This document shows, piece by piece, positions 1 through 64,000 of a DNA stretch of 64,000 bases (its first letter is position 1; each line of letters starts with the position of its first letter). The notes under the pieces were generated by a model. That model was given only the letters and a program-made list of their open reading frames with translations. It was not told where the DNA came from and ran no database searches. The translations under genes were made by a program, and so were the position numbers. The stretch lies in IMG/VR virus record IMGVR_UViG_3300049846_000628, positions 124,001 through 188,000 of that record; one strand, written 5' to 3'.

Positions 1-1615
1 ATGTTGTTCCATCTTCTGCAGTAACAGAGTATGGTTTTACGATTGAAATGATACCAGTCTTGAGATCTGAGTTGGGAGTATCTGTGAAGAAAACGGTATC
101 TGATACTCCAAACAGATTAAATCCAGTTGATTTGATGTTATATCCAGATTCCTTTACGTGGAACTGATTACCAAAGCAAATTTCATATTGGGTTAGTCTA
201 TTAATTTGTGCCTTTAAGTCTCTTCTGATTCTAACCTTTGTGATATTAGATGTGATTGCAGAATCAGTGTTATCAATAACTTGAAGTACTTTACTATACT
301 TGAATCTACCACCAAACGCATTCAAGTTAGGTGATGCTGCATAAGTATTCAGAGAGTTGATTACTCTATTTCTGAGATCATCGACGGTTGATACTTGTGA
401 GTAGTTATAGTAGATTGAAGAATCTACTTCCACATATAGCGTCTGTAGGTCAACAATTTGAGGTTCTATACCAGCGATTGTGTACTGTCTTAACTTATTT
501 TGAATTTGCTGTTTATTAAACTCAGATACGTATGAACCATTTTTTGGTTTGATGCTGATTATAACTTTACCAAATTGAGGTGGATCTAATTCTTCTCCAC
601 CAACAACGGAAACAGATTCAGTATCTGGATATATTTTTGTCTTTATAATCGCCTCATAATCTCTTCCAGTAACAGCTCTGTACTGAGAAGAATATATTCT
701 TGGTGCAAAGTATCTAATCGAATCAATGTTCTCAATGTTAGATCCATTTTGAGATCTTTGATTTGTAGAAACTACAATAGTATTTGTTGGAATAATTGTA
801 TTTCCTGAGGAAGCTTTCAGAGTTCCTGCGAAGGAGAATGAATTGACTCCATTACCATCCTCACCATCAGTCACAATGTATGTGACTGTGATTACAGATC
901 CATTTTCTAATTTCTTACCAAACTTTCCATCACCAAATAAAATTTGATATTTTTCATCCTTGATTTCTTGAATCAGATAGATTTCAGAAGTACCGTCTAT
1001 ATCAAAAATATTATCAGCAACTGAATATTCTCTACCTAATCCAGTATCACTTAATCCTTTTACATATACAACAATTGTTGAAGTATCAATAAAAGAGTTA
1101 TCTAAGATAAATTTCTGATCTAATGATCCATCAACTACAAATTGTTTTCTTAAAAACGTTCCTTGCTTGATTCTAACGTTATTAAATGCTGCGATCCCGT
1201 TTACAACACTTGCAGAAACATTCTCTGGAGAAGAGAACACATAAGATGTATTTTCTGTGTTACCAGTGCATACTAGACCCGCCTGTAAGGTCAGTGTAGA
1301 AGTACTTACTGTAGTACTCACGTCAAATGAAACAACCGCCTCAGAGGCAATCCTGGAGCGTGGTACGTACCCAATATTTCTTGCTAGAGAAACAACATTC
1401 TCTCTCAGAGTTGCAGAATCTAAGAAAGATTCGTTTACAACTAAGTTAGAGTTAAATGCTGTAATATAAGTGTTATATGCTAGAGTGTCGATTAAAACTG
1501 AGAAGTTAGATCCTTCAAAATCAAAGTCGGTGAATGTAGAATTCGCACGTAAATAATCTTTAATTGAAGCTTTAATCTGATCAAAGTCTAGATTGGAAAA
1601 CTTAGTAAAAGGCAT
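1..1615 (-). CDS. gp6: Baseplate wedge subunit gp6 (3' end beyond window)
   Basis: Hand translation from ATG at 1615: MPFTKFSNLDFDQIKASIKDYLRANSTFTDFDFEGSNFSVLIDTLAYNTY...SATLRENVVSLARNIGYVPRS, the typical gp6 N-terminus; follows gp25. Confidence 0.93.
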   Translation of the reverse strand, partial: MPFTKFSNLDFDQIKASIKDYLRANSTFTDFDFEGSNFSVLIDTLAYNTYITAFNSNLVVNESFLDSATLRENVVSLARNIGYVPRSRIASEAVVSFDVSTTVSTSTLTLQAGLVCTGNTENTSYVFSSPENVSASVVNGIAAFNNVRIKQGTFLRKQFVVDGSLDQKFILDNSFIDTSTIVVYVKGLSDTGLGREYSVADNIFDIDGTSEIYLIQEIKDEKYQILFGDGKFGKKLENGSVITVTYIVTDGEDGNGVNSFSFAGTLKASSGNTIIPTNTIVVSTNQRSQNGSNIENIDSIRYFAPRIYSSQYRAVTGRDYEAIIKTKIYPDTESVSVVGGEELDPPQFGKVIISIKPKNGSYVSEFNKQQIQNKLRQYTIAGIEPQIVDLQTLYVEVDSSIYYNYSQVSTVDDLRNRVINSLNTYAASPNLNAFGGRFKYSKVLQVIDNTDSAITSNITKVRIRRDLKAQINRLTQYEICFGNQFHVKESGYNIKSTGFNLFGVSDTVFFTDTPNSDLKTGIISIVKPYSVTAEDGTT

Positions 1616-1616
1616 T

Positions 1617-2018
1617 TTATCTTGTTGCCTCTAGAATGAATGAATATTGCTGTGATGGAATTTCTTGTCCGATGATGTTATAGAATATTGTAACTTCAAA
1701 CGCATTTTCATCAGGATTTGGATCAACATTCACTCGAACACTATTCACTCTTGGTTCAAAATTTTGAATAGTATTGATAATTTGATCTCTTATGACGCCA
1801 GCAGTACCATAATCAACAAAATCAAATAAACTTGAACGAACTTTTGACCCAAGAACAGAGTTAAAAAACCTTTCTGTAGGAATAGTTTCTACTAAATTGC
1901 GTATTGAACGCATAATAGCACGTTCATTATTCAAAACAGGCAGATCCTTTGTAACGGGATGTGGTTCAAAGGATAAACTAATATCTTTAAATGATCTAGA
2001 TATCCTTGTAACAGCCAT
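1617..2018 (-). CDS. gp25: Baseplate wedge subunit gp25
   Basis: FKDISLSF-HPVT-D, AIMRSIRNLV-T-ERFF, FEPRV motifs of the gp25/GPW family. Confidence 0.93.
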   Translation of the reverse strand: MAVTRISRSFKDISLSFEPHPVTKDLPVLNNERAIMRSIRNLVETIPTERFFNSVLGSKVRSSLFDFVDYGTAGVIRDQIINTIQNFEPRVNSVRVNVDPNPDENAFEVTIFYNIIGQEIPSQQYSFILEATR

Positions 2019-2048
2019 CGGACATAAAATTTCTTTATTTATTTATGA

Positions 2049-2291
2049 CTATTTCCAGGGAGAACCATAGATTGCATCGGTTCCATACTCCCAATCATCA
2101 TAGTCTTCATCATTTCTAATCTTTTCGTGCAACTCAACTTGTTTATGTAAATCGTGTTTGGGTGCAGGGTCGTGCATAACCTCTTGAATGACTCTCTTTT
2201 GCTCAATTTGACCATAATCAGTGACTAATTTCTTAGTTCCCCACATTTCATACATATAATTTTTGTCTCTATCGACTGGTAAGTTGGACAT
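2049..2291 (-). CDS. Hypothetical protein
   Basis: 80-aa ORF with AGGAG RBS and upstream TAAATA late-type promoter. Confidence 0.75.
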   Translation of the reverse strand: MSNLPVDRDKNYMYEMWGTKKLVTDYGQIEQKRVIQEVMHDPAPKHDLHKQVELHEKIRNDEDYDDWEYGTDAIYGSPWK

Positions 2292-2358
2292 AGTAGCTCC
2301 TGTTTTAACGAATAAAACAGAACTTTTATAAAGGAGGTTGCTATCTCCTTACTACTAT

Positions 2359-2700
2359 TTAACGATCTATCTCACGAATCGTATATGAGTCAGAATTGAG
2401 GTATTTGAGAATCTCAAGAGCGATTAATTTTGGATTTCCTTCACCACAAGTGTACACATCAACTGCTAAGCACCCATTTTCTGGCCAAGTGTGGCAAGAA
2501 ACGTGACTTTCTGCGAGTGCAATGACGACTGTACACCCTTGTGGTATAAAACAATGCGAAAATGTGTTCAGAATCGTCATTTTCGCACGATTTATGCCTC
2601 TAATCATAGCATTTTGAAGTGATTCTACGTCATTAATCGCTTCAAAATCAACATCATACACCTCTAAGAGCAGGTGTTTGCCCATCGAATACTGCTTCAA
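2359..2700 (-). CDS. speD: S-adenosylmethionine decarboxylase family proenzyme (pyruvoyl-dependent)
   Basis: GKHLLLE, LAE-SHVSCHTWPE self-cleavage motif, AVDVYTCG. Confidence 0.93.
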   Translation of the reverse strand: MKQYSMGKHLLLEVYDVDFEAINDVESLQNAMIRGINRAKMTILNTFSHCFIPQGCTVVIALAESHVSCHTWPENGCLAVDVYTCGEGNPKLIALEILKYLNSDSYTIREIDR

Positions 2701-2723
2701 CTCAATTTTGTTAAAAAATTTAT

Positions 2724-3314
2724 TTATTCGACATAAAATCCCTTACGAAGATACTCATTATCTTCAATAAAGGTCATATTTTCTACTTTTTCATCATCCC
2801 AAACGGGTATTGCTAAAGAATTTCCATAACGAAAGTCAGGATTTCTTCTAAAATGCACCTCAATCAGGTTTCCATTGATAAATTCACAGTTGATCCACTC
2901 ATAGTTCCCTTTTAAGGACCTTAAAATTTCAAAAAATTCCATTTTTTGATCAACTTTTTCCCATTTTTTCCACTTGTAGTAAGGATCATCTGGATTACGA
3001 GTGCCCAATACAACCAATTCTGCGGTTTGGTTCTTAAAATCTACGCTTAGATGCTCTCCTTCAAAGATCTCACACCAAAACTCAGATGGATGAGCGTGTT
3101 CTATATCATTCTCAATCCATTCTTTACGAGCAAAACGCCCCATCCCAAGTAAATTAAACGATGGGCGCACAATATAAAAGTCGGGCTTGGGAACTGTGGT
3201 GCCCACTGGACCACAAGTATAACCCAAAACCCGACTTAGAAATAACTTATTATAAACCCAGAGGTCTGATGGATGTATGTGATTCCATTCATCATTACCG
3301 TCTAGGTGATACAT
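2724..3314 (-). CDS. Putative ATP-grasp-fold protein
   Basis: YIVRP..NLLGMGRFA, CEIFEGEHLSVDF and INCEF..GNLIEVHFR resemble ATP-grasp motifs in the expected order. Confidence 0.55.
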   Translation of the reverse strand: MYHLDGNDEWNHIHPSDLWVYNKLFLSRVLGYTCGPVGTTVPKPDFYIVRPSFNLLGMGRFARKEWIENDIEHAHPSEFWCEIFEGEHLSVDFKNQTAELVVLGTRNPDDPYYKWKKWEKVDQKMEFFEILRSLKGNYEWINCEFINGNLIEVHFRRNPDFRYGNSLAIPVWDDEKVENMTFIEDNEYLRKGFYVE

Positions 3315-3469
3315 TATCCTTTACCTTGTCCGCGATACTTCTTACGTGCTTTGTTACGAGACGAAGAAGCATACTTAGTTCCCATACCGTCTCCTTGACG
3401 AGACTTCTTAGGAGGTCCAGGCATATAAGAGCTGTTCTTATTCAGTCCGACTTTTGATTTTGCAGCCAT
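3314..3469 (-). CDS. Small Lys/Arg-rich protein (51 aa)
   Basis: Hand translation MAAKSKVGLNKNSSYMPGPPKKSRQGDGMGTKYASSSRNKARKKYRGQGKG; TAATG overlap with next gene. Confidence 0.75.
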   Translation of the reverse strand: MAAKSKVGLNKNSSYMPGPPKKSRQGDGMGTKYASSSRNKARKKYRGQGKG

Positions 3470-3636
3470 AGTTTATTCTCCACTAAAATTTCAGTTTCAA
3501 GATCTTCAGGTTTTGGAGAACCTGTCTGATAATATTCAATCGACAGATCCTCCATTACATTGAAATATTCTTCTTCTGAGAGAGAAGAGTAAATTCTCCT
3601 CCCTTTACAAAGAATATTATAGAGTTCGTTAGCCAT
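3442..3636 (-). CDS. Hypothetical protein
   Basis: Likely start MANELYNILC at 3636, just after the glycosyltransferase stop. Confidence 0.7.
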   Translation of the reverse strand: MANELYNILCKGRRIYSSLSEEEYFNVMEDLSIEYYQTGSPKPEDLETEILVENKLWLQNQKSD

Positions 3637-3640
3637 TCTA

Positions 3641-4405
3641 TCAGATAATTCTTGACTTTTCGTGACCAACTCTGATACGAGGGTCGCACCAGATTTCAAA
3701 GCCTGCTTCCTTAGCATCCAAACAGAACGATACGTCTTCTCCACACATATCTTGTACTTGTCCAGATTCAAAGACTTGCATCTTCGGAGCAAACCAAGGA
3801 TACTTCATCTCCGAATGCTCAAAGACACCCTTCTTAATCAGAACCCATCCAAAACCAGTGTAGTCTACAGTGAATGGCTTACGACGCTTTGAGATGCTAT
3901 CTACGGTTTCGTGATTCATTACACCACCGTTTCCACGGAAGTCATCCTCATCCAACCAATGCGCCACTGAGGTCGTGTGACCGTCTTCCGTTGCATACCA
4001 ACCAGCAGCGATATCTTTCTCCATCAGAACCAATTGCCAAAACTTTTCAGTACTGAAAACGATATCTGAATCAATCCACAACTGCCAATCATAATTCAGT
4101 TTTCCATCCCAGGGAATTTGATCAGGTCCACGCAGTACATTCGCACCCAAACATTTGCATCTTGCAAAGTTTACCATTGATGAATAATCCTGCGAGATCT
4201 GGATACTTGCTCCCGATTGCACTAAGTCAAAACAAAGTTGTACAAAGTTCTTCAGGTAAGTATAAGAAACACCTCTACCAGGAAGACAGAATACAATGGA
4301 CTTCCCCTTCACCATTTCTCTTGCCAGATCATAGTCCCATTCTGGGGCATTTGCTGCTGATGCGACTACGGGCGATTTTGCTTTTACAGTAAATCCTTTA
4401 GCCAT
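3641..4405 (-). CDS. GT-A fold glycosyltransferase-like protein
   Basis: WIDSD (DxD), TGFGWVLIK and GEDVSFC motifs. Confidence 0.75.
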   Translation of the reverse strand: MAKGFTVKAKSPVVASAANAPEWDYDLAREMVKGKSIVFCLPGRGVSYTYLKNFVQLCFDLVQSGASIQISQDYSSMVNFARCKCLGANVLRGPDQIPWDGKLNYDWQLWIDSDIVFSTEKFWQLVLMEKDIAAGWYATEDGHTTSVAHWLDEDDFRGNGGVMNHETVDSISKRRKPFTVDYTGFGWVLIKKGVFEHSEMKYPWFAPKMQVFESGQVQDMCGEDVSFCLDAKEAGFEIWCDPRIRVGHEKSRII

Positions 4406-4438
4406 AAGATAAGTTGATTACTTCAGTATCATACTCTA

Positions 4439-4636
4439 TTATGTATGTTCCGTCAAGACAACCTCATCTCCCTCTATTGTAAATCTTATTTGAGTGTCTT
4501 CGTACCAGGACAGTTCATTCATAATCCTTTCGGGAATCACCACATAATACTGCCCAGTGATTGGATCAACTTGTACGGACTCAAAAATATCTCCGGAATT
4601 TTTTTGCATTTCGGTATAATATTCAACCTTTTTCAA
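4439..4636 (-). CDS. Small AbrB/MazE-like DNA-binding protein
   Basis: GQYYVVIPERIMNELSW.EDTQIRFTIEGDEVVL swapped-hairpin pattern. Confidence 0.55.
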   Translation of the reverse strand: MKKVEYYTEMQKNSGDIFESVQVDPITGQYYVVIPERIMNELSWYEDTQIRFTIEGDEVVLTEHT

Positions 4637-4651
4637 GATTATATATTTAAA

Positions 4652-5392
4652 TCAATATTCAATAAGTAAATTCCAAATTTTTGTTTTCTTTCTTCTTGCT
4701 ACTGAAAGATTACTTGCAATTTTATTGATAGGTAATGTTTTATTTTTCATTCGACTGAAAACAAACTCATAATGATCCTTAACCCAACTTCTTAGGTTAT
4801 ATCCTTTCCATACTTGACCAGTTAAAGTATCTGTAATTGTATAAGATTTATGATTTGGTTCGGAGGCATTTTTAAATCTACTGATCCATCTCAAATTTGT
4901 ATAATGATTGTTTAATTTATTTCCATCGATATGATCAATTTCTGCATGATGCTCTGAATTTGGTATAAAAGTCTCTGCAACTAATTGATGAATAGATTTC
5001 TTAATTTGTTTGTAGTTATTGTTTTCATCTCTAATTGAAATGTTGATGCATTCATACCGATGCTCAGGATATCTTGCATGTCCTCTAAATGCTGGTTTGA
5101 GGTAAATTAGTCCATACTCATTTATTTCTCCATATTTTCCAGTTCTATCATACTTACCCGGTCTTCGGTATGCTTTACCATCCTCTGTGATGTAGTATCC
5201 AGGATATTGTGTTTCTTTCATATCCTCAGGTATTTTTACATCAGGGTAATTGTAAGTTACTTTCTGTTTTGGTTTTGCAATCGGAATATTCCATGTTTCT
5301 CTGGGTTTTTTTAAGTAAACCCATTTGCCGTCCTTTTTAATAAATTGATTTCCATGTTTATCTGTTCTGATTGTCCCCTCTGGATATCTCAT
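4652..5392 (-). CDS. HNH homing endonuclease (free-standing)
   Basis: SIHQLVAETFIPN..EIDHIDGNKLNNHYTNLRW; AT-rich. Confidence 0.88.
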   Translation of the reverse strand: MRYPEGTIRTDKHGNQFIKKDGKWVYLKKPRETWNIPIAKPKQKVTYNYPDVKIPEDMKETQYPGYYITEDGKAYRRPGKYDRTGKYGEINEYGLIYLKPAFRGHARYPEHRYECINISIRDENNNYKQIKKSIHQLVAETFIPNSEHHAEIDHIDGNKLNNHYTNLRWISRFKNASEPNHKSYTITDTLTGQVWKGYNLRSWVKDHYEFVFSRMKNKTLPINKIASNLSVARRKKTKIWNLLIEY

Positions 5393-5625
5393 AGTATTAT
5401 TAAGGTTTTTTGGATAAATTTTTTGCGAAAAAAATTTTGAATTCGTCTGTATTTTGTTTTCTATTTTAACATATAATTAGCTGCCTCTCGTAACACTTTA
5501 TAGCCTGCAGGGACCCATTGATTTTAAACACGGGGGCGGGGCACCCGACCGCACCCCCCGTAGAACTGCCGAACACGAACGCATAAGACTGCCCCCCACG
5601 AACGAACGCAGGGGGCGGGGCAGGG

Positions 5626-5802
5626 TCACCCCCACTGAATCGGTTGCACGTCGGCGGCGTGGGTCTCTGCCCACTGGGCGGCGAGCAGGGTGGCGGGGTG
5701 ACCCACGGGGTCGGTGATCCGATTGAACTTGCTGCCGTCGTTACGGTAGGCGACCCACACGGTCTGGCGGTCACGAAGGCGGGTGGCGGGGGAGAAACGC
5801 AT
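5626..5802 (-). CDS. Early small hypothetical protein (58 aa)
   Basis: Hand-translated MRFSPATRLRDRQTVW...PIQWG, own promoter at 5827-5855. Confidence 0.7.
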   Translation of the reverse strand: MRFSPATRLRDRQTVWVAYRNDGSKFNRITDPVGHPATLLAAQWAETHAADVQPIQWG

Positions 5803-5851
5803 TGGGTTCGGGTGTGAACTGAGAGAATTCTACAGGGTCAGGGGGCAGGGG

Positions 5852-6043
5852 TCAATACCCCAGCCAGACCAGAAACTCACCAGCGTCAACCCCGCCGAAG
5901 GCAGCGGTCGTTCCGTAGTCGGTGCGGAAGTCATCCCACAGACCGTGGAGTTTGGCAGCGTATGCCGCTTCGATCCAGAAGATGGTCCCGTTGTCGGGGT
6001 TGGTGATGGAGGCGATCTGACTGGGGAAGCAGGGGTCGGTCAT
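5852..6043 (-). CDS. Early small hypothetical protein
   Basis: 63-aa ORF directly behind promoter at 6066-6095. Confidence 0.75.
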   Translation of the reverse strand: MTDPCFPSQIASITNPDNGTIFWIEAAYAAKLHGLWDDFRTDYGTTAAFGGVDAGEFLVWLGY

Positions 6044-6100
6044 CGGGTGCCTTGCGGTTGAGAGAATTCTACAGGGTCAGGGGGCAGGGCGTCAACCTGC

Positions 6101-6265
6101 TCACCAGAGCAGGTCCGCGATTGACTGCAGGCGCTTGGCACGGGTTGCCAGTTCCTTAAGGATGGCCCGCTCCTCCTTGGCAGTGGGGTTGCCTTCCCAC
6201 AACCACTCCTCCAGTTGGAAGGAGGTCATGTCGTCGAAGGCGGTGGCGATGGTTCCGTCCAGCAC
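6101..6265 (-). CDS. Early small hypothetical protein (54 aa, GTG start)
   Basis: Hand-translated MLDGTIATAFDDMTSFQLEEWLW...ADLLW; GGAG RBS; own promoter. Confidence 0.65.
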   Translation of the reverse strand: MLDGTIATAFDDMTSFQLEEWLWEGNPTAKEERAILKELATRAKRLQSIADLLW

Positions 6266-6336
6266 GGTGCGCTCCGTTGGTTTGCTCTGGAATTCTACAG
6301 GGTCGGGGGCGGGAGGTCAACCCACCCCCTGGCGGA

Positions 6337-6561
6337 TCAGACCGCCACCCAGTAGGACTTGCCGTTGATCTCCTGCTGTTCTGCCATAATGTAGGAGGCA
6401 GATCCCATGCTACCGCGCCAACCCTGAACCTGGAAGTAGCACTCCTCCAGGGAGTCCTGATAGGCAAGGGTGCTGGTGATCTTACCATCCTGCACGTGCG
6501 CCACAGCGTAGGGATAGCGTTCGGGGGAGAGGATGGTCAGCAGAGGGGTGGGGGCGGTCAT
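6337..6561 (-). CDS. Early small hypothetical protein
   Basis: Start reassigned to MTAPTP at 6561 behind TGnTACAAT (6591-6599). Confidence 0.7.
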   Translation of the reverse strand: MTAPTPLLTILSPERYPYAVAHVQDGKITSTLAYQDSLEECYFQVQGWRGSMGSASYIMAEQQEINGKSYWVAV

Positions 6562-6601
6562 CGGTCGGGGGTGTCGGTTGAACTGAGAGTATTGTAGCAG
6601 G

Positions 6602-6826
6602 TCAGCGGCGCTCGGCGTTGAAGTCCTGCAGTCCCTTAAGGATGCCCTCCAGGAAGGCGGTGCCGATGCCCTCCCAGAATTTGGGGTCGCGGACCAGTTC
6701 AGCAATGGCAGCGAACCAGTCAGCAGGGGTCGCCGCGGCCAACTGTTCGCGCTCTGCAGGAGTCAGGTCTGCCATCATCTGATTCCAGTCGTTCAGCAGT
6801 TGGGTTTCCAGGTTCGGGCGGGTCAT
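6602..6826 (-). CDS. Early small hypothetical protein
   Basis: 74-aa ORF behind TGnTACAAT (6849-6857). Confidence 0.75.
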   Translation of the reverse strand: MTRPNLETQLLNDWNQMMADLTPAEREQLAAATPADWFAAIAELVRDPKFWEGIGTAFLEGILKGLQDFNAERR

Positions 6827-6872
6827 CGGGTCCGTTGCGGTTGAGAGTATTGTAGCAGATGGGGCGGACCCC

Positions 6873-7058
6873 TCAGATCATCACAGTGGTGGGCAGTGCC
6901 CGAACGATGGGGGAGTGGTGGCGGTAGCAGAACTCCCGCAGATCGTGGATGCTCTCACCAGCGAAGTCATCAGCGGTAAAGGTCCAACCGTGGAACTCAC
7001 GGTCGATCTCAGTCAGGGTGTGAGCGATCAGGGAGCGGAGGTTCTGAGCGGTAGTCAT
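6873..7058 (-). CDS. Early small hypothetical protein
   Basis: 61-aa ORF behind TATACT at 7081-7086. Confidence 0.72.
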   Translation of the reverse strand: MTTAQNLRSLIAHTLTEIDREFHGWTFTADDFAGESIHDLREFCYRHHSPIVRALPTTVMI

Positions 7059-7129
7059 CGGTTTCGTTTGAACTGAGATCAGTATAAGGGGTTGGGGTGG
7101 GGTCTCCGGAGACCCCGTGTGCCAGTGCC

Positions 7130-7318
7130 TCAGGCGTCCATCCCCATCGCATCCCGCAGGATGTTGTAGGCGTTCAGGTAGTAGTCTGCGTCAGCACCCT
7201 TACCAGCGACGCGGCAATCGACTGCCAGGCAGAGCACGGCGGTGCGGATAGTGCTCCACTGTGCCTCAGTCAGGGTGATGGAGCAGAGGTCGTTGGGGAG
7301 GACGTTGGTGCGGGTCAT
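7130..7318 (-). CDS. Early small hypothetical protein
   Basis: 62 aa; own promoter; stop inside palindrome 7118-7141. Confidence 0.75.
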   Translation of the reverse strand: MTRTNVLPNDLCSITLTEAQWSTIRTAVLCLAVDCRVAGKGADADYYLNAYNILRDAMGMDA

Positions 7319-7388
7319 CGGTCGTTTGCTTCGGTTCCCTCAGTATAGAGGCAAAAGGGAGGGGTCGTCCCCCTCCGTTGTGCCACTA

Positions 7389-7523
7389 TCAGAATTGGAT
7401 TTCTTCGGCGGTCGGCTGGGCATCGGGCATGGTATCATCCTCTGCGATCGTTTCCAGGATCTGCAGGATGCTGTCGCCGTTGCTGCCTTGGCGGAGCAGG
7501 GACATGGCAAGGTCGCGGGTCAT
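7389..7523 (-). CDS. Early small hypothetical protein (44 aa)
   Basis: Hand-translated MTRDLAMSLLRQGSNGDSILQILETIAEDD...EIQF. Confidence 0.6.
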   Translation of the reverse strand: MTRDLAMSLLRQGSNGDSILQILETIAEDDTMPDAQPTAEEIQF

Positions 7524-7581
7524 TTGAGAATCAGAGTAAAGGTTGCTGAGCAGTTTAAAGTCGTGCTCAGGACTGATAGAT

Positions 7582-7833
7582 TCAGGAGTCGAAAACGTCG
7601 CCGTTGATCTCAGCGCGGTTGATCTTAGGGTCGTCCCACTTTACACCGTCAGGGGTTTCTTTGCTGCCGCAATCATAGAATGCTTCCAGAAGTTCTTCAT
7701 AGCAGCAGATGTCATTCTCCTGAATGAAGTTGTAGATGCTTTCATCATTCTCAATCCAGAGCACCACGTTCCAGGTCTCATAATTGGTCCAACCGTTGTA
7801 GGTCTTGGTGGGAGCGGTGAGGGTGGCGGTCAT
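7582..7833 (-). CDS. Early hypothetical protein (YNGWTNYETW motif)
   Basis: YNGWTNYETWNV.LWI.NDE motif seen in many phage proteins; own promoter. Confidence 0.82.
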   Translation of the reverse strand: MTATLTAPTKTYNGWTNYETWNVVLWIENDESIYNFIQENDICCYEELLEAFYDCGSKETPDGVKWDDPKINRAEINGDVFDS

Positions 7834-7905
7834 TGGGGTTCGGTTCGGAACTTGTTTAGTATAGGGGGCGGGAGGTGCCCCCTGGTGGGTCAGTGTGCCA
7901 GTGCC

Positions 7906-8106
7906 TCAGGCGGCACAAGCGGCAGGGGTCAGGGTGACTTCTACGCTACCGTCGATCGCCAGCAGCGCCGCGTCGATGGCATCCAGGCGGGCTTCCACAA
8001 TGGAAGGCGTGAAGTGCTCAGGATGCTTCACTGCCAGACTCAGCAGCTCACCCTTCCAGGAGATCAGGGCAGTGCGGACGGTGGCGGTGGGGAGGGTCGC
8101 GGTCAT
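7906..8106 (-). CDS. Early small hypothetical protein
   Basis: 66 aa; own promoter; stop inside palindrome 7894-7917. Confidence 0.72.
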   Translation of the reverse strand: MTATLPTATVRTALISWKGELLSLAVKHPEHFTPSIVEARLDAIDAALLAIDGSVEVTLTPAACAA

Positions 8107-8139
8107 CGGGGTCGTTTGATCTGAGAGTATTCTACAGGG

Positions 8140-8310
8140 TCAGCGGGTCTGCCCGCAGTAGGAAGGGGACACTTTACAGAGTGCCTCTGCCTGCCGCTCC
8201 TGGTGCGCGTTGATGGTAGCGACTGCCTCCAGTGCCCAGGCACCTGCCACAATGCTCACCATGGCGAAGCACATAATGGCGAGAGAGTTCTGAAAGGAAC
8301 GTTCGGTCAT
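8140..8310 (-). CDS. Early small membrane protein (56 aa)
   Basis: Hand-translated MTERSFQNSLAIMCFAMVSIVAGAWALEAV..., one hydrophobic segment; own promoter. Confidence 0.6.
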   Translation of the reverse strand: MTERSFQNSLAIMCFAMVSIVAGAWALEAVATINAHQERQAEALCKVSPSYCGQTR

Positions 8311-8345
8311 CGGTTCGGTTCGGTTGATGGAATCAGTCTACAGGG

Positions 8346-8513
8346 TCAACGGGAGATGAGGTCGCCTGCAGTGTACAGTGCCTCAGCTGTCACACTGCGA
8401 ATCGGTTGCATCGGACCCCAGAACGTGTAGAGCAGGGCACCGCCGATCAGGAGTTTAATCATGGTAGCACGGTGAAACTCAGGAGAGCGGGAGCGGGTCA
8501 GGGAGCGCATCAT
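8346..8513 (-). CDS. Early small membrane protein (55 aa)
   Basis: Hand-translated MMRSLTRSRSPEFHRATMIKLLIGGALLYTFWG...; ATGA overlap with upstream ORF. Confidence 0.55.
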   Translation of the reverse strand: MMRSLTRSRSPEFHRATMIKLLIGGALLYTFWGPMQPIRSVTAEALYTAGDLISR

Positions 8514-8671
8514 CGCTGCAGTTGGGCAAGGGAGGAAGGGGCGATGTGGGAGGGGGAACCACAGGAGCGGTAGAAGTCTACCATGCGGTCTGCTTCCTCT
8601 TTAGTGGTGAACCACTGCGAGCGCCACTCACAGGCATTGTAGGGGGTCTGGTAGCGGACTTCGAAGCGCAT
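8510..8671 (-). CDS. Early small hypothetical protein (53 aa)
   Basis: Hand-translated MRFEVRYQTPYNACEWRSQWFTTKEEADRMVDFYRSCGSP...; own promoter. Confidence 0.7.
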   Translation of the reverse strand: MRFEVRYQTPYNACEWRSQWFTTKEEADRMVDFYRSCGSPSHIAPSSLAQLQR

Positions 8672-8739
8672 CGGTGTCGTTTGCTGATGGAATCAGTATA
8701 AGGGGCGGGAGGTGCCCCCAGAGAGGTTAGGTTGACGGT

Positions 8740-9495
8740 TCAGTAACTGTCACAACGGGCATTGACTGCCTCCAGAAGTTTTGCCACCTTATCTTGTTGC
8801 AGTTTGAATACAACGGAAGAGTTTTTGTTTGCTTTACTCAGTCCCAGAAATGCCTTAATTCCGTTGTTACTAGTAACGCGAATTCGCAGACCACAATCAT
8901 ACTCCTTCACGCCATCAGTGAACAACAGTCGGCGGGAACCTTTTGCGCGACCTTTGAGAAAAGGAGTGTAACCCTGTTGAATGTAACCAACTGCAGGATG
9001 TTGGTCTGCTTTGTAAGTATGAAGGTTCTTTGCTACAGTATCATTCACAGCGACCATCATTTCGCTGTTAGCATCAATCATCTGAGTTTGAATGAATGAT
9101 GCTAACTGTTCGGCAGTGAAAGAATCAAGAACACCGCTGCACAGATCATTAAAGTCTTTGCGAACTTGCTTCACAAAAGAAACAGCGGAACGCTGAGACT
9201 TGGGCAGTTGGCGGTATTCTTTGATCTGCTCAAGAAAATGGGTGAAAGTATCACCAACTACATCAGAAATCTTAGTTGTGTGAATCCAATCGAACGAACC
9301 ATTCTTTACACCTTGCTTGTGTTTGATGGTCCACTTGATGTTACGCTCAGGATCAAACGCATCCGCTTTGTTCTTCGTTCCACCTTGCAGATAAATGGAG
9401 AGAGAAGCAAGGTCAAAAAAGATTAGAAGATTCTTTGTATCTTCTTCATTCTTGACGCCTTCATAATGAACGCGCCCAGTGTTGTCAAAAGTCAT
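8740..9495 (-). CDS. Hypothetical protein, possible PD-(D/E)xK restriction-like nuclease
   Basis: 251 aa; AGGAG RBS; E...KAD...TIK spacing weakly resembles type II REase active sites. Confidence 0.45.
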   Translation of the reverse strand: MTFDNTGRVHYEGVKNEEDTKNLLIFFDLASLSIYLQGGTKNKADAFDPERNIKWTIKHKQGVKNGSFDWIHTTKISDVVGDTFTHFLEQIKEYRQLPKSQRSAVSFVKQVRKDFNDLCSGVLDSFTAEQLASFIQTQMIDANSEMMVAVNDTVAKNLHTYKADQHPAVGYIQQGYTPFLKGRAKGSRRLLFTDGVKEYDCGLRIRVTSNNGIKAFLGLSKANKNSSVVFKLQQDKVAKLLEAVNARCDSY

Positions 9496-9673
9496 TTAAT
9501 TCTCCTGTGGAATTCCACTAGATGATTTGTGCTCCGTCTTTATGGGGCGCGGAACGTTCCCCTGATGAACACAGAATAGAACGAAACAGGGGGCAGCGCA
9601 AGGGGTTGTGGACGGTTCGGGAAGTGGCACAGGATGCCCTGCTGGGGGCATCTGGGGGCTCTATACTAAGGGC

Positions 9674-9790
9674 ACAAGCGAAGGAGGGGCGGGGTAGCCC
9701 TTAAGACGAAAAAGGTCGCCACTGGGGCAGCTTTGAAATAGTAGAGTGGAAAGTATAAAAAAAGGGAGGCAATCGCCCCCCGATTCTTTA
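9674..9790 (+). ncRNA. Candidate small RNA from bidirectional palindrome promoter
   Basis: Plus-strand TATACT (9662-9667) 31 bp from palindrome 9608-9631; no credible ORF; several short stems; ends at a hairpin. Confidence 0.55.
9757..9790. terminator. Intrinsic terminator, probably bidirectional
   Basis: GGGAGGC-AATC-GCCCCCC hairpin with A7 on one side and TTCTTT on the other. Confidence 0.7.
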
Positions 9791-10135
9791 TGCGAACATA
9801 AAACCATTGCGGAACTCATACTCATTGTAGACAGGAGAAGTTCCTGCCTGTCCAACGAACTTGTGAACGAACCAATTCCAGTTCCGCTGGAATACACATT
9901 CACCACCACATCCGTGATCGTGAAGAATAGCATTCAGGCGGGACTTGGTAGTGTTAGACTGATACCCACCGTCAAAGATTTGCACGAAGTCATCACCAAC
10001 CGTGGCGATGTGATTGCCGTAAAGATACACTTTGGATTCGTTAGTTTCAGGATCGAAAGTAACTTTAGTGTTATCTTTCTGCCAGTTCTGATTGTTCAGA
10101 ATGGCGGCGTTCATTTCGCGTTCAATCTTACGCAT
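9788..10135 (-). CDS. Early hypothetical protein
   Basis: MRKIEREMNAAI...VYLYGNHIA...TTKSRLNAIL, recognisable cyanophage early-region family. Confidence 0.85.
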   Translation of the reverse strand: MRKIEREMNAAILNNQNWQKDNTKVTFDPETNESKVYLYGNHIATVGDDFVQIFDGGYQSNTTKSRLNAILHDHGCGGECVFQRNWNWFVHKFVGQAGTSPVYNEYEFRNGFMFA

Positions 10136-10209
10136 TGGGTGAATCCCTCAGGAACAAACGTAGTATGGCGTGGATTGGGGGCAATTGCAACCCCCTGTGT
10201 GCCAGTTCT

Positions 10210-11109
10210 TCAGGCGGCACACTGGAAGCGACCGCTGTTGAAGTTGTGATAGCTGAACACCTCACGATTCACCAGTTTAAACATACCAAACTCATTGGTC
10301 AGAACGTAACCCTCAGCATCAATACGATTACCGTTCACGTATGCTGCAGGACCAGAATTGCGGCACAGGAACAAACAATCATCCTTGATGCTCTTTACCA
10401 ATGCCCACAGACGAATCAGGTTAGGGTCACAATCAAACGTGTCATCCTCACTGATAGGACGACCCTCACGAATGATAGAGTTGATTTGCTGCTTAATCTT
10501 TGCCGCTTGCTTATCAGTTACGAACTCACAAGCAGTAGACATTTGACGGGCAAAGTCGCAGACTTCTTTTACATCAGCGAACGATTCTTGACCGTGCAGA
10601 ATGTAAGCTTCAGGACGAACAAACTTCACATAAGGAGTATCGGTGATAGTAAAGTTCATCGGATACGCTACAGCATCACGCAGATCATTCTCTGCAATGT
10701 AGTAAGTGTGAGGTGCAATGATGATCTCTTCAGATACTACATCACCGAACTTGTAAGTGATAGTATTGGGGGTGTATTCAGTTTCACCACCAAACCCGAT
10801 AAAATCACCTTGAATAATACCATTCACGCGAGGCAGATAATCAAAGCAAGCGTGAAGAATTTGGGCAACTTCGCCCTGATAGTGTTGATCAATCTCCTGG
10901 TGATTGTGGGCGATACGAATCTTTTTCTTGTTAAAGACTGCCTTAGTTCCTACAAAGAACTCACCGCAGGCAGGGTCGATTCCCCATACGATTGCAGGAG
11001 CTCCGTCAATCTTAACGCTGAGAGATCCAGCAGCAGTGAACCAATCAAGACACGAAAGATCACCCGTGAGGATGGTATCTTCGGGGTGCTCAAGGTGGAG
11101 GTTTTGCAT
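10210..11109 (-). CDS. DUF6267-like protein with ligase/nucleotidyltransferase motifs
   Basis: NLHLEHPED, SVKIDGAPAIVWG (KxDG), IQGDF, EGYV, KLVNR; start reassigned to MQNLHL. Confidence 0.65.
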   Translation of the reverse strand: MQNLHLEHPEDTILTGDLSCLDWFTAAGSLSVKIDGAPAIVWGIDPACGEFFVGTKAVFNKKKIRIAHNHQEIDQHYQGEVAQILHACFDYLPRVNGIIQGDFIGFGGETEYTPNTITYKFGDVVSEEIIIAPHTYYIAENDLRDAVAYPMNFTITDTPYVKFVRPEAYILHGQESFADVKEVCDFARQMSTACEFVTDKQAAKIKQQINSIIREGRPISEDDTFDCDPNLIRLWALVKSIKDDCLFLCRNSGPAAYVNGNRIDAEGYVLTNEFGMFKLVNREVFSYHNFNSGRFQCAA

Positions 11110-11178
11110 TGCGTTTGTTTTGATGCTCTTAGTATTGCACGAATCAGGGGGCAGCACAAGGGGTCTTGTGCCAGTTCT

Positions 11179-12605
11179 TCAGGTGTCCTCAGAGTGAAGA
11201 ATGTCTAGCATTTGCTGGTGATAGTTGTCAGCATCACGAACCACATTTGCTGCCTCAGATACATCTTCAATTTCATACTGTGTCATCTCCAGAGAGTGAA
11301 TCACATTGGAGAGAAGATCAGTCAGTGCCTCAATCTTTTGTGCGTCAGTCATACATTCTCATCTCCCATATCAAGAGAACAATTGCTGTAACCTTCATCG
11401 TATCCCCTGTCATAACCTTCATCATACATTGCTCGGGCAAAGTTTAAGATTTGTAGAGTATCTGCCTTCCAACAAATATCCTCCCACTTTTCAAAAGTTA
11501 GATAATTTTCAGCAAGTTGTAGGATTTGTTCTTCAGTCATCATCAAACCTCTTCACGCATTTTGAGAAGTGCTCTACGAAGTTCGCCACCTTCATAAGCA
11601 AGAAGACCTGTAGTTTCAATCATATTATACCATCCTTCATCTTGATGATACTCAATCAGGGCAATTAGAGCGTCAATTTGTGTGGTTGTCAGAGTGGTTT
11701 TTTTGTCAGTCATTTGAGTGCGTTTTGTCCGATTGTGTGCTGAACCATTCTCACTGCCATACGAAAGTTTCCAAAGTCCATAGTTTTGTCTTCTTCACAA
11801 AAATCCTCAAAAATCTTTTTGATTTGTTCGTCAGTGATTTGTGCGTTAGTCATCAGGGGTGCCTCTCAACTGAAACTAAGATAACAGGGGGTCACGGTCT
11901 CCCGCAACCCCCCGTGTGCCACTAGGTCAACTGTCACCCTCCAGCAGTTCGGGATAGTATTGATTAACCTCTTCGGTCAATTCTTCGTCCGAATACTTAT
12001 CATAACCCTCCATCAGATAATCATAACAGAGACAAGTCATAGTTTTGAGATCCATGTCATCCAGCATTTGCTGAACCATTTGATCTTGAAGGTCTTTGCG
12101 GTTCATTTCAGGAAGTGTAAAGTGCGTGATGATACTGTTGCTGAAGACGGGAAAGAATGTCAGTCCAGAACTCTACATCCTCATCGTCATTGTACTGATT
12201 GTTTTCTTCAACCAAACGAATCAGATTGTTGAGATCGTCAGCAGTGAGATAGTTCATCAGTAATCGTAGTTTGCGTTCAGGTACTCATTCACATCGAACT
12301 TCTCATCATCACGAAGTTCGGGAATGTCCATGTCAAAGATCTCACCAGGAGCATCCTGAATCTCAGACCACATCTCATCAAACATTGGTGAATCCCTCAG
12401 GAACGAATGTAATGTAGAACGGATTGGGGGGCATTGCAACCCCCCTTGTACCAGTTACTCAAGCGGCACAAGCAACGAATTCTTGAATATAATAATCCAA
12501 GGGCAATTCAAGGCGGTTAGCCTCACTTTCCCATTCTGCCCATTCTTGCTCCGAAGCATCATTAATGAAGTCTTCGAAAGTATACTCAAAAGCAGGACCG
12601 CACAT
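11179..12605 (-). other. Run of small early ORFs (e.g. 11179-11352, 11349-11546, ORF ending 11927, 12257-12385, 12459-12605)
   Basis: Tightly packed, mostly acidic ORFs with overlapping start/stop codons, punctuated by palindrome promoters. Confidence 0.7.
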
Positions 12606-12765
12606 AATCTTTTCGGGGTCAATTGCGACGACTTGAGTAACATAACCGATATCCGCCCCCAGCACAAGGGGGTATGTGCCAGTTTCAGAACTGTCCCATA
12701 TAACGACACTGTTATATCGTTTTATAATGATATAACGAGAGTCCAGTTATTCAAGTGTCACATTA

Positions 12766-12951
12766 TCAGAAGGGATCGATTTCCTTCGTGGTAGCATACA
12801 CTTCCTCATCACCTTCGAGTTCCAGTAACTCTTTCCAGTCCATATGTTCTACATCTAGATCATCATAACACATGATGTCTAGATTAACACGTACAAGGCG
12901 TTTCTGTACTAACATGGCGTCTAGATGTGTATGTGTACTAGATTGTATCAT
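12766..12951 (-). CDS. Small acidic hypothetical protein
   Basis: ORF track; ATGA overlap with 12948-13088. Confidence 0.6.
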   Translation of the reverse strand: MIQSSTHTHLDAMLVQKRLVRVNLDIMCYDDLDVEHMDWKELLELEGDEEVYATTKEIDPF

Positions 12952-13249
12952 GCATAATGACGATACGCAAGATCTTGATAATCATGCGCGTCTCGTGCAT
13001 AGTCCTCGTCGAGATCCTGTGTATAATACTCGTCGAGATCCGCGTAATCGTTTGTGTATGTATAGTCGAGATCGTAGTCGTCGTACATAGCTCGTCGAGA
13101 TTGTGTGACTAGATGATTATAGCATGAATCTAGACTAGATGCAAGAACTAGATTTGGGGTCTAGACTAGATTATGATAATATATATGAGTTCTCGACTAG
13201 ATTTGTGTTGATATGATAATATAATGCTATTGTGATATCTCGACTAGAT
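12855..13249 (+). repeat. Cluster of about 15 same-strand C[T/G]AGAT motifs; long form CT[C/A]G[T/A]C[G/T]AGAT
   Basis: Long copies at 13005, 13029, 13091, 13130, 13161, 13192, 13239; short copies at 12855, 12879, 12921, 12938, 13067, 13109, 13148. Confidence 0.85.
12948..13088 (-). CDS. Asp/Tyr-rich peptide (46 aa)
   Basis: Hand-translated MYDDYDLDYTYTNDYADLDEYYTQDLDEDYARDAHDYQDLAYRHYA; promoter TTGCAT-N17-TATAAT at 13144-13116. Confidence 0.6.
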   Translation of the reverse strand: MYDDYDLDYTYTNDYADLDEYYTQDLDEDYARDAHDYQDLAYRHYA

Positions 13250-13292
13250 TTTATGAGAATTGTGTGCGTCTTGTGACCTTCTGCGCGGGGGG

Positions 13293-13321
13293 TTGACTTT
13301 GAGAGCTTCGTGTGTTATAAT
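13293..13321 (+). promoter_or_regulatory. Near-consensus sigma70 promoter facing the tandem array
   Basis: TTGACT-N17-TATAAT with extended -10 TG; opposite to all neighbouring genes. Confidence 0.85.
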
Positions 13322-13348
13322 GCGCTCGCTAAGCTTGCATAAGGATCA

Positions 13349-13524
13349 GACATTTATAAGGTTTTAATGGGGTCTTTATAAGGTCTTTATAAGGTCTTTA
13401 TAAGGTCTTTATAAGGTCTTTATAAGGTCTTTATAAGGTCTTTATAAGGTCTTTATAAGGTCTTTATAAGGTTTTAATGGGGTTTTTATAAGGTTTTAAT
13501 GGGGTTTTAATGAGGTATTAAACA
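13349..13524. repeat. 11-bp tandem array
   Basis: Nine perfect GGTCTTTATAA (13371-13469) flanked in phase by GGTTTTAATGG-type variants. Confidence 0.98.
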
Positions 13525-13626
13525 GATAATATAAGCATATAACACTAACATTATACAACCGAATAAAAAACAATAATATATTTTTTAATATATTTTTTAA
13601 TTGATTTTAACCTTTTTTATTGATTT

Positions 13627-13797
13627 TTATGCCTTTTGGAGGTTAGAAAGTTCGTGTTCTGCTCTTCTTTCTAACTCTCCGTGTACGTGTCTACGTTGTT
13701 GACGACTCGCAATCGCATTCTGTCTAGCACGGAACATTGAGAGTGAAGTTTGTGGAGCAGAAGGAATCTGTTCCATAAATTGTTGAAACGTTTTCAT
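13627..13797 (-). CDS. Small late protein with MKTFQQF N-terminus
   Basis: Hand-translated 56 aa; ATAAATA late promoter near 13824-13830; N-terminus resembles T4-like internal head protein signals. Confidence 0.65.
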   Translation of the reverse strand: MKTFQQFMEQIPSAPQTSLSMFRARQNAIASRQQRRHVHGELERRAEHELSNLQKA

Positions 13798-13905
13798 TCT
13801 CTATATAAGGACTGTATTGATCCTATTTATTTCTACAAGACAGGGATGATCTCACTATGAACATATCCTTGTTGTTGAATATGTTTCTCCCATAGAGTAG
13901 CATCT

Positions 13906-16407
13906 TCAATCGTATAGAAAGTTGCGATTTGTTTTGATTGTTTGTTCTTCTTGTTTTTGAGATAGATTACTTGGTAATTCATACTGATAAATGATAATTG
14001 GTTTTGAATCATTCCAATGTCTGACTACACCTGCAATGATGAATCCATTGGTAATCAAATAGGAGAGAAAGATGACCGTTCGTATGATCGCAATAGTATC
14101 AGACTCTTTATCACACTTGGATGCTTTCTCTCCTAATGCTTTTGCCCACCATCTCCATACTGTCTTATTCTTCATAGATTGATTGCCTTGTTCGGATGTA
14201 CGTTAACTCTTTCCATTGATTCGCATAACACAAGACTAATAACCTTTCATTTTTATGAAGACGACAGGCTTCGTAGTTAATCTCATCTTTTGGTTTTGTT
14301 GCGACCTCGATTGTAATATACTGCTTATCAACGAAGTATATCCATCCTTCTACACCTTTAGTCCACGTTACATAATCATTTACCTTGGGAACATACATTG
14401 CTCTAATGGAGTTAGATTTGGAATCATTGCAGAATAAGGTGTTGTATCATCAATACTCACACGCTTACCCACTGTCTTACTATTGACTGGGGAGAAGTAT
14501 TCTTTTGTTTTTGAATTGTAGAATCCCCAGATACAACGAACATCCCCACCAAGATTGTAGTCAAACTTACGATGATGTAGAATCCAGATTGCAACAATAT
14601 TACGTTTGAATGACTCAGTTTCATAACTATAACCTTGAGGTGCTTTGTGGGGGAATTCAGGAATCACGGACTGCACGGAGACGATTTGGATTATAACCTA
14701 AAGCAAGATATTGTTGAAGACGTGCATCACATTGCTCTTTGGTTAATTGCTTCGCATCCTCTTCAATCAATGCCCAACCATCCGTGTAAAATTCTTCAAT
14801 GCGATAGAGTTGATTCACGTTGTAAATGCCTCCAGAAGACCAGATCCAAATTCATCTACCAGTGCGAACTTTTGTGCATTGACCACTCTTTCCATAATGC
14901 GATCAGTATACCGATCATCAAAAGACTGTTCGTTAGAAAGAATCTCAAATGCTTCAGTATCAGACTCAGCAATTAGATTAATCAGACCACCGTATTCAGA
15001 AGAAGGAAACGGCACCCAGTAATCAACAATGTACAGATATTTCATCGTTTGTGTTTTAGGACTCCTTCATTTTAGATTGTTTGTGAGCATTTGTCAAGCA
15101 GCTGAGTTGTCTCTCAATCTCATACTTAATCGGCAGTAGATGAGAAGAAAAGAATCCAGCATACTCTCCATCTTGTAGCAAACTGTAGATGTTCTCAGTT
15201 TGCATTAATGCAAAATTTAACTTCATTCTCCGATCCATCATACAAACTCCTGAATATAATACTCAACCGATACATCAAGTTTTTTGGCTTGCTTCTCATA
15301 AAAACGTTTCGTGTATTGTTTTGCTTCACCCCATTGCTGATAAGAATGAATCTCCATCTCAGAGTGCTTCATAAAATCTTCAAAAGCATTCATAAATTGT
15401 TTGATGTCTTCGTCGTTCATTAGTCTACAGGGCAATGAGGATGATCACTGGATTTAACACAAGCATCATAAGACTTCATCAGTTTAGCATCACGCTCAAT
15501 TAGAAATACATTCCAACCGATCATCAATCCAAACAGAATCAAGAAAACATAAGGGAACTTCATCAGCAGGCACCTTGCATAACGTTGTACTCTTGTACCA
15601 GATCAATGTTATCACCAGTGATCAGATAATCCAGCGCCAGACGCTCATCAATCTCACGCTGAGCATCCTTTTTGCTGATGCACTTGCGGGAGATGGTATC
15701 CACACCCTTCCAAGAAAGAACCTTGAGAGTGTAGTTGGAACAATCAGCAATCGGATAGAAACCAACCAGCATCGTGCCGTCTTTGGACTGGAGAGTGGGG
15801 AAGTCAATCATTGGGGGGCATCCCGATTACCTTTGTATTATAGGTCAGAAGGACGGCACCACGTCGTTGCGGAGGACAGTTCCGGATCTGTCCATTCGCT
15901 CAAAGACCGTGTAAAGTTTGTTATACAGTGCAGGAACACTTCCATATTCCCGTGCGATTTGATATTCATCACGAAGGTCTAAGGTCTGCAATGCAGATAG
16001 AATTACACCAATTTCGTGAACATTCAGTTGTAAAGTCGTTTCAGTCATTGTTATCAGTCCCAAGAAACATTTTCAAGAAGAACACCAGGCATTACATAAG
16101 TCCAGCCAGTTCCACCAGGTTTGTAATCCCATTTGTATTCATATTTGTTATGACTATCCCAAGTCATATATCCTTTCTCTTTATCAAACCTACCCTTAAT
16201 GGTCAGAGCAAATCTGTTAGAGAAGATATTGCGAGTACGAAGCGCACCGCTCTTTTCACGAGTTTCAATCACAACACAAGTATCCTCATAGAATTCAGTA
16301 CCAGACTCAATTCCACAGGCAGTTTCATAACGAAACGGACGATAGGCATCTTGTGCAAGTGCAGGAGACGCAAGAAGGAAAAAAGAAAGAAAAATAGATT
16401 TCATCAT
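13906..16407 (-). other. Run of small hypothetical ORFs (13906-14175, 14165-14398, 14380-14676, 14815-15045, 15056-15241, 15238-15435, 15563-15811, 15845-16063, 16054-16407)
   Basis: Co-oriented, abutting ORFs from the track. Confidence 0.75.
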
Positions 16408-16443
16408 CTGTGAATCTGCTTGTGTCGGTTAGTGACCTTCATA

Positions 16444-16920
16444 TTATACTGCCTGCGTCAAGCGGTTGGGGAAGAATTGTACCACTTCTGGAACTGGTAC
16501 ATTCAGTTCGTCAAACAAATACTCAACATATAAGGTTTCTTCCTGTTCCCGTGCTTCAATTTCGTGTGGTTGCATCCAATAGTCCATATCTTCCACACAT
16601 TCTTTACCATAACACATTTTTCCACGTCGGAGTCGCAGCGAACCGACCACCCACTGTCGCAGGTGCGTCAGTTCGTGCAAAAGAGTTTTTATATACAACT
16701 CATCATCCATATAGGTATTCAATTCAATCAGAAAGTGACGGGGACGATAGGTTTCACCTACAACGTCACAATATCCATAAACCTGCTCACGATTCAAACC
16801 ACGATGCACAATATCAACTTGAATCTTATGCCGTGGAAAGAAACGATTCAGAAACCAAGCGGTAACATCCTCACAGACCCGCTTGCGATAACCATATCCA
16901 GTGTGCGTAATGTAAGACAT
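16444..16920 (-). CDS. Zincin-like metallopeptidase
   Basis: TLLHELTHLRQW (HExxH) and downstream PHEIEA. Confidence 0.75.
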   Translation of the reverse strand: MSYITHTGYGYRKRVCEDVTAWFLNRFFPRHKIQVDIVHRGLNREQVYGYCDVVGETYRPRHFLIELNTYMDDELYIKTLLHELTHLRQWVVGSLRLRRGKMCYGKECVEDMDYWMQPHEIEAREQEETLYVEYLFDELNVPVPEVVQFFPNRLTQAV

Positions 16921-16984
16921 TGACCCCAGTGCAAAAACCAAATGAACGCAGAAACAAACAGGAGTTTTTCTTTAGCAGTCATAA

Positions 16985-17425
16985 TCAACGGGCATACAAA
17001 TATTGCCCGCTCCAATCTGCGTGTTGGAACAACCATTCACGCTGCTCAATGATGCGAAGGTCATAACGAACACCTTTCGCAGGAGCTTTGAACGATGCAG
17101 ACTTATACACTTGACCAGTCTGCTTATCCACAAAAGCGTGGACAGAGCGAGAACCATTGGCGACCATAATGATTTTGTGATACTTACGACCCGTTTCAGG
17201 GTAGAACTCATAACCACAAATACCCTCTTTCAGTTTAGCAATCTGCTTTTGATGATACTCGTGAGTATCAGCATCATCTACAAACTTTTGATGAGATTTG
17301 ATGCTATACTCAATGAAGTTCTGGCGCAGCGCCTCACAGAGGGCATAGGTGTGACCCAGAACTGCCTCTGCGATGTTCTTCCGTGCCTCTGCTTGGGCGG
17401 AGTATTCAGCGAAGGTGGTCGTCAT
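16985..17425 (-). CDS. Conserved phage hypothetical protein
   Basis: GRKYHKI..SVHAFVDKQTG.VYKSASFKAPAKGVRY motif; palindrome promoter. Confidence 0.85.
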   Translation of the reverse strand: MTTTFAEYSAQAEARKNIAEAVLGHTYALCEALRQNFIEYSIKSHQKFVDDADTHEYHQKQIAKLKEGICGYEFYPETGRKYHKIIMVANGSRSVHAFVDKQTGQVYKSASFKAPAKGVRYDLRIIEQREWLFQHADWSGQYLYAR

Positions 17426-17639
17426 TGCTTGGTTGCGTATGTGCTTATTATAGCGGCACCTAGGCACCGCTCAGGAGGTCAGTAGACCAGTTCCTCATCT
17501 GGCACCCAGTAGTCATCAGAACTCATATATCCCATCCAATCTGAAGGTTCGGACCCATAGATTTCAATTTCCCGCAGTTCATCAATCAGCTCAGATAGAT
17601 CCATTGTGAGTTCCTCAGTTACTTGAATAGTATAGCAGA

Positions 17640-18053
17640 TCAGACTGCTAAAGCACCAGAGGGAATTTCAACAACTTCAGGAAGTTTTTGTTCATAGCAA
17701 TTCATATTGTAGCAAACCCACTCACCGTTGCGGAAGACATAGTGATACTCTTCACCATTCTCAGGGAGCAGATACTCTGCAAGGTCAGCATCAAGACGCG
17801 GGGGGCAATCTTCACCACGCTCGGAATAGTATTGAGGACCATATTCCTGTGCTTTGGTCTCACTATTCCAGCGGTCTTCAGTCCAGCAGGAGGACATATC
17901 ACCACCATCAATCAGTTCTGCAACTTTATCTTTGGTGTTATAGTGAGTCTTCAGGATACGACCCAGCCAAGACTCATACGAGTCCCAATGATGATAAACC
18001 GAAAGAATAGACCCATCAGAGAGTTCAATTCCGATACGACCACGAGTAGCGAT
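17640..18053 (-). CDS. Conserved phage hypothetical protein with apparent ATC start
   Basis: Frame open 52 codons upstream of the track start: (I)ATRGRIGIELSDGSILSVYHHWDSYESWLG...; GAGG 8 nt before ATC; in-frame TGA at 18069-18071. Confidence 0.7.
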   Translation of the reverse strand: MATRGRIGIELSDGSILSVYHHWDSYESWLGRILKTHYNTKDKVAELIDGGDMSSCWTEDRWNSETKAQEYGPQYYSERGEDCPPRLDADLAEYLLPENGEEYHYVFRNGEWVCYNMNCYEQKLPEVVEIPSGALAV

Positions 18054-18080
18054 GATAGGTGCCTCAAATCAACAAATATA

Positions 18081-18680
18081 TTATAGGGTGTCCTGCTCCC
18101 GCTTGGATGGTGCTTGTGACAGTTTCTGAACTGCCACAATGTCCTTATATGTTTTCCTGTCCCCAGCAATAATTCCTCTAATTTTAGAAGGACAATAATT
18201 TCTTTCCTCACAAAATTTGGATAAATGATCAACTATAATTACTTCTCCAGATTGAAGTGTAATCTCATATGTTTTTCTTCTACTTTCCAACCATTTTTTA
18301 TTTTGACTTCGTTTTTTTATTCCTTCAAGATAATTTTCTCTATGAGAGTTCATAATATTATTTTCTTTCATTCTTTGTCTCAATATTTCTTTATTTTTTT
18401 GAGAGACAAGTAATCCACTATTACCTTCCCCACCATTACTCTTGTTCCTTAATATTCCAGTTCGCAAATCCTTCCTACCAAACACAGCAATCATATAGAT
18501 TTCGTGTCTAAATGCTTCTTGTTCGGTAAGATTACATTTAAGATATATTCTTTTAGTTTTATCTTTGGGAGGTTTTGTTGGTCTTCCAGTTGTATCGTTT
18601 ATTCTATCCCCCTTCCCCTTACCAATATAATAAGGAGTTCCATCTTCACGCAAGTAAGCGTAAGTGTAATAGTTATTCAT
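18081..18680 (-). CDS. GIY-YIG homing endonuclease
   Basis: YYTYAYLREDGTPYYIGKG..R..EAFRHEIYMI..GILRN; start reassigned to MNNYY behind TATAAATA. Confidence 0.88.
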   Translation of the reverse strand: MNNYYTYAYLREDGTPYYIGKGKGDRINDTTGRPTKPPKDKTKRIYLKCNLTEQEAFRHEIYMIAVFGRKDLRTGILRNKSNGGEGNSGLLVSQKNKEILRQRMKENNIMNSHRENYLEGIKKRSQNKKWLESRRKTYEITLQSGEVIIVDHLSKFCEERNYCPSKIRGIIAGDRKTYKDIVAVQKLSQAPSKREQDTL

Positions 18681-18775
18681 TCTTGTCTTAAAAGTCGCAA
18701 TAATATTTATATTAAAAGAGGGACATTTCTGTCCCCCCAACTTTGCTTTTAGATGCGACTCCTAAGCATCAATAT

Positions 18776-19756
18776 TTAGTATAGTGCCTCCACCAGCGCA
18801 TTCGACTGCTGCTGTGCCAGTTCATCAACTGTCTCCTGGGCAATGCTGATTGCGTCTGGATTCACATCCATCGTGATACAATTTCGCCCCAAACCAAAAG
18901 CGGAAATTGCTGTCGTTCCAGATCCACAGAAGGGGTCCAGCACCCATCCATCAGGAGGACAAGACGACTTTATGATACGTTCTAACAGTTTCAGAGGCTT
19001 TTGTGTAGGATATTTACGCTTATTCTGTTCACTTCTGCTGATAAAGTATACATCATCCCACAAATTCTGCACTGGGACACCTTTAGACTCGTGAGAATAG
19101 ATTTTTTTGTAAATATTGTTTGCTCCGTAGTGCAGACGACCCTGGGCGTCCAGTTCTTCCAGTTTTTCCCTTGTTATACGGAATCCATACTGAGGATTAT
19201 AACCTTTATACTCAAAACGGGCACAAGGACGACTCTTTTCACCAGTCACCTTTGCGAGAGCATAATATCCAACTTCATCTTTATTCTTGAAGCTGTTCTC
19301 AGCATACACTGGATCAAGAGATGTATATTCAACTTCAAAGTATGGTTTGCCTTTCTGCAGCACCATAATACTATCTACAATGTTACCCCAACCATTCTTG
19401 AGGTTGTTCTTTGGTCCACTACGTTTCCAAGAGATGTTAGTGTAGAAAGCATCCCTAACTTTAGGATCTACCTTAGAAAGGACTAAAGCATTACCAATAA
19501 AGTTATTGTGGGCATATAACCACCCATTCTTATTCAACTTAGCAAAACAGTTATTGATGACTTCTGCATACCAGTCAATATAGTCATCAAAGGAACTCCA
19601 ATTATCACTAAAACCTTTCTCTTGACCATCTTCCTCCTGCATTGTAAAATCCCGCTGCAATCCAAAGGGAGGGTCCATATAAATCAGATCAAATGTCTGG
19701 TCAATGGTATTGAGTTCTTCAACAGGCTTCTGAAGAATCTTAATCTCAGGCATCAC
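18776..19756 (-). CDS. N6-adenine/N4-cytosine DNA methyltransferase (beta class)
   Basis: LIYMDPPF, YPTQKPLKLLERII, VLDPFCGSGTT. Confidence 0.92.
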   Translation of the reverse strand: MMPEIKILQKPVEELNTIDQTFDLIYMDPPFGLQRDFTMQEEDGQEKGFSDNWSSFDDYIDWYAEVINNCFAKLNKNGWLYAHNNFIGNALVLSKVDPKVRDAFYTNISWKRSGPKNNLKNGWGNIVDSIMVLQKGKPYFEVEYTSLDPVYAENSFKNKDEVGYYALAKVTGEKSRPCARFEYKGYNPQYGFRITREKLEELDAQGRLHYGANNIYKKIYSHESKGVPVQNLWDDVYFISRSEQNKRKYPTQKPLKLLERIIKSSCPPDGWVLDPFCGSGTTAISAFGLGRNCITMDVNPDAISIAQETVDELAQQQSNALVEALY

Positions 19757-19776
19757 CGAAAAAATCTTATCCCGTC

Positions 19777-19813
19777 ATTCTACCATAAAAAAAGGAGGGG
19801 ATCAACCCTCCTT
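19777..19813 (-). terminator. Intrinsic terminator overlapping a sigma70 promoter
   Basis: AAGGAGGG-TTGATC-CCCTCCTT + T run; TTGATC-N17-TAGAAT inside it. Confidence 0.8.
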
Positions 19814-19817
19814 AAAA

Positions 19818-20030
19818 TCAATCATCGTAGACTCTACATTCTAACGCATCGGGGTTAGCATCACAATATAACTCAAATGCTGTTGGATCGTGGGAATCAT
19901 CAGGATGATTTGCCTTATAAGCCTTTAGTGCTTCTAATTCTTCTTCTGTATGTCTTCTTGATTGTGCAGAAATCGTAGGATCACTCAAAAGTTCTTCATC
20001 CTTCTGGATGTGTTGATCGATGTTTTCCAT
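19818..20030 (-). CDS. cp12: CP12 Calvin-cycle inhibitor
   Basis: C-terminal DPTAFELYCDANPDALECRVYDD CP12 motif; start MENIDQH. Confidence 0.92.
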   Translation of the reverse strand: MENIDQHIQKDEELLSDPTISAQSRRHTEEELEALKAYKANHPDDSHDPTAFELYCDANPDALECRVYDD

Positions 20031-20061
20031 TGTTTTGTAGCGTGATAATCTATTTATTTTC

Positions 20062-20932
20062 TCACTCACTCAGAGCAGATCCTCTCCAATTCTTTGGTGG
20101 GAGAGGATCACACTTGCCCTCAAGTGAACGAACCATTAGTTCAGTGAACTTTTCCATTTTTTCGGCAGAAACTGTCTGTGGAGCGTAGGTAATAGCATCT
20201 TTAAGAGCTACAAGTTCACTCCATTCTTCTTGTGTAAGGTTTTCAGATCCAGTTTTTGCTAGAGTCATAAGTCTTTTGCGATGTGTCCCAATGTTAGCAT
20301 TCTAATATATTACTATCTAGAAACTTAATGTTTTCTTCGGGATCACGTTACATTACTTAATAAAATCATCAAGTGCATCAAGATCATCTTTCAGTTCTTG
20401 GTGTATTTTTTCGTCTTGATAATAAGACCAGAGAGCATTGTGAACGTGAATTAGATGATCTACCCAGAAACCAGCAGGATAAATTCCAAGTGCATCTTGA
20501 AGACCACGATGACTAGTTCCTTCGCTCTCTGCCTTACACATAATATAGCAGATTGCTTGTACCATATCAAGTTTATCCTCTTCAGAAAGCATAAAATACT
20601 TTCCTACTGCACGTTGCTTTGCTTCTTCATTTTCTTTTTGCATTTCTTTGAAAGCATCAGAATCCCACCATTCTTTTAGTGCTTTACCAAGTTCGTTAGG
20701 TTTAGTCATCTTTTCCAAAGATAGTTCCAAAGAAACCAGAGTCTCCTGGTTTACGATTTTCAAGTTTATCCAGAATAGAATCAGTCGTTTGTAGAGTTTC
20801 AATACGACTGATCATATCAGCGATTACACTACAAACCATTGGACGTTCTTGACGTGCAGCATATGCTAATGCATTACGCAAAGATGCTTCTGCTTCCTTT
20901 AGACTTGTTTCAACAGATTCACTTAGCGCCAT
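20062..20932 (-). other. Three hypothetical ORFs (20062-20268, 20353-20709, 20702-20932)
   Basis: Co-oriented ORFs from the track. Confidence 0.75.
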
Positions 20933-21088
20933 TTAATCTATCCTCACATTTAGTATAAAAAGTTCCATTTACATAACAAGACTTACCTGGTTCATAGTAT
21001 TTTATCACAGGTATTTGTGTTCTTGGATATTCTACCACATTTTTTACGTGGCAGAATATATTATAACCACAAACAAGAGTTTCAATCA

Positions 21089-21865
21089 TCAACACTCATC
21101 CGATTTAAGTTCAGAATGTTGCCAACGACCATCGATCATTTTATATCCAGCAGCAAGCATTTCTTCTTTATAAGGATCTTTCCATACTTTTTTGAGTGTA
21201 TAAGATCCATTACCATTATCGACCCATTCAACTTGATCACCCTCTTTCAGATTTGCTGCTTCAAGAAGATCATCGGGGAAAGAAACAAAATATTCTGTTT
21301 CATCGGTATCAGTATCTTTCGCTTCTTCGACAGGAAGAACCCATTTCTTTACTTTATCTTCTTTTTGAGATGGAATCCAGAAGCCATCGGCAGTCATTTC
21401 CCAACCAGCAGCAACTGCTTCATCATATGTGAGGAAAGGATTTAGGCGATTAAAATCATTACGAGTATAATCGTAATAATGTTTAGAGTGCTTCGCGTCA
21501 AGTTCTGCTCGCTTATCATAGTATTCTGCTTCACGCAGGTTATACTCGCGGCATTGTTCTTTTTCTTGATCCGATGCTGCCTTGTCGCACATCGCATTCA
21601 GTTCTTCTTCAGTATATTGGACGCTACTTACCGTTGAACCCCTGAATTCATCATATACAGGAATGCGATGCTTACGATCATCATTCAGAAGAGCAAGTAA
21701 TTGATAACAACGATTTGCTTGCTCTTTGAAGTAAACATATTGTTCTTCTACTACACCCTTGATTACATCATAGATTTCTTGGGGAGTTGCCTCTGCACAA
21801 GACAAAGCATCGTGCATCCAGTTATCAAGTTGTTCAAGAGAATACTTCTTGTAGTCAAAGTCCAT
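21089..21865 (-). CDS. Protein with C-terminal AbrB/SpoVT-like domain
   Basis: EYFVSFPDDLLEAANLKEGDQVEWVDNGNGSYTLKK. Confidence 0.65.
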   Translation of the reverse strand: MDFDYKKYSLEQLDNWMHDALSCAEATPQEIYDVIKGVVEEQYVYFKEQANRCYQLLALLNDDRKHRIPVYDEFRGSTVSSVQYTEEELNAMCDKAASDQEKEQCREYNLREAEYYDKRAELDAKHSKHYYDYTRNDFNRLNPFLTYDEAVAAGWEMTADGFWIPSQKEDKVKKWVLPVEEAKDTDTDETEYFVSFPDDLLEAANLKEGDQVEWVDNGNGSYTLKKVWKDPYKEEMLAAGYKMIDGRWQHSELKSDEC

Positions 21866-22012
21866 CGGTAAAGTCCTTGATTGCTTGCTCTACTATAACC
21901 TGAATCTCTTTGGAAGTCAAGCCATTCAACCACTTCCAATTTGGGTCTTCTGGATCCCAGTCCATAGAAAAAGACCCATCTTCATTTTGTGTTATTTTAA
22001 GCGTATCTTCCA

Positions 22013-22843
22013 TCAATCTCTTGGTTTTGGTTTAGAACATTCATGACAATAATATGAAAATCCGTCACGAAAGTATTTCACAACTTCATAATGGTCTTTA
22101 TTAAGTGGTTTTTCTACACCACACTTATCACATATCCTTGTCTTTTTTGATGGACTTTCGGAGACGTTTGAGCTCTTTGAGTTCCATTTTAATATTTTTG
22201 TAAGCAGTTTCAGCATCAAACTTTCCTCCCATCTCCATTGCTATGATAACATCAACTCTTGTTCCAAAGTGTGCAAGTGCTTTTTCAAAATCATCTAAAT
22301 CATACATCGTAATTGATCCTACAACGCTCAGCAAGAATATCTATACGCGAATCCAGAGAATTTTCCATCCTATACAATTCGTTAATCAACTCTACGTTTT
22401 CTTCTTCAAGTCTTTCTACTTTTGCTTCCAACTCATAAAGTCTCTTGTAGACATCATCCATTGGAACATCATCAGAAAAAGACCATTTGCTAAACCAACT
22501 CATAATATACCAACAGATTTAAGATAATTTCGATAAGCCATATAACGTTGAATGGATGGTGTTACTCCAAGACTTTCACAGCACCTACAATATGAAATGA
22601 ATTCATACCAAGGTGCTGTTGGGTCTGTATCACTCACAATTTACCTCCTACTTGACCCTCATAAATTTTGGATTCAGGGAAACCTTCCTGCCGTCCTTTA
22701 AGAATGTAACGGGTTGCTGATATACATTGCTCTTCAGTGAGAGACGTGACCAGTCCCTTACCATCTTTGTCGGTTGAATCCCAGAGTCCATACTTTTTTT
22801 GTTCAATGTAAAAGCAGTCGTCAATTAGTTTCTTTTTTGTCAT
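22013..22843 (-). other. Small hypothetical ORFs (incl. CxxC...CxxC protein ending 22013, 22128-22334, 22300-22503, 22634-22843)
   Basis: Co-oriented ORFs from the track. Confidence 0.65.
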
Positions 22844-22948
22844 TTACTTCCTTTACAGTTTTATGAAGTTGTTTCAGTGCCTCAATGGTTTCTGGAGTTT
22901 CTTCCCAAAACCACGAATTACCATTCTTATCTACAAAAGTACGTTCAG

Positions 22949-23974
22949 TCATAGAGTAATCCAGCGTTCGTTTGAAAGAGTCCATTGAGTCACTTCTGCG
23001 ATACGCTCACGAACTGACTTTTGGGGGACCCATCCCAACTCTTTCATTTTATCACCAGATAGAGCATAACGCAAGTCATGTCCAGGGCGGGATGAGTGGA
23101 AATCCACAAGTTCATACTTGAGTTCTTGACCTTGTGCTTCTGCAATAATCTCAGCAAGTTCTAGGTTGTTGAGTTCTTCTGAACCAACAATGTTGAACTT
23201 AGGACACTTAGCGTTGCCCCAAGTAGGTTCAAACTTACCCTCATAGTTCAACAGAAATAGGACAGCAGATGAAACATCTTCGGCATGAATGTAATGGCGT
23301 GACCCAGGAATCGTACAGGTACTATCACTATGAATGGTTACAGTTTCACCGTCACGAATTTTACGAATACACATAGGAATAAACTTCTCTGGATGCTGAC
23401 GCTCACCAAAGACGTTCATCGTGTGGGTAATGTATACTGGAAGACCGTAGGTGTTCTCATAAGCAACAGAAAGTTCTTCACCACCTGCTTTAGATGCACT
23501 ATAAGGATTCGTGGAGTTATAACGGTCGTTCTCCTCATACTTGATTCCATCAGGAGCAGGACCGAATACTTCATCAGTGCTAAAGTAAACAAACCTTTCA
23601 AGATTAGTTTGAGTACGGGCAAACTCAAGAATGTTGCAGGTTCCTACTACATTATCAAGTACAAACTCCATAGGATATTCAATACTACGGTCAACGTGAG
23701 AACCAGCAGCAAGATGGAGAATGTAATCAACTTGACCGATTTCAGAACGGACAAGAGGATTAAGTTCAGCTTTGAGGTCATGATGAACAACACGAACACG
23801 CTTACGAACTTCAGGATCGAATGAGAGCATTAGATCGTGAAGTCGATTCAAATTTCCACTGTAATCAAGACGATCAAGAGTAATAACCTCCCAATCAGTT
23901 GTCTTCAAAATTTGACCAATCAGATGGTGTGCAATAAATCCAGCACCACCAGTAATCAATGCTCTCTTAGTCAT
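22949..23974 (-). CDS. rmlB: dTDP-glucose 4,6-dehydratase
   Basis: GGAGFIA, LDRLDYSG, AAGSHVDRSI, STDEVFG, PYSASK, RPGHDLRY. Confidence 0.92.
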   Translation of the reverse strand: MTKRALITGGAGFIAHHLIGQILKTTDWEVITLDRLDYSGNLNRLHDLMLSFDPEVRKRVRVVHHDLKAELNPLVRSEIGQVDYILHLAAGSHVDRSIEYPMEFVLDNVVGTCNILEFARTQTNLERFVYFSTDEVFGPAPDGIKYEENDRYNSTNPYSASKAGGEELSVAYENTYGLPVYITHTMNVFGERQHPEKFIPMCIRKIRDGETVTIHSDSTCTIPGSRHYIHAEDVSSAVLFLLNYEGKFEPTWGNAKCPKFNIVGSEELNNLELAEIIAEAQGQELKYELVDFHSSRPGHDLRYALSGDKMKELGWVPQKSVRERIAEVTQWTLSNERWITL

Positions 23975-23976
23975 AC

Positions 23977-26900
23977 TTGTAACTCAGTTGAATGTCTTTC
24001 TTTTTAAGATTGTATCGGTCAATGTGCTTTTGACGATTGTGTTCGCTATCAAAATAACACTTGCGGGTTTCTTTTCCTTCTTTGTAAACCAACTTCCAAG
24101 GAAACTGATCAAAGGGAAATTCTTCAGTGTAGTCCATCAGGTAGGTTGCTCAACACGTTGAGTATACACGATATCAAAGAGTCCGTCAAGTATCTCATTG
24201 CACTGCTGATACTCGTCACTATTCAGAATAGCCTTCTCAATCTGATATCGACGAACAGCAGTGTGAATGAGTTTGTAATGTTCAGGTGTAAAGTTCATTC
24301 CGTTCCTCCATAAATTCTTTGCCCATCTTCATAACCCACTTGATATGCTGCCTGCAACCACTTGATGATTGCTCCATAATCATTTGTTTTTGCTGCAAAA
24401 TCAAAGTCATCATAGAATCTTTCAGAGCGGAATGAGTACCCTTCCATTTCTTCAAACCAATCTTCAAATTTCATTAGTCGTAAAGATTCTGCTCGTGCTG
24501 CAATCTATCTAGGTAATGATAAATCGTCTGCTCTGAATACCGAAACTCTTCAAATCGTTGCGGATTTCCTTCTTTCATTTTGTTCAGCATATTAATCCAG
24601 TCATAGTGTTTGTTCACGACCCACCCATAATGTTCATCATTCATTTTTCATAATCAGTAATTTTCCCACAATCATACCATAAAAAAGTTCACTTACCTTA
24701 TCATCGGCATTTTTCATTTGATCTTTTGTAAGACGAATTAACTCACTAATCTCAACATCAGTAAGTTTCCATTCAGTAATGTTGTGCTCGGTTACTTTCA
24801 TCATTTCAAGTGCTTTGGTTTTTCAGTATCAAATTGATAGAACTTTACATCCTTCATATCAAGACACATACGCACAGTTTCGTGCTCTCTGTGTTCTCTA
24901 TCTGTTCCTTTATATATCCCTCTGCGTTGATAAGCACAACACCAGACATTATAGTAGATTTTAGATTTATCATTCATTGACCTATCCTCAACTTGCGTTC
25001 ATCTGAAATAATGATATTGTAAGGGTCATCATAAGGATAGATGTATTCCATATACCATCCCAAAGATAAACCTTCCCAGAACTCATCATATCCCCAAGTA
25101 TCACCATCATTATAACAATCCAGACAATTCCAGAAGTTATGGAAACCCTCAAGGAAGATTTCCCATTTTGTTGGATTATCAAATCTCACGGCGTTTCATC
25201 ACTCCAATAGTAACGCAGTTTATCACCATCGGCAGAAATATTCAAGTGATAGATTTTATCATCCTCAGTATACACACCAATCCAAAGTGTGCGTTCATTC
25301 ATACTTTCCAGGTGAAACATTTGAATGTCTTGGAGTACGATTTCGTCTGGGTTTTCAGTCCATTTTCGGGACATTAGAGTTTTCTCAATTTATAAAAGTA
25401 TCATATCAGAAAGGGCATCCAAAATCAACTGCCCTTATTCCAGTTCTCAAAGTGTCTTTATGATATTCTTTTTCTTTTAGAAGTATCTATATTTCTTTTT
25501 TGTTGGTATCGTGTAAGTGCCCCTGATGTAGTTATAAACCCAGTTTCAAGACACATCCATTTTTGAGAATTAGTTATTTTTGAACCTTGTTTTCCAGCAT
25601 TTTTTCTTATATTATAAAGTTCTTCTGTTGATAAAGCAAAAAATCCAACACCTTTTTCATAAGATGTTTTTCCTCCTATTTTTCCACCAGGAAGAAAAGA
25701 ATGTTTATGAACTACCATTTTTCCTTCAAGTTCAAGAAAATCAATCAGTATTCTATCACACTCATAAAATTCTTTGAGGTATTGTGATACTTTTACATAA
25801 TCTATGTGTTTATCAATCATTAGATTAAAGAAGCAATAATTACAAGAATAAAAAATCCCCAAGGAATATTCAAACTAATGACTTCTCCCTTGTCGTTTCT
25901 ATCCGCATATGGAACAAAAAACTTGATAATGTCTAAAGTGTTCATCGGAAACTCTTCAATACTTTACGAATAAACTGAATAGAACCATAAAACTCTTGAC
26001 CATCCTGTCCACCAATTACAATCCAATCAACTTCTTCCAGAGCAAGTTTAATTCTTTCATCTCTGGTGAGGTCTTCAAATGATTTCTTTGCGAGTTCTTG
26101 TCGTGCTGCTGCATCCATAACCTTTTCAAAGTCTTCTTCGGATACTTTTGCGGTGGTTGGTTGTTCGTCAGTCATTTTGTTCCTGGTGCAAAAGGACTGC
26201 TGCTATAAGTTTCCTTTGGTGCTTTTACATCACACCAAATATTGGGTTCATGGGGTGTAGTTTTCAAAGGAATTGGAGGAGTATAAGGAACTGCGATTGG
26301 TTGAGTAAGTGGTTGAGAGAATGAGTATTGTTTGGTCTCATAAATCCATCGTTCCAGAATGTTGCAATCCCATCCATCATAATGTTTCTTACCATATTCC
26401 ACACAATCCTCACGATTGGGGAAAGCAACAACAAAAGTGTCTTTGTAATAAAGTGCGTAGATTTTCATAATGCCTCATCAATCCACACAAAGCCCAAACA
26501 AGTTTTCATAAAGAACCTCACCAAACGATTAGGTTTATCAGGCATATAATACCTGAAATATCGTTGATTACCAATCGTATAATAACCTTTATGAGTATTT
26601 CCCTGTTTGATTACAAAAGAGGTTTCAGTATAAGGACTAGTATAAGCAGTCAATCCAGTTGTTGTATAAGCAAGTTTTAGTTCAGGTGGAAAATGTCCGT
26701 GCTCCTTTGCGTATTCAAATTTCTCAAAAATCCTATCAAACTTTCGGTTGTATCTCTCCTCGGCATGTTCTCTTGACCATTTAGAGCACATTTTGAACTT
26801 CTCTATCTGAGCACCAATCTTCTCATCAAACTCTTGTTGGATTTCATCCAGAGTTTTAGGAGGTTCTGGAATATCCAAGTATGGTTTAATTACATCAAAA

Positions 26901-29900
26901 TGCTCATAATCTTTGTTGAAGTAAATAAACCCAAGCAAATAAGGAAGAATACTTTGAGATGCTCCTTTGAGTTTCTCTGGATTGAGTTTATACCCCGATG
27001 TCCCTATTTTTAGTGTTCCTTGTGGTTCAATCATCGTATTCCAGTATCAAAGAGTTTTCTCAGTTCATTATACACCAATATAATGTCGTGGTCAGTAGTC
27101 ATATGACCACGATCTTTTTCTAATTTTAGAAGATCATAAAGTTGTCGTGCTTGGTCTTCTGTGAGTGTGAGTTTATACTGCTTTTCAACTTCAATCATTT
27201 TCAATCACTCCACATAATGATATAAAGGTTCTTTGTATTTTCTCAGTAGTCGTATTGCATCTTGTGCTTCTTCAAGTGTTTGGAATATAGCATCTGAATA
27301 AAGAAAATACTTTTGGTCTTTAATACTATATCTTTGAATAAAAAAATAAGGTTTCAAAGTTTTTAAATTGAGGTCTTCTACAATTCGGTAATCATATACT
27401 TTCATTATTTCCGTGCCTCCCAATACTTACCTTCTTCACTACATTTACCATAAGTTCGTCTCATCAAATCACAAAAACGACCACCTTTGACTTTTCCAGT
27501 CACCAGATTTTCACTCAATACTGGATTGAAGCATAAGTCAAATCGGTCTCCACCACCAGTAAGATGTTCAAACCAATCTTTCTTATACCACTTACAATCT
27601 TTACAGAGCTTTAGATCAGTCACTGGGATTCTCCATAATCACAATCAAAGGACAAATACTCAATCACAGGTTTCCTCAAATAGTTACAAAGGTGCCACTG
27701 TGCTTCTTCAAATGTAGAATAATCACCATCCCTATATTCGTCTACAAATAGATTATACCAAAACAATCCAAATCTTTTGTGTTGTGGATAGTATCTGGTT
27801 GAGTGTCCGTCTGTTACTTTTTTGATGCGGTAGTTTTTAGTCATTTCAAATACCTGCGTCGGCATCAATAGTGAAGTTTGGTTTGTCTATGATGACCTCT
27901 ACACTCATACTACCCATAATCCCAGCAATCACATTCCTTACATTCTCCCTTGATTTAGCAGTATAGTATCCATTCCAGTTTGATACTGTTAGAGAATGGT
28001 TGAGTGTATCAATAATAACTGCGAGTTCGTGTGCTGTAAGTTTCATTTCAATACCTCATCAACATCAACACCATCATAATCATCAATACCAAGTTTGAAC
28101 CTTACGAAATCAGTGAGGTCAGTAGCATCCCGTTCATACACACAATACCCACCATTATTATCACTTTCTGTGTAATTGGTGAAGTAATCATCAAATACTA
28201 CCATAATAGCAAGGGCACGGGATTGGTCGTGTTCTGTGATGGTCTTATGGGGATGTGCTACAATTTTAGTGATACACTCAAAGAGTTCCTCACGAGTGTA
28301 TGAGAATGCTTTTGCTTCTGGATTGAGTTGGTAAGTCATTTCAGTTCCTCTTCTCTTTGGAGTTCATAAAACATATCATTCAAAAATGCAAGTGCGTGTT
28401 TTCCAACAAACCAAGCATCTTTATCCTCAAAGAATCTATCACCAACAGTTCTCATATCATAACCTTCTTTGGTTTCATCAAAGAAAGCAACAACATAACA
28501 TAACTCTTTGTCGTTGCTGTCCTTATACCACTTTACGAGTTCATACTTTTTGTTGAATTCACTCCAACGGAACTCTACATCACGAAACCTCACTCTTCAT
28601 CCTCCTCATAAGGAAACATTTCATCATACTCTTCGTCAGTGAGAGTAAGATACTGAACATCAGCATTCTTGTGCTCTTCGGCATACACTAACTGGTAGTG
28701 TGCGAAAGAAGAAGGGTCTGAACTAGCAAATTCTAGCAGACCATCAACAAAACAAAGGTAGTTCATTTTAGTTCTCCAAGATTCACAGGAGGTTTGATGT
28801 CCATAAGTTCATCATACAGCATCTGGGCAAACCCGTAGTGGGGTCTTGTACCAGTTTCAATACTGGTACTGGTCGCCACTGCCCACATAATATCAAGTTC
28901 TCTTTTATCAGGTAGTTTCTTCATCTTCCTCATCAGTCAGGACAGTTCCCATCGGACCCTTTTTCAATCGTGCCCAGTCTTCATCACGCTGTTTCCAGTC
29001 TTGAAACTTTTTCTCCAAGTCCTCATTCACAGTCAGGTCAAATTCATCAGCAACCTTACGCATTTCTTCAGGACTTCGCATATCATTGAAGGCAAGGGCA
29101 CAGGCACCTTTCATAATACCTTGCTCACTATGACCCATTGTGCGAGCAATCGTTCCAAAGAAACGGAACAATTGAATGCTGTTAATGTCTTCGGTAGAAA
29201 TCTCAAAAGTATAATGCTCTTCTGGAAGACTTTCATCATCATAAATTCCAGACCCACCATAGGTAGGAGTCCATTCAGCGTCAAAATGCACACGAAGTTT
29301 TGCCTTGTAAGTCATTGGTTTGTTGCTTATGAGAGTATAATACCAGAAAGGGCACCTGAAATCAAGTGCCCTTGTGACGGTTCTTCAAGTGTCCTCGTCG
29401 GGTAGTTCTTCATCTAAATCCACATCAATTCCATCAGTGAGTTCTTTTATTCGTTCAAAGAAATCTTCATCTAATGGAATGAGTTTCTCTTCTCCTCTAT
29501 CAATTCTATCACACATTTCCATCAGATGTTCAAGAAACTCTTTTGGATAAGTCTCATCAAGGTTGATACTTGTCCAGAACCATTGATAACATTCTTCATA
29601 AGGGTCATCGGTTGGAAGTAGGGCATAATCTGCATAATTTCCACTGATGAGGTCTCTCCACATCTTGAAATTATTCCACATCTCACGCCACCCTGTTTGA
29701 AAGCAGTGACCAATGTAATACTCAAACCAGTTCATCTTTTTGGACATAGAACAATTCATCCCGCCAGTTTCTACCAGCAATATCAAAAGTGAAACCTACC
29801 CTACCAATAGAAAATAAGCAGGAGAACAACTTACCATATCCCATAGAGATTTGAAGATAAGGAAACTCAATCCACTTCCCATACTCACCATAATCAATTG

Positions 29901-31507
29901 CAACCTGAAGAAGTGAGTATCGTTCTGTAAGAAAAAGTGCTAGATACCACTCTTTACCATAATCTTCTCTCACACCCCATTTTGCAACTTGAAAGATTTT
30001 CATAATCAACCAAATCCTTTTTTGTCTTTTTTATCCAGAACTTCAATATGACTCACAAAGTCTGATGGAGTGTTCCACCAAGACTCCTGCACATCCTGAT
30101 AGTTATCGTAAATCACTTCTTGCCCATTACTATAGACCAACTTGTAGATATGTCGGTCATACAGTTTGTCTGATGTTTGTTTGAATGTTTCAGTCACGCT
30201 GTCTCCAATCATCTGGTTTGTCTTCTGTCCACCAGTCTATCATATCATCTACACTTTCAAAACATCTTTTACCAAATCTTTCGTGACCCATTCCACCAAG
30301 ATCTAATTGGTTGAGAAAGTCATCCATCTCATCCATATCAGGATTTTCTGCTTTTCTCCTTGCCTGACGGAGTATTGTGGCGGCAGAGCGGTTTGATTTT
30401 GCAAGTTTTTCTGCCCAAATCATATCTTCTAAACTCACCTCTTCACCTTTTACAATCTTTTCGCAGATTGCTTCAAGACGCAGGCGATATTGTGTAGAGA
30501 GCATATGTATTACCAGATATAAGATTATTTATTTTGATATTCGTCCATTAACTCTTTTGCGAGTTTCATAGACCTACGCCATATCAAATACTTTACAATT
30601 GGATTTGCAGGGTTGTGAAGTATCCACCACTTTGTTTTTTCGTATTGAACTTGTGCAAGTTGAGACAGCATATAAAATGCCCTCGCTACTGATTGATCTG
30701 TAATAATCAGGTAAGCAATACAAAAAAATATAACAAAGTAAATGTATGATACACTCATTGTCTTAGAGTTTTGAGGTATTCTAGCACATTCTCACGCACT
30801 GCCATGAGTTCATTGTAACATTTCTGATTATGAGCACAATTGCGAAGCTCAGCATCAGGTTTCAATACACTCTCTTCAAACAAGGTCAAACCACGATTCC
30901 ACTTATCTACTTGGTCTTCTTGGGTCATCTTTGGTTACTCTAACAGGGCAAGAGGGGATAACTTTACGAATCTCCCGAACAATCTCAGTTTTTTGAGATT
31001 CGGTCAATCCGACAATTTTTGTGACGCGATGAATAATATTCAATGCATCGCTGCAGGAGATAATGGTTGATGCAAGTAGAACAACCATAGGTTTTTTCCT
31101 ATTCTTCTATTATTTAACTGTGTTTATAATTTTTTAATGAATGAATGCCTCTAGGGTAGCAGTTTTCTTTTTCTTTGAGGATTTAACCTCTTTTGCAATG
31201 TAAGACCTAGCAGAATTGTAATTGTTTGCAGTATGAACCTGCTGCCCGTTGTGAAGAATCATAAACTTTTTACCAAACGGAACAGCAGCCCACATACCAT
31301 CTTTAGTCACATAACCATTTGGATTGCCTGGTTTTGCATTCAAAATACCTTCGTTTTGAACGTTCATTTCATCACAGCGTTCACAGAAATGACCTTAGCA
31401 CTTGGATTGCGGGCGAGAGCAGTTTTCCTAGCATCCTGATAGTCCCGTGCTTCCACTTCCTCATAAAAGACCTTACCAGCGACGTAGAGTTGGACTTTGC
31501 AGCGCAT
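23977..31507 (-). other. Hyperplastic block of about 30 small hypothetical ORFs
   Basis: Abutting minus-strand ORFs, e.g. 24974-25189, 25186-25374, 25942-26175, 26172-26468, 26465-27034, 27205-27405, 27405-27623, 27620-27844, 27846-28046, 28043-28339, 28336-28593, 28908-29315, 29385-29747, 29722-30009, 30190-30504, 30525-30758, 31134-31367, 31364-31507. Confidence 0.75.
25458..25820 (-). CDS. Homing-endonuclease-derived protein lacking a nuclease motif
   Basis: C-terminal KITNSQKWMCLETGFITTSGALTRYQQKRNIDTSKR module typical of cyanophage HNH endonucleases; AT-rich. Confidence 0.55.
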   Translation of the reverse strand: MIDKHIDYVKVSQYLKEFYECDRILIDFLELEGKMVVHKHSFLPGGKIGGKTSYEKGVGFFALSTEELYNIRKNAGKQGSKITNSQKWMCLETGFITTSGALTRYQQKRNIDTSKRKRIS

Positions 31508-31547
31508 TGGATTTCTCCTTGTGTGTTTGGATATTGTAGCAGAAAAC

Positions 31548-32783
31548 TCAGCGTTTTACAACACTGATGGCGGGCTGACCCTGCTCGAACACGGTGTCCA
31601 CCACCGCCTGCACCTTTTTAGCGGTGCTGATGCCCACAGAAGAGTACACAGGGATGCAGACCAGTCCAAAGGACTTGGTGTAGTCTCCAAGGGCACCAGG
31701 GGCAATCCTGCCGCTCCTGAGCGCCTCTGCGTCGTCCTTGTGCAGGCGGATCACGCGCCCGATGGTCTGAGAGATCCCGATGTAGTCCATAGAGCGCATA
31801 AACAGCACCGCTTCCAGACCAGAAACGTTGATTCCCTCAGAGAGAATGCTGTGGTGAAGCACAACGAATTTCTTGTCGTTGTCCTTACCCCAGGCACTCA
31901 GGGTATCAAAGAAAACCTCACGGTTAACCTTCTGACCATCAATCACGGCACCAGTCTTAGAAGTAATATACATCCAAGAGAAACCACGATCCTCCAGTTG
32001 CTTGCAGAAATCAGTCTGGGAAACCAGATTCTGAATCTGTTTGGTTGCCTTGGAGCAAACAAGAACCTTGCCCACTTCCTGAGCATCAATAGTCTGAATC
32101 AGGTTCTCACAGTCAACATCAGCAACGATCTGACCCTTAGAGAGCATCTCAAACTGCTGCACCACAACCTTAGGAGGAACGATGAAACCACCCTCCACCA
32201 GTTCGGGAGCGGGAACGTTGCAGATGACCTGCCCGTAGACAGCACCATCGTTCATCCCAGGTTTGGAAATAGTAGCAGAATGCTTAGGAGTAGCAGTGAA
32301 GAAATAGCAGCGGTCAGCAGTAGCAGCAAAGTGCTCGGTTGCTGGAAAAAAGTTACGCTGAACCGAATTGTGCGCTTCATCAAAGTAAATGGTGTTGACG
32401 TGAATATCTGCCTGCTGAAGACGTTGCAGGGAGTTGTAGGTGGTAAAGATTAGTTTGTTGCCGCGAGTTTGATCGACCCAGTTACGGATCTCATTCGGGC
32501 GAGTCGTGCTTTGGTGATGCGTTTCACCACTGTGGACGTGCAGCACCTGAGCATTGGTGATAAACTCAAGATACTCAGAAGACAGTTGCTCGGCAAGCAG
32601 AATGCGGGGAGCAACAACTACAATCGTCTGAGGAGTCTCTTTCAGAAACTCACGCATTGCATCACAGATGCCCACAAGGGTCTTACCACCACCAGTAGGG
32701 ATAATCACTTGACCCTTCAGGTACTTAGCAAGGGCGTCAAGGGCACGTTGCTGGTGAGGTCGGAGTTGAATCACAGGTCCCAT
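31548..32783 (-). CDS. SF2 DEAD/DEAH-box (ResIII-like) helicase
   Basis: LRPHQ, PTGGGKT, DEAH, TATP, LSEGINV, QTIGRVIR. Confidence 0.92.
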   Translation of the reverse strand: MGPVIQLRPHQQRALDALAKYLKGQVIIPTGGGKTLVGICDAMREFLKETPQTIVVVAPRILLAEQLSSEYLEFITNAQVLHVHSGETHHQSTTRPNEIRNWVDQTRGNKLIFTTYNSLQRLQQADIHVNTIYFDEAHNSVQRNFFPATEHFAATADRCYFFTATPKHSATISKPGMNDGAVYGQVICNVPAPELVEGGFIVPPKVVVQQFEMLSKGQIVADVDCENLIQTIDAQEVGKVLVCSKATKQIQNLVSQTDFCKQLEDRGFSWMYITSKTGAVIDGQKVNREVFFDTLSAWGKDNDKKFVVLHHSILSEGINVSGLEAVLFMRSMDYIGISQTIGRVIRLHKDDAEALRSGRIAPGALGDYTKSFGLVCIPVYSSVGISTAKKVQAVVDTVFEQGQPAISVVKR

Positions 32784-32923
32784 CGCGTATGAAACTATTA
32801 TAGCAGAAAACCGCCCCTGGTGCGACCCAGTGGGCGGTTCTCAAAGTGTCCTATAGAAGCTCAGACTCCCATCTTCAACCCAGACAAAGGTAGTCTAGCA
32901 GTATTATGAGTATGAGTCAAGTG

Positions 32924-34642
32924 TTACCAGAAGCTATTCCAGTTTGTACCATCATATCCCTGGTGTCTATTTAAACTTGAGTTATAAATGACTGCTCCAG
33001 CTGTAATTCCTCCTGAGGTATAAGTATCTCTTTCTGCAGTTGTCATGATTGGTGGATAGAATGCCGAAGTAGTAATAGAACTTAAATCAAGTGCATCTGT
33101 AAGAGATAACGTTGATGAAGCTATTGATACTGCAGTAACACCAGCTACATTTACAGCTCCAGATCCATTTCCAAAATTATTCGCAGTAATTGTTGAACTG
33201 ACGCTAACGTTTGTTGCCGAAACTGTAGTTGCTGAAACCGTTGTTGCTGAAACTGTAGCAGCAGTAACAATACCACTTACTCTTAGATTTCCTAAGGAAC
33301 TAATACCAACACCATTTGATCCAGAATCTGGATTAGCACCAACCTGAAGATTATAAGTTGTTGGTAAACTGCTGGTAGATACTCCTAAAGTTCCAACTAG
33401 TTGAGAATTAAGTGAAAATGCTCCAGTAACTGAGAGTGTTCCACCAATATTCAAATTACCTGAGATTGTTGAAGAACCACCAACAAATGAATTTCCAGTT
33501 ACGGTAGATGTTCCAACAACGTGAAGTGTATTAGTTGGATTTGCCTGATTGATTCCTAATTTACCATCATAAGTCAGAGTCATTAATGATGTATTTGGAT
33601 TCTGCCCATAAATCCAATTGAAGTTTCCTGTACCTACACCAGCACTTCCATATTGTAGATAAGAGTTAATATTACCATCATCATAGTTTATGATATCAAG
33701 AGATTGATCTGTACTGTAATTGTAAGATAGGTTAGCATTTCCAAATCTTATTTTACCTAATCCCTTACCAGAACTATCAGATCTAGCTACGGAAACACTT
33801 GCTTCATTACTTGTACTTCTAATATGAATTGAAGATATTCCAGACTGTCTGATTTCTACTTGAGTAACTGGATTATCTGTTCCTAATCCAATTTTTCCAT
33901 TTACATTTATATTGTTCGTAACTGTTGCAACTCCAATGGAAGCACCAGATACAGAAATAAATGCAGTCGTTGTAATTCCACTCGCAGTGGAAGCAGTTCC
34001 AGTTAGATTACCAACAAATGATCCTGCAGTAACGATACCAGATACAACAATATTTGATGGGAGTCTTGCAGTATCTAATGTTCCTGTAATGATATTGCTA
34101 GCATTTAAAGCAGTGATGTTTCCACCATCACCAACAAAAGCATTTGCTGTAACAATACCAGTAATTTTAGCGTCACCAGTTGAATTAAATCCAACACCAG
34201 AAGCAGCGTCTGGATTTCCACCAATTTGGAAATAGTAGTAAGGATAGTTTGTTGCTACTCCAACAGCACCTGCGGCATAAATGCTTGTTATTCCTATTCC
34301 AGTATTAACATCAACCCATTGTGATGTTGGAATATTAATAAGACCAGATCCATCACCATAGAAAGTCGCTACACCAACTGATGATGTAATAATACCTGAA
34401 CTAATTCTAACTGTTCCATCAGTCAGAGAGACAAATGTTCCAATTCCAGTTACAAGTAAATTAGAGATTGTAGCACTTGATGCAGTAATAAGACCAACAA
34501 CCTTTGCCGTTCCTCTAATATCTAATAGTTCAGTTGGTGAGGAAGTTCCAACACCAACCAAACCATTTGAATTTACAATAAAATTATCATCATCAACCTG
34601 AACACCATTCCTAAGATTAAATGACTTTCTATAATTTGCCAT
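32924..34642 (-). CDS. Tail fibre-like virion protein
   Basis: Gly/Thr/Ser-rich beta repeats (VGVGTSSP, LGINQANP, SGIVTA), C-terminal GAVIYNSS..QGYDGTNW. Confidence 0.75.
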   Translation of the reverse strand: MANYRKSFNLRNGVQVDDDNFIVNSNGLVGVGTSSPTELLDIRGTAKVVGLITASSATISNLLVTGIGTFVSLTDGTVRISSGIITSSVGVATFYGDGSGLINIPTSQWVDVNTGIGITSIYAAGAVGVATNYPYYYFQIGGNPDAASGVGFNSTGDAKITGIVTANAFVGDGGNITALNASNIITGTLDTARLPSNIVVSGIVTAGSFVGNLTGTASTASGITTTAFISVSGASIGVATVTNNINVNGKIGLGTDNPVTQVEIRQSGISSIHIRSTSNEASVSVARSDSSGKGLGKIRFGNANLSYNYSTDQSLDIINYDDGNINSYLQYGSAGVGTGNFNWIYGQNPNTSLMTLTYDGKLGINQANPTNTLHVVGTSTVTGNSFVGGSSTISGNLNIGGTLSVTGAFSLNSQLVGTLGVSTSSLPTTYNLQVGANPDSGSNGVGISSLGNLRVSGIVTAATVSATTVSATTVSATNVSVSSTITANNFGNGSGAVNVAGVTAVSIASSTLSLTDALDLSSITTSAFYPPIMTTAERDTYTSGGITAGAVIYNSSLNRHQGYDGTNWNSFW

Positions 34643-34678
34643 TTGTAGCTGCTTTATTTGAAGTATTTATTTTTAAAA

Positions 34679-37600
34679 TCACGCATAACGAATAATGTAT
34701 CCAAGAGCAATATATGGAGGTAGGTTTGCATCAGTTCCAGAAACTCCCTTATCGGCGGTTGTGAAGGTATGTGTATGGTTTTGACTCTCTCCACCAGTTC
34801 CTCCACCGTGAGAGTGGGATCCTGCGTCATTACTTCTACCAGCATCTGGTCCATTTCCTGTACCTTTAAGGGCATATCTATAATCATTATTGTTATTGAG
34901 TATCGCAGTTCTTAATAAGAATGGAACCCCACCATTATCAACTAAATTAGTAAATCTATTTGTATCAGATCTTTCACCACTGTTAACAACAAGGTGGTTA
35001 TGGTTTCCATCTCCACTGATTCCGTGGTTATGTCCTCTATTATTACCATCAGTTGTTCCTGTATGGTTGTGAGAGACAACTACAGCATCCTTTGTACCAC
35101 CCGTTCTAGTTACAGCTCCTGTAACAGTTGTTCCACCGTTTGCACTTGATCCAATAATGAATCTATCAGTTAGATTTGGAAGGTTGAAGGTTGTTGATCC
35201 GTTTCCAGCACCAAAAGTTGTTCCGGTGATTGCAAATAGAGCACTAAATGTAGTTCTAGAAACAGCAGATCCATTACATAGTAACCATCCAGTTGGAACA
35301 CTGGTCACATTTCCAGCCCACATTACAACAGATCCAATTGGTGCAATGCTCTGAGAGAAAATTTGACCAATTGTAGCAATTCCAGAAATTGAAGCATTAT
35401 TTGAAACACTTAGATCTGTTGTAGTAGTAACACCAGTAACAATAGCACCAGTTGATGTTGTTTCAATTTTCTTAGAATTATTATGATAGAGTTCAGAAGA
35501 TCCATCTACACTAAACTTACTTAGTATTTCTCCACCTATTGATTCTAGAGTAATAGAACCACTGGTTGTTCTCAGGGAAAGGTTTCCAACAGCGTTATCA
35601 ACAAAGCTACCAGTACCATTAGTGTAGATTGATAGATTAACACTATCACCAAAGATTATCTTATTAGTTCCTTTGATGTTTACATTATTAAAGGCATTTG
35701 TTCCACCAAAAATATTGATAGAATCTGATGCTGTGTTAGTAAATCTTACTTTTCCACTAAAAGTAGATTGTGCTTTAATTCTAAGATCTTTGTTGAAGGT
35801 TACAGGACCATCAAACTGAGAAAGAACTTGTCCAGAATCACCACCCTCAACAAGAAGTCTTTCCTTAATTGTAACCTCATCATATACTACACTGAGTCTT
35901 GAAGGATCTTCACCAGTGATGGTTGGATTTGGAATATCGTAGGAAACAGTTTCTCCACTTGCTGCAGAAGTTTTTGTATTTCCATTGAATACATCACCAT
36001 CACTATTCATAGCAGTGTAGACAACAACACCACCAGAACGTTCCTGAGATTGTGCTAGGAAGTCCTCTCTTTCGGTGAGAGTCTTGACTTGAATCTGTGG
36101 TAAACCAGTTGAATAGTTACCAGGACCATATCCAAGATATTCAAATGTGTGTCCAGAAGCACGAAGAATAGATGGTCTACGGAATTCAATAGCGACTGGA
36201 TCAATCTTACGAATTAGTGATCCACCATCGTGATTTTCTTGACGTGTACCGAGAGCACCACGAATAACGCTAATCTGAGCAGCATTATCACTGGTCGTCA
36301 CTCTCATAATCTCATTATCAATTTGGATATAAGATCCAAGAGGCAATCTGTTTGATGTAGCACCTACACCAGCAATTGCGAATGTTGACTCAGTTGTAAT
36401 TGAAGCAGAGAGTGTAAATGTTTCACTAGCATAGAATGGAACAGATCTTGTCCCGATATTCTCTCCATTTGCATCAGAAATGCCCTGGTTTGCTGATAAA
36501 CCGTGCTTCAGGATATAACCGTTTGTTGCCGAAATTGATTGGTTGGTTATCGCACTGAATGTGTTTACGCCAACTCTTTCATAGACTAAGTAATCTCCAA
36601 GATTATTATTGCTAGAATCAATGACTCTAAACTGGTTACCAGCAACCAATCCGTGAGCATCTGATGTAGTAAATGTGGAAATTCCTGTTGCTGAACCGTA
36701 AGAAGTTCCAGTAATTAAAACTGAAGGTCCGACTAAGAATCCATACTGACTGCTGAGAATCGTTGGATCTCCAGAAGTCTTAGCAACTGAAATAGTTGTT
36801 GCAGATCCAACTGAAGTGATTCTGTAATATCCGTCAGCGGTTGTTCCAGCACCAGTAAATTGAATTACATCACCAATATTTGTAGAAATACCTGCATTGT
36901 TAATTGCAATAGATGCATCTGCAGTTCCACCAATCTTAGCAGTATCAAAGTACAGAGTCTCTCCGCTTACATATCCAGAACCACCTGCTTGAATATCAAC
37001 ACCAACAACAGATCCACCAGAAACTACAACCTTAGCAGTAGCACCATCCCAGTTTACAAGTCCTGCTTCATTATAAAGTTTAACATTGTAGAACGTTCCA
37101 TTTGTATGTCCAGTTCCACCAGTCAGTGAACTATATGTTGCGATTCCTGCAAGACCGTGATTTCTTCCAAAGGTGATCGTTGCAATTCCACTGTTAGATA
37201 CAACTGAAGATATTGTAAGACCAATACCAATATTCTTCAGCATCAAGTCGGATGCTTCTCTTGTAATACTCTTCTTCAGATCGTTTGTTATAACATCACC
37301 AATTGGAGAACGCTTCGCAAAGGACTTCGCAGCTCTTGGGTTTGCGTCTACATTATCTCTATCCAGCTGAGGATAAAGATCTACAGGTGACTGACTGAAC
37401 TTAAGATTTGTAAATTCTGATGGTATTGCATTGTTTGCATCAAGAACATATAGGTGGTAAATACCATCCTGAACATTATAAACATATGGAGAAATAATCT
37501 CATTTCTATAAACATACAGGTTACCCTGCATATCATTTCTTTCAAATCTTGGTAGATCAATGTCTCTAACATTTACATCACTAGTGAATGTTCCTGGAGT

Positions 37601-40366
37601 ATGTGCAACTCCAAAAACGTCAGTTGTAGAATACTTAAATGTTACATCATCAGAAACAGAAACCTGGAATACACCATTATATCCAAGATTATTCTCACCA
37701 GTTGTATTGGTTGTACTCTTAACACTCTTAATCGCTACAAGATCTCCAGTTTGAAGATTATGTGGGAGTTCAGAAATAACGGTTACTGTATTTGAAGCTA
37801 CAGAGCAAGTGCTAATGAATCTTGGATTCTTATTGTATCCATAATCAGTGGTCGCAATGCTTACTCTTGTGAAATCAGCATTATTTCTAGCACCAGTTGA
37901 ACTTGAAGTTTGAATAATAAATCCAGTCTCAGGATCTTTTGCGTTTACAAGTTCTTTTGGAATTACAACTCTCATCTTGTAGAGTTTTTCATCCAAACTT
38001 CTTTCGTCAGAAATTCTCTTTACATAGATAAGATCTGTTGTAGTTCCATAAGTTTCTGTTCCACCAGACGCAAATGCATTATAAATTTGGTTATTTGCAT
38101 TAGTGTGAATAAACCAGTTTGATCTAACTGGATCATATTGTACTGGTGATCCAATGTCTCCAGATTCTTTATCAGATACTCTGCTTAAAATGCTAAGGCT
38201 GGTTCCACCATAGACTGTAAGAGTCTGATTGGAGATTGAGTTAGTATATGAAGTAGCAAGTTTGATTTCAGTCGCACTAGTACGAACAGCATAATAGATA
38301 CGATGTGGTTCAATATTCTCTGGATAATCTCCATCATCACTTATGAGAATAACTCTTTCTCCAGTCTGAATCTTGTGATTTCCAAGAGTAAAGACACTAG
38401 ATGTTAATGAAGATACTGTGTATGACTTAATAGCACTAATTGTTCCAATCGCTGTTGTAAATCCACTGCTTGCGATAATATTATCGCACATATAGATATC
38501 AGCTGAGAATGTGCTTCCTGCACCAACAAAATATAGTTTATCATTTAATCTAGCACCAATTCTATATCCCTGTGTTTGAGAAGAAGGAGCACTATCTGAT
38601 GCTGTAAATCCAGCTATGTATAAATGACTTGAAATACCGACAGAAGTAGTAAGACCTACATCTAAAGATAACCATTCAATATTATCTTCATTAGTAGTAT
38701 TAACTGCTCTTGGAGGAATAACAGCAGTAATGAAGGCATTATTGTCCTTATCAAATGCCGCCTTTCTAAATCCTACAGAGTTTAGAGATATCTGACCAAA
38801 GTTGGAGTTGGAGTTGGTAATAGAAGCATCTCCACCACTTTCTGCATCAAAGTGTTTTGTAAATCCAATTGCAAACACCGAAACAATCTGAATGAATGCA
38901 TCATTACTGATCTTAATATGACTTGTTTCCCATCCAGATCTATAAACTGCATCTGGATCTAAGTGATAGACTTGATTTGAGTCTGTCTGTGAAGCACCTT
39001 CCGTAAGAGTGGATCCATAAACAGGAGTGATTGGGTTTACACCCTGATAAGTTCTAGATGTCTTGTTATATTTTACAAACGCACGGTCGTCTTTTTGTAG
39101 TGAAACAGCAGTAAACTGTGCAACAACGGTACTTCTAAATCCAGATGCTTTACTACCATCGGCGTGAAGACCGTTCATACCCCAAACGGAGCGCATAGAA
39201 ATATTGAAAATGTATGGCGATGCGCCAGACACTGTATCAGTTTCAATTGTTACTGTCGCAGATGCAGCACTTGGGCTTGGATTGATATTTGGATAAGATG
39301 CTAATCCAGGCAGCAAGTAGGTAAATGATGTATCGCTAAGTACATTCTGAACCTTTGTTGAAATATTATATGGTGCTGTTACACCAGATCCACTAACTCC
39401 TCTGATCTTAATTGGAGTTCCTGCATTTAATCCGTGATTTGCTGAAGTTGTTACCGTTACAACTGCACTTGCAGTGCTTCCATTTCCAGAAATGATGGAA
39501 GAAATTGTAATAGGATCTGGAGCAAAAGCACCAACAATTTCCCATTCTGAACGTTGCTTTGCAAATCCTTCCCCATCAACAGGGAACTTCTGGTCTATAT
39601 CACGAATCGCATTATATGCGTTAGAGACCTTGCTATAGTACATATCAAGATCAGTAATTCCATAATTACCAATCTTGTTTACACCATCACAGAATTCAAA
39701 ACAAGTGAGTTTGTGGTGTGAGAATGATGGAATTGATTGATATGTAGTTCCGAAGTTATCAGGGTTTGTATAAACAAGACCATTATCATCACCATCAAAA
39801 ATTGAGAACTGCCAGAAATAGCAAGCACCAGTAATTCTGAAGATAGCAGACTTGCTAACAGAAGAATCTGTTGGATTTGGTACGTACTTTGGTCTGATTT
39901 TTGTCTTACGAAGGTCAAGACCAACAATAGAAGTTCCTCTTGGAACTACAACACCACCATAATAACTGTTAAACTTATAAAGAATATTGTCTTCTTGTGT
40001 TAGGTCAAAAACAGAATCAAGACCTAACGATAATACTGAGGATGCTAAAACACCAGCGCCGCCTGCTCTGGAAACTGCATAAGCAGATCCACCATTATCA
40101 TAGATCGCAAATCCAGGTCTATTATCAACTAAGTGCTCTCCAGGGAATAACAGAATTGTAGTTTTTTCTACTAAATCGTTATTATCACCCTTAACGTAAG
40201 AGAACCTCGCTGCTTCTATAAGAGCTCTCTGAATCGTTTTGAACGGACGGGCAAGGGAATTTCCCTGATTTGTAATTGAGTCGGTAGCATCTAGATCATT
40301 GGGATTTACATATAGAATGCGACCCTCAGTGTTCTTAATAAAATTATCTAATTTGTTTAATGGCAA
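34679..40366 (-). CDS. Large virion structural/fibre protein with tail-collar domain (TTG start)
   Basis: 1895 aa; PIGSVVMWAG..PTGWLLCNG..FNLPNL collar motif, HxH repeats, NLPPYIALGYIIR end. Confidence 0.85.
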   Translation of the reverse strand: MPLNKLDNFIKNTEGRILYVNPNDLDATDSITNQGNSLARPFKTIQRALIEAARFSYVKGDNNDLVEKTTILLFPGEHLVDNRPGFAIYDNGGSAYAVSRAGGAGVLASSVLSLGLDSVFDLTQEDNILYKFNSYYGGVVVPRGTSIVGLDLRKTKIRPKYVPNPTDSSVSKSAIFRITGACYFWQFSIFDGDDNGLVYTNPDNFGTTYQSIPSFSHHKLTCFEFCDGVNKIGNYGITDLDMYYSKVSNAYNAIRDIDQKFPVDGEGFAKQRSEWEIVGAFAPDPITISSIISGNGSTASAVVTVTTSANHGLNAGTPIKIRGVSGSGVTAPYNISTKVQNVLSDTSFTYLLPGLASYPNINPSPSAASATVTIETDTVSGASPYIFNISMRSVWGMNGLHADGSKASGFRSTVVAQFTAVSLQKDDRAFVKYNKTSRTYQGVNPITPVYGSTLTEGASQTDSNQVYHLDPDAVYRSGWETSHIKISNDAFIQIVSVFAIGFTKHFDAESGGDASITNSNSNFGQISLNSVGFRKAAFDKDNNAFITAVIPPRAVNTTNEDNIEWLSLDVGLTTSVGISSHLYIAGFTASDSAPSSQTQGYRIGARLNDKLYFVGAGSTFSADIYMCDNIIASSGFTTAIGTISAIKSYTVSSLTSSVFTLGNHKIQTGERVILISDDGDYPENIEPHRIYYAVRTSATEIKLATSYTNSISNQTLTVYGGTSLSILSRVSDKESGDIGSPVQYDPVRSNWFIHTNANNQIYNAFASGGTETYGTTTDLIYVKRISDERSLDEKLYKMRVVIPKELVNAKDPETGFIIQTSSSTGARNNADFTRVSIATTDYGYNKNPRFISTCSVASNTVTVISELPHNLQTGDLVAIKSVKSTTNTTGENNLGYNGVFQVSVSDDVTFKYSTTDVFGVAHTPGTFTSDVNVRDIDLPRFERNDMQGNLYVYRNEIISPYVYNVQDGIYHLYVLDANNAIPSEFTNLKFSQSPVDLYPQLDRDNVDANPRAAKSFAKRSPIGDVITNDLKKSITREASDLMLKNIGIGLTISSVVSNSGIATITFGRNHGLAGIATYSSLTGGTGHTNGTFYNVKLYNEAGLVNWDGATAKVVVSGGSVVGVDIQAGGSGYVSGETLYFDTAKIGGTADASIAINNAGISTNIGDVIQFTGAGTTADGYYRITSVGSATTISVAKTSGDPTILSSQYGFLVGPSVLITGTSYGSATGISTFTTSDAHGLVAGNQFRVIDSSNNNLGDYLVYERVGVNTFSAITNQSISATNGYILKHGLSANQGISDANGENIGTRSVPFYASETFTLSASITTESTFAIAGVGATSNRLPLGSYIQIDNEIMRVTTSDNAAQISVIRGALGTRQENHDGGSLIRKIDPVAIEFRRPSILRASGHTFEYLGYGPGNYSTGLPQIQVKTLTEREDFLAQSQERSGGVVVYTAMNSDGDVFNGNTKTSAASGETVSYDIPNPTITGEDPSRLSVVYDEVTIKERLLVEGGDSGQVLSQFDGPVTFNKDLRIKAQSTFSGKVRFTNTASDSINIFGGTNAFNNVNIKGTNKIIFGDSVNLSIYTNGTGSFVDNAVGNLSLRTTSGSITLESIGGEILSKFSVDGSSELYHNNSKKIETTSTGAIVTGVTTTTDLSVSNNASISGIATIGQIFSQSIAPIGSVVMWAGNVTSVPTGWLLCNGSAVSRTTFSALFAITGTTFGAGNGSTTFNLPNLTDRFIIGSSANGGTTVTGAVTRTGGTKDAVVVSHNHTGTTDGNNRGHNHGISGDGNHNHLVVNSGERSDTNRFTNLVDNGGVPFLLRTAILNNNNDYRYALKGTGNGPDAGRSNDAGSHSHGGGTGGESQNHTHTFTTADKGVSGTDANLPPYIALGYIIRYA

Positions 40367-40388
40367 TTTTCCGCACCAATTACTACTT

Positions 40389-40928
40389 CTATGCTTTATT
40401 TATTATTCTTCCCAATTTATAATCTTTACCCGGACACTCTTTTGAAAACTTACATTCTACTCCATTATTCCACCATTTTTTGCCCCAAGAAGGATTCTTT
40501 TCCTTTGACATAATACCCACCATAACAGCACTCACACTCTCCCTCCATTTATCACTTGCCTTTCTTTTCTTTGCTGCTTTACTCAATGCTTTTCTATGTG
40601 CCTCACTTTTCTTTCTGCCTTTATGTGCCTCACTTAACTTCCTTTTAGTTTCCTCACTCAAAACCCTACCGGCACATCCTTCACCACCATCAGTCATATT
40701 TCTCAAAATACCTGTACCTAAATCTTTTCTACCAAGCACGGCAATCATATAAACCTCGTGCTTTCGTGCTTCTTCGTCTGTAAGGTTTTGCTTTAAGAAT
40801 ATTCTTCTATCTTCTTCTGGGGGCAGATGTATTGCGTGCAGTTTATTGTTAATTCTACCTGCCTTTCCCTTACCAATGTAGTATGGAGTTCCATCTTCAC
40901 GCAAGTAAGCGTAAGTATAATAATTCAT
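40389..40928 (-). CDS. GIY-YIG homing endonuclease with NUMOD3-like repeats
   Basis: YYTYAYLREDGTPYYIGKG; SEETKRKLSEAHKG repeats. Confidence 0.9.
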   Translation of the reverse strand: MNYYTYAYLREDGTPYYIGKGKAGRINNKLHAIHLPPEEDRRIFLKQNLTDEEARKHEVYMIAVLGRKDLGTGILRNMTDGGEGCAGRVLSEETKRKLSEAHKGRKKSEAHRKALSKAAKKRKASDKWRESVSAVMVGIMSKEKNPSWGKKWWNNGVECKFSKECPGKDYKLGRIINKA

Positions 40929-41021
40929 TCTGCTTTAATCGTGGTTATGAATATTTATATGAGAAAAGGAGCATTTCTGCTCCTACTCTTTGCTTAAACA
41001 ACCACGATTAAGCACTAATAT

Positions 41022-41324
41022 TTATGAAGTCAAATCTTCCCCATATTCAAGTTCAAAGTCATCTGGAAGATCCTCTGGATTTTCCAGTTCTATTGGAAAC
41101 AACATTGGATGTGCTTCTTCATCTATAAGGTAAAACGAAGATTTATATAAGTCTTCTGGATCAAATGTACGGTTTTTATCTGCTTCTCTACACAAATCTT
41201 GGTCATATAAATGTCCCTCTGGTAATTCATCAAATGTAAAAGGAACGTGATTGATGAAATACATTTTCACAATCATACTGCCGTCATTGTACCAACAATA
41301 TGCGTGATCGATACGATAAGACAT
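41022..41324 (-). CDS. Hypothetical protein
   Basis: Start reassigned to MSYRIDHAY behind ATAAATA; the longer start overlaps tRNA-Leu. Confidence 0.8.
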   Translation of the reverse strand: MSYRIDHAYCWYNDGSMIVKMYFINHVPFTFDELPEGHLYDQDLCREADKNRTFDPEDLYKSSFYLIDEEAHPMLFPIELENPEDLPDDFELEYGEDLTS

Positions 41325-41357
41325 AGGGATTTTCCCATATCTCTTATTTATTTTAAG

Positions 41358-41439
41358 TAGGGCGAGCGGGACTTGAACCCGCAAGGCTTGCGCCACCGGT
41401 TTTTAAGACCGGAATGTTTACCGATTTCATCACCGCCCC
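41358..41439 (-). tRNA. tRNA-Leu(TAA)
   Basis: GGGGCGG/TCGCCCT acceptor, CCGGT-CTTAAAA-ACCGG anticodon arm, long V arm, GCGGG-TTCAAGT-CCCGC. Confidence 0.95.
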
Positions 41440-41452
41440 GTGATGTGAGACC

Positions 41453-41481
41453 ATTATAACTCTTTGAGTCTGAATGGTCAA
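41453..41481 (-). promoter_or_regulatory. Sigma70 promoter for tRNA-Leu
   Basis: TTGACC-N17-TATAAT. Confidence 0.8.
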
Positions 41482-41482
41482 G

Positions 41483-41555
41483 TGCTCCTTGCGTGGATCG
41501 AACACGCCTCAGGCGAATTATGAGTTCGCTGCATTCACCAGATTGCTAAAGGAGC
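41483..41555 (-). tRNA. tRNA with CAT anticodon (elongator Met or Ile2)
   Basis: GCTCCTT/AAGGAGC acceptor, GCGAA-CTCATAA-TTCGC, GCGTG-TTCGATC-CACGC. Confidence 0.93.
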
Positions 41556-41559
41556 AAGG

Positions 41560-41647
41560 TACGAGTGCCTGGATTCGAACCAGGTCAAAGCCGCTAATCT
41601 GGCGGAAAGAGTTTATAAGACTCCTCTGACTACCAAGTCTCACTCGC
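41560..41647 (-). tRNA. Non-canonical tRNA-Ile(TAT) with long variable arm
   Basis: GCGAGTG/CACTCGT acceptor, GGAGT-CTTATAA-ACTCT, CCGC/GCGG V arm, CCTGG-TTCGAAT-CCAGG. Confidence 0.85.
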
Positions 41648-41663
41648 ATAAAAACCCTAAGTA

Positions 41664-41837
41664 TCAGGGTGCTTCGTTATTTAACTCAGTGTGTATTCGT
41701 ATGAGGTCATCATCTGCGGGCATCATAACTGCTGCCTGCCCGTCTTCGTTGATGATTCCTAAACGCTCTCCATTTTCAACTCGTTCCATCAGTTCATCAA
41801 ACCTCTCTTGAAACTCTTCCACTGTGAAAATTTCCAT
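41664..41837 (-). CDS. Phd/YefM antitoxin-like small protein (57 aa)
   Basis: Hand-translated MEIFTVEEFQERFDELMERVENGERLGIINEDGQAAVMMPADD. Confidence 0.6.
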   Translation of the reverse strand: MEIFTVEEFQERFDELMERVENGERLGIINEDGQAAVMMPADDDLIRIHTELNNEAP

Positions 41838-41859
41838 TTTCGATATTTATATTATAGCA

Positions 41860-42060
41860 TCACTGCCCATAAATTGCAAGATCTGCATACTCAATCTGCT
41901 CAGGTTGAAGATTTGCAGTAACAACTTCCAGAACGTTCATAAATTCGTCTACAGTATCACACTCTACCAGACGTTCACTACCTCGATCACTCAAAAGCAG
42001 GAAGGTACGGGTGCATACGTCAATCACAATACCTTGTACGGTTTCTTGTGCAGTGCTCAT
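41860..42060 (-). CDS. Hypothetical protein
   Basis: 66 aa behind a TTGACG...TATAAT promoter. Confidence 0.8.
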   Translation of the reverse strand: MSTAQETVQGIVIDVCTRTFLLLSDRGSERLVECDTVDEFMNVLEVVTANLQPEQIEYADLAIYGQ

Positions 42061-42120
42061 TCGGTGTTCCGTTGATTACCCCCATATTATAGGGTAGATG
42101 GGTCCTGGCGTCAAGGGGTC

Positions 42121-42798
42121 TTAAGGATAATTTTTGACCACCTCAATGGACCCAATGATTCTTGTATTTTCTTCTTGAAGTTCTTTAATTGTAAAATTCT
42201 GCCCATATCTTTCAAACTCATATTCTCTTCTTTCAGTTTTAATCTGATTTGATCCAGTAACTAAACTTGTTAATTGACTTCTCAAAGATACAATTTGTGC
42301 TTGCTTTGATGTAATGGACGATGCGTGTGAAACACAAACTGAAGATGTGCAGGGTATTCCATAACAAGTAGACAAGTCACCATATAAACTTCCTATTCCG
42401 GTCTGTGTAGAATCATTTTGCGTATAAACTAGCCACGTACCTATTCCAACATTTGCTGAAATCAAAAGTGTATTAGAACTATCAAAAGGATCTTCACCAT
42501 TATAAGTTGGAGAGGACATATTTTCACTATAAACTCTCACAACATCAGGGAAAACAGTTGCAACTCCAACGGTTGTTCCACATCCAACAGCATAAGCATT
42601 CTGCGAAAGAGATACTATTTCTGTTTGAAGAGCGATAATTGATGCCGCAATAGAAACTATCTTTCTATCAACATTTATGGAAGGAGATGAAAATAGATCA
42701 ATATTTTCTTGAGACTCACTTTTACTCTCATTAAGAAAAGAGATTGCATCATTGTTTGAAACTAATTTTTCATTTAATACTTCAGTTAGAAATTTCAT
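42121..42798 (-). CDS. Putative virion structural protein
   Basis: Last gene of the baseplate hub operon. Confidence 0.6.
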   Translation of the reverse strand: MKFLTEVLNEKLVSNNDAISFLNESKSESQENIDLFSSPSINVDRKIVSIAASIIALQTEIVSLSQNAYAVGCGTTVGVATVFPDVVRVYSENMSSPTYNGEDPFDSSNTLLISANVGIGTWLVYTQNDSTQTGIGSLYGDLSTCYGIPCTSSVCVSHASSITSKQAQIVSLRSQLTSLVTGSNQIKTERREYEFERYGQNFTIKELQEENTRIIGSIEVVKNYP

Positions 42799-43453
42799 TT
42801 ATCTTCTCCTTCAGTTCTTCAATCTGTTTTTGTTGTTCTTTAATTGCTTCAATTAAGAGACCAACAATGTTTCCATATTGGACGCCCTTGTATCCATCAG
42901 GGTTTTCTCCGACAACTTCTGGTATAATTTTTTCAACTTCTTGTGCAATAACTCCAATTTGTGGTTGTTTGTTTTCTTTAAAGTCAAAAGATACTCCACG
43001 AAGAGCAGAAACTTTATCTAATGCATTTTCAATCGTATGAATATTTTCTTTGAGTCTTTCGTCAGATGATGGAAGTCTCTTCGCTAATGCAATTTCTGCT
43101 TCTAAATCTTTATTATTAATTCTAACCTTTCCAAAAAAATTAGTTCTACCAATAACAGTTAATCTTCCAGATATGTAACTTGTTCCAAATAGATAAACTC
43201 CAGAAAAATTAAGAATTTTTCCTCTGGTTCCTATGATATTAGGTGGTGTTTTTGGATTAAATGGATTCTTAAGCATCCATAAATTTCCACAAATACCTTT
43301 TTCACCAAGAGTTAAGGAATTGCTTTGTGCTACTAACTCTCCAGTGACTTTTACATTCTGATTAAAAGTACTATTGTCATGATAAAACGTTTCCTTACCC
43401 TTTACAGGAAGAGTTGGGAAACCAATAAGACTGAATAGTGATTGTATAGACAT
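42782..43453 (-). CDS. Tail protein with intramolecular chaperone (peptidase S74) domain
   Basis: SDERLKENI, IGVIAQEVE..PE.V, LIEAIKEQQ coiled coil. Confidence 0.88.
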   Translation of the reverse strand: MSIQSLFSLIGFPTLPVKGKETFYHDNSTFNQNVKVTGELVAQSNSLTLGEKGICGNLWMLKNPFNPKTPPNIIGTRGKILNFSGVYLFGTSYISGRLTVIGRTNFFGKVRINNKDLEAEIALAKRLPSSDERLKENIHTIENALDKVSALRGVSFDFKENKQPQIGVIAQEVEKIIPEVVGENPDGYKGVQYGNIVGLLIEAIKEQQKQIEELKEKINEISN

Positions 43454-44019
43454 TAAGCTACTCCTACAATACTACTAATTGCACCAAAGACATTAAACCC
43501 ACCAAGAAATACATCATCAATGTATTCATTTCCAACAGGTGAAAGTGCAAATGCTCTCTTACCAAATGTATTAAGAATTGCATTACCAGTAAGAGCAACC
43601 TGATCTATTTTATTTGCTTTCATAATGATTCTACCAGATCCAGATATTGCATTGATATTTCTACCTGCTTTAAGATCTAGATCTTCTAAAGCTTCAATCA
43701 TAATTGTTTTTCCTTTGATCTTCACTGTTCCATTAGATGTAGCAGTAATACAAATGTCTCCGCCTTTTCCGGTAATACATATATCTACATCACCTTCAGA
43801 TCCATTTTGACCTGCAACAATTTCAATACCTTTACTATTAATTATTTTGTAGGCACCAGATTCATTAAAAGTTTGTAGATGAATATCATTATCATTTGTA
43901 TAAGCATACATGTTATATACTGATGATCCATCCGCTCCAATCATAGGATCGTTTGTGGTAATTCTAAATTTTGGACCAACACTGATGTAATCTCTTGCTT
44001 CGTAATTTCTGTGAGTCAT
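43453..44019 (-). CDS. gp5 C-terminal-like spike protein
   Basis: Beta-helix-like repeats (GTVKIKGKTIMIEA.EDLDLKAGRNI); follows gp5. Confidence 0.55.
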   Translation of the reverse strand: MTHRNYEARDYISVGPKFRITTNDPMIGADGSSVYNMYAYTNDNDIHLQTFNESGAYKIINSKGIEIVAGQNGSEGDVDICITGKGGDICITATSNGTVKIKGKTIMIEALEDLDLKAGRNINAISGSGRIIMKANKIDQVALTGNAILNTFGKRAFALSPVGNEYIDDVFLGGFNVFGAISSIVGVA

Positions 44020-44020
44020 C

Positions 44021-46069
44021 TTATATAATACAATCTACTTGACGTTGTTCTTTTCCAGTTTGTGTAATCGGTCCAAGAATTGGTTTTAGGACTGCACCAA
44101 ATCCAGTGTTTGAATTAATTGTAATTACTGGTATACCAGTCGCTTCTACAGTATTTAGAGGTTTTGCAGAAAGTATCAGTCCATTATCAACTGTTAGTTG
44201 ATATGAATTTCCCAAGTTGTCCACAGCAATATCACCATTTGAATACTCCAATCCTGGAGTTTGAACTACAACATCAACAACTCCATATGAACCTTGTTGT
44301 TCTGGTAAGTATGGATATCCTTCTCCAGGAGAAGTTATATAAATTGAACTAATCTCACCTTTATCATTAATTGTTGCTCTTGCTCTAGCACCATATCCTA
44401 ATCCACAATCATCAACAATTTCAACAAATGGTGGAAAACGATAACCAGATCCAGCGTTAGTAACAACTGCTCCTATAATACTAGCAGTTTCAGTTACGTT
44501 ATTATAAATTGAAGTGCTCTGGACTGCTGCTCCAAGAATAGGAACTGCTGCTCCACCAATTCCTCCACCACCAAAGATGTTTAGTTTAGGTGGACCACAA
44601 GAGGTTGGAGTTCCAGTAAAACATGCCCCTGCAGCATCCAGGGCGCTTTGTAAGGACTCATTTAAAGAATCTCCACTGAAAACATTAACTACTCCCGTAG
44701 CACTATTTTGTATTTGTTGCAACTGAGATGGAACTGATTTTGCATTTTCAACAAGAGCGTTAATATTAGAGGCAATAGTTTGAATATTTTTAAAAGCACT
44801 ATCAACGTCTAAATCTTGTTTAGGTCCAATTCCAACTTTCCATTCTTTAACTCCATCACATTTTGTATTGGTTTGATTACAGTCAAACAATCCACCTAAA
44901 CCTTGAATTGCATCGATGGTGCTTGTTACAAATTCAACAACATCAAAAACTCCACCGATTAATCCAGATACACCATCTAAAGCTGAAGATAGTCCATCAG
45001 CAACACTATCTACGATAGTGCTAAGAAGAGCACCAATAAATTGTTCAGCGGCACAGGTTGTAAAATTTTTAACATTTTGTAGAAGAGATTCTAACAACTC
45101 TACAATTAAATCTTTTAATCCTTCTACAATTTTATTCGCAACACACGAGATTGCTTCCTCTAAAATTTTAATTGGAATCACAAAGACTTCATTTGATTTA
45201 TATCCTGCAGTATGGGCAGCTGCTGGATTTCGTGTTGCTGCAAAAGTTGCTCCATAAACACTAACATATAATGCACTTAAAGCTCTTGGAATAATGCCTG
45301 GTTTTTCTTCAGTTCCAACTAAAAAATTATAAATTGCATCAATTATCTGACCAACTAACCAGTTTAAAGCAGTTTTAATAACTTCAGCAGTATCTTTAAT
45401 TTTTTGTTTGTATTGATCTATCTTTCCTTGAGCATCTTTTAAAAATTTTAATAAATTATTAACTTCTGCCTTGATTGTTTTAACAGTTGTATTTTCGCAA
45501 GTATCGGCAAAAACAACCTCATCACCAATTCCAGGAATACCAATTTCCCCTAATCGCCTAGCAACTTCAGGAGGAACTTGTCTTGGATTTTGTTGAGCAG
45601 TAGGTGTTGCTTCGTTTGTTTGATTTGGATAATTTCTACCACTAGAACTTGGATTAACAATATTATCAGTATAACCTGTAAATGGAACAAATGGATTAGT
45701 ATATCCCGCAGTGGAATATTGACTTGTTCTTCCAAGTGCTCCCATAACAATGGGTATTTGTGCATTATCACCATCTAAAAAGAATCCAATAACAGTATCA
45801 CCTTGCTGTAACTTATGATTAATAGCATAATTAGCAGCTCCAGTTCCAGCAATTGGATCTAATAATACTTGGGCCCAAGGTAAATCTTGATTTGGTAATA
45901 ACTTATCATCTAATGGATGATATCCAAGAATTCTAACCTTAACTCTATTTCCCCACCCTTCTTTATTTGCTTGATCTGCCCAATCTTTTTTAGGAGCAAT
46001 CTGTCCGATCCACCAACGGAAACCATCCCTTCCTATAAAATGACTCTGTAGTAATGATTGATCTAACAT
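44021..46069 (-). CDS. gp5: Baseplate hub protein gp5
   Basis: F.WWIGQI, RVKVRILGYH, LPWA, GD.VIGFFLDG..AQIPIVMG OB-fold. Confidence 0.88.
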   Translation of the reverse strand: MLDQSLLQSHFIGRDGFRWWIGQIAPKKDWADQANKEGWGNRVKVRILGYHPLDDKLLPNQDLPWAQVLLDPIAGTGAANYAINHKLQQGDTVIGFFLDGDNAQIPIVMGALGRTSQYSTAGYTNPFVPFTGYTDNIVNPSSSGRNYPNQTNEATPTAQQNPRQVPPEVARRLGEIGIPGIGDEVVFADTCENTTVKTIKAEVNNLLKFLKDAQGKIDQYKQKIKDTAEVIKTALNWLVGQIIDAIYNFLVGTEEKPGIIPRALSALYVSVYGATFAATRNPAAAHTAGYKSNEVFVIPIKILEEAISCVANKIVEGLKDLIVELLESLLQNVKNFTTCAAEQFIGALLSTIVDSVADGLSSALDGVSGLIGGVFDVVEFVTSTIDAIQGLGGLFDCNQTNTKCDGVKEWKVGIGPKQDLDVDSAFKNIQTIASNINALVENAKSVPSQLQQIQNSATGVVNVFSGDSLNESLQSALDAAGACFTGTPTSCGPPKLNIFGGGGIGGAAVPILGAAVQSTSIYNNVTETASIIGAVVTNAGSGYRFPPFVEIVDDCGLGYGARARATINDKGEISSIYITSPGEGYPYLPEQQGSYGVVDVVVQTPGLEYSNGDIAVDNLGNSYQLTVDNGLILSAKPLNTVEATGIPVITINSNTGFGAVLKPILGPITQTGKEQRQVDCII

Positions 46070-47428
46070 TTATTTCTTAATACCAAATGTATCTCTAACT
46101 AGTTTTAAAGAAGTATATGAATTTTTAGCGTCAAAATGATGACACAACTCTTTAATCATATATAGACCACTTTGATCAATGTCATATTCTCTAGCAGGAT
46201 CTCGTGTAATTTTAGGGAATAAACACTCTATAACATCACCTGCTCTCAAATTTGTATTTGATGGAATCATTACATTGAGGGTTTGAACAAATAGATTATT
46301 ATATCTCATTAGTGCTTGAGATTGGTACTCTAATGGATTTGCATTCTTTGCGGTTGAAATTCCTTTATCCATTGTCCCAACATCAAGAATTCCAGTCATA
46401 ATTCTAGAAGGAAGATCGCCAAGAGTTTGATCAGAATTTTGAGAAACTCTTGGTAATCTAATTTGTTCTTGTCCTAGGGTTTTTGTCTTATCTATGTAAT
46501 TTTCTAGTCTGAAATGGGCTTTATCTGGTGGGGTAATAGTACCATCAAGTGGATTGAAGAATATTCTATAGTTAGAATAAGTTCCTAATCTTAATTTTTC
46601 AAGTAAATTTTGGTTTCTCTCAATATTATAGTTCAGAATTTTAAAGTTATTGTTAATTCTTGCGCCATCAGTAGTATAAGACTGTGTTGCTTCACTATAG
46701 ATATATGTTGCTTTTGGTGCCTGTTGATTTAACAAGTCAATAGATCTGAATTGAAATCCATCCACAGTTTGGTAGAAGAAGAATCCTGCAGTTCCTTCTT
46801 GTGAATTTACAGATGTGGAACCATCACTTGAAACTATAGGAACACTCTTAGATGCTAACCAAGTCAAAACTGTAAATGGTTTTCTCAGGTTACCAATAAA
46901 TCCATATTTGTTTGATGTTTTATCAATTGTCGTAGGTTTGTCTGTCTTTAGAACATTAGTAAGAATCCGACTTACAGATTCATTAATAGGCAATGAGGGA
47001 TCAAATTTTGTTGCAACTCTTGTGGTTTCATTTGAGATAGCATCTCTAGAAACAAGATTTAATGTAAAGCTTTCTTTATTGTTCTCCGCAATTACATCAC
47101 TAATGCTAGAAACATACAAATAATTTTTAGGATCAGTTGAAAAATCTAATCCAGGGTTTTTATCTGTGTTACCTGCAATTTTGATCGCAATTCTTTCTCC
47201 ACCCCTCAAAGGTAAACCATTATATATTGATTGGAGTTTACCATCCTTACTGTCTGGAGAAGCAACAGTATTTCCTGTGTTTACAACTCTTATTTTAGCA
47301 GTAATTGTTGGAGAAAATACATCTTCATAATAATCAATCATAATTGAACCAGAAGTAATGTCTACTGCTCTACTTCCGTCGTTTGATTCTATAACTATCT
47401 GTTGAAATATAGACCTTTGAATAGACAT
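46070..47428 (-). CDS. Baseplate hub/tail protein (gp27-like)
   Basis: YYEDVFSPTITA, FFFYQTVDGFQFRSID, LRAGDVI, SGLYMIKELCHHF. Confidence 0.7.
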   Translation of the reverse strand: MSIQRSIFQQIVIESNDGSRAVDITSGSIMIDYYEDVFSPTITAKIRVVNTGNTVASPDSKDGKLQSIYNGLPLRGGERIAIKIAGNTDKNPGLDFSTDPKNYLYVSSISDVIAENNKESFTLNLVSRDAISNETTRVATKFDPSLPINESVSRILTNVLKTDKPTTIDKTSNKYGFIGNLRKPFTVLTWLASKSVPIVSSDGSTSVNSQEGTAGFFFYQTVDGFQFRSIDLLNQQAPKATYIYSEATQSYTTDGARINNNFKILNYNIERNQNLLEKLRLGTYSNYRIFFNPLDGTITPPDKAHFRLENYIDKTKTLGQEQIRLPRVSQNSDQTLGDLPSRIMTGILDVGTMDKGISTAKNANPLEYQSQALMRYNNLFVQTLNVMIPSNTNLRAGDVIECLFPKITRDPAREYDIDQSGLYMIKELCHHFDAKNSYTSLKLVRDTFGIKK

Positions 47429-49416
47429 TAGACGTAACTTAAATCGGAGAGTAATTTGTTTTTCATAAAGTTATTTACCAAGAAAGATTCGTCAGTTGAA
47501 AGGTCAAGATCAAGAGATCCACCAGATGCTGCTACAACTTGCTGAGTCGCTGGTTGTCTATCATCAATCACAATAACTTTTCTACCAGTTCTCTCTTGCT
47601 TTACGCCTTCAAGAACACCAGCTAAGTAAGATTGTCCCTCCATATCTACCTCAGCAGCAGTCTGTGTAGCAATACTTGCACCTGCTGGTCTCATTGAGAC
47701 TAATGGTTGAGAGGGTTGTGCGAATCCTTTACCAATTGGTTTATTTGTGAGGAATAGAAGGCGAACGTATTGATCCAACTTAGCAGCATAATTAGGATCA
47801 TCATTGATAGCACCACCACCACGACTACCCTTTTTAGTATCATACTCTAAGTGAATATGTGGTCCAGTAACTCTTCCAGACTTTCCTACTCTTGCAAAAG
47901 AAGTTCCTGCTGGTATTTTTCCAGATTTGATGATTACCGAACTCAAGTGAGCCATTCTTAATTGAATGCCCAAACTTGGAACCCAAACATCTATCAATAA
48001 ACCATAATCACCGTATGTTCCTTGTGCTACAACCTCACAATCAACTCTCAAGGAAATATAAGTTCCAGTAGGTGCTGCAATATCAATTCCTCCGTGACCT
48101 CTACCATCTCCAACAAGACTCGATACCTCAATATAATCAACACCTCTACCTAGAGACTTTGTAAAGACATCACCCTCCCTCAATCTTCTTTGTCCTGCTG
48201 CTCCACCGGTGAGTAATGCAAGTAGTGCTGCTGCAGGCGATCCAAATTGAGATAAAACTTGAGCGGGGGATGGTGTTTGAGATGTTGGTGTAGCAGTTGA
48301 CTTTCCTAGAGGAGTATCCTTCGCCCTATACATTATTTCTATCTCTTTTCTAGAATATTTTGAATATTTCGTCCAAGCACTAGGACCTTGAGTTTTTAAT
48401 ATTCCAATCGCCAATAGATCTTGATTATTTTGATCAAACATATCAGTATCTTTTAATCCAGCAGCAGATTGTGCTGAAGGTAAAGTACCTGGTACAATCT
48501 GATATCTTCCAGCAGCCCATAAAGTTTTTTTAACATTTTGATAATTTTTAACTTCACCAATGGTCATATCAGTAAGATTTTTTCCAAGCCATTTTTTTGA
48601 TCCTCCTGGTCTATCACCAGACTGTCCATTATTGATTGCATTATAATCTCCTCCACTTTCTGGTCCAGAAATAATATCAAGAGCCTGTTTATGAATTGGT
48701 TTTAACTTACTACCAGATACTGAAGGTTGTGCAGATGGTGGAGTTCCAGGAATCCCAGGTATTGTTGATGGTAATTGACCAAAAGCATCAGGAATCTTTT
48801 CTAACTCTTTAAATGGTTGTATGAGAACAGCAAAAGCATCACTAATTCCTCCACCAAGCTCATCAATTGATAGTTTTAAATCATTCAGAGAACTTCTTAC
48901 AAGATATGAACTATCAGAAAAATCAAACTTGGAAATATTAACCAATCCTGCACTAAAAACATTTCCAATGCTAGATATAACTTCAACCAGTTCATCTCCA
49001 TATCCACTTAGAATACTTCCAGCCGCTACAATTCTTTGTGAAAATTGTTCTCCCAAGGAAATCCAAGTTGGTAGATTACTTAATATCCATCCAGCAGAAA
49101 GATAACCAACAAATCCAAGTAATCTATCAGTAATACTTGTACTTCTATCAGATGCTGCTAATAGTCTTGGACCTTTTGGTTTAACAGCAATGAGTGGAGC
49201 TGCTAAACGATCTCTTAAAACATTTCTATTTTCTCTTTCAATTCTTTTTTGTTTTATACTTCTAATATTAGATGATAGATTTCTTTTAGTGGATATATTC
49301 TTATTCAGTAACTTTGATAGATTAATAGCTGTATTTTTAGTTTCCTTCGTCTGCCTTTTTGTGGAAGACACTGAATCAGAAATTTTTTTAAATGAGATAG
49401 AGGGAGATATAGCCAT
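47428..49416 (-). CDS. Tail-associated protein with lysozyme-like and M23 peptidase domains
   Basis: PESGGDYNA..AAGRYQIVPGTL..QD; HGGIDIAA..HLS..GPHIHLE. Confidence 0.82.
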   Translation of the reverse strand: MAISPSISFKKISDSVSSTKRQTKETKNTAINLSKLLNKNISTKRNLSSNIRSIKQKRIERENRNVLRDRLAAPLIAVKPKGPRLLAASDRSTSITDRLLGFVGYLSAGWILSNLPTWISLGEQFSQRIVAAGSILSGYGDELVEVISSIGNVFSAGLVNISKFDFSDSSYLVRSSLNDLKLSIDELGGGISDAFAVLIQPFKELEKIPDAFGQLPSTIPGIPGTPPSAQPSVSGSKLKPIHKQALDIISGPESGGDYNAINNGQSGDRPGGSKKWLGKNLTDMTIGEVKNYQNVKKTLWAAGRYQIVPGTLPSAQSAAGLKDTDMFDQNNQDLLAIGILKTQGPSAWTKYSKYSRKEIEIMYRAKDTPLGKSTATPTSQTPSPAQVLSQFGSPAAALLALLTGGAAGQRRLREGDVFTKSLGRGVDYIEVSSLVGDGRGHGGIDIAAPTGTYISLRVDCEVVAQGTYGDYGLLIDVWVPSLGIQLRMAHLSSVIIKSGKIPAGTSFARVGKSGRVTGPHIHLEYDTKKGSRGGGAINDDPNYAAKLDQYVRLLFLTNKPIGKGFAQPSQPLVSMRPAGASIATQTAAEVDMEGQSYLAGVLEGVKQERTGRKVIVIDDRQPATQQVVAASGGSLDLDLSTDESFLVNNFMKNKLLSDLSYV

Positions 49417-49417
49417 C

Positions 49418-50644
49418 TTATACTACATTATAGTTGAGTTGGGAATATAATGTATAAAAATTATCAGTATTTTTTGAAGAAATCAAAGGAACATCAGTTA
49501 GTGTTTGTGGAGTAGAAACAGATGCTACCGATTGCTGCCCTTTTTGCCCAGATTGTAAATAAATTAAGTCTGGTGCTGCCTCCGGAACAGGTCCAATGTT
49601 TGGTGTTTGTAATTTTGGAGTCTGCACTTGAGAAACAAAAGCATCCATCTTGGTAGTCTTTGTTTCCTCCACCTTTGCAACAAATGTTCTCTCTGCGGGA
49701 ACATCAAGATTTGCAGCACCCATAATGTTATCCTTCATTGAAGAGAAATCAAAGTTCGGAAGTTTAAAACTTTCTGGTAGTGAAATATTCCCTGACTTTA
49801 TTCCACCACCAGTCATCATTTCATATCCAACACTTCCAATTGCTGCTGGAATTTGTAATGGTGATGGAATTGTGGCGGCACCACTCAATATCGCTCCAGG
49901 AATATCTCCCTCTTGAATATTTTGTGCTGTTGCTACTGCACCCAATGCAGTACCCCCAACTCTTAAAGCTGTTCCACCAACACCACGCAACAACCCAGAT
50001 AAACCTTCCATAGCATCATCTGCTGCAGAAGATACTGCAGATGATGCTGCTTGTGCAGAAGGTTTACCACCCTTGAATAAATTCTTAAATATTTCAGATA
50101 TTGCTTTAAATGGAGACTTTGTAAGTTCAACAGCACTTTTAGAAACTCTTTGAGTTACATTAGTAACTGAAGTAATAATAGATCCAATACCACTTCTTAA
50201 ATTCGAAAATGCCCCTGTAATAAATCCTAATGAATTTCTGACTACAGTTCCAATATTGGAAAGTGCTTGTCCAGTTTTGAGGGCACTAAATTTTATTGAT
50301 CTTAGGAGTTGAAATCCTAAAACAGATGTAAATAAGTATTTTAAAGAACTTGTAATTCCTTCAAAAGTTGAAGTTAATTTATTCTCTAAATTTTTAACAG
50401 GTCGAATTAGAGAAGAGGAAATTCTTTGCTGTAATTGTTCTTCCTGCCCAATTCTAATTTCTCTTTCAGCAAGTATTCTTTCTTGCTCTCTTTCTTCACG
50501 AAGTCTTTGTTGATCTAGAAAAGAATCTGTTTGAATTAAACCCGCAATATTTTGAAGTCCAGAGTTAACCGTAAAAACTTCTGAACGAATTGTATTTAAT
50601 TGTTCTTGGAGACCTACAAGAGCTGTAGCATTCTCTTTATCCAT
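49418..50644 (-). CDS. Tape-measure-like virion protein
   Basis: Coiled-coil N-terminus, Gly/Ala-rich helical middle; follows gp51. Confidence 0.55.
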   Translation of the reverse strand: MDKENATALVGLQEQLNTIRSEVFTVNSGLQNIAGLIQTDSFLDQQRLREEREQERILAEREIRIGQEEQLQQRISSSLIRPVKNLENKLTSTFEGITSSLKYLFTSVLGFQLLRSIKFSALKTGQALSNIGTVVRNSLGFITGAFSNLRSGIGSIITSVTNVTQRVSKSAVELTKSPFKAISEIFKNLFKGGKPSAQAASSAVSSAADDAMEGLSGLLRGVGGTALRVGGTALGAVATAQNIQEGDIPGAILSGAATIPSPLQIPAAIGSVGYEMMTGGGIKSGNISLPESFKLPNFDFSSMKDNIMGAANLDVPAERTFVAKVEETKTTKMDAFVSQVQTPKLQTPNIGPVPEAAPDLIYLQSGQKGQQSVASVSTPQTLTDVPLISSKNTDNFYTLYSQLNYNVV

Positions 50645-50810
50645 TAGATGAATTCCTTTGGTTTTCCTCTTCAATATATTGCTGTAGGAGACCTATGTAA
50701 ATTTCTCTCTCCCACGGGATCATATTTTCTAGTTCAGTCAAAGAATATTTATGATGCTGAACGAGGGCAAAATTAGTCTTATAGTATGACGCAAGATCAA
50801 CGTGCGCCAT
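50637..50810 (-). CDS. gp51: Baseplate hub assembly catalyst gp51
   Basis: Hand-translated YYKTNFALVQHHKYSLTELENMIPWEREIY; follows gp26. Confidence 0.88.
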   Translation of the reverse strand: MAHVDLASYYKTNFALVQHHKYSLTELENMIPWEREIYIGLLQQYIEEENQRNSSNG

Positions 50811-50812
50811 CC

Positions 50813-51532
50813 CTAGACGAAAAAAGACGCTAATCCCTCCAAAACAACTTCACTTTCAACACCAGTATTTGGATTCGTAACATTGATTGTATGAGAAAGT
50901 TTAGGCATAGTTTGGAAAAACTTCTCAATCTGTTTAAATTGTTTTGAACTCAATTGCTCTAAGAATTCATTAAGTTCTTTCTTAGTTACATCTGATGCAG
51001 TCCAAGATTCTTCCTGATTATAAATTTGCTCTATGCAAGAAGAAACCATTCCAAATGTATCATCAACACTCATATCATTTTGACTTGAAAAGTTATTCTT
51101 CACAAACTCTTGCATTGATGGATACTTCATTCTTAATGTAAGATCAGCATCCAACTGAATATCTCTAGAATGCTCTGGACTTACAACGACTTGGATATCA
51201 TCTAAATTAATACTTACAGGAACCTGAGTGACTCCATCATCAGGACAAGTAATCAGAACATCAACATCTTCCCCAACAGATTTTCCACGAATATTAAGGA
51301 ACAAATATTCAATATCAAACGTTGATAGTTCGTCAATCTTAACTCCTCTAGTAAGAATACAATTTCCGATAACTGTTTTAATTGCTTCCGAAATTTGTTT
51401 AGGATCCTCACTCTCCATCGCAATGATGAGGATCTTTTCTTCTTTAACTAGAAAGGGGCGATACTTAACTGTTTTCTTTAATGAAGGAATTTCCAACTCA
51501 TAAGTTGGCGTAGCAATTTTTGGTAAAGGCAT
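50813..51532 (-). CDS. gp26: Baseplate hub subunit gp26
   Basis: YRPFLVKEEK, FDIEYLFLNIRGKSVGE. Confidence 0.92.
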   Translation of the reverse strand: MPLPKIATPTYELEIPSLKKTVKYRPFLVKEEKILIIAMESEDPKQISEAIKTVIGNCILTRGVKIDELSTFDIEYLFLNIRGKSVGEDVDVLITCPDDGVTQVPVSINLDDIQVVVSPEHSRDIQLDADLTLRMKYPSMQEFVKNNFSSQNDMSVDDTFGMVSSCIEQIYNQEESWTASDVTKKELNEFLEQLSSKQFKQIEKFFQTMPKLSHTINVTNPNTGVESEVVLEGLASFFV

Positions 51533-51572
51533 ATCAAGATAATGATAGTCAGATAAAAATATTTAGTGGGTA

Positions 51573-52367
51573 TTATTCAATGATGGTTGGGATTACAGAT
51601 CCAGCAGGAGTATAAGTTCTTCTTACACCAGGCTCATTTCCAAGAGATTGTCCCGTTCTGGGAATAAGACGATCTTGATTTTCATTTGGAAGTTGCGGAA
51701 TTGTTGGATCAAGATTAAATCCATCACCATTGAAGATGTTTATACTCATTGCTCTACCAGCAATATAACGATCATATCGGAAAGATATTGAAACTTTTAG
51801 AACATCAGATTGAACATACGAAATTTGTGGAGAACTCATCGCTACTGGCCAAAGACCAATAAAACGATATTCAATCTCAGCATTATAATCCCTATCAAAC
51901 TTAATAATTCTAGTATAGTTTGACTTATAGTATTCTGGATATTGCATCCTCGCAAAATATCCATAGTTAGCCTGACTAACCGATCCTGCTACACCATCAA
52001 TTGGATTATAAGATCCACTAGCAATAAACTCCATCCAAGACTCTATGAATTTCAAAGTTTTATAATTACTATCAACATAAAACTGTAAATCTATCTCATT
52101 GTAAAGTCTAGCAACAGCAAAGTTCTCTTGGACTCCAGTAAAGTTTCCATCAACTTGTTTTGAACTAAATGTAGATGTTGGTAAAGATGCATTAAAACAC
52201 AATAGTCCAGCATCCTCACCAATAAAGAGTGGAGAAATACCCTTGCGACTCACATAATTTCTCAATTCAACAGGCAATCCACCAAACAATACTTGATAGT
52301 GTGATGTTTGGGCTAGATTTGTAAATAGGGGTTTAATATCCGATATTTTACGGGGTTTTGCAGGCAC
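51573..52367 (-). CDS. Tail tube-like baseplate initiator (gp54-like)
   Basis: ASLP..ARLYNEIDLQFYVD..YPEYYK..GLWP; gp19/gp54 pattern and synteny. Confidence 0.65.
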   Translation of the reverse strand: MPAKPRKISDIKPLFTNLAQTSHYQVLFGGLPVELRNYVSRKGISPLFIGEDAGLLCFNASLPTSTFSSKQVDGNFTGVQENFAVARLYNEIDLQFYVDSNYKTLKFIESWMEFIASGSYNPIDGVAGSVSQANYGYFARMQYPEYYKSNYTRIIKFDRDYNAEIEYRFIGLWPVAMSSPQISYVQSDVLKVSISFRYDRYIAGRAMSINIFNGDGFNLDPTIPQLPNENQDRLIPRTGQSLGNEPGVRRTYTPAGSVIPTIIE

Positions 52368-52407
52368 TCTAAATACCCTATATGACTTTTATAGTATAAG
52401 TATTTAG

Positions 52408-52842
52408 ATGGCTTCTTACAAAGGAAAATATAAACCATCTTACCCACAAAAATATAAAGGAGATCCAACAAACATTGTATACAGATCTTTGTGGGAAAGA
52501 AAATTTATGGTTTATTGTGATACGAATCAAAAAATATTAGAATGGGGTAGTGAAGAGATGTATGTCTGGTATAAATCCCCCATTGATGGAAAACCTCATC
52601 GTTATTTTCCAGATTTCTACATTAAAGTCCAAGAAGGAAATGGAAGTATAAAAAAATATTTAATTGAAATCAAACCTCAGAAGCAAACTGTCCCCCCACC
52701 CAAACCACAAAGACAAACTAAAAGATACATTAGTGAAGTCTATGAGTATGCTAAAAACCAATCAAAATGGGAAGCTGCAAGAGAATGGTGTGCTGATCGT
52801 GGATATGAATTTAAAGTAATTACTGAGAATGAATTATTTTAA
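52408..52842 (+). CDS. gp4: Head completion nuclease gp4
   Basis: KYKGDPTNIVYRSLWERKFM, HRYFPDF, IEIKP, NQSKWEAA. Confidence 0.93.
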   Translation: MASYKGKYKPSYPQKYKGDPTNIVYRSLWERKFMVYCDTNQKILEWGSEEMYVWYKSPIDGKPHRYFPDFYIKVQEGNGSIKKYLIEIKPQKQTVPPPKPQRQTKRYISEVYEYAKNQSKWEAAREWCADRGYEFKVITENELF

Positions 52843-52876
52843 TTATAAATAATAGTATATTATTAAAATATAAAAA

Positions 52877-53536
52877 ATGAGTGAATATTATACATATGCC
52901 TATTTGCAAAATAATGGGTTTCCATATTATATTGGAAAAGGCAAAGGAAATAGATTATATGATCATAGAGGTAAAAATTGCAATCCACCAAAAGATAAAA
53001 GTAGAATAATAAAATTAAAACAAAATATAACTGAAGAAGAAGCGTTTAAGCACGAAATTTATATGATTGCTTTATTTGGAAAAAAATGTGATAATACAGG
53101 CATTTTAATGAATATTGCAGATGGTGGAAATGCTCCTCCAACATACTATGGAGAAGATAGTCCAACAAAAAGGTCTGAAGTTAGAGCAAAAATTGGTGCT
53201 GCAAATAAAGTAAGTTTGAAGGGAAGAAAAATTCCAGAAGAGGTAAGAAAAAAGCAATCAAATACTTGGAAAGAGAAATTAAAAAATAATCCAAGACCAA
53301 TATCATATTATACTGAAAATTTAAAAAAAATGGCAGAAAGAAATCGTAATGATAAAAAAAAGCATAGAAAACATAGTGAAATGATGAAAGGCAGACCAAG
53401 TGCCAATAGAAAACCTGTCATTTATGATAGAAAAATATATGCATCTATGACTGAAGCCATAGAAAAGACAAAACTATCTCGTTATCTTATCTTAAAAAAT
53501 GGTGGAATGTTCCTTAATAAAGAAGATATCAAATAA
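52877..53536 (+). CDS. GIY-YIG homing endonuclease
   Basis: YYTYAYLQNNGFPYYIGKG..EAFKHEIYMI..GILMN. Confidence 0.88.
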   Translation: MSEYYTYAYLQNNGFPYYIGKGKGNRLYDHRGKNCNPPKDKSRIIKLKQNITEEEAFKHEIYMIALFGKKCDNTGILMNIADGGNAPPTYYGEDSPTKRSEVRAKIGAANKVSLKGRKIPEEVRKKQSNTWKEKLKNNPRPISYYTENLKKMAERNRNDKKKHRKHSEMMKGRPSANRKPVIYDRKIYASMTEAIEKTKLSRYLILKNGGMFLNKEDIK

Positions 53537-53913
53537 TGCCTAGAAAGACACTTCAACAAAGAAAAATAAATCGCGTTGCTCCTCTTGTTAAAAAACTGAT
53601 TGGAACAGAGAATCCTGATGATTTAATGCTTCAACTGTTAAGTGTACTAACAGAAACAAGCGAACCACCTAGAGTTGGTAGATTTTATATTTTTGTTTAT
53701 AATGCTAAGACTACCAGTATAAGATATGATCAGAATCCATTTGTTGTCGTAACTGCAGTTTATGGATGGGGATTTAGAGGAATTAACTATCACTGGGGTG
53801 AAGAAAGGCAATATACTTGGGATGAGATTGCTGGGGGAATGTATGAAGTGTATAAGGAAGAAGTGGGTGATCTAAGAAGGATACCATTTGGAAATATCCG
53901 TCTAAATAGTTAG
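53536..53913 (+). CDS. gp2-like DNA end protector
   Basis: GRFYIFVYNAKT..YDQNPFV..GFRGINYH; synteny with gp4. Confidence 0.6.
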   Translation: MPRKTLQQRKINRVAPLVKKLIGTENPDDLMLQLLSVLTETSEPPRVGRFYIFVYNAKTTSIRYDQNPFVVVTAVYGWGFRGINYHWGEERQYTWDEIAGGMYEVYKEEVGDLRRIPFGNIRLNS

Positions 53914-53922
53914 AAAACATAA

Positions 53923-54963
53923 ATGGCGGACTCATATACAACTGGACAAAGTATTAGTTCATACGGTTCATTTGGAACCACTTCGCCTACTTCTAATTCT
54001 ACTACTATTACTTCTGGACAAAGTATTAGTGAGTTTGGATCTTTTCAATCTCCTGGAAATACAAAAACGAGTTATTTTAATTATAGATATCCACTCACAA
54101 AACTTACATCAGCAGACGATTATTTAAAGATTGATATATTTGAATATATTCCTCCAGGATTTGAATCTGCAGAAGGAAATTTTGCATTGCCATCTTCAGA
54201 TACTGTGGGATATAATAATCCTATAGGAACGATTATGCTTCCAGTTCCAGAAAGTATCGGAGATAATAATTATACTAATTGGGGAACAAGTGAATTTAAT
54301 CCACTTCAAGCAGCAGCTGCTAGAGTTGCTGGTGGTGTAATTGACGCGAAAACAGCGCAAGATGCACTCAATACAATGACTGGAGAAGTTGATAGAGTTT
54401 TTAAAGCAGCAAAATCTGGAACAACTCAAAAATATTTACAAGCACTTGGAATTAGTTTTGCTTCAAACATTGTTCTTGGTCGTGGAAGTGTAGGGAACAT
54501 AAATGAAGTAGCATCCCGTTATGCTGGTGTAGTCGTTAACTCTAACGTTGAACTAGTCTTTACTGGCGTTAAACTGAGAGATGGATTTGTTTTTACTTTT
54601 GATATCGTTCCTCGTTCCAAGAAAGAATCAGACGAAGTTAAAAAAATTATCAAAACTTTCAAACAAGCAAGTGCTGCTAAAAAAGGAGTTACGGGAGCAG
54701 GAGCTGCTGGATTGTTCTTAAAAGCACCAAATGTATTTAAGATTCAATATATGAGTGGAGGTAGACCACACCCATACTTAAATAAATTTAAAATATGCGC
54801 TCTTCAAGGAGTTGGTGTTGACTATACAGGATCTGGAACTTATGCTACTTACTCAGATTCTACGCCAGTTAATATGAAATTAACTTTAGCATTCCAAGAA
54901 CTCACACCAATTTATGCTGAAGATTATGATACTGCAGAGGGTCAACAAGGAGTTGGTTACTAA
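53923..54963 (+). CDS. gp48: Baseplate tail tube cap gp48
   Basis: I.LPVP.SI.D, N.ELVFTGV.LR.F.F.F...P.S..E, PNVFKIQY, F.ELTPI. Confidence 0.85.
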   Translation: MADSYTTGQSISSYGSFGTTSPTSNSTTITSGQSISEFGSFQSPGNTKTSYFNYRYPLTKLTSADDYLKIDIFEYIPPGFESAEGNFALPSSDTVGYNNPIGTIMLPVPESIGDNNYTNWGTSEFNPLQAAAARVAGGVIDAKTAQDALNTMTGEVDRVFKAAKSGTTQKYLQALGISFASNIVLGRGSVGNINEVASRYAGVVVNSNVELVFTGVKLRDGFVFTFDIVPRSKKESDEVKKIIKTFKQASAAKKGVTGAGAAGLFLKAPNVFKIQYMSGGRPHPYLNKFKICALQGVGVDYTGSGTYATYSDSTPVNMKLTLAFQELTPIYAEDYDTAEGQQGVGY

Positions 54964-55613
54964 TGTCTTACTTCAGAGAACTTCCAAACTTACAATACCA
55001 ATCATTTCTTCCAGATAGTCAATCGTCAGATGATTACATTCTGATTAAAAATCTATTTCGTCGCGTAAAACTTCGTGATGATCTTCAGAATGTCTTTACC
55101 GTGTTTGATAAGTATGAAATTGTTGATGGTGCTCGCCCAGACACAGTTGCAGAAGAAGTTTATGGTAGTTCCCAATATGATTGGGTTGTTATCATTGGTG
55201 CTGGTATTACACGAGTCAGAGATGAATGGCCTCTAAGTGATAAAGAACTTTATGATTATGCTGTCGAATTATATGGTGATGATTTAAATAGCATTCATCA
55301 TTATGAAACAACAGAAGTAAAAGATTCGAAAGGAAGACTCATCCTACCTGCTGGGAAAGTAGTTGATCCAACTTTTACAATTTCTGATCCTGCAGTTCCA
55401 ACAACGACATTAAACCCTGTGGTTGGAATAAGTAACTATGAATATGAAGTTCTAAGAAATAATAAAAAAAGATCTATCTATATTCTAAAACCACAATACT
55501 TACAGCAAGTTCTTTTAGATACAAGAAGAGAGATGACTTACGACCAGTCATCTCAATATGTAAGTAATAACGTAATTAAGACTGAAAATACTAAATCATC
55601 AAACCCATTTTAG
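54963..55613 (+). CDS. gp53: Baseplate wedge subunit gp53
   Basis: YFRELP, KNLFRR, RPDTVAEEVYG..YDWVV, WPLS, IHHYET. Confidence 0.92.
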   Translation: MSYFRELPNLQYQSFLPDSQSSDDYILIKNLFRRVKLRDDLQNVFTVFDKYEIVDGARPDTVAEEVYGSSQYDWVVIIGAGITRVRDEWPLSDKELYDYAVELYGDDLNSIHHYETTEVKDSKGRLILPAGKVVDPTFTISDPAVPTTTLNPVVGISNYEYEVLRNNKKRSIYILKPQYLQQVLLDTRREMTYDQSSQYVSNNVIKTENTKSSNPF

Positions 55614-56189
55614 ATTTAAGTTCTTATCAAAGATCATTACATATCGGTGCTTGCGGGAGCGTTCTTTCCACTCTCCTTCAGCACCTTTTACTTTTCCGCG
55701 AGAGTGTTTAGTTCCGTCTGCAAAGTAGAAATCTTTTTTTGGATCTGTGAGACCTGCATACTTAAAGTTACAAGCCCGATAGATTGTACCACTATGCAAA
55801 CTGCTATCAGCATAAGATATAATTGCTGATACTTTTGTGTCCTTCCGAAACTGTTTAATCGCTTTTGCAACGAACCAAGAAGTAATGTTGTACTCTTGTG
55901 ACTGGACATCTGGATGGATACAAAGTCTGGAGAGTTCAAAGAGTCCTTGTTGTTCATTTCTTTCTAACCCAAACGCTCCTTGTGCTATTTCTGGAACAGG
56001 GAGTCCAGTAAAAATACAAACTCCCTGGATACCACCTATATTTAACGGACAGAACTCATTTTTCTTGAAAAGACCGTAGTTATATCCTGATTTAAAATCT
56101 TTTGAAATATCTTTGAGATAATGAAACCGCAGAAGTAACTCTGCGGCTTCGGATTTACTTACACGGTCAATGTAGTAATCGGATTTCAC
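55599..56189 (-). CDS. Mom-like GNAT DNA modification protein
   Basis: HYL, FELSRLC, ISYADS..H.GTIYRACNFKY.G. Confidence 0.8.
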   Translation of the reverse strand: MKSDYYIDRVSKSEAAELLLRFHYLKDISKDFKSGYNYGLFKKNEFCPLNIGGIQGVCIFTGLPVPEIAQGAFGLERNEQQGLFELSRLCIHPDVQSQEYNITSWFVAKAIKQFRKDTKVSAIISYADSSLHSGTIYRACNFKYAGLTDPKKDFYFADGTKHSRGKVKGAEGEWKERSRKHRYVMIFDKNLNLKWV

Positions 56190-57109
56190 TCCTCAGCAAG
56201 ACGTGCGAAATAACTGAGTGCATCATCATCTTCATCCTCTTCTACTGCCGCAGCACGGCGGGTAGGTTGAAGATTGTTGAGTTCAGTGCGAAGATCTTCA
56301 TCAAGATCTTTCACAGGACCACGGGTGTTATCCTCATCAAACTCTTCAGGATCCTGATAACGGGGAGTACCTTTATTACCCAGCACATAGTCCAGACGCT
56401 TTTTCAGTTCATCATAAGATTTGAACTGATCAGCAGCAATATGCTCAGCAAGAGAATATTGCTTACGCCATACTGCTTCCAGAGCCTCATCATCGTCTAG
56501 AAGAGGAGAAGGATTAGCAAACTCACTGGAATCATAGTTACGATAACCAGCAACGTTCTTCGCCTTCAGTTTGAAGTTAGCACCCTTCCAGAAGTCAAAG
56601 GGATCAATTGCTTCCTCATCTTCAAACTCAGGTTGCATTGCAGCAGTGAGTTTATCAAAGATCTTCTTACCATACTTGAACAGGAAGACCTTACCTTCGT
56701 TTGCAGGATTAGCAGGATCCTTCACCACATAGATGTTGGACACATAGGTGAGTTTACGCTTCTGCTTACGGGCAAGTTCTTTACCAGCATCAGTACCGTT
56801 GTTCCACAGTTCGGAGTTCAGTTCCGACACGGGATCCTTCTGACCCAGAGTAGTCAGAGAATTCTCAATATACCAACCACCAGGACCTTGGAATGCGTGA
56901 CTGTAGAGTTTCACGAAGGGCAGGTCTTCACCTTCGGGAGCGGGAAGGAAACGGATAACGGCATAACCATTGCCGCTTTTATCTACATCCAGTTTCCACA
57001 GACGGTCATCACTAGAACCGCTGTTAGTATTCATTTTTTCAACTTCCTTGACCAGTTTGGCGGTCAGGGAACCAAGTTTAGACTGTTTCTTAAGATCGGC
57101 AAAGCCCAT
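56186..57109 (-). CDS. gp32: Single-stranded DNA-binding protein gp32
   Basis: DDRLWK..DKSGNGYAVIRFLP, GWYIENSLTT, GANFKLK, acidic tail. Confidence 0.96.
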   Translation of the reverse strand: MGFADLKKQSKLGSLTAKLVKEVEKMNTNSGSSDDRLWKLDVDKSGNGYAVIRFLPAPEGEDLPFVKLYSHAFQGPGGWYIENSLTTLGQKDPVSELNSELWNNGTDAGKELARKQKRKLTYVSNIYVVKDPANPANEGKVFLFKYGKKIFDKLTAAMQPEFEDEEAIDPFDFWKGANFKLKAKNVAGYRNYDSSEFANPSPLLDDDEALEAVWRKQYSLAEHIAADQFKSYDELKKRLDYVLGNKGTPRYQDPEEFDEDNTRGPVKDLDEDLRTELNNLQPTRRAAAVEEDEDDDALSYFARLAEE

Positions 57110-57151
57110 TTAGATACCTCGGATAGTTTGGATTCGGGGGATTACTCGGAT

Positions 57152-57180
57152 AGTATAACAGGGTTTCTCTCAGCGGTCAA
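57152..57180 (-). promoter_or_regulatory. Sigma70 promoter of gp32
   Basis: TTGACC-N17-TATACT with extended -10 TG. Confidence 0.8.
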
Positions 57181-57502
57181 TGTATTGCTTGAGAGATTCA
57201 ATCGTCTTGTTCATACTACTGAATAAAACTTGCATATCAGTCTCTGGTGGGAAACCCATCAGGGCAACTGACTTGCGTAGGTTCTCTTTCATTTCAACCG
57301 CTTGAGGGTCGTCTGAAAGGGATAACCTAGTATACATCACTCTCTGCTTTTCTAGCAAGAGCTCAAGTTTCTCAATGTGTTTCAATTTGGTCTCACGGGG
57401 CATTCCACCGAAAGTTAAAATACTTCCGTAGATTTCTTCTTGTAACTTATTAATTTCTTTCAGTTCTTCCTGAATGATATCTGAGTCAAAAAAGTTACTC
57501 AT
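57170..57502 (-). CDS. DUF1825-like conserved protein
   Basis: FFDSDIIQEEL..LLEKQRVMYTRLSLSDDP.A. Confidence 0.75.
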   Translation of the reverse strand: MSNFFDSDIIQEELKEINKLQEEIYGSILTFGGMPRETKLKHIEKLELLLEKQRVMYTRLSLSDDPQAVEMKENLRKSVALMGFPPETDMQVLFSSMNKTIESLKQYIDR

Positions 57503-57554
57503 CTATGATTTCCCGTAAAATTTTCTTATAATTGAACACATCAATATTTAGAAA
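57495..57554 (-). pseudogene. Orphaned original 3' end of gp59
   Basis: Encodes FLNIDVFNYKKILREIIDE*, matching the current gp59 end FIQVDISSYKKILKEIIL* at 10 of 18 positions. Confidence 0.8.
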
Positions 57555-57853
57555 CTGTTTTTTATCCTTTGTTTTCTTTCTCTTGCCCGTTTTTTACGGG
57601 TTTCCCTATCTTTATTATTTTCCCAATACCTCTTTTTTTCTCTAGCCCGTCTAGCTAAAACTTGTTCTTCAGTTAATCCCTTTGCCCACCTTTTCTTTTC
57701 ATAATCTGGATTTTTTTCTCTCCATTTTTGACGAGATTGTTCTCTTTGAACTTCTCTAGATGGAAATTTTTCAGAATCTGTAATTGATATGTCTTCTATA
57801 AAGTCAGGACCATCAATATTAAGGGCACGGTTAATACCTGATACATTTAACAT
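57548..57853 (-). CDS. Basic protein carried by an inserted element
   Basis: 101 aa, Arg/Lys-rich, no nuclease motif, own TATAAATA promoter. Confidence 0.7.
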   Translation of the reverse strand: MLNVSGINRALNIDGPDFIEDISITDSEKFPSREVQREQSRQKWREKNPDYEKKRWAKGLTEEQVLARRAREKKRYWENNKDRETRKKRARERKQRIKNSF

Positions 57854-57941
57854 ATTCTTTTAGTAGGGGTAATACTATTTATATTGTAAAGGCGGGACTT
57901 ACACAAGTCAAATACCCCTACCCGACTTTGCTGCCCGCCAA

Positions 57942-58538
57942 TTATAAAATTATTTCTTTGAGTATTTTTTTATAACTAGAAATATCTACTTGAATGAAAG
58001 GAGAATACTTCTTAATCTTTAAGGAAACACACTCCCACACTGGGTCCAAAAGTTTCTTATCAAAATCTACGGAGAAACGGAATATTTTTTCGTAGATTGT
58101 TAAAGTTTCTAGCGATAACTGCCCGCTTAGAAACTTTTTGAGGACTATTGGATGCCCCTTTGAACAATTCAAAGCATCCTCTAATTTTGTCCCCAAGAAC
58201 AATTCGCTGCTTTGTTCTTTGAATAAGTAACTCAAACTCTGTTGTCTTCGCATCCACTCTGAGTATGTTCTTTCTCCAGAATTGATAATTTCTCCAATCC
58301 ATAAGTTCTGTGGGTTATCTGCTGATACAAAGTTTGATACTAGAAAATCTATAATTTCTTTATCTGAAAATTTGCGACTTGTGCGTTCGAAAAAATATTT
58401 ATCTTTGCGTCGATTAAACGAAGTCATACTCGCACGAGTCTTCGCACCATACTTAAAGAAGTCGTATTTGGGGTTTGTGAAATGATTTTTTAAAGACAAA
58501 TAATGTTGATAGGTTTCAAAGGGTGTCACTTTCAGCAT
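57942..58538 (-). CDS. gp59: Helicase loader gp59
   Basis: YLSLKNHF..YDFFKYG, SF..RKDKYFFE, HPIVLK..SLETL. Confidence 0.9.
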   Translation of the reverse strand: MLKVTPFETYQHYLSLKNHFTNPKYDFFKYGAKTRASMTSFNRRKDKYFFERTSRKFSDKEIIDFLVSNFVSADNPQNLWIGEIINSGERTYSEWMRRQQSLSYLFKEQSSELFLGTKLEDALNCSKGHPIVLKKFLSGQLSLETLTIYEKIFRFSVDFDKKLLDPVWECVSLKIKKYSPFIQVDISSYKKILKEIIL

Positions 58539-58725
58539 CTACAAATCCAGCAAATTCAATATCTTCAATACAATCAACTGTGACTTGGTGTTCACCAATA
58601 CGATACCAGTGTTGATTGAGACCCAAAGTATCTGGATAATAACCAAGATATTCTAAGTCATTCGATTTATTTTCACGCAACCAAGCTTGAAGGCGATGGT
58701 GCATTAGTTCATCACGAGAAATCAT
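58516..58725 (-). CDS. Hypothetical protein
   Basis: 69 aa between gp33 and gp59. Confidence 0.7.
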   Translation of the reverse strand: MISRDELMHHRLQAWLRENKSNDLEYLGYYPDTLGLNQHWYRIGEHQVTVDCIEDIEFAGFVDAESDTL

Positions 58726-58982
58726 AGGGGCAACTTCGCACGCGATGTTTTCTTCATAAAGTTAAGACGAATAGCGTCCCACTTTAACCGTTCCTTTAAA
58801 GGTTTTGAAATGAGTTTTGTTACTGATTCTACTTCAAGATTATTGATTTCGCAATAATGAACAATCGCATCAATATAATTGAGGTTTTCTTCAACAACAA
58901 TCTTTTCAATCTCAAGAGCAAACTTGGAAGGAGTTAGAAACTTGTTCTCAATAACTTGTTCTAGTTCTTTATTCGTTTCCAT
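58722..58982 (-). CDS. gp33: Late transcription coactivator gp33
   Basis: FALEIEKIV..NYIDAIVHYCE..LISKPLKERLK..A..LNFM; start METNK. Confidence 0.9.
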   Translation of the reverse strand: METNKELEQVIENKFLTPSKFALEIEKIVVEENLNYIDAIVHYCEINNLEVESVTKLISKPLKERLKWDAIRLNFMKKTSRAKLPL

Positions 58983-59652
58983 AGAGTTCCAGTTTATCTC
59001 TAACAAACTTTCTAATGTATTCTGTGAGAAGTTTGATGTATTTTGATTTGTTTCGTTCTTCATAGACGACGCATTCTCCATTTTCACAAGCCATAATGAT
59101 TACAAGTTTTTTGACTGAAATACCAGTCAGTTCGTATAGCATACATCCGTAAGCCATACATTGAACAAAATAATGTTCGATCCACTCTCGTGGTTTTGGT
59201 TTTTTAGAAGTCTTAAAGTCGATTATTGCTAGTTCACCATCGTATTCGGCAATGCAGTCAACAGTTCCAGCAATGCCTAGTTGTTTACTATATAAAGACC
59301 CTTCAAGGGCGTAAATATTATTTATACGATTTAAATCTGTCTTTGCAATCTTAAACAGAAAGTCAGATATTGGTTGAACGGGGGGCAGATTTTTATTGTA
59401 AAGATAATTCTCTACAAGAGTATGCATATCAGTTCCACGACTTGTTGCCGCTTTTGTGATACGCTCTGCCTCTTCATTCCCAACTTTCTTTCTCCAATTA
59501 ACAAAAATTTCTTTATTAAAATGACTGGTCACCGAAGTGATGGAGACCAGTCGGAGAAGTTCTTCTTCTGTGGGAACTTTGTAATACCTTACACCATCAA
59601 TAGTCTCCCTTTCAAGGTCGGGGAGGTCAATATCAATATGTTTGAACATCAA
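58969..59652 (-). CDS. PD-(D/E)xK exonuclease
   Basis: SITSV, RGT.MH, AGTVDCIAEYDG...IIDFKTS, Q..AY. Confidence 0.88.
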   Translation of the reverse strand: MMFKHIDIDLPDLERETIDGVRYYKVPTEEELLRLVSITSVTSHFNKEIFVNWRKKVGNEEAERITKAATSRGTDMHTLVENYLYNKNLPPVQPISDFLFKIAKTDLNRINNIYALEGSLYSKQLGIAGTVDCIAEYDGELAIIDFKTSKKPKPREWIEHYFVQCMAYGCMLYELTGISVKKLVIIMACENGECVVYEERNKSKYIKLLTEYIRKFVRDKLELYGNE

Positions 59653-60404
59653 AAACCAGCTTCCATTTTTGCAAGGATGTATTCTTTAACAAGTCCAGAG
59701 CGGACAATATCATCTACACCAAATTCAATTATATCAAAGGAAGGCATTTTACGCAATACCGTCATAAAGTCTACAATACCATTGCGTTCATTTGTTTTCT
59801 GCAAGTCAGACTGAGAAGCATCACCACAGAAACAAATTTTAGTATTTTCACCAACACGAGTGATGATTGAATCTAATTCGTGGAAATTGAGGTTTTGGAA
59901 TTCATCTACAATGATAATGGAATTATCCAAAGTTGTTCCACGAAGGAATGAAGTTGACCAGAACTTAATCGTTTCTTGTGCTTTAAGATTTCCATAAAGC
60001 ATTTCAAACTCGCTGTCGCTAGGCATTTGGAACATATACTTCACCATATTCTTATAGGGAATCTGGTAGATGTCTGCCTTATCATCGTGAGAACCAGGAA
60101 GAAATCCAATTTCACGAGTAGCAACTAAAGAACGAACAATGTAGACTTTTTCGTAAGGACTTCTTTCGTTCAATACATCTTGAATAGCATTATAGAGTGT
60201 GATAAAAGTCTTACCAGTTCCAGCGCACCCATAAGCGACGATATGCTTTTGGTCTTTATAAGAATCAAATAATCTTTTTTGATTATCTGTGAGTGGTTCA
60301 ATATCTACAAGATATTCAGAACTTAATGGTTTTCTACGCTTCATTTGACGGGTTGTTAAACCAACCCCTATTGGTTGGTCGTTCGTCCTTTTTCTTCTAG
60401 CCAT
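59649..60404 (-). CDS. phoH: PhoH-family ATPase
   Basis: GCAGTGKT, EIGFLPG, FLRGTT, IIVDEFQN, GD..QSDL, DIVRSGLV. Confidence 0.96.
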   Translation of the reverse strand: MARRKRTNDQPIGVGLTTRQMKRRKPLSSEYLVDIEPLTDNQKRLFDSYKDQKHIVAYGCAGTGKTFITLYNAIQDVLNERSPYEKVYIVRSLVATREIGFLPGSHDDKADIYQIPYKNMVKYMFQMPSDSEFEMLYGNLKAQETIKFWSTSFLRGTTLDNSIIIVDEFQNLNFHELDSIITRVGENTKICFCGDASQSDLQKTNERNGIVDFMTVLRKMPSFDIIEFGVDDIVRSGLVKEYILAKMEAGF

Positions 60405-60405
60405 A

Positions 60406-61005
60406 TTAGAGTTTTTGATGATTTGCTATTTTTAAAATATGGTTCATAAATGAAGAAACATTCATATCACTTTTCATATAGTTACATTTAGTACAACAGG
60501 GGACACAATTTTCTTTTTCATATCCTCTCATACTATCTATTCGGTCAATTCCATTGTAAGGAACAGGAACACCTACATATTTCCCCCTACCTCTGTGAGG
60601 TTGCTTTAACTCTGGTTCTGAACCACAATAATAACAATTTCGTTTAATAATTTCAAGATATTCTTCTTTTGATAAATCAAAATTTATATTTCTAGTTTTT
60701 GCTCCAGATTGATATTGTTCGTAAATGTATCTATAGACACTTTCTGGTTTTCTTCTTTTTTGAGCATTAAAGTTGTTTCTGTAAGTATGTTTGCAACCAC
60801 AACTTTTTGCTCTGTCTAGTTCATTTTTACACACAAAACTATCATATCTAAAAACTTTTTCTGTTCCACAAACACATCTACACAAAAGTTTTTTTCTTTT
60901 TCTGCCATTTGAATAAGTTTCATAAAAAGGATTAGATATAACTTCAAGATGATAAAATTTATCGCCCACCTTTATCTCAGGGTGTTTTTTATATTCTCTA
61001 GTCAT
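60406..61005 (-). CDS. HNH-type homing endonuclease
   Basis: C.CVCG, KSCGC, CYYCG, NGIDRIDS..GY..NCVPCCTKCNYMK. Confidence 0.85.
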   Translation of the reverse strand: MTREYKKHPEIKVGDKFYHLEVISNPFYETYSNGRKRKKLLCRCVCGTEKVFRYDSFVCKNELDRAKSCGCKHTYRNNFNAQKRRKPESVYRYIYEQYQSGAKTRNINFDLSKEEYLEIIKRNCYYCGSEPELKQPHRGRGKYVGVPVPYNGIDRIDSMRGYEKENCVPCCTKCNYMKSDMNVSSFMNHILKIANHQKL

Positions 61006-61053
61006 ATTATAAACCAGGTTGGAATGTTTAAATTATTTATATTATAACCTGGT

Positions 61054-61293
61054 TTATAATTTTTTTACTGTTGATCCTGGAGCTCTGCTGGCTTTTTCAA
61101 GGACAGTGTTCCAGGAAGGATGTTTGGAGGTGAGTTTATTCCTCCAATCACCCACTTCACCAACATTCATTTGTGTTGGAATAAGTGGTTTAAGGTGAGG
61201 ATTTTCTTTAAGATATGGTTCCTTTTCTGCCATAAGCATCCATTTTTCAAAGATTTCACCAGTTTCTGTATTTTCAAATCTATAGGTCGGCAT
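61054..61293 (-). CDS. FmdB-like conserved protein
   Basis: MPTYRFENTETGE N-terminus; usual position between thyX and phoH. Confidence 0.65.
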   Translation of the reverse strand: MPTYRFENTETGEIFEKWMLMAEKEPYLKENPHLKPLIPTQMNVGEVGDWRNKLTSKHPSWNTVLEKASRAPGSTVKKL

Positions 61294-61319
61294 AAAGTTA
61301 CGAATTCAAGATAATTTAT

Positions 61320-61955
61320 TTAGATCCACTCTAGAGCTTCAGACACTGAGGGGAATTGCTCCTTAAAAACTTCTTTGCAAGCAAGTGCAATATCCATATG
61401 CTCTTTCTGAGTACCGTTTGCAGAACGCAGATTGATATAATGTATCCACGAACGGCAAGAACCGGTCATATAGATGCGTGTGGGCGTCGCCAAGGGCAAT
61501 ACAAACCTTGAACACTCCTTTGCTACTCCGTGAGCAAGAAGTTCCTTGTAGAGGCGCATAGACTGTGCAAAATGCTCTTGAATTTTACTCTGCAAAGTCA
61601 GTTTCTCATACTCAGGAATATCATCAATTGAGTTCTGACGATTCTTAGTATCCTGACGACGAAGTTCTGGTACAGGAATGTATTCGGAAATCAGAGAAGT
61701 ATCAGCATACCGTTGCGAAAATTCTTGATATGTAAATGAACGGTGACGAAGGATTTGAGCTGCGATTCCACGATTTGTTTCAATCTCAAGAGTCATAGAA
61801 GACTGTTCAAAAACAGACCAATGATTGTGATTAATACAATAAGCAAGCAACTTGGCATAGTTTTCGTTGTCTTGATTCGCAGGATTAGAAACTCGCGCAA
61901 TATACGCCATTGTTTTTTCTGCATCGGGAGTCACCGAAATAAGTTTTACAGTCAT
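61320..61955 (-). CDS. thyX: FAD-dependent thymidylate synthase
   Basis: HWSVFE, QILRHRSFTYQEFSQRY, Q.EH. Confidence 0.96.
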   Translation of the reverse strand: MTVKLISVTPDAEKTMAYIARVSNPANQDNENYAKLLAYCINHNHWSVFEQSSMTLEIETNRGIAAQILRHRSFTYQEFSQRYADTSLISEYIPVPELRRQDTKNRQNSIDDIPEYEKLTLQSKIQEHFAQSMRLYKELLAHGVAKECSRFVLPLATPTRIYMTGSCRSWIHYINLRSANGTQKEHMDIALACKEVFKEQFPSVSEALEWI

Positions 61956-62285
61956 TTCTTTCCAAATCCTTTTGATGTTTTTGCTTCGAGTTCTGCGAGT
62001 TCTTCTTTTAGTGCTCGCAGTTGTTGTTTCATTTCTAAAATTTTTTCATCTGTATAAAGATGCTCTTGCTTCACAAGGCGTTCAAGCAACTTTATAAGTT
62101 TCCGTGCTCTACTAGTCATCTAAATCAGAGTCCTCAAAAATTTCGTCGTAATCTAAAATCGGTCTTTTTCTCACATCTGGTTCTGTGTATTTGTATGCAG
62201 ATGTATCAGAATAAACTTCTGCTTTCAGAGAATCAACCAATAATTCAAGATTACGGACAATCAGTTTTAGTTTGTCCTTGTCCAT
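61952..62285 (-). other. Two small hypothetical ORFs (61952-62119, 62112-62285)
   Basis: Hand-translated MTSRARKLIKLL...KGFGKK and MDKDKLKLIVRNLELL...DSDLDD. Confidence 0.7.
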
Positions 62286-62434
62286 AAGATACCATTCTCT
62301 CTCAGGATTTTAGCATAAAAAAAGGAGGGGATCAACCCTATAATTATATAAGTTTTTTTGTAATATTTGTTACAATTTTATAAAATCTTAAGGGACAAAA
62401 AAATTGCCGGGAATTTTTCCCAGCATTTGGTAAA

Positions 62435-63794
62435 TCACTTTCGCTTTTTCTTTTCGGGTGACTTGTAACCCCACAGTTTTGGATTGACTCGCCCATATCC
62501 AAAGTCAATACTCTTCAGATTCCCACGAAACTTGTCCCAGTACATATCAAACAAACGAACTCTTGTTCCTCTTGTAAGATCAAAACAAATTTTATCATCC
62601 ACAGAATACTTGATGATATAAGCATCGTTGGGTGCATCTTTCGTACAGACTTCAGCATAAGAACTGTTTTCAATTAGAATATCACATCCGTAGCGTGACT
62701 TACAGGTTTCTTTTTCTGCTGATGTCCAGTGGTCCATATGCTTTTCTATATTTTGTGGTGTTTGAGTTACATCACGAACTTGACTCACGAACGACCTCCC
62801 CAATGAATATCTGGATAAGCTTCAGCAACGATCTCTTTTGTGATCTTATACTTATCACCAAGTTTTTTATCCTTTACAAGGCAAACAATTTCTGCTTCAA
62901 GAGGATGAAGCCCTTCAAGGATTGAAATGAACATTGATTCTCTACGAATATTATTCAGTCCATCATTACCACCTTTTACAAAGTGATAGAAGTTCTTGAA
63001 CTCTTTACGGATTGTTGTACGTCCCTGATTATCACTAGATCCAAGAGAGAAGGATCCAGTCTCGTGCATCTTACGGACTTCCTCAGTGATTTTAGTGCTT
63101 AAGGTTCCATTGTAGGAAGTTTGATCCGAGTATCCTGAGTAAGGAACTGGTCCTTCAGGAAGCATTGAAATTACAGTCTCATCAAAGTTCCAAATGAGAA
63201 CTGCTTTCAACGATGGATGCTCATACTTTTTAAGGATCTCCACCTTTTTAGCATTTGACCTTTGCCTTGATACAAGATCAAAAATCTCAAATGTAAAAGG
63301 ATTTGATGGGAGATTATCTACAACTGCTGGAGTTGTGGGTTTTTTTGTCTGAACTACCTTTGCTTTAGGCGTCGTCGTCTTCTTCTGTGTCGTAGTCATA
63401 ATAGTTTTCAAAATTAAATGCAATTACTTCGTCAGGTATAAGATTACCTTGTTGGTCGAACATCTCAGGATGAGGTCTAGGAATTTCCCGATAGTTCATC
63501 ATATATTCTCTTGCTACCCAACCAGTTACAAGTCCCACTATAAGAAACAAAACGGTTAAAAATGAACCGAAAACTAGGCTAACTGCGAGCATTTTTCTTT
63601 CTCCGGGAAACTACTGTTTTTTTCTTTACATCTAAAGAAAATTCAAAATAGATGGTTACTTCCCGATGGAGAAAGCAAACCAATTTCTGAAAAATAATGT
63701 GGAAGTATTTGGGTTGCTTTCTTTTCCCTCCATTTAGAAAAATTTCAACACCACGATTCCTGTGGTTAAACTTATTTATGTTCGTATCAGACAA
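62435..63794 (-). other. Four hypothetical ORFs (62435-62803, 62785-63399, 63365-63592 with TM helix, 63579-63794)
   Basis: Overlapping co-oriented ORFs; 62785-63399 has a RRESMFI.ILEGLHP.EA motif common in T4-like phages. Confidence 0.75.
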
Positions 63795-64000
63795 TTTGTT
63801 TTTCTTTCAGGAATTTTACAGTGTCCGTACACCCACCCAATTTTTGATTATCACAGATAACTTGAGGGAATGTAGTTCCTTCACCAAACTCAGCATAAAA
63901 TTCATCTTTGGTGAAGTGCTCATCAAGATTATACACTACAAAGTTGCTTCCCGTCAACTCTAATACTTGTTTGACCTTGTAACAATAAGGACAATTATCT
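63787..64000 (-). CDS. Glutaredoxin (5' end beyond window)
   Basis: Hand-translated DNCPYCYKVK...TTFPQV...LGGCTD. Confidence 0.92.
   Translation of the reverse strand, partial: DNCPYCYKVKQVLELTGSNFVVYNLDEHFTKDEFYAEFGEGTTFPQVICDNQKLGGCTDTVKFLKEKQIV

What the first reader, a model, noticed from the sequence alone, without database searches (positions are those of the whole stretch)
7118..32853. Regulon of about 19 promoters defined by a 24-bp palindrome at fixed distance from -10
Seen: a TGTG[A/C]CAGTT-N4-AACTG[G/T]CACA-like site lies 30-32 bp from a -10 box in 18 of 19 cases (centre near -55), even when embedded in coding sequence (e.g. 16478-16501 TGTACCACTTCTGGAACTGGTACA). The spacer often holds a GC stem-loop (GGGGTCTCCGGAGACCCC, GGGGGTTGCAATTGCCCCC) and the -35 is usually weak. 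It does not match CRP (TGTGA-N6-TCACA) or NtcA (GTA-N8-TAC). Inference: binding site for an unidentified dimeric activator. I recall a related early-promoter palindrome reported for marine cyanomyophages, so novelty of the motif needs checking; I know of no identified binding factor.
Basis: partly seen in the sequence, partly recalled or inferred. Interest (0 to 1): 0.8.

Follow-up and report, generated by a model that had tools for sequence, protein, structure and literature searches.

The report
Cyanophage early-promoter cassette with upstream palindrome
About 22 early-gene promoters of this uncultured freshwater T4-like cyanophage carry the same 24-bp inverted repeat exactly 29-31 bp upstream of their -10 box; the same cassette occurs across the whole cyanomyovirus family, behaves like a protein-binding site rather than a hairpin, and its binding factor is still unknown.

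Summary
I found 19 strong sites at 7118-32853 and three weaker ones. All are oriented with the minus-strand genes. A -10 box lies 29-31 bp downstream (27 bp in one case) and an ATG about 15-20 nt after the predicted start.

The window is a T4-like cyanomyovirus (Kyanoviridae) whose nearest relative is S-SRM01. The same cassette occurs in S-PM2, Syn9, S-CRM01, S-SRM01, Prochlorococcus phage P-SSM2 and 117 viral contigs, with no conserved -35.

- **Protein site, not hairpin:** the two arms do not covary, and the promoter-proximal arm is better conserved. The distal arm overlaps the last three codons and the stop codon of the upstream gene. The spacer keeps its length but not its sequence.
- **Spacer:** it often holds a GC hairpin, which the S-CRM01 record annotates as a Rho-independent terminator. 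The unit is therefore a composite terminator-promoter cassette, like the PeSLs of other T4-type phages.
- **Transcripts:** metatranscriptome contigs end near the predicted starts.
- **Binding factor:** none identified. Picocyanobacterial genomes and T7-like cyanophage early regions lack the site, and the phage DNA-binding candidates I tested are not universal.
- **Best reading:** an upstream site centred near -54 for a dimeric activator, closest in design to P2 Ogr-dependent promoters.

I could not settle prior description, because the key cyanophage papers were not readable here.

The parts
7081..7141 (-). Cassette: palindrome 7118-7141 (ATGGACGCCTGAGGCACTGGCACA), GC hairpin spacer, -10 TATACT 7081-7086; ATG at 7058
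   Evidence: the TGA of the upstream ORF lies at palindrome positions 10-12
7342..7402 (-). Weak cassette: palindrome 7379-7402 (only the proximal arm is good), terminator-like hairpin 7358-7376, -10 TATACT 7342-7347; ATG at 7318
7858..7917 (-). Cassette: palindrome 7894-7917, -10 TATACT 7858-7863; ATG at 7833
8129..8188 (-). Weak cassette: palindrome 8165-8188, -10 TAGAAT 8129-8134; ATG at 8106
   Evidence: contig junctions at 8122 and 8129
8335..8394 (-). Cassette: palindrome 8371-8394, -10 TAGACT 8335-8340; ATG at 8310
8695..8754 (-). Cassette: palindrome 8731-8754, -10 TATACT 8695-8700; ATG at 8671
9573..9631 (-). Cassette: palindrome 9608-9631, -10 TATTCT 9573-9578; drives the 251-aa ORF 8740-9495
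   Evidence: RNA contigs end at 9545-9552 and depth is zero over 9600-9799 in four runs
9764..9781 (-). Intrinsic terminator after the Kyano_Gp96 gene (9788-10135). It closes the transcription unit that starts at cassette 10198.
   Evidence: RNA contigs 9812/9857-10131/10137
10162..10221 (-). Cassette: palindrome 10198-10221, hairpin GGGGGTTGCAATTGCCCCC, -10 CATACT 10162-10167; drives the Kyano_Gp96 gene (ATG at 10135)
   Evidence: RNA depth in run X19 falls from about 69-104 to 1.9 across 10131-10200
11131..11190 (-). Cassette: palindrome 11167-11190, -10 AATACT 11131-11136; drives the DUF6267 gene (ATG at 11109)
   Evidence: contig junctions at 11159 and 11190
11878..11938 (-). Cassette: palindrome 11915-11938, strong hairpin 11884-11915 (-25.6 kcal/mol), -10 TATCTT 11878-11883; ATG at 11853
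   Evidence: RNA contigs end at 11843-11877
12411..12470 (-). Cassette: palindrome 12447-12470, hairpin GGGGGGTTGCAATGCCCCCC, -10 TACATT 12411-12416; ATG at 12385
   Evidence: contig junctions at 12401 and 12456
12639..12762 (-). Cassette with two palindromes in tandem: 12675-12698 (with -10 TATGTT 12639-12644) and 12739-12762 (no -10 of its own)
15837..15895 (-). Cassette: palindrome 15872-15895, -10 TATAAT 15837-15842
16443..16501 (-). Cassette embedded in the 3' end of ORF 16444-16941: palindrome 16478-16501, -10 TATAAT 16443-16448; ATG at 16407
17447..17506 (-). Cassette: palindrome 17483-17506, -10 TATAAT 17447-17452; drives the DUF7717 gene (ATG at 17425)
18080..18138 (-). Cassette: palindrome 18115-18138 (best match, 1 mismatch), -10 TATAAT 18080-18085; drives the homologue of S-PM2p016, which seems to start at ATC near 18056
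18778..18836 (-). Cassette inside the 3' end of the DNA methyltransferase gene: palindrome 18813-18836, -10 TATACT 18778-18783
25400..25459 (-). Weak cassette: palindrome 25436-25459, hairpin plus T tract, -10 TATGAT 25400-25405; ATG at 25374
28811..28870 (-). Cassette: palindrome 28847-28870, -10 TATGAT 28811-28816; ATG at 28766
29337..29396 (-). Cassette: palindrome 29373-29396, hairpin AGGGCACTTGATTTCAGGTGCCCT plus T tract, -10 TATTAT 29337-29342; ATG at 29315. About 82% identical over some 80 nt to cassettes in S-SRM01.
32797..32853 (-). Cassette: palindrome 32830-32853, -10 TATAAT 32797-32802 (27-nt spacing); drives the UvsW-like helicase gene 31548-32783
   Evidence: Syn9 has a matching cassette before its helicase gene.

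Best explanation
The 24-bp inverted repeat is the upstream element of a standard early-gene promoter cassette of T4-like cyanophages (family Kyanoviridae). In gene orientation its consensus is TGTGMCAGTT-N4-AACTGGCACA.

From 5' to 3' on the coding strand the cassette holds:
- the last three codons and the stop codon of the upstream gene, inside the distal arm and the centre of the repeat;
- the better conserved proximal arm;
- a 29-30 bp GC-rich spacer of free sequence, which in many copies is an intrinsic terminator for upstream transcription;
- a -10 hexamer with no conserved -35;
- a 15-20 nt leader and the ATG.

Inferred mechanism: a two-fold symmetric (dimeric) DNA-binding protein sits on duplex DNA at about -66 to -43, centred near -54. 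From there it helps host RNA polymerase use a -10-only promoter, as class I activators and the P2 Ogr family do.

Because the roughly 85-bp unit is repeated many times, it also marks the borders of shuffled gene modules, like PeSL cassettes.

Shown here: the anatomy, the family-wide conservation, the lack of hairpin covariation, and transcript ends near the predicted starts. Inferred: that a separate protein binds, that it activates, and whether it is encoded by the host or the phage.
For: Real and phased:
- 19 strong and 3 weak sites; 18 of 19 have a -10 at 27-31 nt, against a background chance of 0.064.
- Across 476 sites from 117 sources, TAnnnT peaks sharply at 29 nt (166 sites) and 30 nt (110 sites).
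- The spacer carries almost no sequence information.

Protein site rather than hairpin:
- Watson-Crick pairing between the arms equals what independence predicts at every position, and mutual information is 0.07 bit or less.
- The proximal arm averages 0.95 mismatches, the distal arm 2.16.
- The distal arm keeps the motif although it codes for the C-terminus of unrelated proteins (C-A-S, x-D-T/S), with the stop codon at positions 10-12 in 30% of sites. About 57% have a stop starting at position 10, 11 or 13.

Family-wide: the same cassette occurs in S-PM2 and S-SRM01, Syn9, S-CRM01 and Prochlorococcus phage P-SSM2.

Promoter use in nature:
- 9 of 27 upper ends of metatranscriptome contigs lie between -6 and +28 nt of the predicted starts, where about 1.6 would be expected.
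- RNA depth in run X19 steps down more than 30-fold across cassette 10198.
- Depth is zero upstream of cassette 9608 in four runs.
- The terminator at 9764-9781 fits this picture.

No canonical sigma-70 promoter is called at any cassette.
Against: - No binding protein was identified.
- No start site is mapped at nucleotide resolution. Only assembled contigs were available, the libraries may contain DNA, and contigs carry no strand.
- A centre near -54 is half a helical turn away from the classic CRP class I positions, so the geometry of any contact with polymerase is unknown.
- An upstream site could equally serve a repressor or a shut-off factor.
- The repeats could owe part of their conservation to recombination between cassettes.
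Confidence: 0.6

Rival explanations
1. The repeat is an RNA or DNA hairpin: a terminator, an RNA-stability element or a processing site at the 3' end of the upstream message. This would be the stem-loop part of a PeSL-type cassette.
For: It lies at the stop codon of the upstream gene. A perfect copy would form a 10-bp stem with a 4-nt loop. PeSL cassettes do contain stem-loops. Several RNA contigs end inside or next to the repeat.
Against: The arms show no compensatory change. Only about 7 of 10 pairs form on average, and the distal arm is often degenerate. Spacing to the -10 is fixed to within 1 bp, which a terminator does not need. The terminator role is already filled by the separate GC hairpin in the spacer, which the S-CRM01 record annotates as a terminator.
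Confidence: 0.08
2. The repeat is an operator for a repressor or shut-off factor that turns early promoters off later in infection, not for an activator.
For: Symmetric operators are typical of repressors. Two sites lie in tandem at 12675 and 12739. Picocyanobacterial promoters commonly work with a -10 alone (own knowledge), so an activator may not be needed.
Against: The site does not overlap the core promoter; it ends about 30 bp upstream of the -10. The strict phasing and the better conserved promoter-proximal arm are what a contact with polymerase would require.
Confidence: 0.12
3. There is no separate factor. Host RNA polymerase itself, through an alpha C-terminal domain or another surface, reads the repeat as an UP-like element.
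For: T4 early promoters and PeSLs carry an upstream AT-rich element in the same place.
Against: UP elements are A/T tracts, not a GC-containing dyad (own knowledge). No perfect sites occur in picocyanobacterial genomes. The early regions of T7-like cyanophages P-SSP7 and Syn5, which also depend on host polymerase, lack the motif.
Confidence: 0.1
4. The repeat is kept mainly as a recombination linker, or as the target of a site-specific enzyme that moves gene cassettes. The link with the -10 would then be inherited, not functional.
For: Breaks in synteny with S-SRM01 and S-PM2, and divergence points of environmental contigs, fall at the cassettes: 7136, 8122, 11159/11190 and 12401/12456. The PeSL authors proposed the same idea for their elements.
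Against: Spacer sequences are unrelated while their length is held at 29-30 bp. That argues for selection on geometry, not descent. Homologous recombination at any conserved 85-bp unit would give the same breakpoints as a by-product.
Confidence: 0.1

Closest known systems
PeSL cassettes (promoter-early stem-loop) of T4-type phages RB49, phi1, PST and nt-1 (Arbiol 2010, PMC2839356; Comeau 2014, PMC4122927)
   Same: A repeated unit of about 100 bp that runs from the stop codon of one small gene to the ATG of the next, in hyperplastic regions full of ORFans. It contains a GGGG...CCCC stem-loop that can sit between the -35 and -10 positions and acts as a terminator. It marks the borders of shuffled modules.
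   Different: PeSLs have a good sigma-70 -35 and an AT-rich upstream region. Here the -35 is not conserved, and the upstream region is a specific 24-bp dyad at fixed distance. The two papers held here do not treat cyanophages.
Late promoters of P2, P4 and 186, activated by the zinc-finger proteins Ogr, delta and B
   Same: A dyad of the form TGT...ACA upstream of a promoter with a usable -10 and a poor -35, read by a small phage activator (PMC3931495). From my own knowledge the dyad is centred near -55 and the activator contacts the alpha subunit, which is the same position as here.
   Different: The dyad is TGT-N12-ACA (18 bp) there, against TGT-N18-ACA with a strong inner core here. Those are late genes of temperate proteobacterial phages. 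No Ogr_Delta family protein was found here: the one CX2C-X24-CX2C protein (22013-22216) gives no Pfam match to that family and occurs in few phages.
T4 middle promoters (MotA box at -30, with AsiA)
   Same: A phage promoter class that keeps the host -10 and replaces -35 recognition by a site for an activator. Cyanomyoviruses lack motA and asiA, and how they run early and middle transcription is stated to be unclear (PMC2984593; PMC5780444).
   Different: The MotA box is a 9-bp asymmetric site at -30. This element is a 24-bp dyad at about -54.
CRP/FNR-family sites (CRP TGTGA-N6-TCACA; cyanobacterial NtcA GTA-N8-TAC at -41.5)
   Same: Two-fold symmetric sites with outer TGTG/CACA, upstream of weak promoters.
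   Different: The spacing is wrong (TGTG-N16-CACA), the inner core GNCASTT is unrelated, and the centre is near -54 rather than -41.5 or -61.5.

Membership tests
PeSL composite terminator-promoter cassette | [quoted passage not shown] | tested here: met
   22 units among roughly 95 small minus-strand ORFs; the stop codon lies inside the repeat; the ATG follows 15-20 nt after the predicted start
PeSL composite terminator-promoter cassette | Stable G/C-rich stem-loop that acts as a terminator or attenuator | tested here: inconclusive
   Present in 9 of 18 window spacers and about one third of 339 related spacers. The S-CRM01 record annotates the equivalent hairpins as Rho-independent terminators. 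Termination itself was not measured.
PeSL composite terminator-promoter cassette | Strong sigma-70-like promoter with both -35 and -10, plus an AT-rich upstream region | tested here: not met
   The -10 is present. There is no conserved -35, and the upstream region is a GC-containing dyad.
PeSL composite terminator-promoter cassette | Cassettes are the crossover points of insertions, deletions and replacements between related phages | tested here: inconclusive
   Several contig divergence points and BLAST segment ends fall at cassettes. I made no formal test against chance.
Ogr/delta-dependent promoters | Dyad TGT-N12-ACA | tested here: not met
   Here the dyad is TGT-N18-ACA.
Ogr/delta-dependent promoters | Dyad centred near -55 on a promoter with a weak -35 | tested here: inconclusive
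   The centre is -53.5 to -54.5 if transcription starts 7 nt after the -10. Starts are not mapped at nucleotide level.
Ogr/delta-dependent promoters | Phage encodes an Ogr_Delta zinc-finger activator | tested here: not met
   The only small CX2C...CX2C protein gives no Ogr_Delta match at E up to 10. It is found only in S-SRM01, S-CREM1 and DSL-LC02/03.
CRP / NtcA sites | TGTGA-N6-TCACA or GTA-N8-TAC | tested here: not met
   Consensus
Hairpin (terminator or RNA structure) | Arms covary so that pairing is kept | tested here: not met
   Observed pairing equals the expectation under independence at all 10 positions; mutual information is 0.07 bit or less.
Sigma-54 promoter (TGGCAC-N5-TTGC at -24/-12) | GG and GC elements 10 bp apart, directly upstream of the start | tested here: not met
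   TGGCAC is present, but the TTGC-like triplets come 8 nt later, only in some spacers, and the start lies about 45 nt away. From my own knowledge cyanobacteria lack rpoN.
Host regulon of a picocyanobacterial transcription factor | The same site occurs in host genomes | tested here: inconclusive
   The strict pattern has no hit in Synechococcus, Cyanobium or Prochlorococcus among 185,579 species genomes. That pattern catches only about 1% of true phage sites, so a small or degenerate host regulon is not excluded.

The most novel reading that the evidence does not exclude
The dyad is the operator of an as yet unidentified activator used by all Kyanoviridae. The activator would be a conserved phage protein, made immediately or carried in the virion, or a universal picocyanobacterial protein such as a cyAbrB-type regulator. 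It would do for cyanomyoviruses what MotA/AsiA do for T4 and Ogr does for P2. That would explain how phages without motA and asiA program prereplicative transcription.
Probability: 0.3. Interest if true: 0.8.

Novelty: new variant of a known kind. Interest (0 to 1): 0.55.

Why it matters
T4-like cyanophages are among the most abundant viruses of the ocean's main primary producers. They lack the T4 proteins that redirect host polymerase early in infection, and the review literature calls their early and middle control unclear.

A 24-bp site kept at one fixed position in dozens of promoters per genome, from Prochlorococcus phages to freshwater Synechococcus phages, gives a concrete handle on that question. 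It can be used directly as bait for the missing factor and as a predictor of early transcription units in uncultured phage genomes.

The same unit also marks the borders of the shuffled ORFan modules that make these genomes so variable.

Tried and rejected
**Prior description.** Ten searches and several look-ups found no held paper that links cyanophages with this dyad or its sequence strings. The papers most likely to show it were not held: Mann 2005, Weigele 2007, Dreher 2011 and Doron 2016. Prior description is therefore not excluded.

**Host regulon.** One scan of species genomes gave 37 hits, none in picocyanobacteria. The Acidobacteria and Nostocales hits look like ordinary intergenic hairpins; in Nodularia the site lies between convergent genes. 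Two tiny mis-binned contigs (L141, L153) are cyanophage.

**Phage-encoded binders.** None of the candidates is universal, and none is shown to bind.
- AbrB/MazE-like proteins 21089-21865 and 29385-29756 occur in only 11 and 13 phage records.
- A search of 5.8 billion proteins with the 29385-29756 protein returned only unnamed environmental relatives.
- The zinc-ribbon protein 22013-22216 is in 5 records and is not Ogr-like.
- The 55-aa AbrB-like protein 4439-4606 is in 17 records, including P-SSM2. It was not detected in the records of S-PM2, Syn9 or S-CRM01.

**Other steps that gave nothing.**
- Atlas look-ups of the conserved regulon genes (DUF7717; the T4-GC 66 homologue) gave no function.
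- BLAST with one cassette was too insensitive to chart its distribution.
- The hit at 49572 was dropped because it has no -10 and lies inside a structural gene.
- The sigma-54 resemblance of CTGGCAC was rejected on spacing.


Full report
**What the window is.** BLAST places it among T4-like cyanomyoviruses. Its nearest record is the freshwater Synechococcus phage S-SRM01, at about 72-79% nucleotide identity over parts. Sequencing runs that hold it are freshwater, river and drinking-water metagenomes. Genes from about 1.6 to 52 kb run on the minus strand. The flagged stretch, 7-33 kb, is the hyperplastic region of small ORFs. It lies between a tail protein gene at 32924-34642, followed by long minus-strand ORFs not examined here, and the gp25 baseplate gene. 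It also holds a few recognisable genes: DUF6267, DUF7717, Kyano_Gp96, a DNA methyltransferase, a sugar epimerase and a UvsW-like helicase.

**The observation.** An iterated weight matrix finds 19 sites from 7118 to 32853, at 17-34 bits. The best hit in shuffled sequence averages 11 bits.

Read on the minus strand, the consensus is TGTGCCAGTTGAGGAACTGGCACA. A -10-like hexamer starts 29-31 nt after it in 17 sites and 27 nt after it in one. The remaining site is a tandem upstream copy. The chance of TAnnnT in that 3-nt range is 0.064.

Three weaker sites (7379, 8165, 25436) have the same layout. Nothing comparable lies in 33-64 kb. An ATG of a minus-strand ORF follows 15-20 nt after the predicted start in most cassettes.

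**It is a family trait, not a peculiarity of this genome.**
- A scan of viral contigs with part of the motif returned 120 loci. Many hold 10-26 matrix hits per roughly 10 kb.
- Over 476 unique sites from 117 sources, TAnnnT peaks at 29 nt (166) and 30 nt (110) after the repeat. No other offset exceeds 36.
- The cassette is present in marine S-PM2 and freshwater S-SRM01 and in Syn9, including the site before its helicase gene.
- It is also present in S-CRM01 and in Prochlorococcus phage P-SSM2.
- The core GNCASTT-N4-AASTGNC with outer TGT/ACA is the same in all of them.
- The first 12 kb of the T7-like cyanophages P-SSP7 and Syn5, which host polymerase also transcribes, have no such site.

**Hairpin or protein site.** Across 332 sites with a correctly placed -10, the fraction of complementary pairs at each of the ten arm positions equals the product of the single-column frequencies. 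Mutual information is at most 0.07 bit, so pairing is not under selection. The promoter-proximal arm averages 0.95 mismatches and the distal arm 2.16.

The distal arm is usually coding sequence. The upstream gene's stop codon, mostly TGA, occupies positions 10-12 of the repeat in 8-9 window sites and in 30% of all sites. About 57% have a stop starting at position 10, 11 or 13. Unrelated proteins therefore end in C-A-S, C-D-S or x-D-T.

The spacer carries 0.6 bit or less per position, so there is no conserved -35. A sigma-70 scan calls none of the cassettes and finds no excess over shuffles.

Fixed length, free sequence, and a conserved dyad kept even inside codons together point to a symmetric protein on duplex DNA that acts with the -10.

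**The spacer.** It is GC-rich (0.53-0.80). It folds into a strong hairpin in 9 of 18 window cassettes and in about a third of 339 related ones. In S-CRM01 the same hairpins carry T tracts, the record annotates them as Rho-independent terminators, and an extended -10 (TGtTAGAAT) follows.

The unit is thus a composite of the end of the upstream gene, the dyad, a terminator, the -10, a leader and the ATG. This matches the PeSL cassettes described for RB49, phi1 and other T4-type phages in position, size, GGGG...CCCC stem-loops and association with ORFans. It differs in that PeSLs have a good -35 and an AT-rich upstream region.

**Transcripts.** Only assembled contigs of four river and lake metatranscriptomes could be laid on 7000-12999.
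- Nine of 27 upper contig ends fall between -6 and +28 nt of the predicted starts of cassettes 9608, 10198, 11167 and 11915. About 1.6 would be expected.
- In run X19 a contig at 9857-10131 has depth 104, while the next 200 nt upstream have depth 1.9. The predicted start is 10155.
- The lower ends of these contigs sit next to a strong terminator at 9764-9781.
- Depth over 9600-9799 is zero in all four runs.

This fits discrete transcription units that begin at the cassettes. It is low resolution, carries no strand, and DNA carry-over cannot be excluded.

**Module borders.** Points where environmental contigs stop matching the window lie at 7136, 8122/8129, 8705, 11159/11190 and 12401/12456. 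All are inside or at the edge of cassettes. Segments shared with S-SRM01 and S-PM2 are scattered in a different order, and several end at cassettes. I did not test this against chance.

**Who binds.** No perfect site occurs in picocyanobacterial genomes. However, the strict pattern catches only about 1% of phage sites, so this weighs only lightly against a host regulon.

The window encodes three proteins with AbrB/MazE-type DNA-binding domains (4439-4606, 21089-21865 and 29385-29756) and one zinc ribbon (22013-22216). None is found in all motif-bearing phages at the sensitivity available.

The near identity of the motif in phages of very different hosts argues for a strongly conserved reader. 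That could be a universal picocyanobacterial protein, a conserved phage protein, or polymerase itself. I cannot decide between these.

**Comparison and novelty.** In design the closest known promoters are the Ogr/delta-dependent late promoters of P2 and P4. These have a TGT-N12-ACA dyad and a small zinc-finger activator. From my own knowledge the dyad is centred near -55 and the activator contacts the alpha subunit. The dyad here is longer, and no Ogr-like protein was found. As a genomic element it is a variant of the PeSL cassette.

Reviews state that cyanomyovirus early genes have a sigma-70-like upstream motif, that motA and asiA are absent, and that the mechanism is unclear. One paper gives an S-PM2 early promoter as a 29-nt span, which is -35 to -10 only.

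No held paper mentions the dyad, but the primary genome and start-site papers could not be read. I therefore rate it a new variant of a known kind. There is a real chance that the motif, though not its factor, has already been drawn in a published logo.

Noticed in passing
window 6000-10000: GC content is 51-59% here, against 35-42% elsewhere. The island holds seven cassettes, nearly one per small gene. Related environmental strains show deletions or replacements here, for example a joint that skips 7801-8677.
   Followed up: partly
window 17649-18056 (minus strand): The homologue of S-PM2p016 (T4-like gene cluster 66) is intact but has no ATG, GTG or TTG at the aligned start. It seems to begin at ATC, 5 nt after a GAGG.
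   Followed up: partly
window 9788-10135 (minus strand): The Kyano_Gp96 family gene (Pfam PF23790, unknown function) forms a monocistronic unit between cassette 10198 and the terminator at 9764-9781. It has the highest RNA depth in the stretch examined (about 104 in one river metatranscriptome).
   Followed up: partly
window 4439-4606, 21089-21865, 29385-29756 (minus strand): Three separate genes carry AbrB/MazE/SpoVT-type domains, all weak Pfam matches below the curated cut-off. The 55-aa one has relatives in P-SSM2, P-SSM5, S-CAM7, S-SKS1 and S-T4, and its S-SRM01 homologue is annotated as DNA-binding. The dyad contains an inverted pair of TGGCA; from memory, Bacillus AbrB prefers TGGNA pairs.
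   Followed up: partly
window 11165-11357: A small gene just upstream of cassette 11167 is 91% identical at nucleotide level to both marine S-PM2 and freshwater S-SRM01. That is far above the surrounding 68-75%.
   Followed up: no
window 9632-9667 (plus strand): Palindrome 9608 also has a TATACT 30 nt away on the plus strand, so a divergent promoter is conceivable. The four metatranscriptomes show no RNA there.
   Followed up: partly
L124 (Mojavia pulchra MAG) 3107 and 5191; L137, L152, L157 (Nodularia, Anabaena): Perfect TGTGACAGTT-N4-AACTGTCACA repeats occur in Nostocales and in many Acidobacteria genomes. In Mojavia they lie roughly 230-320 nt upstream of two paralogous beta-helix genes. 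In Nodularia the site lies between convergent genes.
   Followed up: partly
window 15069-15097 (minus strand): This is the best canonical sigma-70 promoter match in the region (TTGACA-17-TAAAAT, 11 of 12) and has no dyad. It sits at the end of ORF 15056-15241, before a block of small genes conserved in S-SRM01. It could be a factor-independent promoter.
   Followed up: no

Follow-up and report, generated by a model that had tools for sequence, protein, structure and literature searches.

Promoter-terminator cassettes of a freshwater T4-like cyanophage carry a palindrome resembling a host promoter element

In a freshwater T4-like cyanophage, about 20 small-gene units are punctuated by a 24-bp palindrome that can hold the stop codon of the upstream gene and that lies at a near-constant distance, most often 30 nt, before the -10 box of the next promoter. 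The same element precedes the Yfr2 small-RNA genes of the hosts, and natural strains differ by whole units exchanged at these modules. The palindrome is most likely an activator site of a host-dependent phage promoter class that is found widely in Kyanoviridae, though binding of the candidate host activator, PlmA, is inferred and not shown. The analysis was centered on a 64,000-nt stretch of the phage genome (the window), in which the genes considered here lie on the minus strand.

A sequence-only reading of the window had noted that seven ORFs stop at the same register inside the palindrome, and this observation was confirmed. TGA stops at 7130, 7906, 10210, 11179, 11927, 12459 and 29385 each occupy positions 10-12 of a 24-bp site (7118-7141, 7894-7917, 10198-10221, 11167-11190, 11915-11938, 12447-12470 and 29373-29396), with the consensus TGTGNCAGTT-N4-AACTGNCACA. 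The site-encoded tails are MDA, CAA, CAA, EDT, GDS, CAA and EDT. At 12459 two frames overlap, and the frame given in the sequence-only reading (tail CAA) is the one conserved in relatives. As had also been stated, copies at 8371-8394 and 17483-17506 carry the same TGA out of frame. Only 8.6% of the TGA triplets on this strand end an ATG-ORF of 40 aa or more, while seven of the 11 site copies with TGA at positions 10-12 do so (P = 8e-6). The 20-mer core had 0 expected matches in shuffled sequences, and a matrix scan of the genome returned 73 hits of 12 bits or more, against 2-7 in shuffled genomes. In 68 related contigs, position 10 is the commonest stop position.

Some points of the earlier description required correction. 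The window holds about 21 copies of the site, not nine. The site is a true palindrome only in some copies; the arm that overlaps coding sequence is degenerate, while the promoter-proximal arm, AACTGGCACA, is conserved. A TGA at positions 10-12 is not intrinsic to the site but arises when the free 4-nt center begins with GA; other copies supply a stop at positions 3-5 (TGTGAC) or 14-16 (TAA).

The site is part of a composite module. Reading along the gene strand, the palindrome is followed by a spacer of 29-31 nt, which usually forms a G+C-rich hairpin (sometimes with a T-run), a -10 hexamer with no -35, a leader of about 22-26 nt, and an ATG. Among 367 unique sites in 68 non-redundant related contigs, a TAnnnT hexamer starts 29, 30 or 31 nt after the site in 22%, 41% and 8% of cases, respectively, and almost never elsewhere. 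A two-hexamer σ70 scan showed no enrichment (22 found against 20.8 expected). The fixed distance, which had been missed in the sequence-only reading, places the center of the palindrome near -54 relative to the presumed start site.

The copies in the window were examined individually; all are on the minus strand unless stated otherwise. The site at 7118-7141 holds the stop of ORF 7130..7318, with the -10 box TATACT at 7081-7086 (spacer 31 nt), and the downstream ORF 6873..7058 starts 22 nt after the -10. Only a half-site, TAGTGGCACA, is present at 7379-7402; it is followed by a strong hairpin with a T-run and by TATACT at 31 nt, and ORF 7389..7523 stops at position 12. The site at 7894-7917 holds the stop of ORF 7906..8106, with TATACT at 7858-7863 and ORF 7582..7833 (DUF7249) downstream. 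The site at 8371-8394 lies inside the 3' end of ORF 8346..8513 and is followed at 30 nt by TAGACT; a TTGACC -35 is also present. The site at 8731-8754 holds the stop of the 251-aa ORF 8740..9495 at position 13, with TATACT at 30 nt and ORF 8510..8671 downstream. The site at 9608-9631 is bidirectional: on the minus strand TATTCT lies at 29 nt and leads to ORF 8740..9495, while on the plus strand TATACT lies at 30 nt and leads into a conserved non-coding stretch at 9672-9795. The site at 10198-10221 holds the stop of the DUF6267 gene 10210..11157, with CATACT at 30 nt and gene 9788..10135 (Kyano_Gp96) downstream. The whole module here, from palindrome to start codon (10138-10221), is 81% identical to the module at 12387-12470, although the flanking ORFs are unrelated. 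The site at 11167-11190 holds the stop of the 57-aa ORF 11179..11352, with AATACT at 30 nt and the DUF6267 gene downstream; the ORF is 91% identical in nucleotides to S-SRM01, and that identity ends in the site. The site at 11915-11938 holds the stop of ORF 11927..12106 and is followed by a 14-bp hairpin and then by TATCTT. The site at 12447-12470 holds the stop of the conserved small ORF 12459..12665, whose true start is probably further in, with TACATT at 30 nt and ORF 12257..12439 downstream.

The site at 12675-12698 is intergenic, with no ORF ending in it and TATGTT at 30 nt. In tandem with it lies a weaker site, 12739-12762, 5 nt after the stop of ORF 12766..12951 and without a -10 box at 30 nt. 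The site at 15872-15895 has TATAAT at 29 nt. The near-perfect palindrome at 16478-16501 also has TATAAT at 29 nt, and a TTGACG -35 is present as well. At 17483-17506, the ORF stops at position 26 and TATAAT lies at 30 nt; the leader and downstream gene are homologous to a unit of S-SRM01 that is placed differently there. The best palindrome in the window (10-bp arms) is at 18115-18138, with TATAAT at 29 nt. The highest-scoring site, 18813-18836, has TATACT at 29 nt, and its TGA at positions 10-12 ends a 40-aa ORF, 18825..18947 (tail GDS), a possible eighth case. The degenerate site at 25436-25459 lies immediately after the stop of ORF 25458..25820 and is followed by a terminator-like hairpin and TATGAT at 30 nt; this module is 79% identical to the one at 29327-29393. 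The palindromic site at 28847-28870 has TATGAT at 30 nt. The site at 29373-29396 holds the stop of ORF 29385..29759 and is followed by an 11-bp hairpin with a T-run and by TATTAT at 30 nt. A weak site at 32830-32853 is followed by a hairpin and TATAAT at about 27 nt.

The possibility that the palindrome acts as RNA, as a 3' hairpin that stabilizes the upstream transcript, marks a processing site, or couples termination of translation at the embedded stop to the terminator hairpin that follows, was considered. The site is transcribed as the 3' end of the upstream mRNA, some copies fold at -9 to -12 kcal/mol, and a ribosome stopping at positions 10-12 would cover the right arm. However, eight of the 21 copies fold at -0.8 kcal/mol or weaker, five of them not at all, because the coding arm is degenerate. 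The conserved arm is the promoter-proximal one, the spacing constraint is to the -10 box and not to the stop codon, and in host yfr2 genes the element lies upstream of the transcribed region. We consider this reading very unlikely.

To determine where else the element occurs, phage and host genomes were scanned. In phages, it was found in P-SSM2 (7 sites in 12.9 kb), Bellamy, S-T4, S-SRM01 and S-SKS1. An exact-pattern scan of 185,579 genomes returned 37 loci, nine of them cyanobacterial. The same palindrome lies at the same distance upstream of Yfr2/Cyano-1 sRNA genes across cyanobacteria. In Nodularia, Anabaena and Cyanothece, it is followed by exactly 30 nt, a -10 box and the Rfam family Cyano-1 (RF01701). 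Out of 34 Cyano-1 promoters across the phylum, 18 match the phage matrix at 6 bits or more, and 15 of these lie at -63 to -65; the background rate is 0.0004 per position. Out of 30 promoters in the picocyanobacterial family, 14 match, 13 of them at -59 to -64. The palindrome is built from the half-sites (GTGACAGTT / AACTGTCAC) of CGRE1, the element that the host PlmA-type GntR activator PMM1637 was shown to bind and through which it activates (PMC6191309); CGRE1 copies read from the picocyanobacterial loci are AACTGTCAC-N-GTGACAGTT. The published CGRE1 has the half-sites in the opposite order (tail-to-tail, with a 1-2 nt gap), its authors thought it restricted to marine picocyanobacteria, and binding of PlmA to the head-to-head N4 arrangement is an inference from sequence alone. 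The palindrome was not enriched genome-wide in five small cyanobacterial genomes (0-3 hits against 0-1 for the control), so any host regulon is small. The match to a host promoter element had also been missed in the sequence-only reading, and the primary role of the palindrome is therefore most likely transcriptional.

Alternatively, the site could be bound by a phage-encoded protein or by a host factor other than PlmA, with the resemblance to yfr2 promoters reflecting capture of a host promoter or convergence. The different half-site arrangement, and the fact that most phage ORFs in the region have no known function, leave room for this view. On the other hand, the phage has no GntR-family gene, and the element is shared by phages of Prochlorococcus, marine Synechococcus and freshwater Synechococcus, and by host yfr2 promoters across the phylum at the same position. 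This points to a factor universal in cyanobacteria, as PlmA is reported to be (PMC6191309). We regard the alternative as unlikely.

Comparison with close relatives revealed that units bounded by the modules are gained, lost and reordered, as had been proposed. An 837-bp unit at 7865-8701, which holds four small ORFs (7906..8106, 8140..8310, 8346..8513 and 8510..8671) and one palindrome, is absent from near-identical strains: the joint 7864->8702 was observed in two independent metagenomes, in a 3796-nt and a 1338-nt contig, and a further related contig, L028, has the joined order. The unit is bounded by two module copies (repeat 7858-7924 / 8695-8761) that share 18 identical nt in the spacer, where the crossover lies. 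Metatranscriptome contigs were uninformative on expression from the phage sites. Cassettes are permuted in related contigs L003 and L028, and in another, L002, a 61-nt regulatory piece sits between different ORFs. At least 16 different gene families follow the DUF6267 gene across the palindrome. The same downstream neighbor is kept in 23% of pairs across palindrome junctions, against 49% across coupled junctions and 43% across other junctions. The palindrome variant tracks the upstream gene family, while the leader tracks the downstream one. The ORF calls used for the statistics came from a simple greedy procedure that mis-called at least one gene.

Random placement of breakpoints relative to the palindrome had been named beforehand as an outcome that would count against shuffling, and it was not observed: 17 of 30 joint ends fall in modules, which cover 17.6% of the stretch (P = 1.7e-6), and 11 of the 17 lie in the spacer. 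It remains possible that the palindrome is merely a promoter element that ORFs happen to overlap, that rearrangements arise by illegitimate recombination anywhere, and that only those with intergenic breakpoints survive, so that the modules have no special role in shuffling. Such survivorship bias is unavoidable when diverged genomes are compared, since only viable rearrangements are seen. Gene content also varies across junctions without palindromes, for example inside the coupled operon between families 1 and 2, and the modules are therefore not the only exchange points. However, palindrome junctions are about twice as variable as the others, the crossover of the 837-bp indel lies in an identical stretch of two module copies, module copies up to 84 nt long and 81% identical flank unrelated ORFs, and regulatory pieces appear between different ORFs on both sides in relatives. 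Compaction alone is thus an unlikely explanation.

The sequence-only reading had compared the sites to integron attC sites as well as to the promoter stem-loop cassettes (PeSLs) of T4-type phages, and its interpretation was only partly supported. A stop codon inside an imperfect palindrome at the 3' end of each unit and the reordering of units among relatives agree with an integron-like system in which a site-specific recombinase excises and inserts ORF cassettes. Yet the genome, which is rated 100% complete, has no tyrosine or serine recombinase; it does have a UvsX-like RecA gene. The window also contains a nuclease gene, an HNH_3 ORF at 4652-5392, which had been missed in the sequence-only reading. 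Each unit has its own promoter, the site is 24 bp long and not 57-141 bp, breakpoints are spread over module offsets 24-55 rather than located at one nucleotide, and the clean 837-bp indel has 18 nt of shared identity. The distance to the -10 box and the host counterpart already explain the conservation of the palindrome. We conclude that the integron reading fails and is largely refuted, while the comparison with PeSLs is apt.

Based on these data, we favor, with moderate confidence, the view that the palindrome is the upstream element of a composite intergenic module used by T4-like cyanophages (Kyanoviridae) in their hyperplastic regions. The anatomy of the module, its spacing, its host counterpart, and the indels and permutations with their breakpoints were established here, whereas PlmA binding and activation, the transcription start sites and the recombination enzyme are inferred. 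In this view, host PlmA would bind the phage palindromes and activate the -35-less promoters, which would tie expression of the small accessory genes to host light and nitrogen status. Upstream ORFs run into the site because the genome is compact, and since the unconstrained positions of the site can supply a stop in each frame (TGA at 3-5, TGA at 10-12, TAA at 14-16), any gene placed upstream is closed there and followed at once by a hairpin. The module recurs about 25 times in direct orientation, and its copies would be substrates for homologous recombination by the phage UvsX-type system, with crossovers mostly in the spacer that delete, insert and permute units consisting of a -10, a leader, one or more ORFs and a palindrome.

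Such shuffling has been described for PeSL elements (promoter-early stem-loop mobile regulatory cassettes) of T4-type phages (Arbiol et al. 2010, PMC2839356; Comeau et al. 2014, PMC4122927). There too, a composite of stem-loop, promoter and leader lies in intergenic spaces of hyperplastic regions in many direct copies per genome, bounds indels, replacements and displaced ORFs between close relatives, and needs no dedicated recombinase. PeSLs, however, carry a full σ70 promoter (-35 and -10) with the stem-loop upstream of it, while here there is no -35, the hairpin lies inside the promoter, and the upstream stop codon is embedded in a palindrome at a fixed 30 nt from the -10 box. Dense PeSLs were judged absent from the cyanophage S-PM2 (PMC4503421). 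PmSL elements of Vibrio phage nt-1 (Mot-box, -10 and stem-loop; PMC4122927) and T4 MotA-dependent middle promoters are likewise activator-type promoters in which an upstream box replaces the -35, packaged with a stem-loop as a repeated cassette. The box here is a palindrome centered near -54, not a Mot box at -30, cyanomyoviruses lack MotA and AsiA (PMC2984593), and the candidate activator is a host protein. With CGRE1/PMM1637 control of yfr2 promoters in picocyanobacteria (Lambrecht et al. 2018, PMC6191309), the module shares the half-site sequence (GTGACAGTT and its complement) and the position upstream of a -10-only promoter, and in yfr2 promoters of Nostocales and Cyanothece the palindrome and its 30-nt spacing are identical to the phage form. 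The published CGRE1 is 21-22 nt long, whereas the phage form is 24 nt; CGRE1 was described only for host sRNA genes, and none of the papers that could be searched or read links it to phages. Integron cassettes resemble the phage units in that an ORF is followed by an imperfect palindrome that can contain its stop codon, and in that arrays of small unrelated ORFs vary between relatives. In the phage, there is no integrase, attI or common promoter, the site is much shorter, the units carry their own promoters, and the crossovers are homology-associated and not at a fixed nucleotide.

The window is bases 124001-188000 of a 211,201-bp genome with a G+C content of 37.7%, rated complete, of a T4-like cyanophage of the Kyanoviridae kind. 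It encodes Kyano_Gp96, DUF6267 and DUF7249 proteins, and its nearest isolates are Synechococcus phages S-SRM01 and S-SKS1. Close relatives are absent from the isolate-phage collection searched, the best match being a 197-bp piece of S-SRM01 at 91% identity, but near-identical DNA was found in freshwater, riverine, estuarine and drinking-water metagenomes. Two adjacent tRNA genes are located at 41358-41555 (minus strand), with one region 96% identical to the tRNA-Met of S-TIM5-like cyanophages, and an Rfam search of the window revealed no Cyano-1 or other sRNA apart from two tRNAs.

To verify the sequence-only reading, according to which seven ORFs stop at the same register inside a palindrome, the stop codons were examined on the gene (minus) strand. 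All seven TGA codons occupy positions 10-12 of a 24-bp site, and each ends an ORF: 7130..7318, 7906..8106, 10210..11157 (DUF6267), 11179..11352, 11927..12106, 12459..12665 and 29385..29759, with tails MDA, CAA, CAA, EDT, GDS, CAA and EDT, respectively. At 12459 two frames overlap, and a tblastn search against 80 related contigs showed that the frame originally proposed is the conserved one. Only 8.6% of the TGA triplets on this strand end an ORF of 40 aa or more, so seven of eleven TGA-bearing copies has P = 8e-6. We conclude that the observation is confirmed. Pfam gave no function for the small ORFs that end in the site. The consensus is TGTGNCAGTT-N4-AACTGNCACA; the TGA arises when the free centre begins with GA, and the arm that overlaps coding sequence is degenerate, while the promoter-proximal arm is conserved. 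A matrix scan revealed about 27 oriented copies in the genome, about 21 of them between window 7.1 and 32.9 kb and 6 outside the window; counting both strands, there were 73 hits, against 2-7 in shuffled genomes.

The copies are followed, 29-31 nt after the last base, by a -10-like hexamer such as TATACT or TATAAT, then by a leader of about 22-26 nt and the next ATG. In 367 unique sites from 68 non-redundant related contigs, a TAnnnT hexamer starts at 29, 30 or 31 nt in 22%, 41% and 8% of cases, and almost never elsewhere. The sequence of the spacer varies freely, but its length does not. The spacer usually folds into a G+C-rich hairpin (z below -1.5 in 13 of 21 copies), sometimes with a T-run, which occupies the -35 region. 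There is no -35 hexamer, and two-hexamer σ70 promoters were not enriched in a scan. A fixed distance with a variable spacer sequence indicates a functional constraint between the palindrome and the -10 box, which is what an upstream activator site, centred near -54 relative to a start inferred from the -10 box alone, would show. Metatranscriptome contigs of one public run (X4) gave no usable transcript ends.

The palindrome at 9608-9631 is bidirectional. On the plus strand, a TATACT box lies 30 nt away and leads into a non-coding stretch of about 125 nt (the whole region being 9608-9795), which ends at a two-way terminator. The first 65 nt of this stretch are nearly invariant in six relatives that are otherwise 75-83% identical, making it a candidate phage sRNA with a Yfr2-type promoter, although no Rfam match and no covariation were found.

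Among 240 sites in the related contigs with an ORF end nearby, 89 stops are at position 10 (86 of them TGA), 34 at position 3 (the TGA inside TGTGAC), 14 at position 11, 8 at position 13 and 14 at position 14 (TAA). The site can thus close an ORF in any of the three frames. The DUF6267 protein ends in ..RFQCA(S/A) inside the palindrome in about 55 of 80 relatives, while in the others it stops earlier and the palindrome follows about 35 nt later. The site therefore exists independently of the coding sequence.

To determine what the palindrome is, we looked for it in other phages and in prokaryotic genomes. P-SSM2, a Prochlorococcus phage, has seven copies in 12.9 kb, all with TATAAT at about 30 nt, and Bellamy, S-T4, S-SRM01 and S-SKS1 also carry it. 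In P-SSM2, the gene just upstream of DUF6267 (5493-5990 of the P-SSM2 locus L085) is annotated as containing PF06114 (ImmA/IrrE-type metallopeptidase); proteases of this kind act on transcription regulators in other systems. An exact-pattern scan of one genome per prokaryotic species returned 37 loci, 9 of them cyanobacterial. At least 15 of the 37 are in Acidobacteriota genomes, mostly in intergenic DNA, which suggests a related operator for an unknown regulator in that phylum. Two other matches, in short contigs binned into a Pirellulales MAG and an unclassified lake MAG (L104 450-473 and L116 1689-1712), look like cyanophage fragments and are probably binning contamination; in L104 the palindrome, spacer and -10 box are followed by a DUF6267-like start.

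In Nodularia, Anabaena and Cyanothece the palindrome is followed by exactly 30 nt, a -10 box and the Rfam family Cyano-1 (RF01701), which corresponds to the Yfr2 sRNA family, as the literature search bears out. Out of 34 Cyano-1 genes sampled over the phylum, 18 have a match to the phage-derived matrix, 15 of these at -63 to -65, against a background of 0.0004 per position. Out of 30 genes from the picocyanobacterial family, 14 match, 13 of them at -59 to -64. No genome-wide enrichment of the palindrome was found in five small cyanobacterial genomes. Lambrecht et al. 2018 (PMC6191309) showed that yfr2 promoters of Prochlorococcus and marine Synechococcus carry a palindrome, CGRE1, which is bound by the PlmA-type GntR regulator PMM1637, an activator of transcription; PlmA homologues are universal in cyanobacteria. 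The CGRE1 copies read from the Cyano-1 loci are AACTGTCAC-N-GTGACAGTT. These are the same half-sites as in the phage palindrome in the opposite order, and they share the GTGACAGTT half-site at the same promoter position. The phage has no GntR gene of its own.

A σ54 reading of CTGGCAC was rejected because the GG-to-GC spacing is 13 nt, not 10, while for NtcA (GTA-N8-TAC), CRP (TGTGA-N6-TCACA) and cyanobacterial LexA boxes the half-site spacing does not fit. In the papers searched or read, none connects CGRE1 or PlmA with phages, though it cannot be excluded that the phage motif was drawn in the Syn9 transcriptome study of Doron et al. 2016, which may show a phage early-promoter logo; Sullivan et al. 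2010 searched only for known promoter types. The best reading is that the phage modules are host-activator-dependent promoters. While the sites, their spacing and their host counterpart were read directly from sequence, binding of PlmA and activation by it are inferred for the phage, being known only for Prochlorococcus yfr2 and yfr4 promoters (PMC6191309).

A wider view is not excluded by these data, though we consider it somewhat less likely than not. Across marine and freshwater T4-like cyanophages, the accessory and early genes of the hyperplastic regions would be transcribed from a promoter class activated by host PlmA, a partner of the PII-PipX nitrogen and energy signalling system, and the phage would read host light and nitrogen status through the same switch that drives Yfr2. 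The same operator-terminator-promoter module would serve as a universal linker that closes any upstream ORF in any frame and lets genes be exchanged between phages, giving one element three roles: regulation, punctuation and recombination.

How cyanomyoviruses transcribe their early and middle genes without MotA, AsiA, Alt or Mod has been described as unclear (PMC2984593). The present finding gives a concrete and widely conserved promoter architecture and names a candidate host activator, one directly testable with existing assays (PMC6191309). As judged from sequence, it extends the known targets of the CGRE1/PlmA-type element from a few host sRNA genes to dozens of phage promoters, and shows the element outside marine picocyanobacteria.

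To monitor exchange of units between strains, contigs from four public runs were aligned with window 7000-12999. A clean joint from 7864 to 8702 appeared in a 3796-nt contig of a drinking-water run and in a 1338-nt contig of a riverine run, skipping 837 bp that hold four small ORFs. The two sides are the module copies 7858-7924 and 8695-8761, which share 18 identical nt in the spacer. In total, 15 joints were listed, and 17 of their 30 ends lie in palindrome modules that cover 17.6% of the stretch (P = 1.7e-6). The breakpoints lie at module offsets 0-88; 11 of the 17 lie at offsets 24-55, i.e., in the spacer, and three lie inside the palindrome. 'Go-back' joints, which might be taken for excised circles, are equally explained by different gene order in other strains.

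In 68 non-redundant relatives, the gene after DUF6267 belongs to at least 16 families across the palindrome, and single-gene units such as families 6, 10 and 17 occur on either side of DUF6267. The same downstream neighbour is kept in 23% of pairs across palindrome junctions, against 49% for translationally coupled junctions and 43% for other junctions, with the reservation that the ORF calls behind these statistics were heuristic. The palindrome variant tracks the upstream gene family (adjusted mutual information 0.39 against 0.20), the leader tracks the downstream family (0.49 against 0.21), and the spacer lies in between. A blastn comparison of four related contigs (L002, L003, L004 and L028) with the window revealed permuted blocks whose ends fall at module positions, and a 61-nt regulatory piece (7124-7064) lying between different ORFs in L002. 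The mobile unit is therefore '-10, leader, ORF(s), palindrome', with exchange in the spacer. It should be noted that breakpoints seen between diverged genomes are biased towards intergenic DNA, and that gene content also changes at junctions that have no palindrome. In particular, runs of translationally coupled small ORFs at 11179-12440 and related loci (stop-start overlaps of the TGATGACTGA type, proteins starting Met-Thr-Asp/Glu) gain and lose members between relatives without any palindrome; Thr is the commonest second codon (18% of 2331 ORFs). This may be a second, microhomology-based exchange point.

A G+C-rich island at window 5500-9700 (about 59% against 37.7% for the genome) is made of small ORFs, three of which have canonical TTGACC-N17-TAGAAT promoters, while the others have palindrome promoters. 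Relatives carry similar G+C-rich units in varying order, which suggests acquisition from a high-G+C source. At the edge of the island, a 246-aa ORF at 4652-5392 (minus strand) has an HNH_3 endonuclease domain (E = 2e-9); it is a possible homing-type nuclease that could also promote local exchange. At 13100-13540, an 11-bp tandem repeat (unit CTTATAAAGAC on the gene strand, nine exact copies plus degenerate ones) is preceded by five copies of ATCTAGTC within 140 bp, and in S-SKS1 a similar GACCTTATAAGACC lies between two palindrome copies (1843-1937 of locus L082). It could be an iteron or origin-like region, or a regulatory region. An 82-nt direct repeat (18593-18674 and 40844-40925), 87% identical, has its copies 22 kb apart, with a second, weaker pair nearby (18443 and 40697); these are probably paralogous gene segments.

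The sequence-only reading had inferred, by comparison with integron attC sites and with PeSLs, that palindrome-promoter-ORF units are gained, lost and reordered by recombination at these sites. This interpretation is partly supported: the cassette inference is largely right, but it belongs with PeSLs, and the palindrome is best explained as a host-type activator site that also serves as stop-codon punctuation. As to integrons, profile searches for tyrosine and serine recombinases (PF00589 and PF00239) returned no match in the complete genome, the site is 24 bp long rather than a 57-141 bp attC, each unit has its own -10 box in contrast to promoterless cassettes served by a common promoter, and crossovers are not confined to a fixed GTT. 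A UvsX-like RecA is present, and the pattern matches PeSL-mediated homologous shuffling (PMC2839356, PMC4122927) and not an integron. The population data document how ORFan genes are swapped in cyanophage hyperplastic regions, whereas an earlier study of S-PM2 had found PeSL-type shuffling unlikely in that cyanophage. Like PeSLs, the modules are repeated intergenic composites of stem-loop and promoter, concentrated in hyperplastic regions between small ORFs, and they bound indels, replacements and displacements between close relatives; unlike PeSLs, which carry an early σ70 promoter with both -35 and -10 hexamers and the stem-loop just upstream, they have only a -10 box, with the hairpin in place of the -35. 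With respect to CGRE1, the half-sites are identical and their position upstream of a -10-only promoter matches that in host yfr2 promoters, while their arrangement differs from the published CGRE1 but equals the form found in yfr2 promoters of Nostocales and Cyanothece.

What the first reader, a model, noticed from the sequence alone, without database searches (positions are those of the whole stretch)
9608..9790. Bidirectional palindrome drives a candidate small RNA against the gene flow
Seen: this site has a -10 box on each side at the standard distance (TATTCT minus, 9573-9578; TATACT plus, 9662-9667). The plus transcript (about 9674-9790) has no credible ORF, contains AAGGAGG, stems AGGGGC/GCCCUU, GAC/GUC and CCACU/AGUGG, and meets a terminator. 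Its GGGGCGGG core also occurs on the plus strand near 5533, 5612, 6307, 7865 and 8702, so it is complementary to minus-strand early read-through RNA there. Inference: an undescribed phage sRNA, possibly shutting down earlier cassettes or sponging a host factor.
Basis: partly seen in the sequence, partly recalled or inferred. Interest (0 to 1): 0.72.

Follow-up and report, generated by a model that had tools for sequence, protein, structure and literature searches.

The report
Conserved small-RNA-like module in freshwater cyanophages
The flagged gap in this T4-like cyanophage holds two back-to-back early promoters, and one of them points against the genes at a ~115-base non-coding unit that is almost unchanged in more than 200 environmental phage contigs; this looks like an undescribed phage small-RNA gene, but no transcript has been seen yet.

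Summary
The interval lies in a 292-bp gap between two minus-strand genes of a 211-kb T4-like cyanophage (Kyanoviridae).

**What is there**
- Two divergent early-type promoters share a palindromic upstream element.
- The plus-strand promoter faces a ~50-nt near-invariant core, an AT-rich spacer and the terminator of the upstream gene.

**Comparative support**
- The core occurs in 93 IMG/VR contigs, more than 120 JGI metagenome contigs and phage DSL-LC03. It was not found in any cellular genome, in two marine isolates or in Rfam.
- In 126 of 126 distinct loci the plus-strand -10 box keeps the form TAnnnT, with nine different hexamers.
- A 5-bp hairpin shows compensatory changes at 3 of 5 pairs, and its closing G·U pair fits only the plus strand.
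- A hairpin terminator ends about 111 nt downstream.

**Against**
- Four metatranscriptomes cover both flanking genes but leave 9553-9791 empty.
- The GGGGCGGG "targets" are paralogous promoter stem-loops, not evident targets.

**Verdict**
This is probably a new phage small-RNA family of unknown function. The rivals are an origin-linked transcript and a DNA-level regulatory cassette.

The parts
9573..9601 (-). Early promoter of the 251-aa gene: -35 TTGCGC (9601-9596), 17-nt spacer, -10 TATTCT (9578-9573).
   Evidence: Read directly. It is 85% identical over 34 nt to the promoter at 11131-11164. RNA contigs of the 251-aa gene stop at 9548, 9552 and 9552 in three runs, just downstream of the expected start site.
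9607..9631 (.). Shared palindromic upstream promoter element. It reads CGGTT-N4-AAGTGGCACA on the plus strand (9613-9631) and CACTT-N4-AACCGTCCACA on the minus strand (9626-9607).
   Evidence: About 14 minus-strand promoters of this genome carry the same element about 30 nt upstream of their -10 box. In many relatives the two half-sites form a near-perfect palindrome. A half-site is present in 104 of 126 loci.
9633..9652 (+). G+C-rich stem-loop inside the plus promoter: GATGCCC, a 6-nt loop, then GGGCATC.
   Evidence: Read directly. Other early promoters of this genome carry comparable stem-loops between the upstream element and the -10 box.
9639..9667 (+). Plus-strand early-type promoter: -35 CTGCTG (9639-9644), 17-nt spacer, -10 TATACT (9662-9667). 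The predicted start site is near A9674.
   Evidence: The -10 box is TAnnnT in 126 of 126 distinct loci, with 9 different hexamers. TTGnnn lies 15-18 nt upstream in 53 of 126. The T, A and T positions are invariant in the 121-sequence alignment.
9673..9722 (+). Near-invariant core of the predicted RNA. It includes the Shine-Dalgarno-like AAGGAGG (9681-9687).
   Evidence: Found in 93 IMG/VR contigs, more than 120 JGI metagenome contigs and DSL-LC03. The 121-sequence alignment has 84% mean column identity. Not found in any cellular genome.
9686..9701 (+). Hairpin P2: GGGGC (9686-9690), loop GGGGUA, GCCCU (9697-9701).
   Evidence: 99.7% of cells are paired, and 3 of 5 pairs show double compensatory changes. 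The closing pair is G·U in 118 of 121 sequences, which would be A·C on the minus strand.
9723..9763 (+). Variable, AT-rich spacer between the core and the terminator.
   Evidence: Poorly conserved and variable in length. In some relatives it is expanded to 100-250 nt and carries ACTAGAT repeats.
9757..9790 (.). Bidirectional hairpin terminator. The stem is 9764-9781, with U7 on the minus strand (9763-9757) and GAUUCUUUA on the plus strand (9782-9790).
   Evidence: The scan reports it on the minus strand. The RNA contig of the Gp96-like gene stops at 9792 in one run. In relatives, 51 of 89 such hairpins have at least 5 T in the 9 nt that follow on the plus strand.
13108..13255 (.). Block of ACTAGAT(T) repeats, 3.4 kb further along the direction of the plus transcript. 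Its link to the element is positional only.
   Evidence: The repeats cluster on this side of the element in 28 of 52 loci and on the other side in 0 of 60. In L083, L202, L242, L104, L176, L179 and L190 they lie directly between the core and the terminator.

Best explanation
The gap at 9496-9787 is a compact regulatory module of a freshwater or estuarine lineage of T4-like cyanophages.

**Layout.** Two early-type promoters stand back to back on one palindromic upstream element. The leftward promoter makes the mRNA of the 251-aa gene. The rightward promoter points against the gene flow. It would start near 9674 and end at the hairpin that also terminates the upstream Gp96-like gene, giving a non-coding RNA of about 115 nt.

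**The predicted RNA.** It has a nearly invariant 5' half: an unpaired purine-rich, Shine-Dalgarno-like stretch, a 5-bp hairpin with a G-rich loop, and a conserved 3' flank. An AT-rich spacer of variable length follows.

**Most likely function.** I take it to be an immediate-early, trans-acting small RNA made by the host RNA polymerase. It would act through its invariant 5' half, either by pairing with a conserved partner RNA or by binding a conserved protein.

**Shown and inferred.**
- Shown: the sequence anatomy, the conservation, the covariation of the hairpin, and the ends of the flanking mRNAs.
- Inferred: that the plus promoter fires, that the RNA is stable, and what it acts on.
For: - **Promoter.** The -10 box is TAnnnT in 126 of 126 loci with 9 hexamer variants. 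TTGnnn is at the right spacing in 53 of 126. The upstream half-site is present in 104 of 126. About 14 gene-flow promoters of the same genome have the same layout.
- **Core.** It is present in 93 viral contigs, more than 120 metagenome contigs and DSL-LC03. It is nearly invariant, while flanking coding DNA is only about 70-80% identical.
- **Hairpin.** P2 has compensatory changes at three pairs and a G·U pair specific to the plus strand. No shuffle reached its score, and slid controls collapse.
- **Terminator.** A hairpin ends at a median of 111 nt from the core start, and 57% have a T-rich tail on the plus strand. A diverged second copy in another genome has its own 13-bp hairpin at a similar distance.
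- **Independence from neighbours.** The module sits between many different genes: at least 13 upstream and more than 20 downstream families.
- **Not coding, not a known family.** No conserved ORF and no Rfam family.
Against: - Contigs of four metatranscriptomes cover both flanking genes at depths of 4-66 but nothing from 9553 to 9791. No contig from a relative lands on the conserved core either. This is weak evidence: contigs show presence rather than absence, and many RNA preparations lose RNAs under 200 nt (my own knowledge).
- A search for RNA runs with the 201-nt element alone listed none.
- Only one short hairpin is supported. The other proposed stems are not. The single-sequence fold is no better than shuffles (z = -1.1).
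- The -35 box in this window is weak (CTGCTG).
- In some relatives 100-250 nt of repeat-bearing AT-rich DNA lies inside the would-be RNA gene, which is unusual for a small RNA.
- No target or partner was identified.
Confidence: 0.5

Rival explanations
1. Origin-linked transcript. The rightward promoter makes a G-rich, structured RNA that activates or primes DNA replication, by an R-loop or by transcriptional activation, in the AT-rich and repeat-bearing DNA downstream. This would resemble the promoter-plus-unwinding-element origins of T4 or ColE1 RNA II.
For: - The promoter is conserved but no stable transcript was seen.
- The transcript start is G-rich (GGAGGGGCGGGG) and an AT-rich stretch follows.
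- In DSL-LC03, L176, L179, L190, L083, L202 and L242 the core is followed directly by 100-250 nt of AT-rich DNA with 2-4 ACTAGAT repeats before the terminator.
- The repeat block always lies on the side the transcript points to: 28 of 52 loci against 0 of 60.
- There are one or two copies per genome.
Against: - In most loci, this window included, a terminator follows after only about 40 nt and the repeat block is kilobases away. The core is just as conserved there, so its role does not depend on adjacency.
- In this genome the repeat block has its own strong plus-strand promoter, an 11-bp tandem array and a 22% G+C stretch. That region is the better origin candidate.
- Nothing here measures replication.
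Confidence: 0.15
2. DNA-level cassette. The module is a promoter-terminator cassette of the PeSL type. Its conserved core is a protein-binding or recombination site, and the rightward promoter is a by-product of the palindromic upstream element with no functional RNA product.
For: - The genome carries a family of early promoters with embedded G+C stem-loops in front of small ORFs.
- The module moves between many gene contexts.
- No RNA was seen.
- The upstream element is a palindrome, so a mirror-image promoter could arise for free.
Against: - A by-product would not keep TAnnnT in 126 of 126 loci through nine hexamer variants.
- It would not keep a G·U pair that is A·C on the other strand in 118 of 121 sequences, nor compensatory pairs.
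- It would not keep a T-rich tail on the plus side of the terminator.
- The other roughly 14 promoters of the family have no such core next to them: the model finds a single copy in the genome.
Confidence: 0.15
3. Cis-acting antisense or insulator. The rightward transcription collides with, or reads into, the 3' end of the upstream gene to tune or shut down early expression.
For: - The promoter faces the upstream gene.
- The terminator is weaker in the plus direction in this window, with an A·C mismatch and a poor tail.
- An antisense RNA, CfrI, is known in the T4-like cyanophage S-PM2 (PMC2984593).
Against: - The upstream gene differs among loci: at least 13 families.
- Up to the terminator the transcript overlaps only the stop codon.
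- No RNA contig joins the element to the Gp96-like gene in four runs.
- A 50-nt invariant core with a covarying hairpin is not needed for interference.
Confidence: 0.07
4. A small protein is encoded in the interval, on either strand.
For: AAGGAGG is a perfect Shine-Dalgarno sequence. In some relatives an ATG 15 nt further on opens a 12-codon frame.
Against: - That ATG is absent in the window (it reads AAG) and in many relatives.
- The spacing is too long.
- The variable columns show no three-base rhythm.
- The ORFs listed in the window start upstream of the predicted start site or run antisense through the Gp96-like gene.
Confidence: 0.02

Closest known systems
PeSL cassettes (promoter-early stem-loop) of T4-type phages (Arbiol et al. 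2010, PMC2839356; Comeau et al. 2014, PMC4122927)
   Same: - Repeated sigma-70-like early promoters carry a G/C-rich stem-loop within or next to them.
- They sit in the variable early region in front of small ORFs.
- The gene content next to the cassettes differs between relatives.
   Different: - PeSLs are unidirectional and carry no conserved transcribed core.
- Here one cassette is doubled into a divergent pair, and the extra promoter faces a 50-nt invariant segment with a covarying hairpin.
- These promoters also carry a palindromic upstream element that the PeSL papers do not describe.
- Mini-circle formation was not tested.
CfrI antisense RNA of cyanophage S-PM2 (Millard et al. 2010, as summarised in PMC2984593)
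   Same: It is a non-coding RNA of a T4-like cyanophage transcribed against neighbouring genes. It is the only experimentally shown case cited in that review.
   Different: - CfrI is about 225 nt and overlaps psbA and a homing-endonuclease gene.
- The unit here is intergenic, about 115 nt, overlaps no gene up to its terminator, and shares no sequence with any marine isolate checked.
Rfam motifs reported in cyanophages: wcaG, manA, glnA, PhotoRC-II, abiF (listed in PMC9964418)
   Same: They are conserved structured non-coding elements in cyanomyovirus genomes, found by comparative genomics.
   Different: None matches. Nothing in the window reaches a gathering score except two tRNAs, and the best permissive hits on the interval have E = 2.4 and 6. 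Most of those motifs are cis-regulatory leaders of genes; this one has its own promoter and terminator.
T4 replication origins ori(uvsY) and ori(34): a promoter plus a downstream DNA-unwinding element, with an R-loop primer (my own knowledge, not checked in a paper here)
   Same: A host-polymerase promoter is followed by an AT-rich stretch. In compact relatives, direct repeats lie downstream.
   Different: - The T4 origins use MotA-dependent middle promoters and have no conserved structured RNA segment.
- Here a terminator usually follows within about 110 nt.
- Origin activity is untested.
Lambda pR'-tR' '6S' transcript and HK022 put RNA (my own knowledge)
   Same: A promoter is followed by a short, conserved, structured initial transcript and a terminator about 100-200 nt away.
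   Different: Those systems exist to read through into co-oriented late genes. Here everything beyond the terminator is on the other strand, so there is nothing for anti-termination to express.

Membership tests
Known Rfam RNA families (including cyanophage motifs) | A covariance-model score at or above the family's gathering threshold | tested here: not met
   At gathering thresholds the whole window gives only two tRNA matches. A permissive scan of 9480-9830 gives FopS at 17.7 bits against 56 and Hammerhead_1 at 12.8 against 34.
Bacterial or phage trans-acting small RNA (general class) | Its own promoter | tested here: met
   By sequence and comparison only: TAnnnT in 126 of 126 loci and the layout of the early-promoter family. 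Promoter activity was not measured.
Bacterial or phage trans-acting small RNA (general class) | An intrinsic terminator that defines a short transcript | tested here: met
   Hairpin at 9764-9781 with the tail GAUUCUUUA. In relatives the hairpin ends at a median of 111 nt, and 51 of 89 have at least 5 T in the next 9 nt. It is weaker on the plus strand in this window.
Bacterial or phage trans-acting small RNA (general class) | A discrete transcript detected | tested here: inconclusive
   No contig on 9553-9791 in four metatranscriptomes that cover both flanks. No RNA run was listed for the element alone. Contigs cannot show absence, and small RNAs are often lost.
Bacterial or phage trans-acting small RNA (general class) | Conserved structure with covariation | tested here: met
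   For one hairpin only, P2: 3 of 5 pairs with double changes and 99.7% paired. The other stems are not supported.
Bacterial or phage trans-acting small RNA (general class) | An identified target or partner | not tested
PeSL regulatory cassette | A sigma-70-like early promoter joined to a stable stem-loop, repeated in the variable region in front of small ORFs | tested here: met
   About 14 promoters have the shared layout and G/C stem-loops. The definition is taken from PMC2839356.
PeSL regulatory cassette | Recombination between cassettes (module shuffling, mini-circles) | tested here: inconclusive
   Gene order around the module differs between relatives, which fits shuffling. No junction or circle was observed. 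The loose end is only the paralogous promoter at 12427.
T4-type R-loop replication origin | A promoter followed by a DNA-unwinding element | tested here: inconclusive
   About 40 nt of AT-rich DNA follows in the window, partly the A-run of the terminator. The stretch is long, AT-rich and repeat-bearing only in some relatives.
T4-type R-loop replication origin | A persistent RNA-DNA hybrid and origin activity | not testable with these tools
   This needs replication assays or hybrid mapping.
Cis-antisense RNA (CfrI-like) | The transcript overlaps a gene on the other strand | tested here: not met
   Up to its terminator the unit ends at 9790 and touches only the stop codon of the gene at 9788-10135. 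No contig bridges the two.
Lambda 6S / anti-termination leader | Co-oriented genes beyond the terminator that read-through would express | tested here: not met
   The credible genes beyond 9790 are on the minus strand. The genome is transcribed almost entirely on that strand.

The most novel reading that the evidence does not exclude
The element could be the RNA half of a two-part replication or early-control region of freshwater cyanomyoviruses. An immediate-early, G-rich, hairpin-bearing transcript would be aimed at a block of ACTAGAT repeats and AT-rich DNA. The two parts are fused in compact genomes. In others, including this one, inserted early genes separate them by up to 5.6 kb. If so, this would be the first sequence-defined origin or activator RNA of T4-like cyanophages. 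It would also explain why variable genes collect exactly between the two parts.
Probability: 0.15. Interest if true: 0.8.

Novelty: new member of a known kind. Interest (0 to 1): 0.62.

Why it matters
- **Few comparable RNAs are known.** The only experimentally shown non-coding RNA of a T4-like cyanophage that I found cited is the antisense RNA CfrI. The other reported cyanophage RNA elements are Rfam-predicted motifs.
- **The conservation is unusual.** The core is held almost letter for letter across hundreds of freshwater, riverine and estuarine phage contigs, while the genes around it drift and are swapped. That implies strong selection on a function used early in infection.
- **It is testable.** There is a 115-nt unit with a defined promoter, hairpin and terminator.
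- **By-products of the analysis.**
  - It exposes this lineage's early-promoter layout: a palindromic upstream element, then -35, a stem-loop and -10.
  - It points to a nearby repeat-rich, AT-rich region that may be the replication origin. For T4-like cyanophages the review I read reports only a predicted origin, in Syn9.
- **Main limit.** No cultured phage carries the element: DSL-LC03 is itself a metagenome assembly.

Tried and rejected
- **Known RNA families.** Rfam gave nothing at gathering or permissive thresholds.
- **Host origin or mimicry.** The 17-mer core pattern hit 70 cellular contigs, none cyanobacterial. None extends beyond the pattern (at most 14 of 33 further bases match), so all are chance.
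- **Marine isolates.** blastn of the interval against 50,697 phage records found only DSL-LC03. The covariance model found nothing in S-M1 or S-H9-1 (E at least 0.37). The gaps after their Gp96-like genes are 5 and 37 nt.
- **Other stems.**
  - GCGA/UCGC is almost invariant, and it is broken in the diverged copies L104 (DSL-LC03), L181 and L320.
  - The third pair of GAC/GUC is unpaired in 24 of 121 sequences, with no strand preference.
  - CCACU/AGUGG is not conserved.
  - Mutual information outside P2 mostly tracks lineage blocks.
- **Alternative pairings.** The variable patch after the core is a C-run or a G-run and can pair with one strand or the other of P2. Many variants have neither run, so I did not build on this.
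- **Single-sequence folds.** Neither strand folds significantly better than shuffles.
- **Small ORF.** Rejected.
- **Lambda-6S-type leader.** Rejected for lack of co-oriented genes.
- **CRISPR-repeat mimic (RNA anti-CRISPR).** I considered this because of the hairpin followed by ...GACGAAAAC. The last bases vary (A or C), no arrays carry the motif, and no host repeats could be checked.
- **RNA evidence.** The second run search with the short element listed none. A 927-nt Logan contig ends exactly at 9662. Its run type is unknown, and the end coincides with the boundary between conserved and variable sequence, so it is more likely an assembly break than a transcript end.
- **GC skew.** It is uninformative because nearly all genes are on one strand.
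- **Doron et al. 2016.** This paper on Syn9 promoters is not held in the library.

Full report
**Where the finding lies.**
- The window is bases 124001-188000 of a 211,201-bp IMG/VR virus record, assembled from JGI sample 3300043395.
- It is a T4-like cyanophage. The neighbouring proteins match the Pfam families Kyano_Gp96 and DUF6267. The nearest GenBank phages are Synechococcus myoviruses, about 70% identical in coding parts only.
- Almost all genes are on the minus strand.
- The finding lies in a 292-bp gap (9496-9787) between the gene for a 251-aa protein with no known family (8740-9495) and the Gp96-like gene (9788-10135), both on the minus strand.

**Checking the observation.**
- Three points need correction.
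  - The terminator at 9764-9781 is above all the minus-strand terminator of the Gp96-like gene, with seven pairs followed by U7. On the plus strand it has a mismatch and a weaker tail.
  - Only one of the three stems holds up (see the hairpin section below).
  - The GGGGCGGG copies are not independent. Five lie in a 59% G+C, G-skewed island. A local model still makes them unexpected (0.44 expected, P about 0.0007).
- Three of those five copies are the same promoter spacer, GGGGCGGGAGGT(G/C). [quoted passage not shown] The other two lie in a terminator-like G/C hairpin at the edge of the island. All are upstream of the local start sites, so only read-through RNA would carry them.

**The promoters.**
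- This genome has a family of about 14 minus-strand promoters. Their layout is CAGTT-N4-AACTGG(C/T)ACA, about 8 nt, TTGnnn, 16-17 nt, TAnnnT, often with a G/C stem-loop in between.
- The minus-strand promoter of the 251-aa gene belongs to this family: TTGCGC, 17 nt, TATTCT. It is 85% identical over 34 nt to the promoter at 11131-11164.
- The two upstream elements overlap as a palindrome (9607-9631). In many relatives it is near-perfect.
- This layout resembles the PeSL cassettes of other T4-type phages, here doubled into a divergent pair.

**RNA data.**
- Contigs of four freshwater and riverine metatranscriptomes were laid on 9300-10199.
- Contigs of the 251-aa gene stop at 9548, 9552 and 9552, a few bases downstream of where the minus promoter should start.
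- Contigs of the Gp96-like gene stop at 9792 to 9914, at or before the terminator.
- This supports the leftward promoter and the terminator. It also shows that the libraries are RNA rather than contaminating DNA.
- Nothing covers 9553-9791 in any run, not even a contig from a related phage on the conserved core.
- So there is no evidence of an abundant plus-strand RNA. The test is weak, because contigs do not show absence and RNAs near 110 nt are often lost in preparation (my own knowledge).

**Relatives.**
- It was not found in any cellular genome. The 70 hits there are chance matches.
- It is absent from the marine isolates S-M1 and S-H9-1.
- The window's genome has one copy (96 bits). Some genomes have two.
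- The neighbours change. Upstream is Gp96-like in 30 of 63 loci, DUF6267 in 9, and eleven other families. Downstream is DUF6267 in 23 of 64 and more than twenty other families. In close relatives of the 251-aa gene the module sits in front of DUF6267 instead.

**What is conserved.**
- Among 126 distinct loci with flanks, the plus-strand -10 box is always TAnnnT, through nine different hexamers.
- TTGnnn stands 15-18 nt upstream in 53 loci (I estimate about 6% by chance).
- The upstream half-site is present in 104 loci.
- An A-run plus G/C hairpin ends at a median of 111 nt after the core start (range 99-268).
- 51 of 89 such hairpins are followed on the plus strand by at least 5 T in 9 nt.
- From the predicted start, about 50 bases are nearly invariant. 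The following patch and spacer vary.

**The hairpin.**
- GGGGC/GCCCU (9686-9690 with 9697-9701) is paired in 99.7% of cells.
- It shows double compensatory changes at three of five pairs: G-C to A-U in the DSL-LC03 group, G-C to C-G in L014, and C-G to A-U in the L037 group and in the second copy of G001.
- Its closing pair is G·U in 118 of 121 sequences, which would be A·C on the other strand.
- This points to a structure read on the plus strand.
- No other stem is supported.

**Interpretation.**
- The simplest reading is a small non-coding transcription unit of about 115 nt, fired by an early promoter against the gene flow and selected for its 5' half. That would be a new phage small-RNA family.
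- I give this 0.5, because expression is not shown and no partner is known.
- The Shine-Dalgarno-like AAGGAGG partly overlaps the hairpin, and its meaning is open.

**A lead beyond the coordinates.**
- In several relatives the stretch between the core and the terminator is expanded to 100-250 nt of AT-rich DNA with ACTAGAT repeats.
- In this window the same repeats, seven copies, lie at 13108-13255. Next to them are a strong plus-strand promoter (13293-13321), an 11-bp tandem array (13353-13521) and a 22% G+C stretch.
- Across loci the repeats cluster only on the side the plus transcript points to: 0.50 against 0.03 per kb, and 28 of 52 loci against 0 of 60, at 73 nt to 5.6 kb.
- The element and the repeat block are therefore two fixed landmarks with a variable set of early genes between them.
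- This keeps alive an origin-linked role for the transcript (0.15). Against it, the core is equally conserved where a terminator and kilobases of genes separate the two.
- A purely DNA-level cassette (0.15) fits the missing RNA, but not the TAnnnT pattern or the strand-specific G·U pair.

**Novelty.** No Rfam family, nor the paper that describes DSL-LC03, mentions the element. It is best filed as a new member of a known kind: a phage-encoded small non-coding RNA candidate, embedded in a PeSL-like divergent promoter cassette.

Noticed in passing
window 13100-13640: A non-coding region of about 540 bp holds seven ACTAGAT(T) repeats (13108-13255), a strong plus-strand promoter TTGACT-17-TATAAT with TG (13293-13321), an 11-bp tandem repeat TTTATAAGGTC in 13-15 copies (13353-13521), and a 22% G+C stretch. 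It looks like a replication origin or a control hub.
   Followed up: partly
window 5400-8800: A 59-60% G+C island sits in a genome of 37.7% G+C. It is G-skewed on the plus strand and packed with very small minus-strand ORFs, several behind their own early promoter with a G/C stem-loop. It may have been acquired from, or adapted to, a high-G+C host.
   Followed up: partly
window 7124-28853 (for example 7124, 7385, 7900, 10204, 11173, 11921, 12453, 12681, 16484, 18819, 28853): An early-promoter family carries a palindromic upstream element, CAGTT-N4-AACTGG(C/T)ACA, about 30 nt before the -10 box. This suggests a binding site for a dimeric factor. I did not find it described in the papers I could read.
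   Followed up: partly
window 16484-16495: A second site has upstream-element half-sites on both strands (TGTACCAGTTCCAGAAGTGGTACA). I saw no clear plus-strand -10 box or conserved core next to it.
   Followed up: no
L320 1430-1620 (G001, IMGVR_UViG_3300044629_000431); L014 and L181 (IMGVR_UViG_3300044949_001148); L236 and L288: Some genomes carry two diverged copies of the element, 1-3 kb apart in the cases measured (G001, L236/L288). The G001 copy has its own perfect 13-bp hairpin terminator. In L181 the element points the same way as the next gene and has no terminator in between.
   Followed up: partly
window 10136-10209 and 12400-12460: Two paralogous promoter cassettes (TCAGGAAC...GGGGGCAATTGCAACCCCC) flank the DUF6267 gene and a run of small genes. 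Such direct repeats could delete or move that block, as described for PeSLs.
   Followed up: no
window 10210-11157 (minus): The DUF6267 protein contains SVKIDGAPA, which looks like the KxDG motif of nucleotidyl-transferase ligases. This is my reading by eye and was not tested. This gene is the commonest neighbour divergent from the element (23 of 64 loci).
   Followed up: no
window 41357-41647 (minus): A cluster of three tRNA genes (Leu-TAA, Met-CAT, Ile-TAT). ARAGORN finds all three; Rfam finds two.
   Followed up: no
L327 (Logan contig of SRR35181285), window 10588-9662: A 927-nt contig ends exactly at the first base of the plus-strand -10 box. This is probably an assembly break at the boundary between conserved and variable sequence. 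The run type is unknown.
   Followed up: partly

What the first reader, a model, noticed from the sequence alone, without database searches (positions are those of the whole stretch)
12855..13249. Strand-biased CTAGAT/CGAGAT repeat field that also encodes an acidic peptide
Seen: about 15 copies in 400 bp, all on the plus strand, between divergent sigma70 promoters; one lies in the spacer of the leftward promoter, and the field runs into two ORFs, where its complement GATCTCGACGAG encodes the DLDE repeats of a 46-aa Asp/Tyr peptide. Inference: iterons or oriented loading sites for an initiator, helicase or terminase; the peptide may be a by-product or a DNA mimic.
Basis: partly seen in the sequence, partly recalled or inferred. 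Interest (0 to 1): 0.6.

Follow-up and report, generated by a model that had tools for sequence, protein, structure and literature searches.

The report
Cyanophage operator array beside origin-like element
The repeat field is real: it is a cluster of short palindromic protein-binding sites on an early promoter, running into two small genes, and it belongs to a conserved, apparently undescribed control and origin-like module of T4-like cyanophages, including P-SSM2.

Summary
There are 17 CTAGAT/CGAGAT hexamers in 397 bp against 0.15 expected, and no other span of the 211-kb phage genome holds more than 2.

The sites are 9-13-bp palindromes, (A)TCTMG-N-CKAGA(T), so the strand bias lies only in the flanking AT.

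The field belongs to a module found in at least 483 IMG/VR viral contigs and in cyanophages S-SRM01, S-T4, S-SKS1 and P-SSM2:
- a leftward promoter P_L with one site filling its -35/-10 spacer and another abutting the start codon of the acidic peptide gene (ORF-B);
- more helically phased sites upstream and inside ORF-B and ORF-A;
- a divergent, highly conserved promoter P_R firing through direct repeats into the most AT-rich 120 bp of the genome.

ORF-B is a real protein under purifying selection. Codon choice at its DLD(E) sites is fixed to fit the DNA motif, so the DNA sites are selected in their own right.

Best reading: an operator array for a dimeric regulator that represses P_L, next to an R-loop-type origin-like element. 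The best candidate binder is a 56-aa AbrB/MazE-fold protein in the same leftward gene run. It is present in 11 of 11 module-bearing genomes. Binding is inferred, not shown.

The parts
12853..13249 (.). Repeat field: 17 CKAGAT/ATCTMG hexamers forming 8 full or near-full palindromic sites plus isolated half-sites.
13128..13140 (.). Perfect 13-bp palindrome filling the P_L -35/-10 spacer. This is the operator position, conserved in 86 of 110 distinct related loci.
13091..13101 (.). Site in the 5' leader, 2 nt before the ORF-B start codon. This position is conserved across loci.
13159..13249 (.). Three further full sites between P_L and P_R (13159-13171, 13190-13202, 13237-13249), centres 31, 31 and 47 bp apart.
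13005..13072 (.). Three coding copies inside ORF-B (13005-13015, 13029-13039, 13062-13072), read on the minus strand as D-L-D(-E).
12853..12943 (.). Half-sites inside ORF-A and at the ORF-A/ORF-B junction (12853-12860 as an 8-bp palindrome, 12879, 12921, 12938).
13116..13144 (-). P_L, the leftward sigma70-type promoter (TTGCAT-17-TATAAT) of the ORF-B/ORF-A early gene run.
12948..13088 (-). ORF-B, a 46-aa acidic Asp/Tyr protein. It is conserved (invariant C-terminal LAYRHYA) and its stop overlaps the ORF-A start.
12766..12951 (-). ORF-A, a 61-aa acidic protein (phrog_12516) with a predicted beta-ribbon homodimer. It is separable from the field.
13293..13321 (+). P_R, the rightward promoter (TTGACT-17-TG-TATAAT) with a G-run upstream and a conserved leader.
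13353..13521 (+). About 14 tandem 11-bp direct repeats (unit TTTATAAGGTC) transcribed from P_R. Related loci carry other TTTATAAG-type repeats here.
13505..13624 (.). The AT-richest 120 bp of the whole genome (15.8% GC). It is a candidate DNA unwinding element downstream of P_R and includes the box at 13536-13558 shared with other loci.
4439..4609 (-). 56-aa SpoVT/AbrB/MazE-fold protein, the candidate binder, on the same strand 8.4 kb downstream of P_L.

Best explanation
The field is an array of helically phased, palindromic binding sites (core CTMG-N-CKAG, usually flanked to give ATCTMG-N-CKAGAT) for a dimeric sequence-specific DNA-binding protein. It works as an operator array on the early promoter P_L.

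Shown:
- One site fills the P_L spacer and another abuts the ORF-B start codon.
- Further sites extend upstream toward the divergent promoter P_R and downstream into the ORF-B and ORF-A coding sequences, where codon choice is held to the motif.
- The motif is confined to this locus, plus one or two intergenic regions within 5 kb in some relatives.

Inferred:
- Occupation of the array shuts off or autoregulates P_L.
- Because the array reaches P_R, it may also gate P_R. P_R fires through direct repeats into the genome's AT-richest DNA, an arrangement like the promoter-plus-unwinding-element origins of T4.
- The most likely binder is the 56-aa AbrB/MazE-fold protein at window 4439-4609 on the minus strand. 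It is encoded in the same leftward gene run and co-occurs with the module.
For: Enrichment and uniqueness:
- 17 hexamers against 0.15 expected. The 11-mer occurs only here in 211 kb.

A conserved module:
- An IMG/VR scan for two CTCGTCGAGAT copies 8-38 bp apart found at least 119 contigs.
- A motif-independent scan with an ORF-A alignment found 483 contigs. In the best 80, 78 have ORF-B next door.
- The same layout is seen in S-SRM01, S-T4, S-SKS1 and P-SSM2.

Operator geometry:
- A P_L-like promoter is present in 100 of 110 distinct loci.
- The 9-mer sits inside the spacer, abutting the -35, in 86 of them. A second site lies just before the ORF-B ATG.
- Spacing between adjacent sites peaks at 21-24, 31-32, 42 and 62-66 bp, which are whole helical turns.

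DNA-level selection inside the genes:
- In 24 distinct ORF-B sequences from loci not chosen by the motif, Leu in D-L-D/E is CTC 52, CTA 14, CTT 2 and never TTA, TTG or CTG.
- The conserved Leu of LAYRHYA is CTT 19, CTA 3, CTC 2. Other Leu codons in ORF-A use all six codons.
- Two ORF-A homologues without a field encode the same DLD with TTA or CTT, not CTA.
- In L124 the coding copy follows the lineage's AGCT variant (DLDE becomes ELDE). In L177 the coding copies are flipped, like the non-coding ones.

Locus restriction in other genomes.

Candidate binder:
- In a screen of all G000 ORFs against 4 module-positive and 3 module-negative genomes, only three coding-strand ORFs were 4/4 positive and 0/3 negative. 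One is this protein.
- Pfam PF04014 is matched by 11 of 20 family members, best E 9.7e-5, below the curated cut-off.
- The AF2 model has pLDDT 84.7. Its top Foldseek hits are MazE (1ub4_C, TM 0.72, probability 1.00, E 0.08), the AbrB N-domain, SpoVT and DNA-bound VapB.
- It is present in 11 of 11 module-bearing genomes or long contigs, but in only 17 phage records, against 419 that hold the helicase used as a marker of cyanomyophage records.
- In Sf-CH8 it lies about 600 bp downstream of a minimal P_L/P_R module that carries a single CTAGAT site.
Against: - No binding was measured. The binder is inferred from fold and co-occurrence only.
- The AbrB-like protein is acidic (3 Lys/Arg against 11 Asp/Glu by my count of the translation) and lacks the arginines used by AbrB and MazE at the aligned positions.
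- Its co-occurrence may reflect shared inheritance of a syntenic block.
- S-CAM7 and Sf-CH8 carry homologues with no array, or with a single site.
- The flank of the motif varies by lineage (AGAT, AGCT, AGTT, or lone ATCTCGT half-sites). I did not show matching changes in any protein.
- In the secondary clusters of other phages I could not find a consistent promoter geometry.
- No expression data could be obtained.
Confidence: 0.5

Rival explanations
1. Replication-origin iterons. The field is the initiator-binding part of a phage origin. P_R supplies an R-loop primer or opens the adjacent AT-rich element, and the small genes are origin accessory genes, as repEA and repEB are at T4 oriE. This is compatible with the operator reading and could hold together with it.
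For: - P_R is highly conserved and unique per genome.
- It points into the AT-richest 120 bp of the 211-kb genome. The same holds in 42 of 59 related loci against 6.6% expected.
- Between P_R and the AT-rich DNA lie direct repeats and box cassettes. In 13 of 90 distinct loci these are two or more same-oriented TnnTCCACA boxes, several of them TTTTCCACA or TTATCCACA, the DnaA-box form.
- The motif is confined to one locus per genome.
- An HNH homing endonuclease is inserted in the module in L124 and L139.
- The detrended cumulative GC skew peaks at the module.
- T4 oriF and oriG consist of a promoter plus a downstream unwinding element. T4 oriE has iterons and depends on an early promoter (PMC3016281), and carries two tiny early genes of 45 and 50 aa.
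- A UvsW-like helicase is present at 31548-32783.
Against: - The palindromic sites lie on the opposite side of P_R from the AT-rich DNA, and their best-conserved positions are promoter-operator positions.
- No Rep-like initiator gene was found nearby.
- The window's own module has no DnaA box.
- Close relatives (S-SCSM1, S-SM2, Bellamy) lack the whole module, so it cannot be a universal origin.
- The GC-skew peak is confounded by a GC-rich island just upstream.
Confidence: 0.25
2. By-product of a peptide repeat. The DNA repeats exist only because ORF-B needs DLDE repeats, as the T4 oriE 'iterons' coincide with the beta-helix repeats of gp5.
For: - Four copies encode D-L-D(-E) in ORF-B.
- In T4 the 24-bp-period oriE repeats lie in the gene 5 region that encodes its repeated V-x-G octapeptides. 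[quoted passage not shown]
Against: - At least 5 full sites and several half-sites are non-coding.
- They occupy conserved promoter and leader positions in about 100 loci.
- Secondary clusters in other phages are wholly intergenic.
- Leu codons at the DLD sites are restricted to the two that fit the motif.
- P-SSM2 keeps the field with a much diverged ORF-B.
Confidence: 0.03
3. Recombination or mobility signal. The repeats are hot spots or boundary sequences that shuffle early-gene cassettes, or targets of a homing nuclease.
For: - Secondary clusters sit at boundaries between small-gene cassettes.
- The module is patchily distributed among related phages.
- HNH genes lie in or near it.
- The downstream box cassettes are modular.
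Against: - The helical phasing and fixed promoter positions are not expected of mere recombination sequences.
- The HNH insertion is seen in only two loci.
Confidence: 0.07
4. Packaging (pac) or partition-type centromere array bound by a terminase small subunit or a ParB/ParR-like protein.
For: - It is a single local array of about 15 phased sites, partly inside a gene. In P1 the pac site also lies inside a gene (my own knowledge, not checked here).
Against: - No terminase, ParA or ParB gene was found among the neighbouring genes scanned.
- T4-type phages package by headful without a fixed pac site (general knowledge).
Confidence: 0.04

Closest known systems
Autoregulated operators of AbrB/MazE/VapB(AbrB-type) swapped-hairpin regulators
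   Same: - Palindromic sites overlap the promoter of the gene run that encodes a small AbrB-fold protein.
- The fold match is to MazE, the AbrB N-domain, SpoVT and DNA-bound VapB.
   Different: - There are about 15 sites spread over 400 bp and into coding DNA.
- The gene is 3-8 kb from the operator in most genomes.
- No toxin partner was seen.
- The protein is acidic.
- Binding is untested.
T4 oriF/oriG (promoter plus downstream unwinding element, R-loop priming)
   Same: - A strong promoter fires into an AT-rich element 180-300 bp downstream.
- The genome is T4-like and has a UvsW-type helicase (PMC3016281).
   Different: - The promoter here is sigma70-type rather than MotA-dependent.
- Direct repeats and box cassettes lie in between.
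- A palindromic site array lies upstream.
- There is no functional evidence.
T4 oriE with repEA/repEB and 12-nt 'iterons'
   Same: - An early promoter, two tiny early genes (45 and 50 aa against 46 and 61 aa here) and repeats that overlap coding DNA.
   Different: - RepEA and RepEB show no evident sequence likeness to ORF-A and ORF-B by eye; no alignment was run.
- The T4 repeats are direct and coincide with a peptide repeat of gp5.
- Here the repeats are palindromic, mostly non-coding, and constrained at the DNA level.
Iteron plasmid origins (F oriS/repE, P1 oriR, pSC101)
   Same: - An inverted-repeat operator sits on a promoter next to direct repeats, DnaA boxes (in some lineages) and AT-rich DNA.
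   Different: - No Rep initiator gene was found.
- The direct repeats vary between lineages and show no clear likeness to the operator half-site, except in L177.
Omega/CopG/ParG ribbon-helix-helix repeat arrays
   Same: - Many short sites in mixed orientation lie upstream of a promoter.
- ORF-A is predicted to form a dimer through an antiparallel beta-ribbon.
   Different: - The ORF-A model has no helix-helix part and no PDB fold match.
- ORF-A occurs without the field (DSL-LC03, L204) and the field occurs without ORF-A (P-SSM2).

Membership tests
Operator array of an autoregulated AbrB/MazE-fold regulator | Palindromic or repeated sites overlapping the promoter | tested here: met
   A 13-bp palindrome lies in the P_L spacer. 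The same position is kept in 86 of 110 loci.
Operator array of an autoregulated AbrB/MazE-fold regulator | Regulator with a swapped-hairpin AbrB/MazE fold encoded in the controlled gene run | tested here: met
   Window 4439-4609 on the minus strand. Foldseek top hits are MazE, AbrB and SpoVT (TM 0.6-0.73, E 0.08-0.5). Sub-threshold PF04014 matches in 11 of 20 relatives. Same strand downstream of P_L, and about 600 bp downstream in Sf-CH8.
Operator array of an autoregulated AbrB/MazE-fold regulator | The protein binds these sites | not testable with these tools
   Only co-occurrence is available (11 of 11 module-bearing genomes). The acidic composition is a caution.
T4 oriF/oriG-type R-loop origin | [quoted passage not shown] | tested here: met
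   P_R matches 11 of 12. The AT-richest 120 bp of the genome is at 13505-13624. The same arrangement holds in 42 of 59 loci.
T4 oriF/oriG-type R-loop origin | A persistent R-loop that primes replication | not testable with these tools
   No reads or replication data.
Iteron-type origin (plasmid-like) | Direct repeats next to DnaA boxes and AT-rich DNA | tested here: inconclusive
   Direct repeats and AT-rich DNA are present in the window. DnaA-type boxes are found in only 13 of 90 related loci and not in the window.
Iteron-type origin (plasmid-like) | Adjacent gene for a Rep initiator | tested here: not met
   Neighbouring ORFs have no Rep-like family hits.
Ribbon-helix-helix repeat-binding system with ORF-A as binder | RHH fold, and obligate pairing of protein and sites | tested here: not met
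   The model has no helix pair and no PDB match. ORF-A and the field occur separately. The ORF-A N-terminus does not change with motif variants.
Rfam RNA families | Match to a curated covariance model | tested here: not met
   No meaningful hit in 12000-14500 at E up to 1, nor in the whole window at gathering score apart from tRNAs.

The most novel reading that the evidence does not exclude
The module is the lytic replication origin and control hub of a widespread subset of T4-like cyanophages, including P-SSM2. On this reading, an AbrB-fold protein bound to a phased palindrome array, partly written into protein-coding DNA, times both early transcription from P_L and R-loop priming from P_R into an unwinding element. 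Some lineages would also recruit host DnaA through TTTTCCACA boxes.
Probability: 0.25. Interest if true: 0.8.

Novelty: new variant of a known kind. Interest (0 to 1): 0.62.

Why it matters
- How T4-like cyanophages start replication and switch off early genes is largely unknown. They lack MotA and AsiA, and only a skew-based origin prediction exists for Syn9 (PMC2984593).
- This module gives a concrete, conserved and experimentally tractable locus, present in the model phage P-SSM2 and in hundreds of environmental contigs. It offers defined sites, two promoters and a candidate regulator.
- It is also a clear case of transcription-factor-type sites imposed on codon choice inside a small gene.
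- My searches of the held paper library found no description of it. Most subscription-journal papers are not held, so this is not proof of novelty.

Tried and rejected
- Megablast of the region against phage records found nothing. Blastn gave the first relatives.
- Rfam gave no family.
- ORF-A as the binder is rejected:
  - It looked RHH-like by sequence, and a homodimer is supported by the model (ipSAE 0.55 against a best control of 0.00; three runs agree in at least 92% of contacts; partner pLDDT 70; the mark was reached by 20 of 30 solved pairs and 1 of 23 single chains, with counts only rough because my own alignment was used).
  - The fold has no PDB match.
  - Its N-terminus does not vary with motif variants.
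  - It occurs without the field, and the field occurs without it.
- Conserved neighbours were scanned for DNA-binding domains. None was found apart from the AbrB-like protein.
- Protein Atlas look-ups returned only 'hypothetical protein'.
- Raw GC skew is uninformative because nearly all genes are on one strand. The detrended peak at the module is weak evidence.
- I looked for a consistent -35/-10 geometry in the secondary clusters and found none.
- I tried to read Doron et al. 2016 on Syn9 promoters and Vaiskunaite et al. 1999 on repEA and repEB. Neither is held.

Full report
**What is there**

The window is part of a 211,201-bp single-contig virus record. Several features mark it as a T4-like cyanophage:
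- a UvsW-type helicase with best hits in S-SCSM1 and S-SKS1;
- gp25, Kyano_Gp96 and DUF6267.

Almost all genes lie on the minus strand.

At 12853-13249 the hexamers CTAGAT/CGAGAT occur 17 times (14 on +, 3 on -). The rest of the genome predicts 0.15, and no other 397-bp span has more than 2. The 11-mer CTMGNCKAGAT occurs 7 times in the genome, all of them here.

**Anatomy**

Reading the sequence shows that the unit is not a hexamer. It is an inverted repeat, (A)TCTMG-N-CKAGA(T). Examples are the perfect 13-mer at 13128-13140 and near-perfect copies at 13159-13171, 13190-13202 and 13237-13249.

At the 4-base core the two strands are equal (16 vs 18).

The field lies between two divergent promoters:
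- P_L (minus strand): -35 TTGCAT at 13139-13144, a 17-nt spacer, and -10 TATAAT at 13116-13121.
- P_R (plus strand): 13293-13321, 11 of 12 matches plus an extended -10 TG.

The 13-mer fills the P_L spacer. Another site (13091-13101) ends 2 nt before the ORF-B start codon. Three more sites lie inside ORF-B, where the minus strand reads D-L-D(-E). Half-sites continue into ORF-A.

Downstream of P_R come:
- a conserved leader;
- about 14 tandem 11-bp repeats at 13353-13521;
- a box shared with other loci;
- the AT-richest 120 bp of the entire genome at 13505-13624, 15.8% GC.

**Relatives**

Blastn found the same layout in Synechococcus phages S-SRM01, S-T4 and S-SKS1.

Among 134 clusters in these loci:
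- 100 have an ORF-B homologue, and 78 have both ORF-A and ORF-B in the same geometry;
- 75 have the P_R promoter at the expected distance.

A scan that does not depend on the DNA motif (ORF-A alignment A1) found 483 contigs. In the best 80, 78 have ORF-B adjacent.

P-SSM2 also carries the module. It has the P_R leader, 16 hexamers, P_L with the site in its spacer and a diverged ORF-B (PSSM2_098), but no ORF-A.

**Is the DNA motif or the peptide selected?**

Both are.

ORF-B is a genuine protein:
- 84 distinct sequences were found.
- The indels are in-frame.
- The ends are invariant (MYDDY at the start, LAYRHYA at the end).
- pN/pS is 0.22 in the C-terminal non-motif codons and 0.40 over all non-motif codons.

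The DNA sites are constrained independently of the protein:
- In 24 distinct ORF-B sequences from loci not selected by the motif, Leu within D-L-D/E is CTC 52, CTA 14, CTT 2. These are essentially the two codons allowed by the K position of CKAG.
- The conserved Leu of LAYRHYA is CTT 19, CTA 3, CTC 2.
- Other Leu residues of ORF-A use all six codons.
- Two ORF-A homologues in phages without a field (DSL-LC03 and L204) encode the same DLD with TTA or CTT instead of the CTA (CTAGAT) used next to fields.
- Synonymous diversity is lower at motif codons (pS 0.43 against 0.59). This set was partly chosen by the motif.
- Lineages differ in the flank (AGAT, AGCT, AGTT, or lone ATCTCGT half-sites). In L124 and L177 the coding copies follow the lineage's variant, changing the peptide from DLDE to ELDE or to other residues. 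In L182 they do not.

It fails on both counts.

**Operator geometry**

In 110 distinct loci, 100 have a P_L-like promoter within 60 nt of the ORF-B ATG. In 86 of these the 9-mer core lies in the spacer, directly after the -35 hexamer. A second site sits immediately before the ATG.

Distances between neighbouring sites peak at 21-24, 31-32, 42 and 62-66 bp. These are whole helical turns, so the sites face one side of the helix. The loci are related, so the P-values from that test are inflated.

These are the positions expected of repressor operators bound cooperatively.

**Locus restriction**

| Genome | Where the motif occurs |
|---|---|
| 205-kb IMG/VR genome (G001) | all nine 11-mers within 2 kb |
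| S-SRM01 | the module plus two clusters 2.5 and 5 kb away |
| P-SSM2 | one cluster |
| S-T4 record | the module twice, about 171.6 kb apart; probably terminal redundancy of the record |
| S-SCSM1, S-SM2, Bellamy (no module) | 0-3 scattered 9-mers, fewer than a reversed control pattern |

These three module-less relatives also lack a P_R-type element, apart from one probably chance match in S-SCSM1. The motif is therefore not a genome-wide regulon signal. It is a property of this module.

**Who binds?**

The local small proteins (ORF-B, ORF-A and the 60-aa ORF at 12257-12439) are all strongly acidic.

ORF-A looked like a ribbon-helix-helix protein by sequence. Evidence for a dimer:
- The complex model supports a homodimer through an antiparallel ribbon of residues 19-27.
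- ipSAE is 0.55 against a best control of 0.00.
- The runs agree in at least 92% of contacts, and partner pLDDT is 70.
- The mark was reached by 20 of 30 solved pairs and 1 of 23 single chains. These counts are rough because my own alignment was used.

Evidence against ORF-A as the binder:
- It has no fold or sequence match in the PDB.
- It does not co-vary with the motif.
- It is separable from the field in both directions.

I therefore screened all G000 ORFs against four module-positive genomes (G001, S-SKS1, S-SRM01, S-T4) and three module-negative ones (S-SCSM1, S-SM2, Bellamy). Three coding-strand ORFs were present in all positives and in no negative:
- a 75-aa ORF far away;
- a tail protein (phrog_3269);
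- window 4439-4636.

The conserved core of the last one (56 aa, 4439-4609) has these properties:
- It matches Pfam MazE_antitoxin/SpoVT-AbrB below threshold in 11 of 20 relatives, best E 9.7e-5.
- It folds with pLDDT 84.7.
- Its best structural matches are MazE (TM 0.72), the AbrB N-domain, SpoVT and DNA-bound VapB. Foldseek E-values are only 0.08-0.5, as is usual for a domain this small.
- The S-SRM01 homologue is annotated as a DNA-binding domain protein.
- The protein is found in 11 of 11 module-bearing genomes or long contigs. It is always on the P_L strand, 2-8.5 kb downstream of the nearest site.
- Only 17 phage records hold it, against 419 that hold the helicase.
- In Sf-CH8 a minimal module (P_R leader, AT-rich DNA, and one CTAGAT next to the P_L -10) lies about 600 bp upstream of the gene.

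Cautions:
- The protein is acidic.
- S-CAM7 has a distant homologue without any array.
- The co-occurrence could be shared synteny rather than function.

**The right half**

P_R and its leader are among the best-conserved non-coding sequences in the loci. Between P_R and the AT-rich DNA the loci carry interchangeable cassettes. Among 90 distinct loci:
- 44 have ATTCTCAA-type boxes;
- 14 have the ATAACACTA-type box that the window has;
- 13 have two or more same-oriented TnnTCCACA boxes, including TTATCCACA in S-SKS1 and TTTTCCACA in L023.

In 42 of 59 loci the locus-wide AT-richest 120 bp lies 60-600 bp downstream of P_R, against 6.6% expected.

This matches the promoter-plus-unwinding-element design of T4 oriF and oriG. 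The review of T4 replication also notes iterons and dependence on an early promoter at oriE (PMC3016281). In T4 itself, repEB (45 aa) and repEA (50 aa) lie at oriE, and the 24-bp-period repeats fall in the part of gene 5 that encodes the gp5 beta-helix repeats. That is a useful contrast. In T4 the DNA repeat may follow the peptide. Here the peptide follows the DNA.

**Verdict**

The field is a selected array of palindromic protein-binding sites. Its most probable function is an operator array repressing or autoregulating P_L (confidence about 0.5), probably through the AbrB-fold protein (about 0.3 for that identity).

A role as origin iterons, or as a gate on a P_R-primed origin, is compatible and is given about 0.25. 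Peptide by-product, pac or centromere, and recombination-signal readings are unlikely.

I found no description of the module in the held literature. I rate it a new variant of a known kind, with interest 0.62.

Noticed in passing
window 6000-10000: A GC-rich island (51-59% GC against about 38% elsewhere) with positive GC skew lies inside the early small-gene region. It contains a DUF7249 ORF (7582-7833) and a 251-aa ORF (8740-9495). Its origin was not examined.
   Followed up: no
window 4652-5392 (-); L124 and L139 between the field and P_R: An HNH endonuclease gene sits directly upstream of the AbrB-like gene. In two related contigs a different HNH-type ORF is inserted inside the module itself, between the repeat field and P_R.
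   Followed up: partly
window about 52808-52930: This is the second AT-richest stretch of the genome (16.7% GC over 120 bp), at the junction of divergent gene blocks (51573-52367 on the minus strand, 52877-53536 on the plus strand). It could be another regulatory or origin-like region.
   Followed up: no
window 41357-41647 (-): A cluster of three tRNA genes (Leu-TAA, Met-CAT, Ile-TAT).
   Followed up: no
L002 / S-T4 record positions 2748-2935 and 174317-174504: The whole module appears twice in the S-T4 GenBank record with identical internal spacing, about 171.6 kb apart. This is probably a terminal redundancy kept in the linear record.
   Followed up: partly
L207 2903-3070 (T4 gene 5, near oriE): The T4 oriE 'iterons' form a 24-bp-period repeat that lies in the gp5 region encoding its repeated V-x-G octapeptides. 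They may therefore reflect a peptide repeat rather than initiator sites.
   Followed up: partly
S-SCSM1, S-SM2 and Bellamy whole records: The 9-mer palindrome CTMGNCKAG is rarer than its reversed control in the module-less relatives (3 vs 13, 1 vs 8, 0 vs 5 per strand). This suggests general avoidance of these CTAG/CTCG palindromes.
   Followed up: no
L003 3700-3760 (S-SKS1); L023, L051, L174, L190 downstream of P_R: Arrays of two or three same-oriented DnaA-box-like 9-mers (TTATCCACA or TTTTCCACA) lie between the P_R repeats and the AT-rich DNA in some lineages only. This hints at recruitment of host DnaA.
   Followed up: partly
window 12766-12951 (-): ORF-A is predicted to form a homodimer through an intermolecular antiparallel beta-ribbon (residues 19-27), with an acidic C-terminal half. 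Its function is unknown, and it also occurs in phages without the field.
   Followed up: partly
L177 about 3040-3180: In the lineage that uses lone ATCTCGT half-sites, the same heptamer also recurs inside the tandem repeats downstream of P_R. This links the two halves of the module in that lineage.
   Followed up: no
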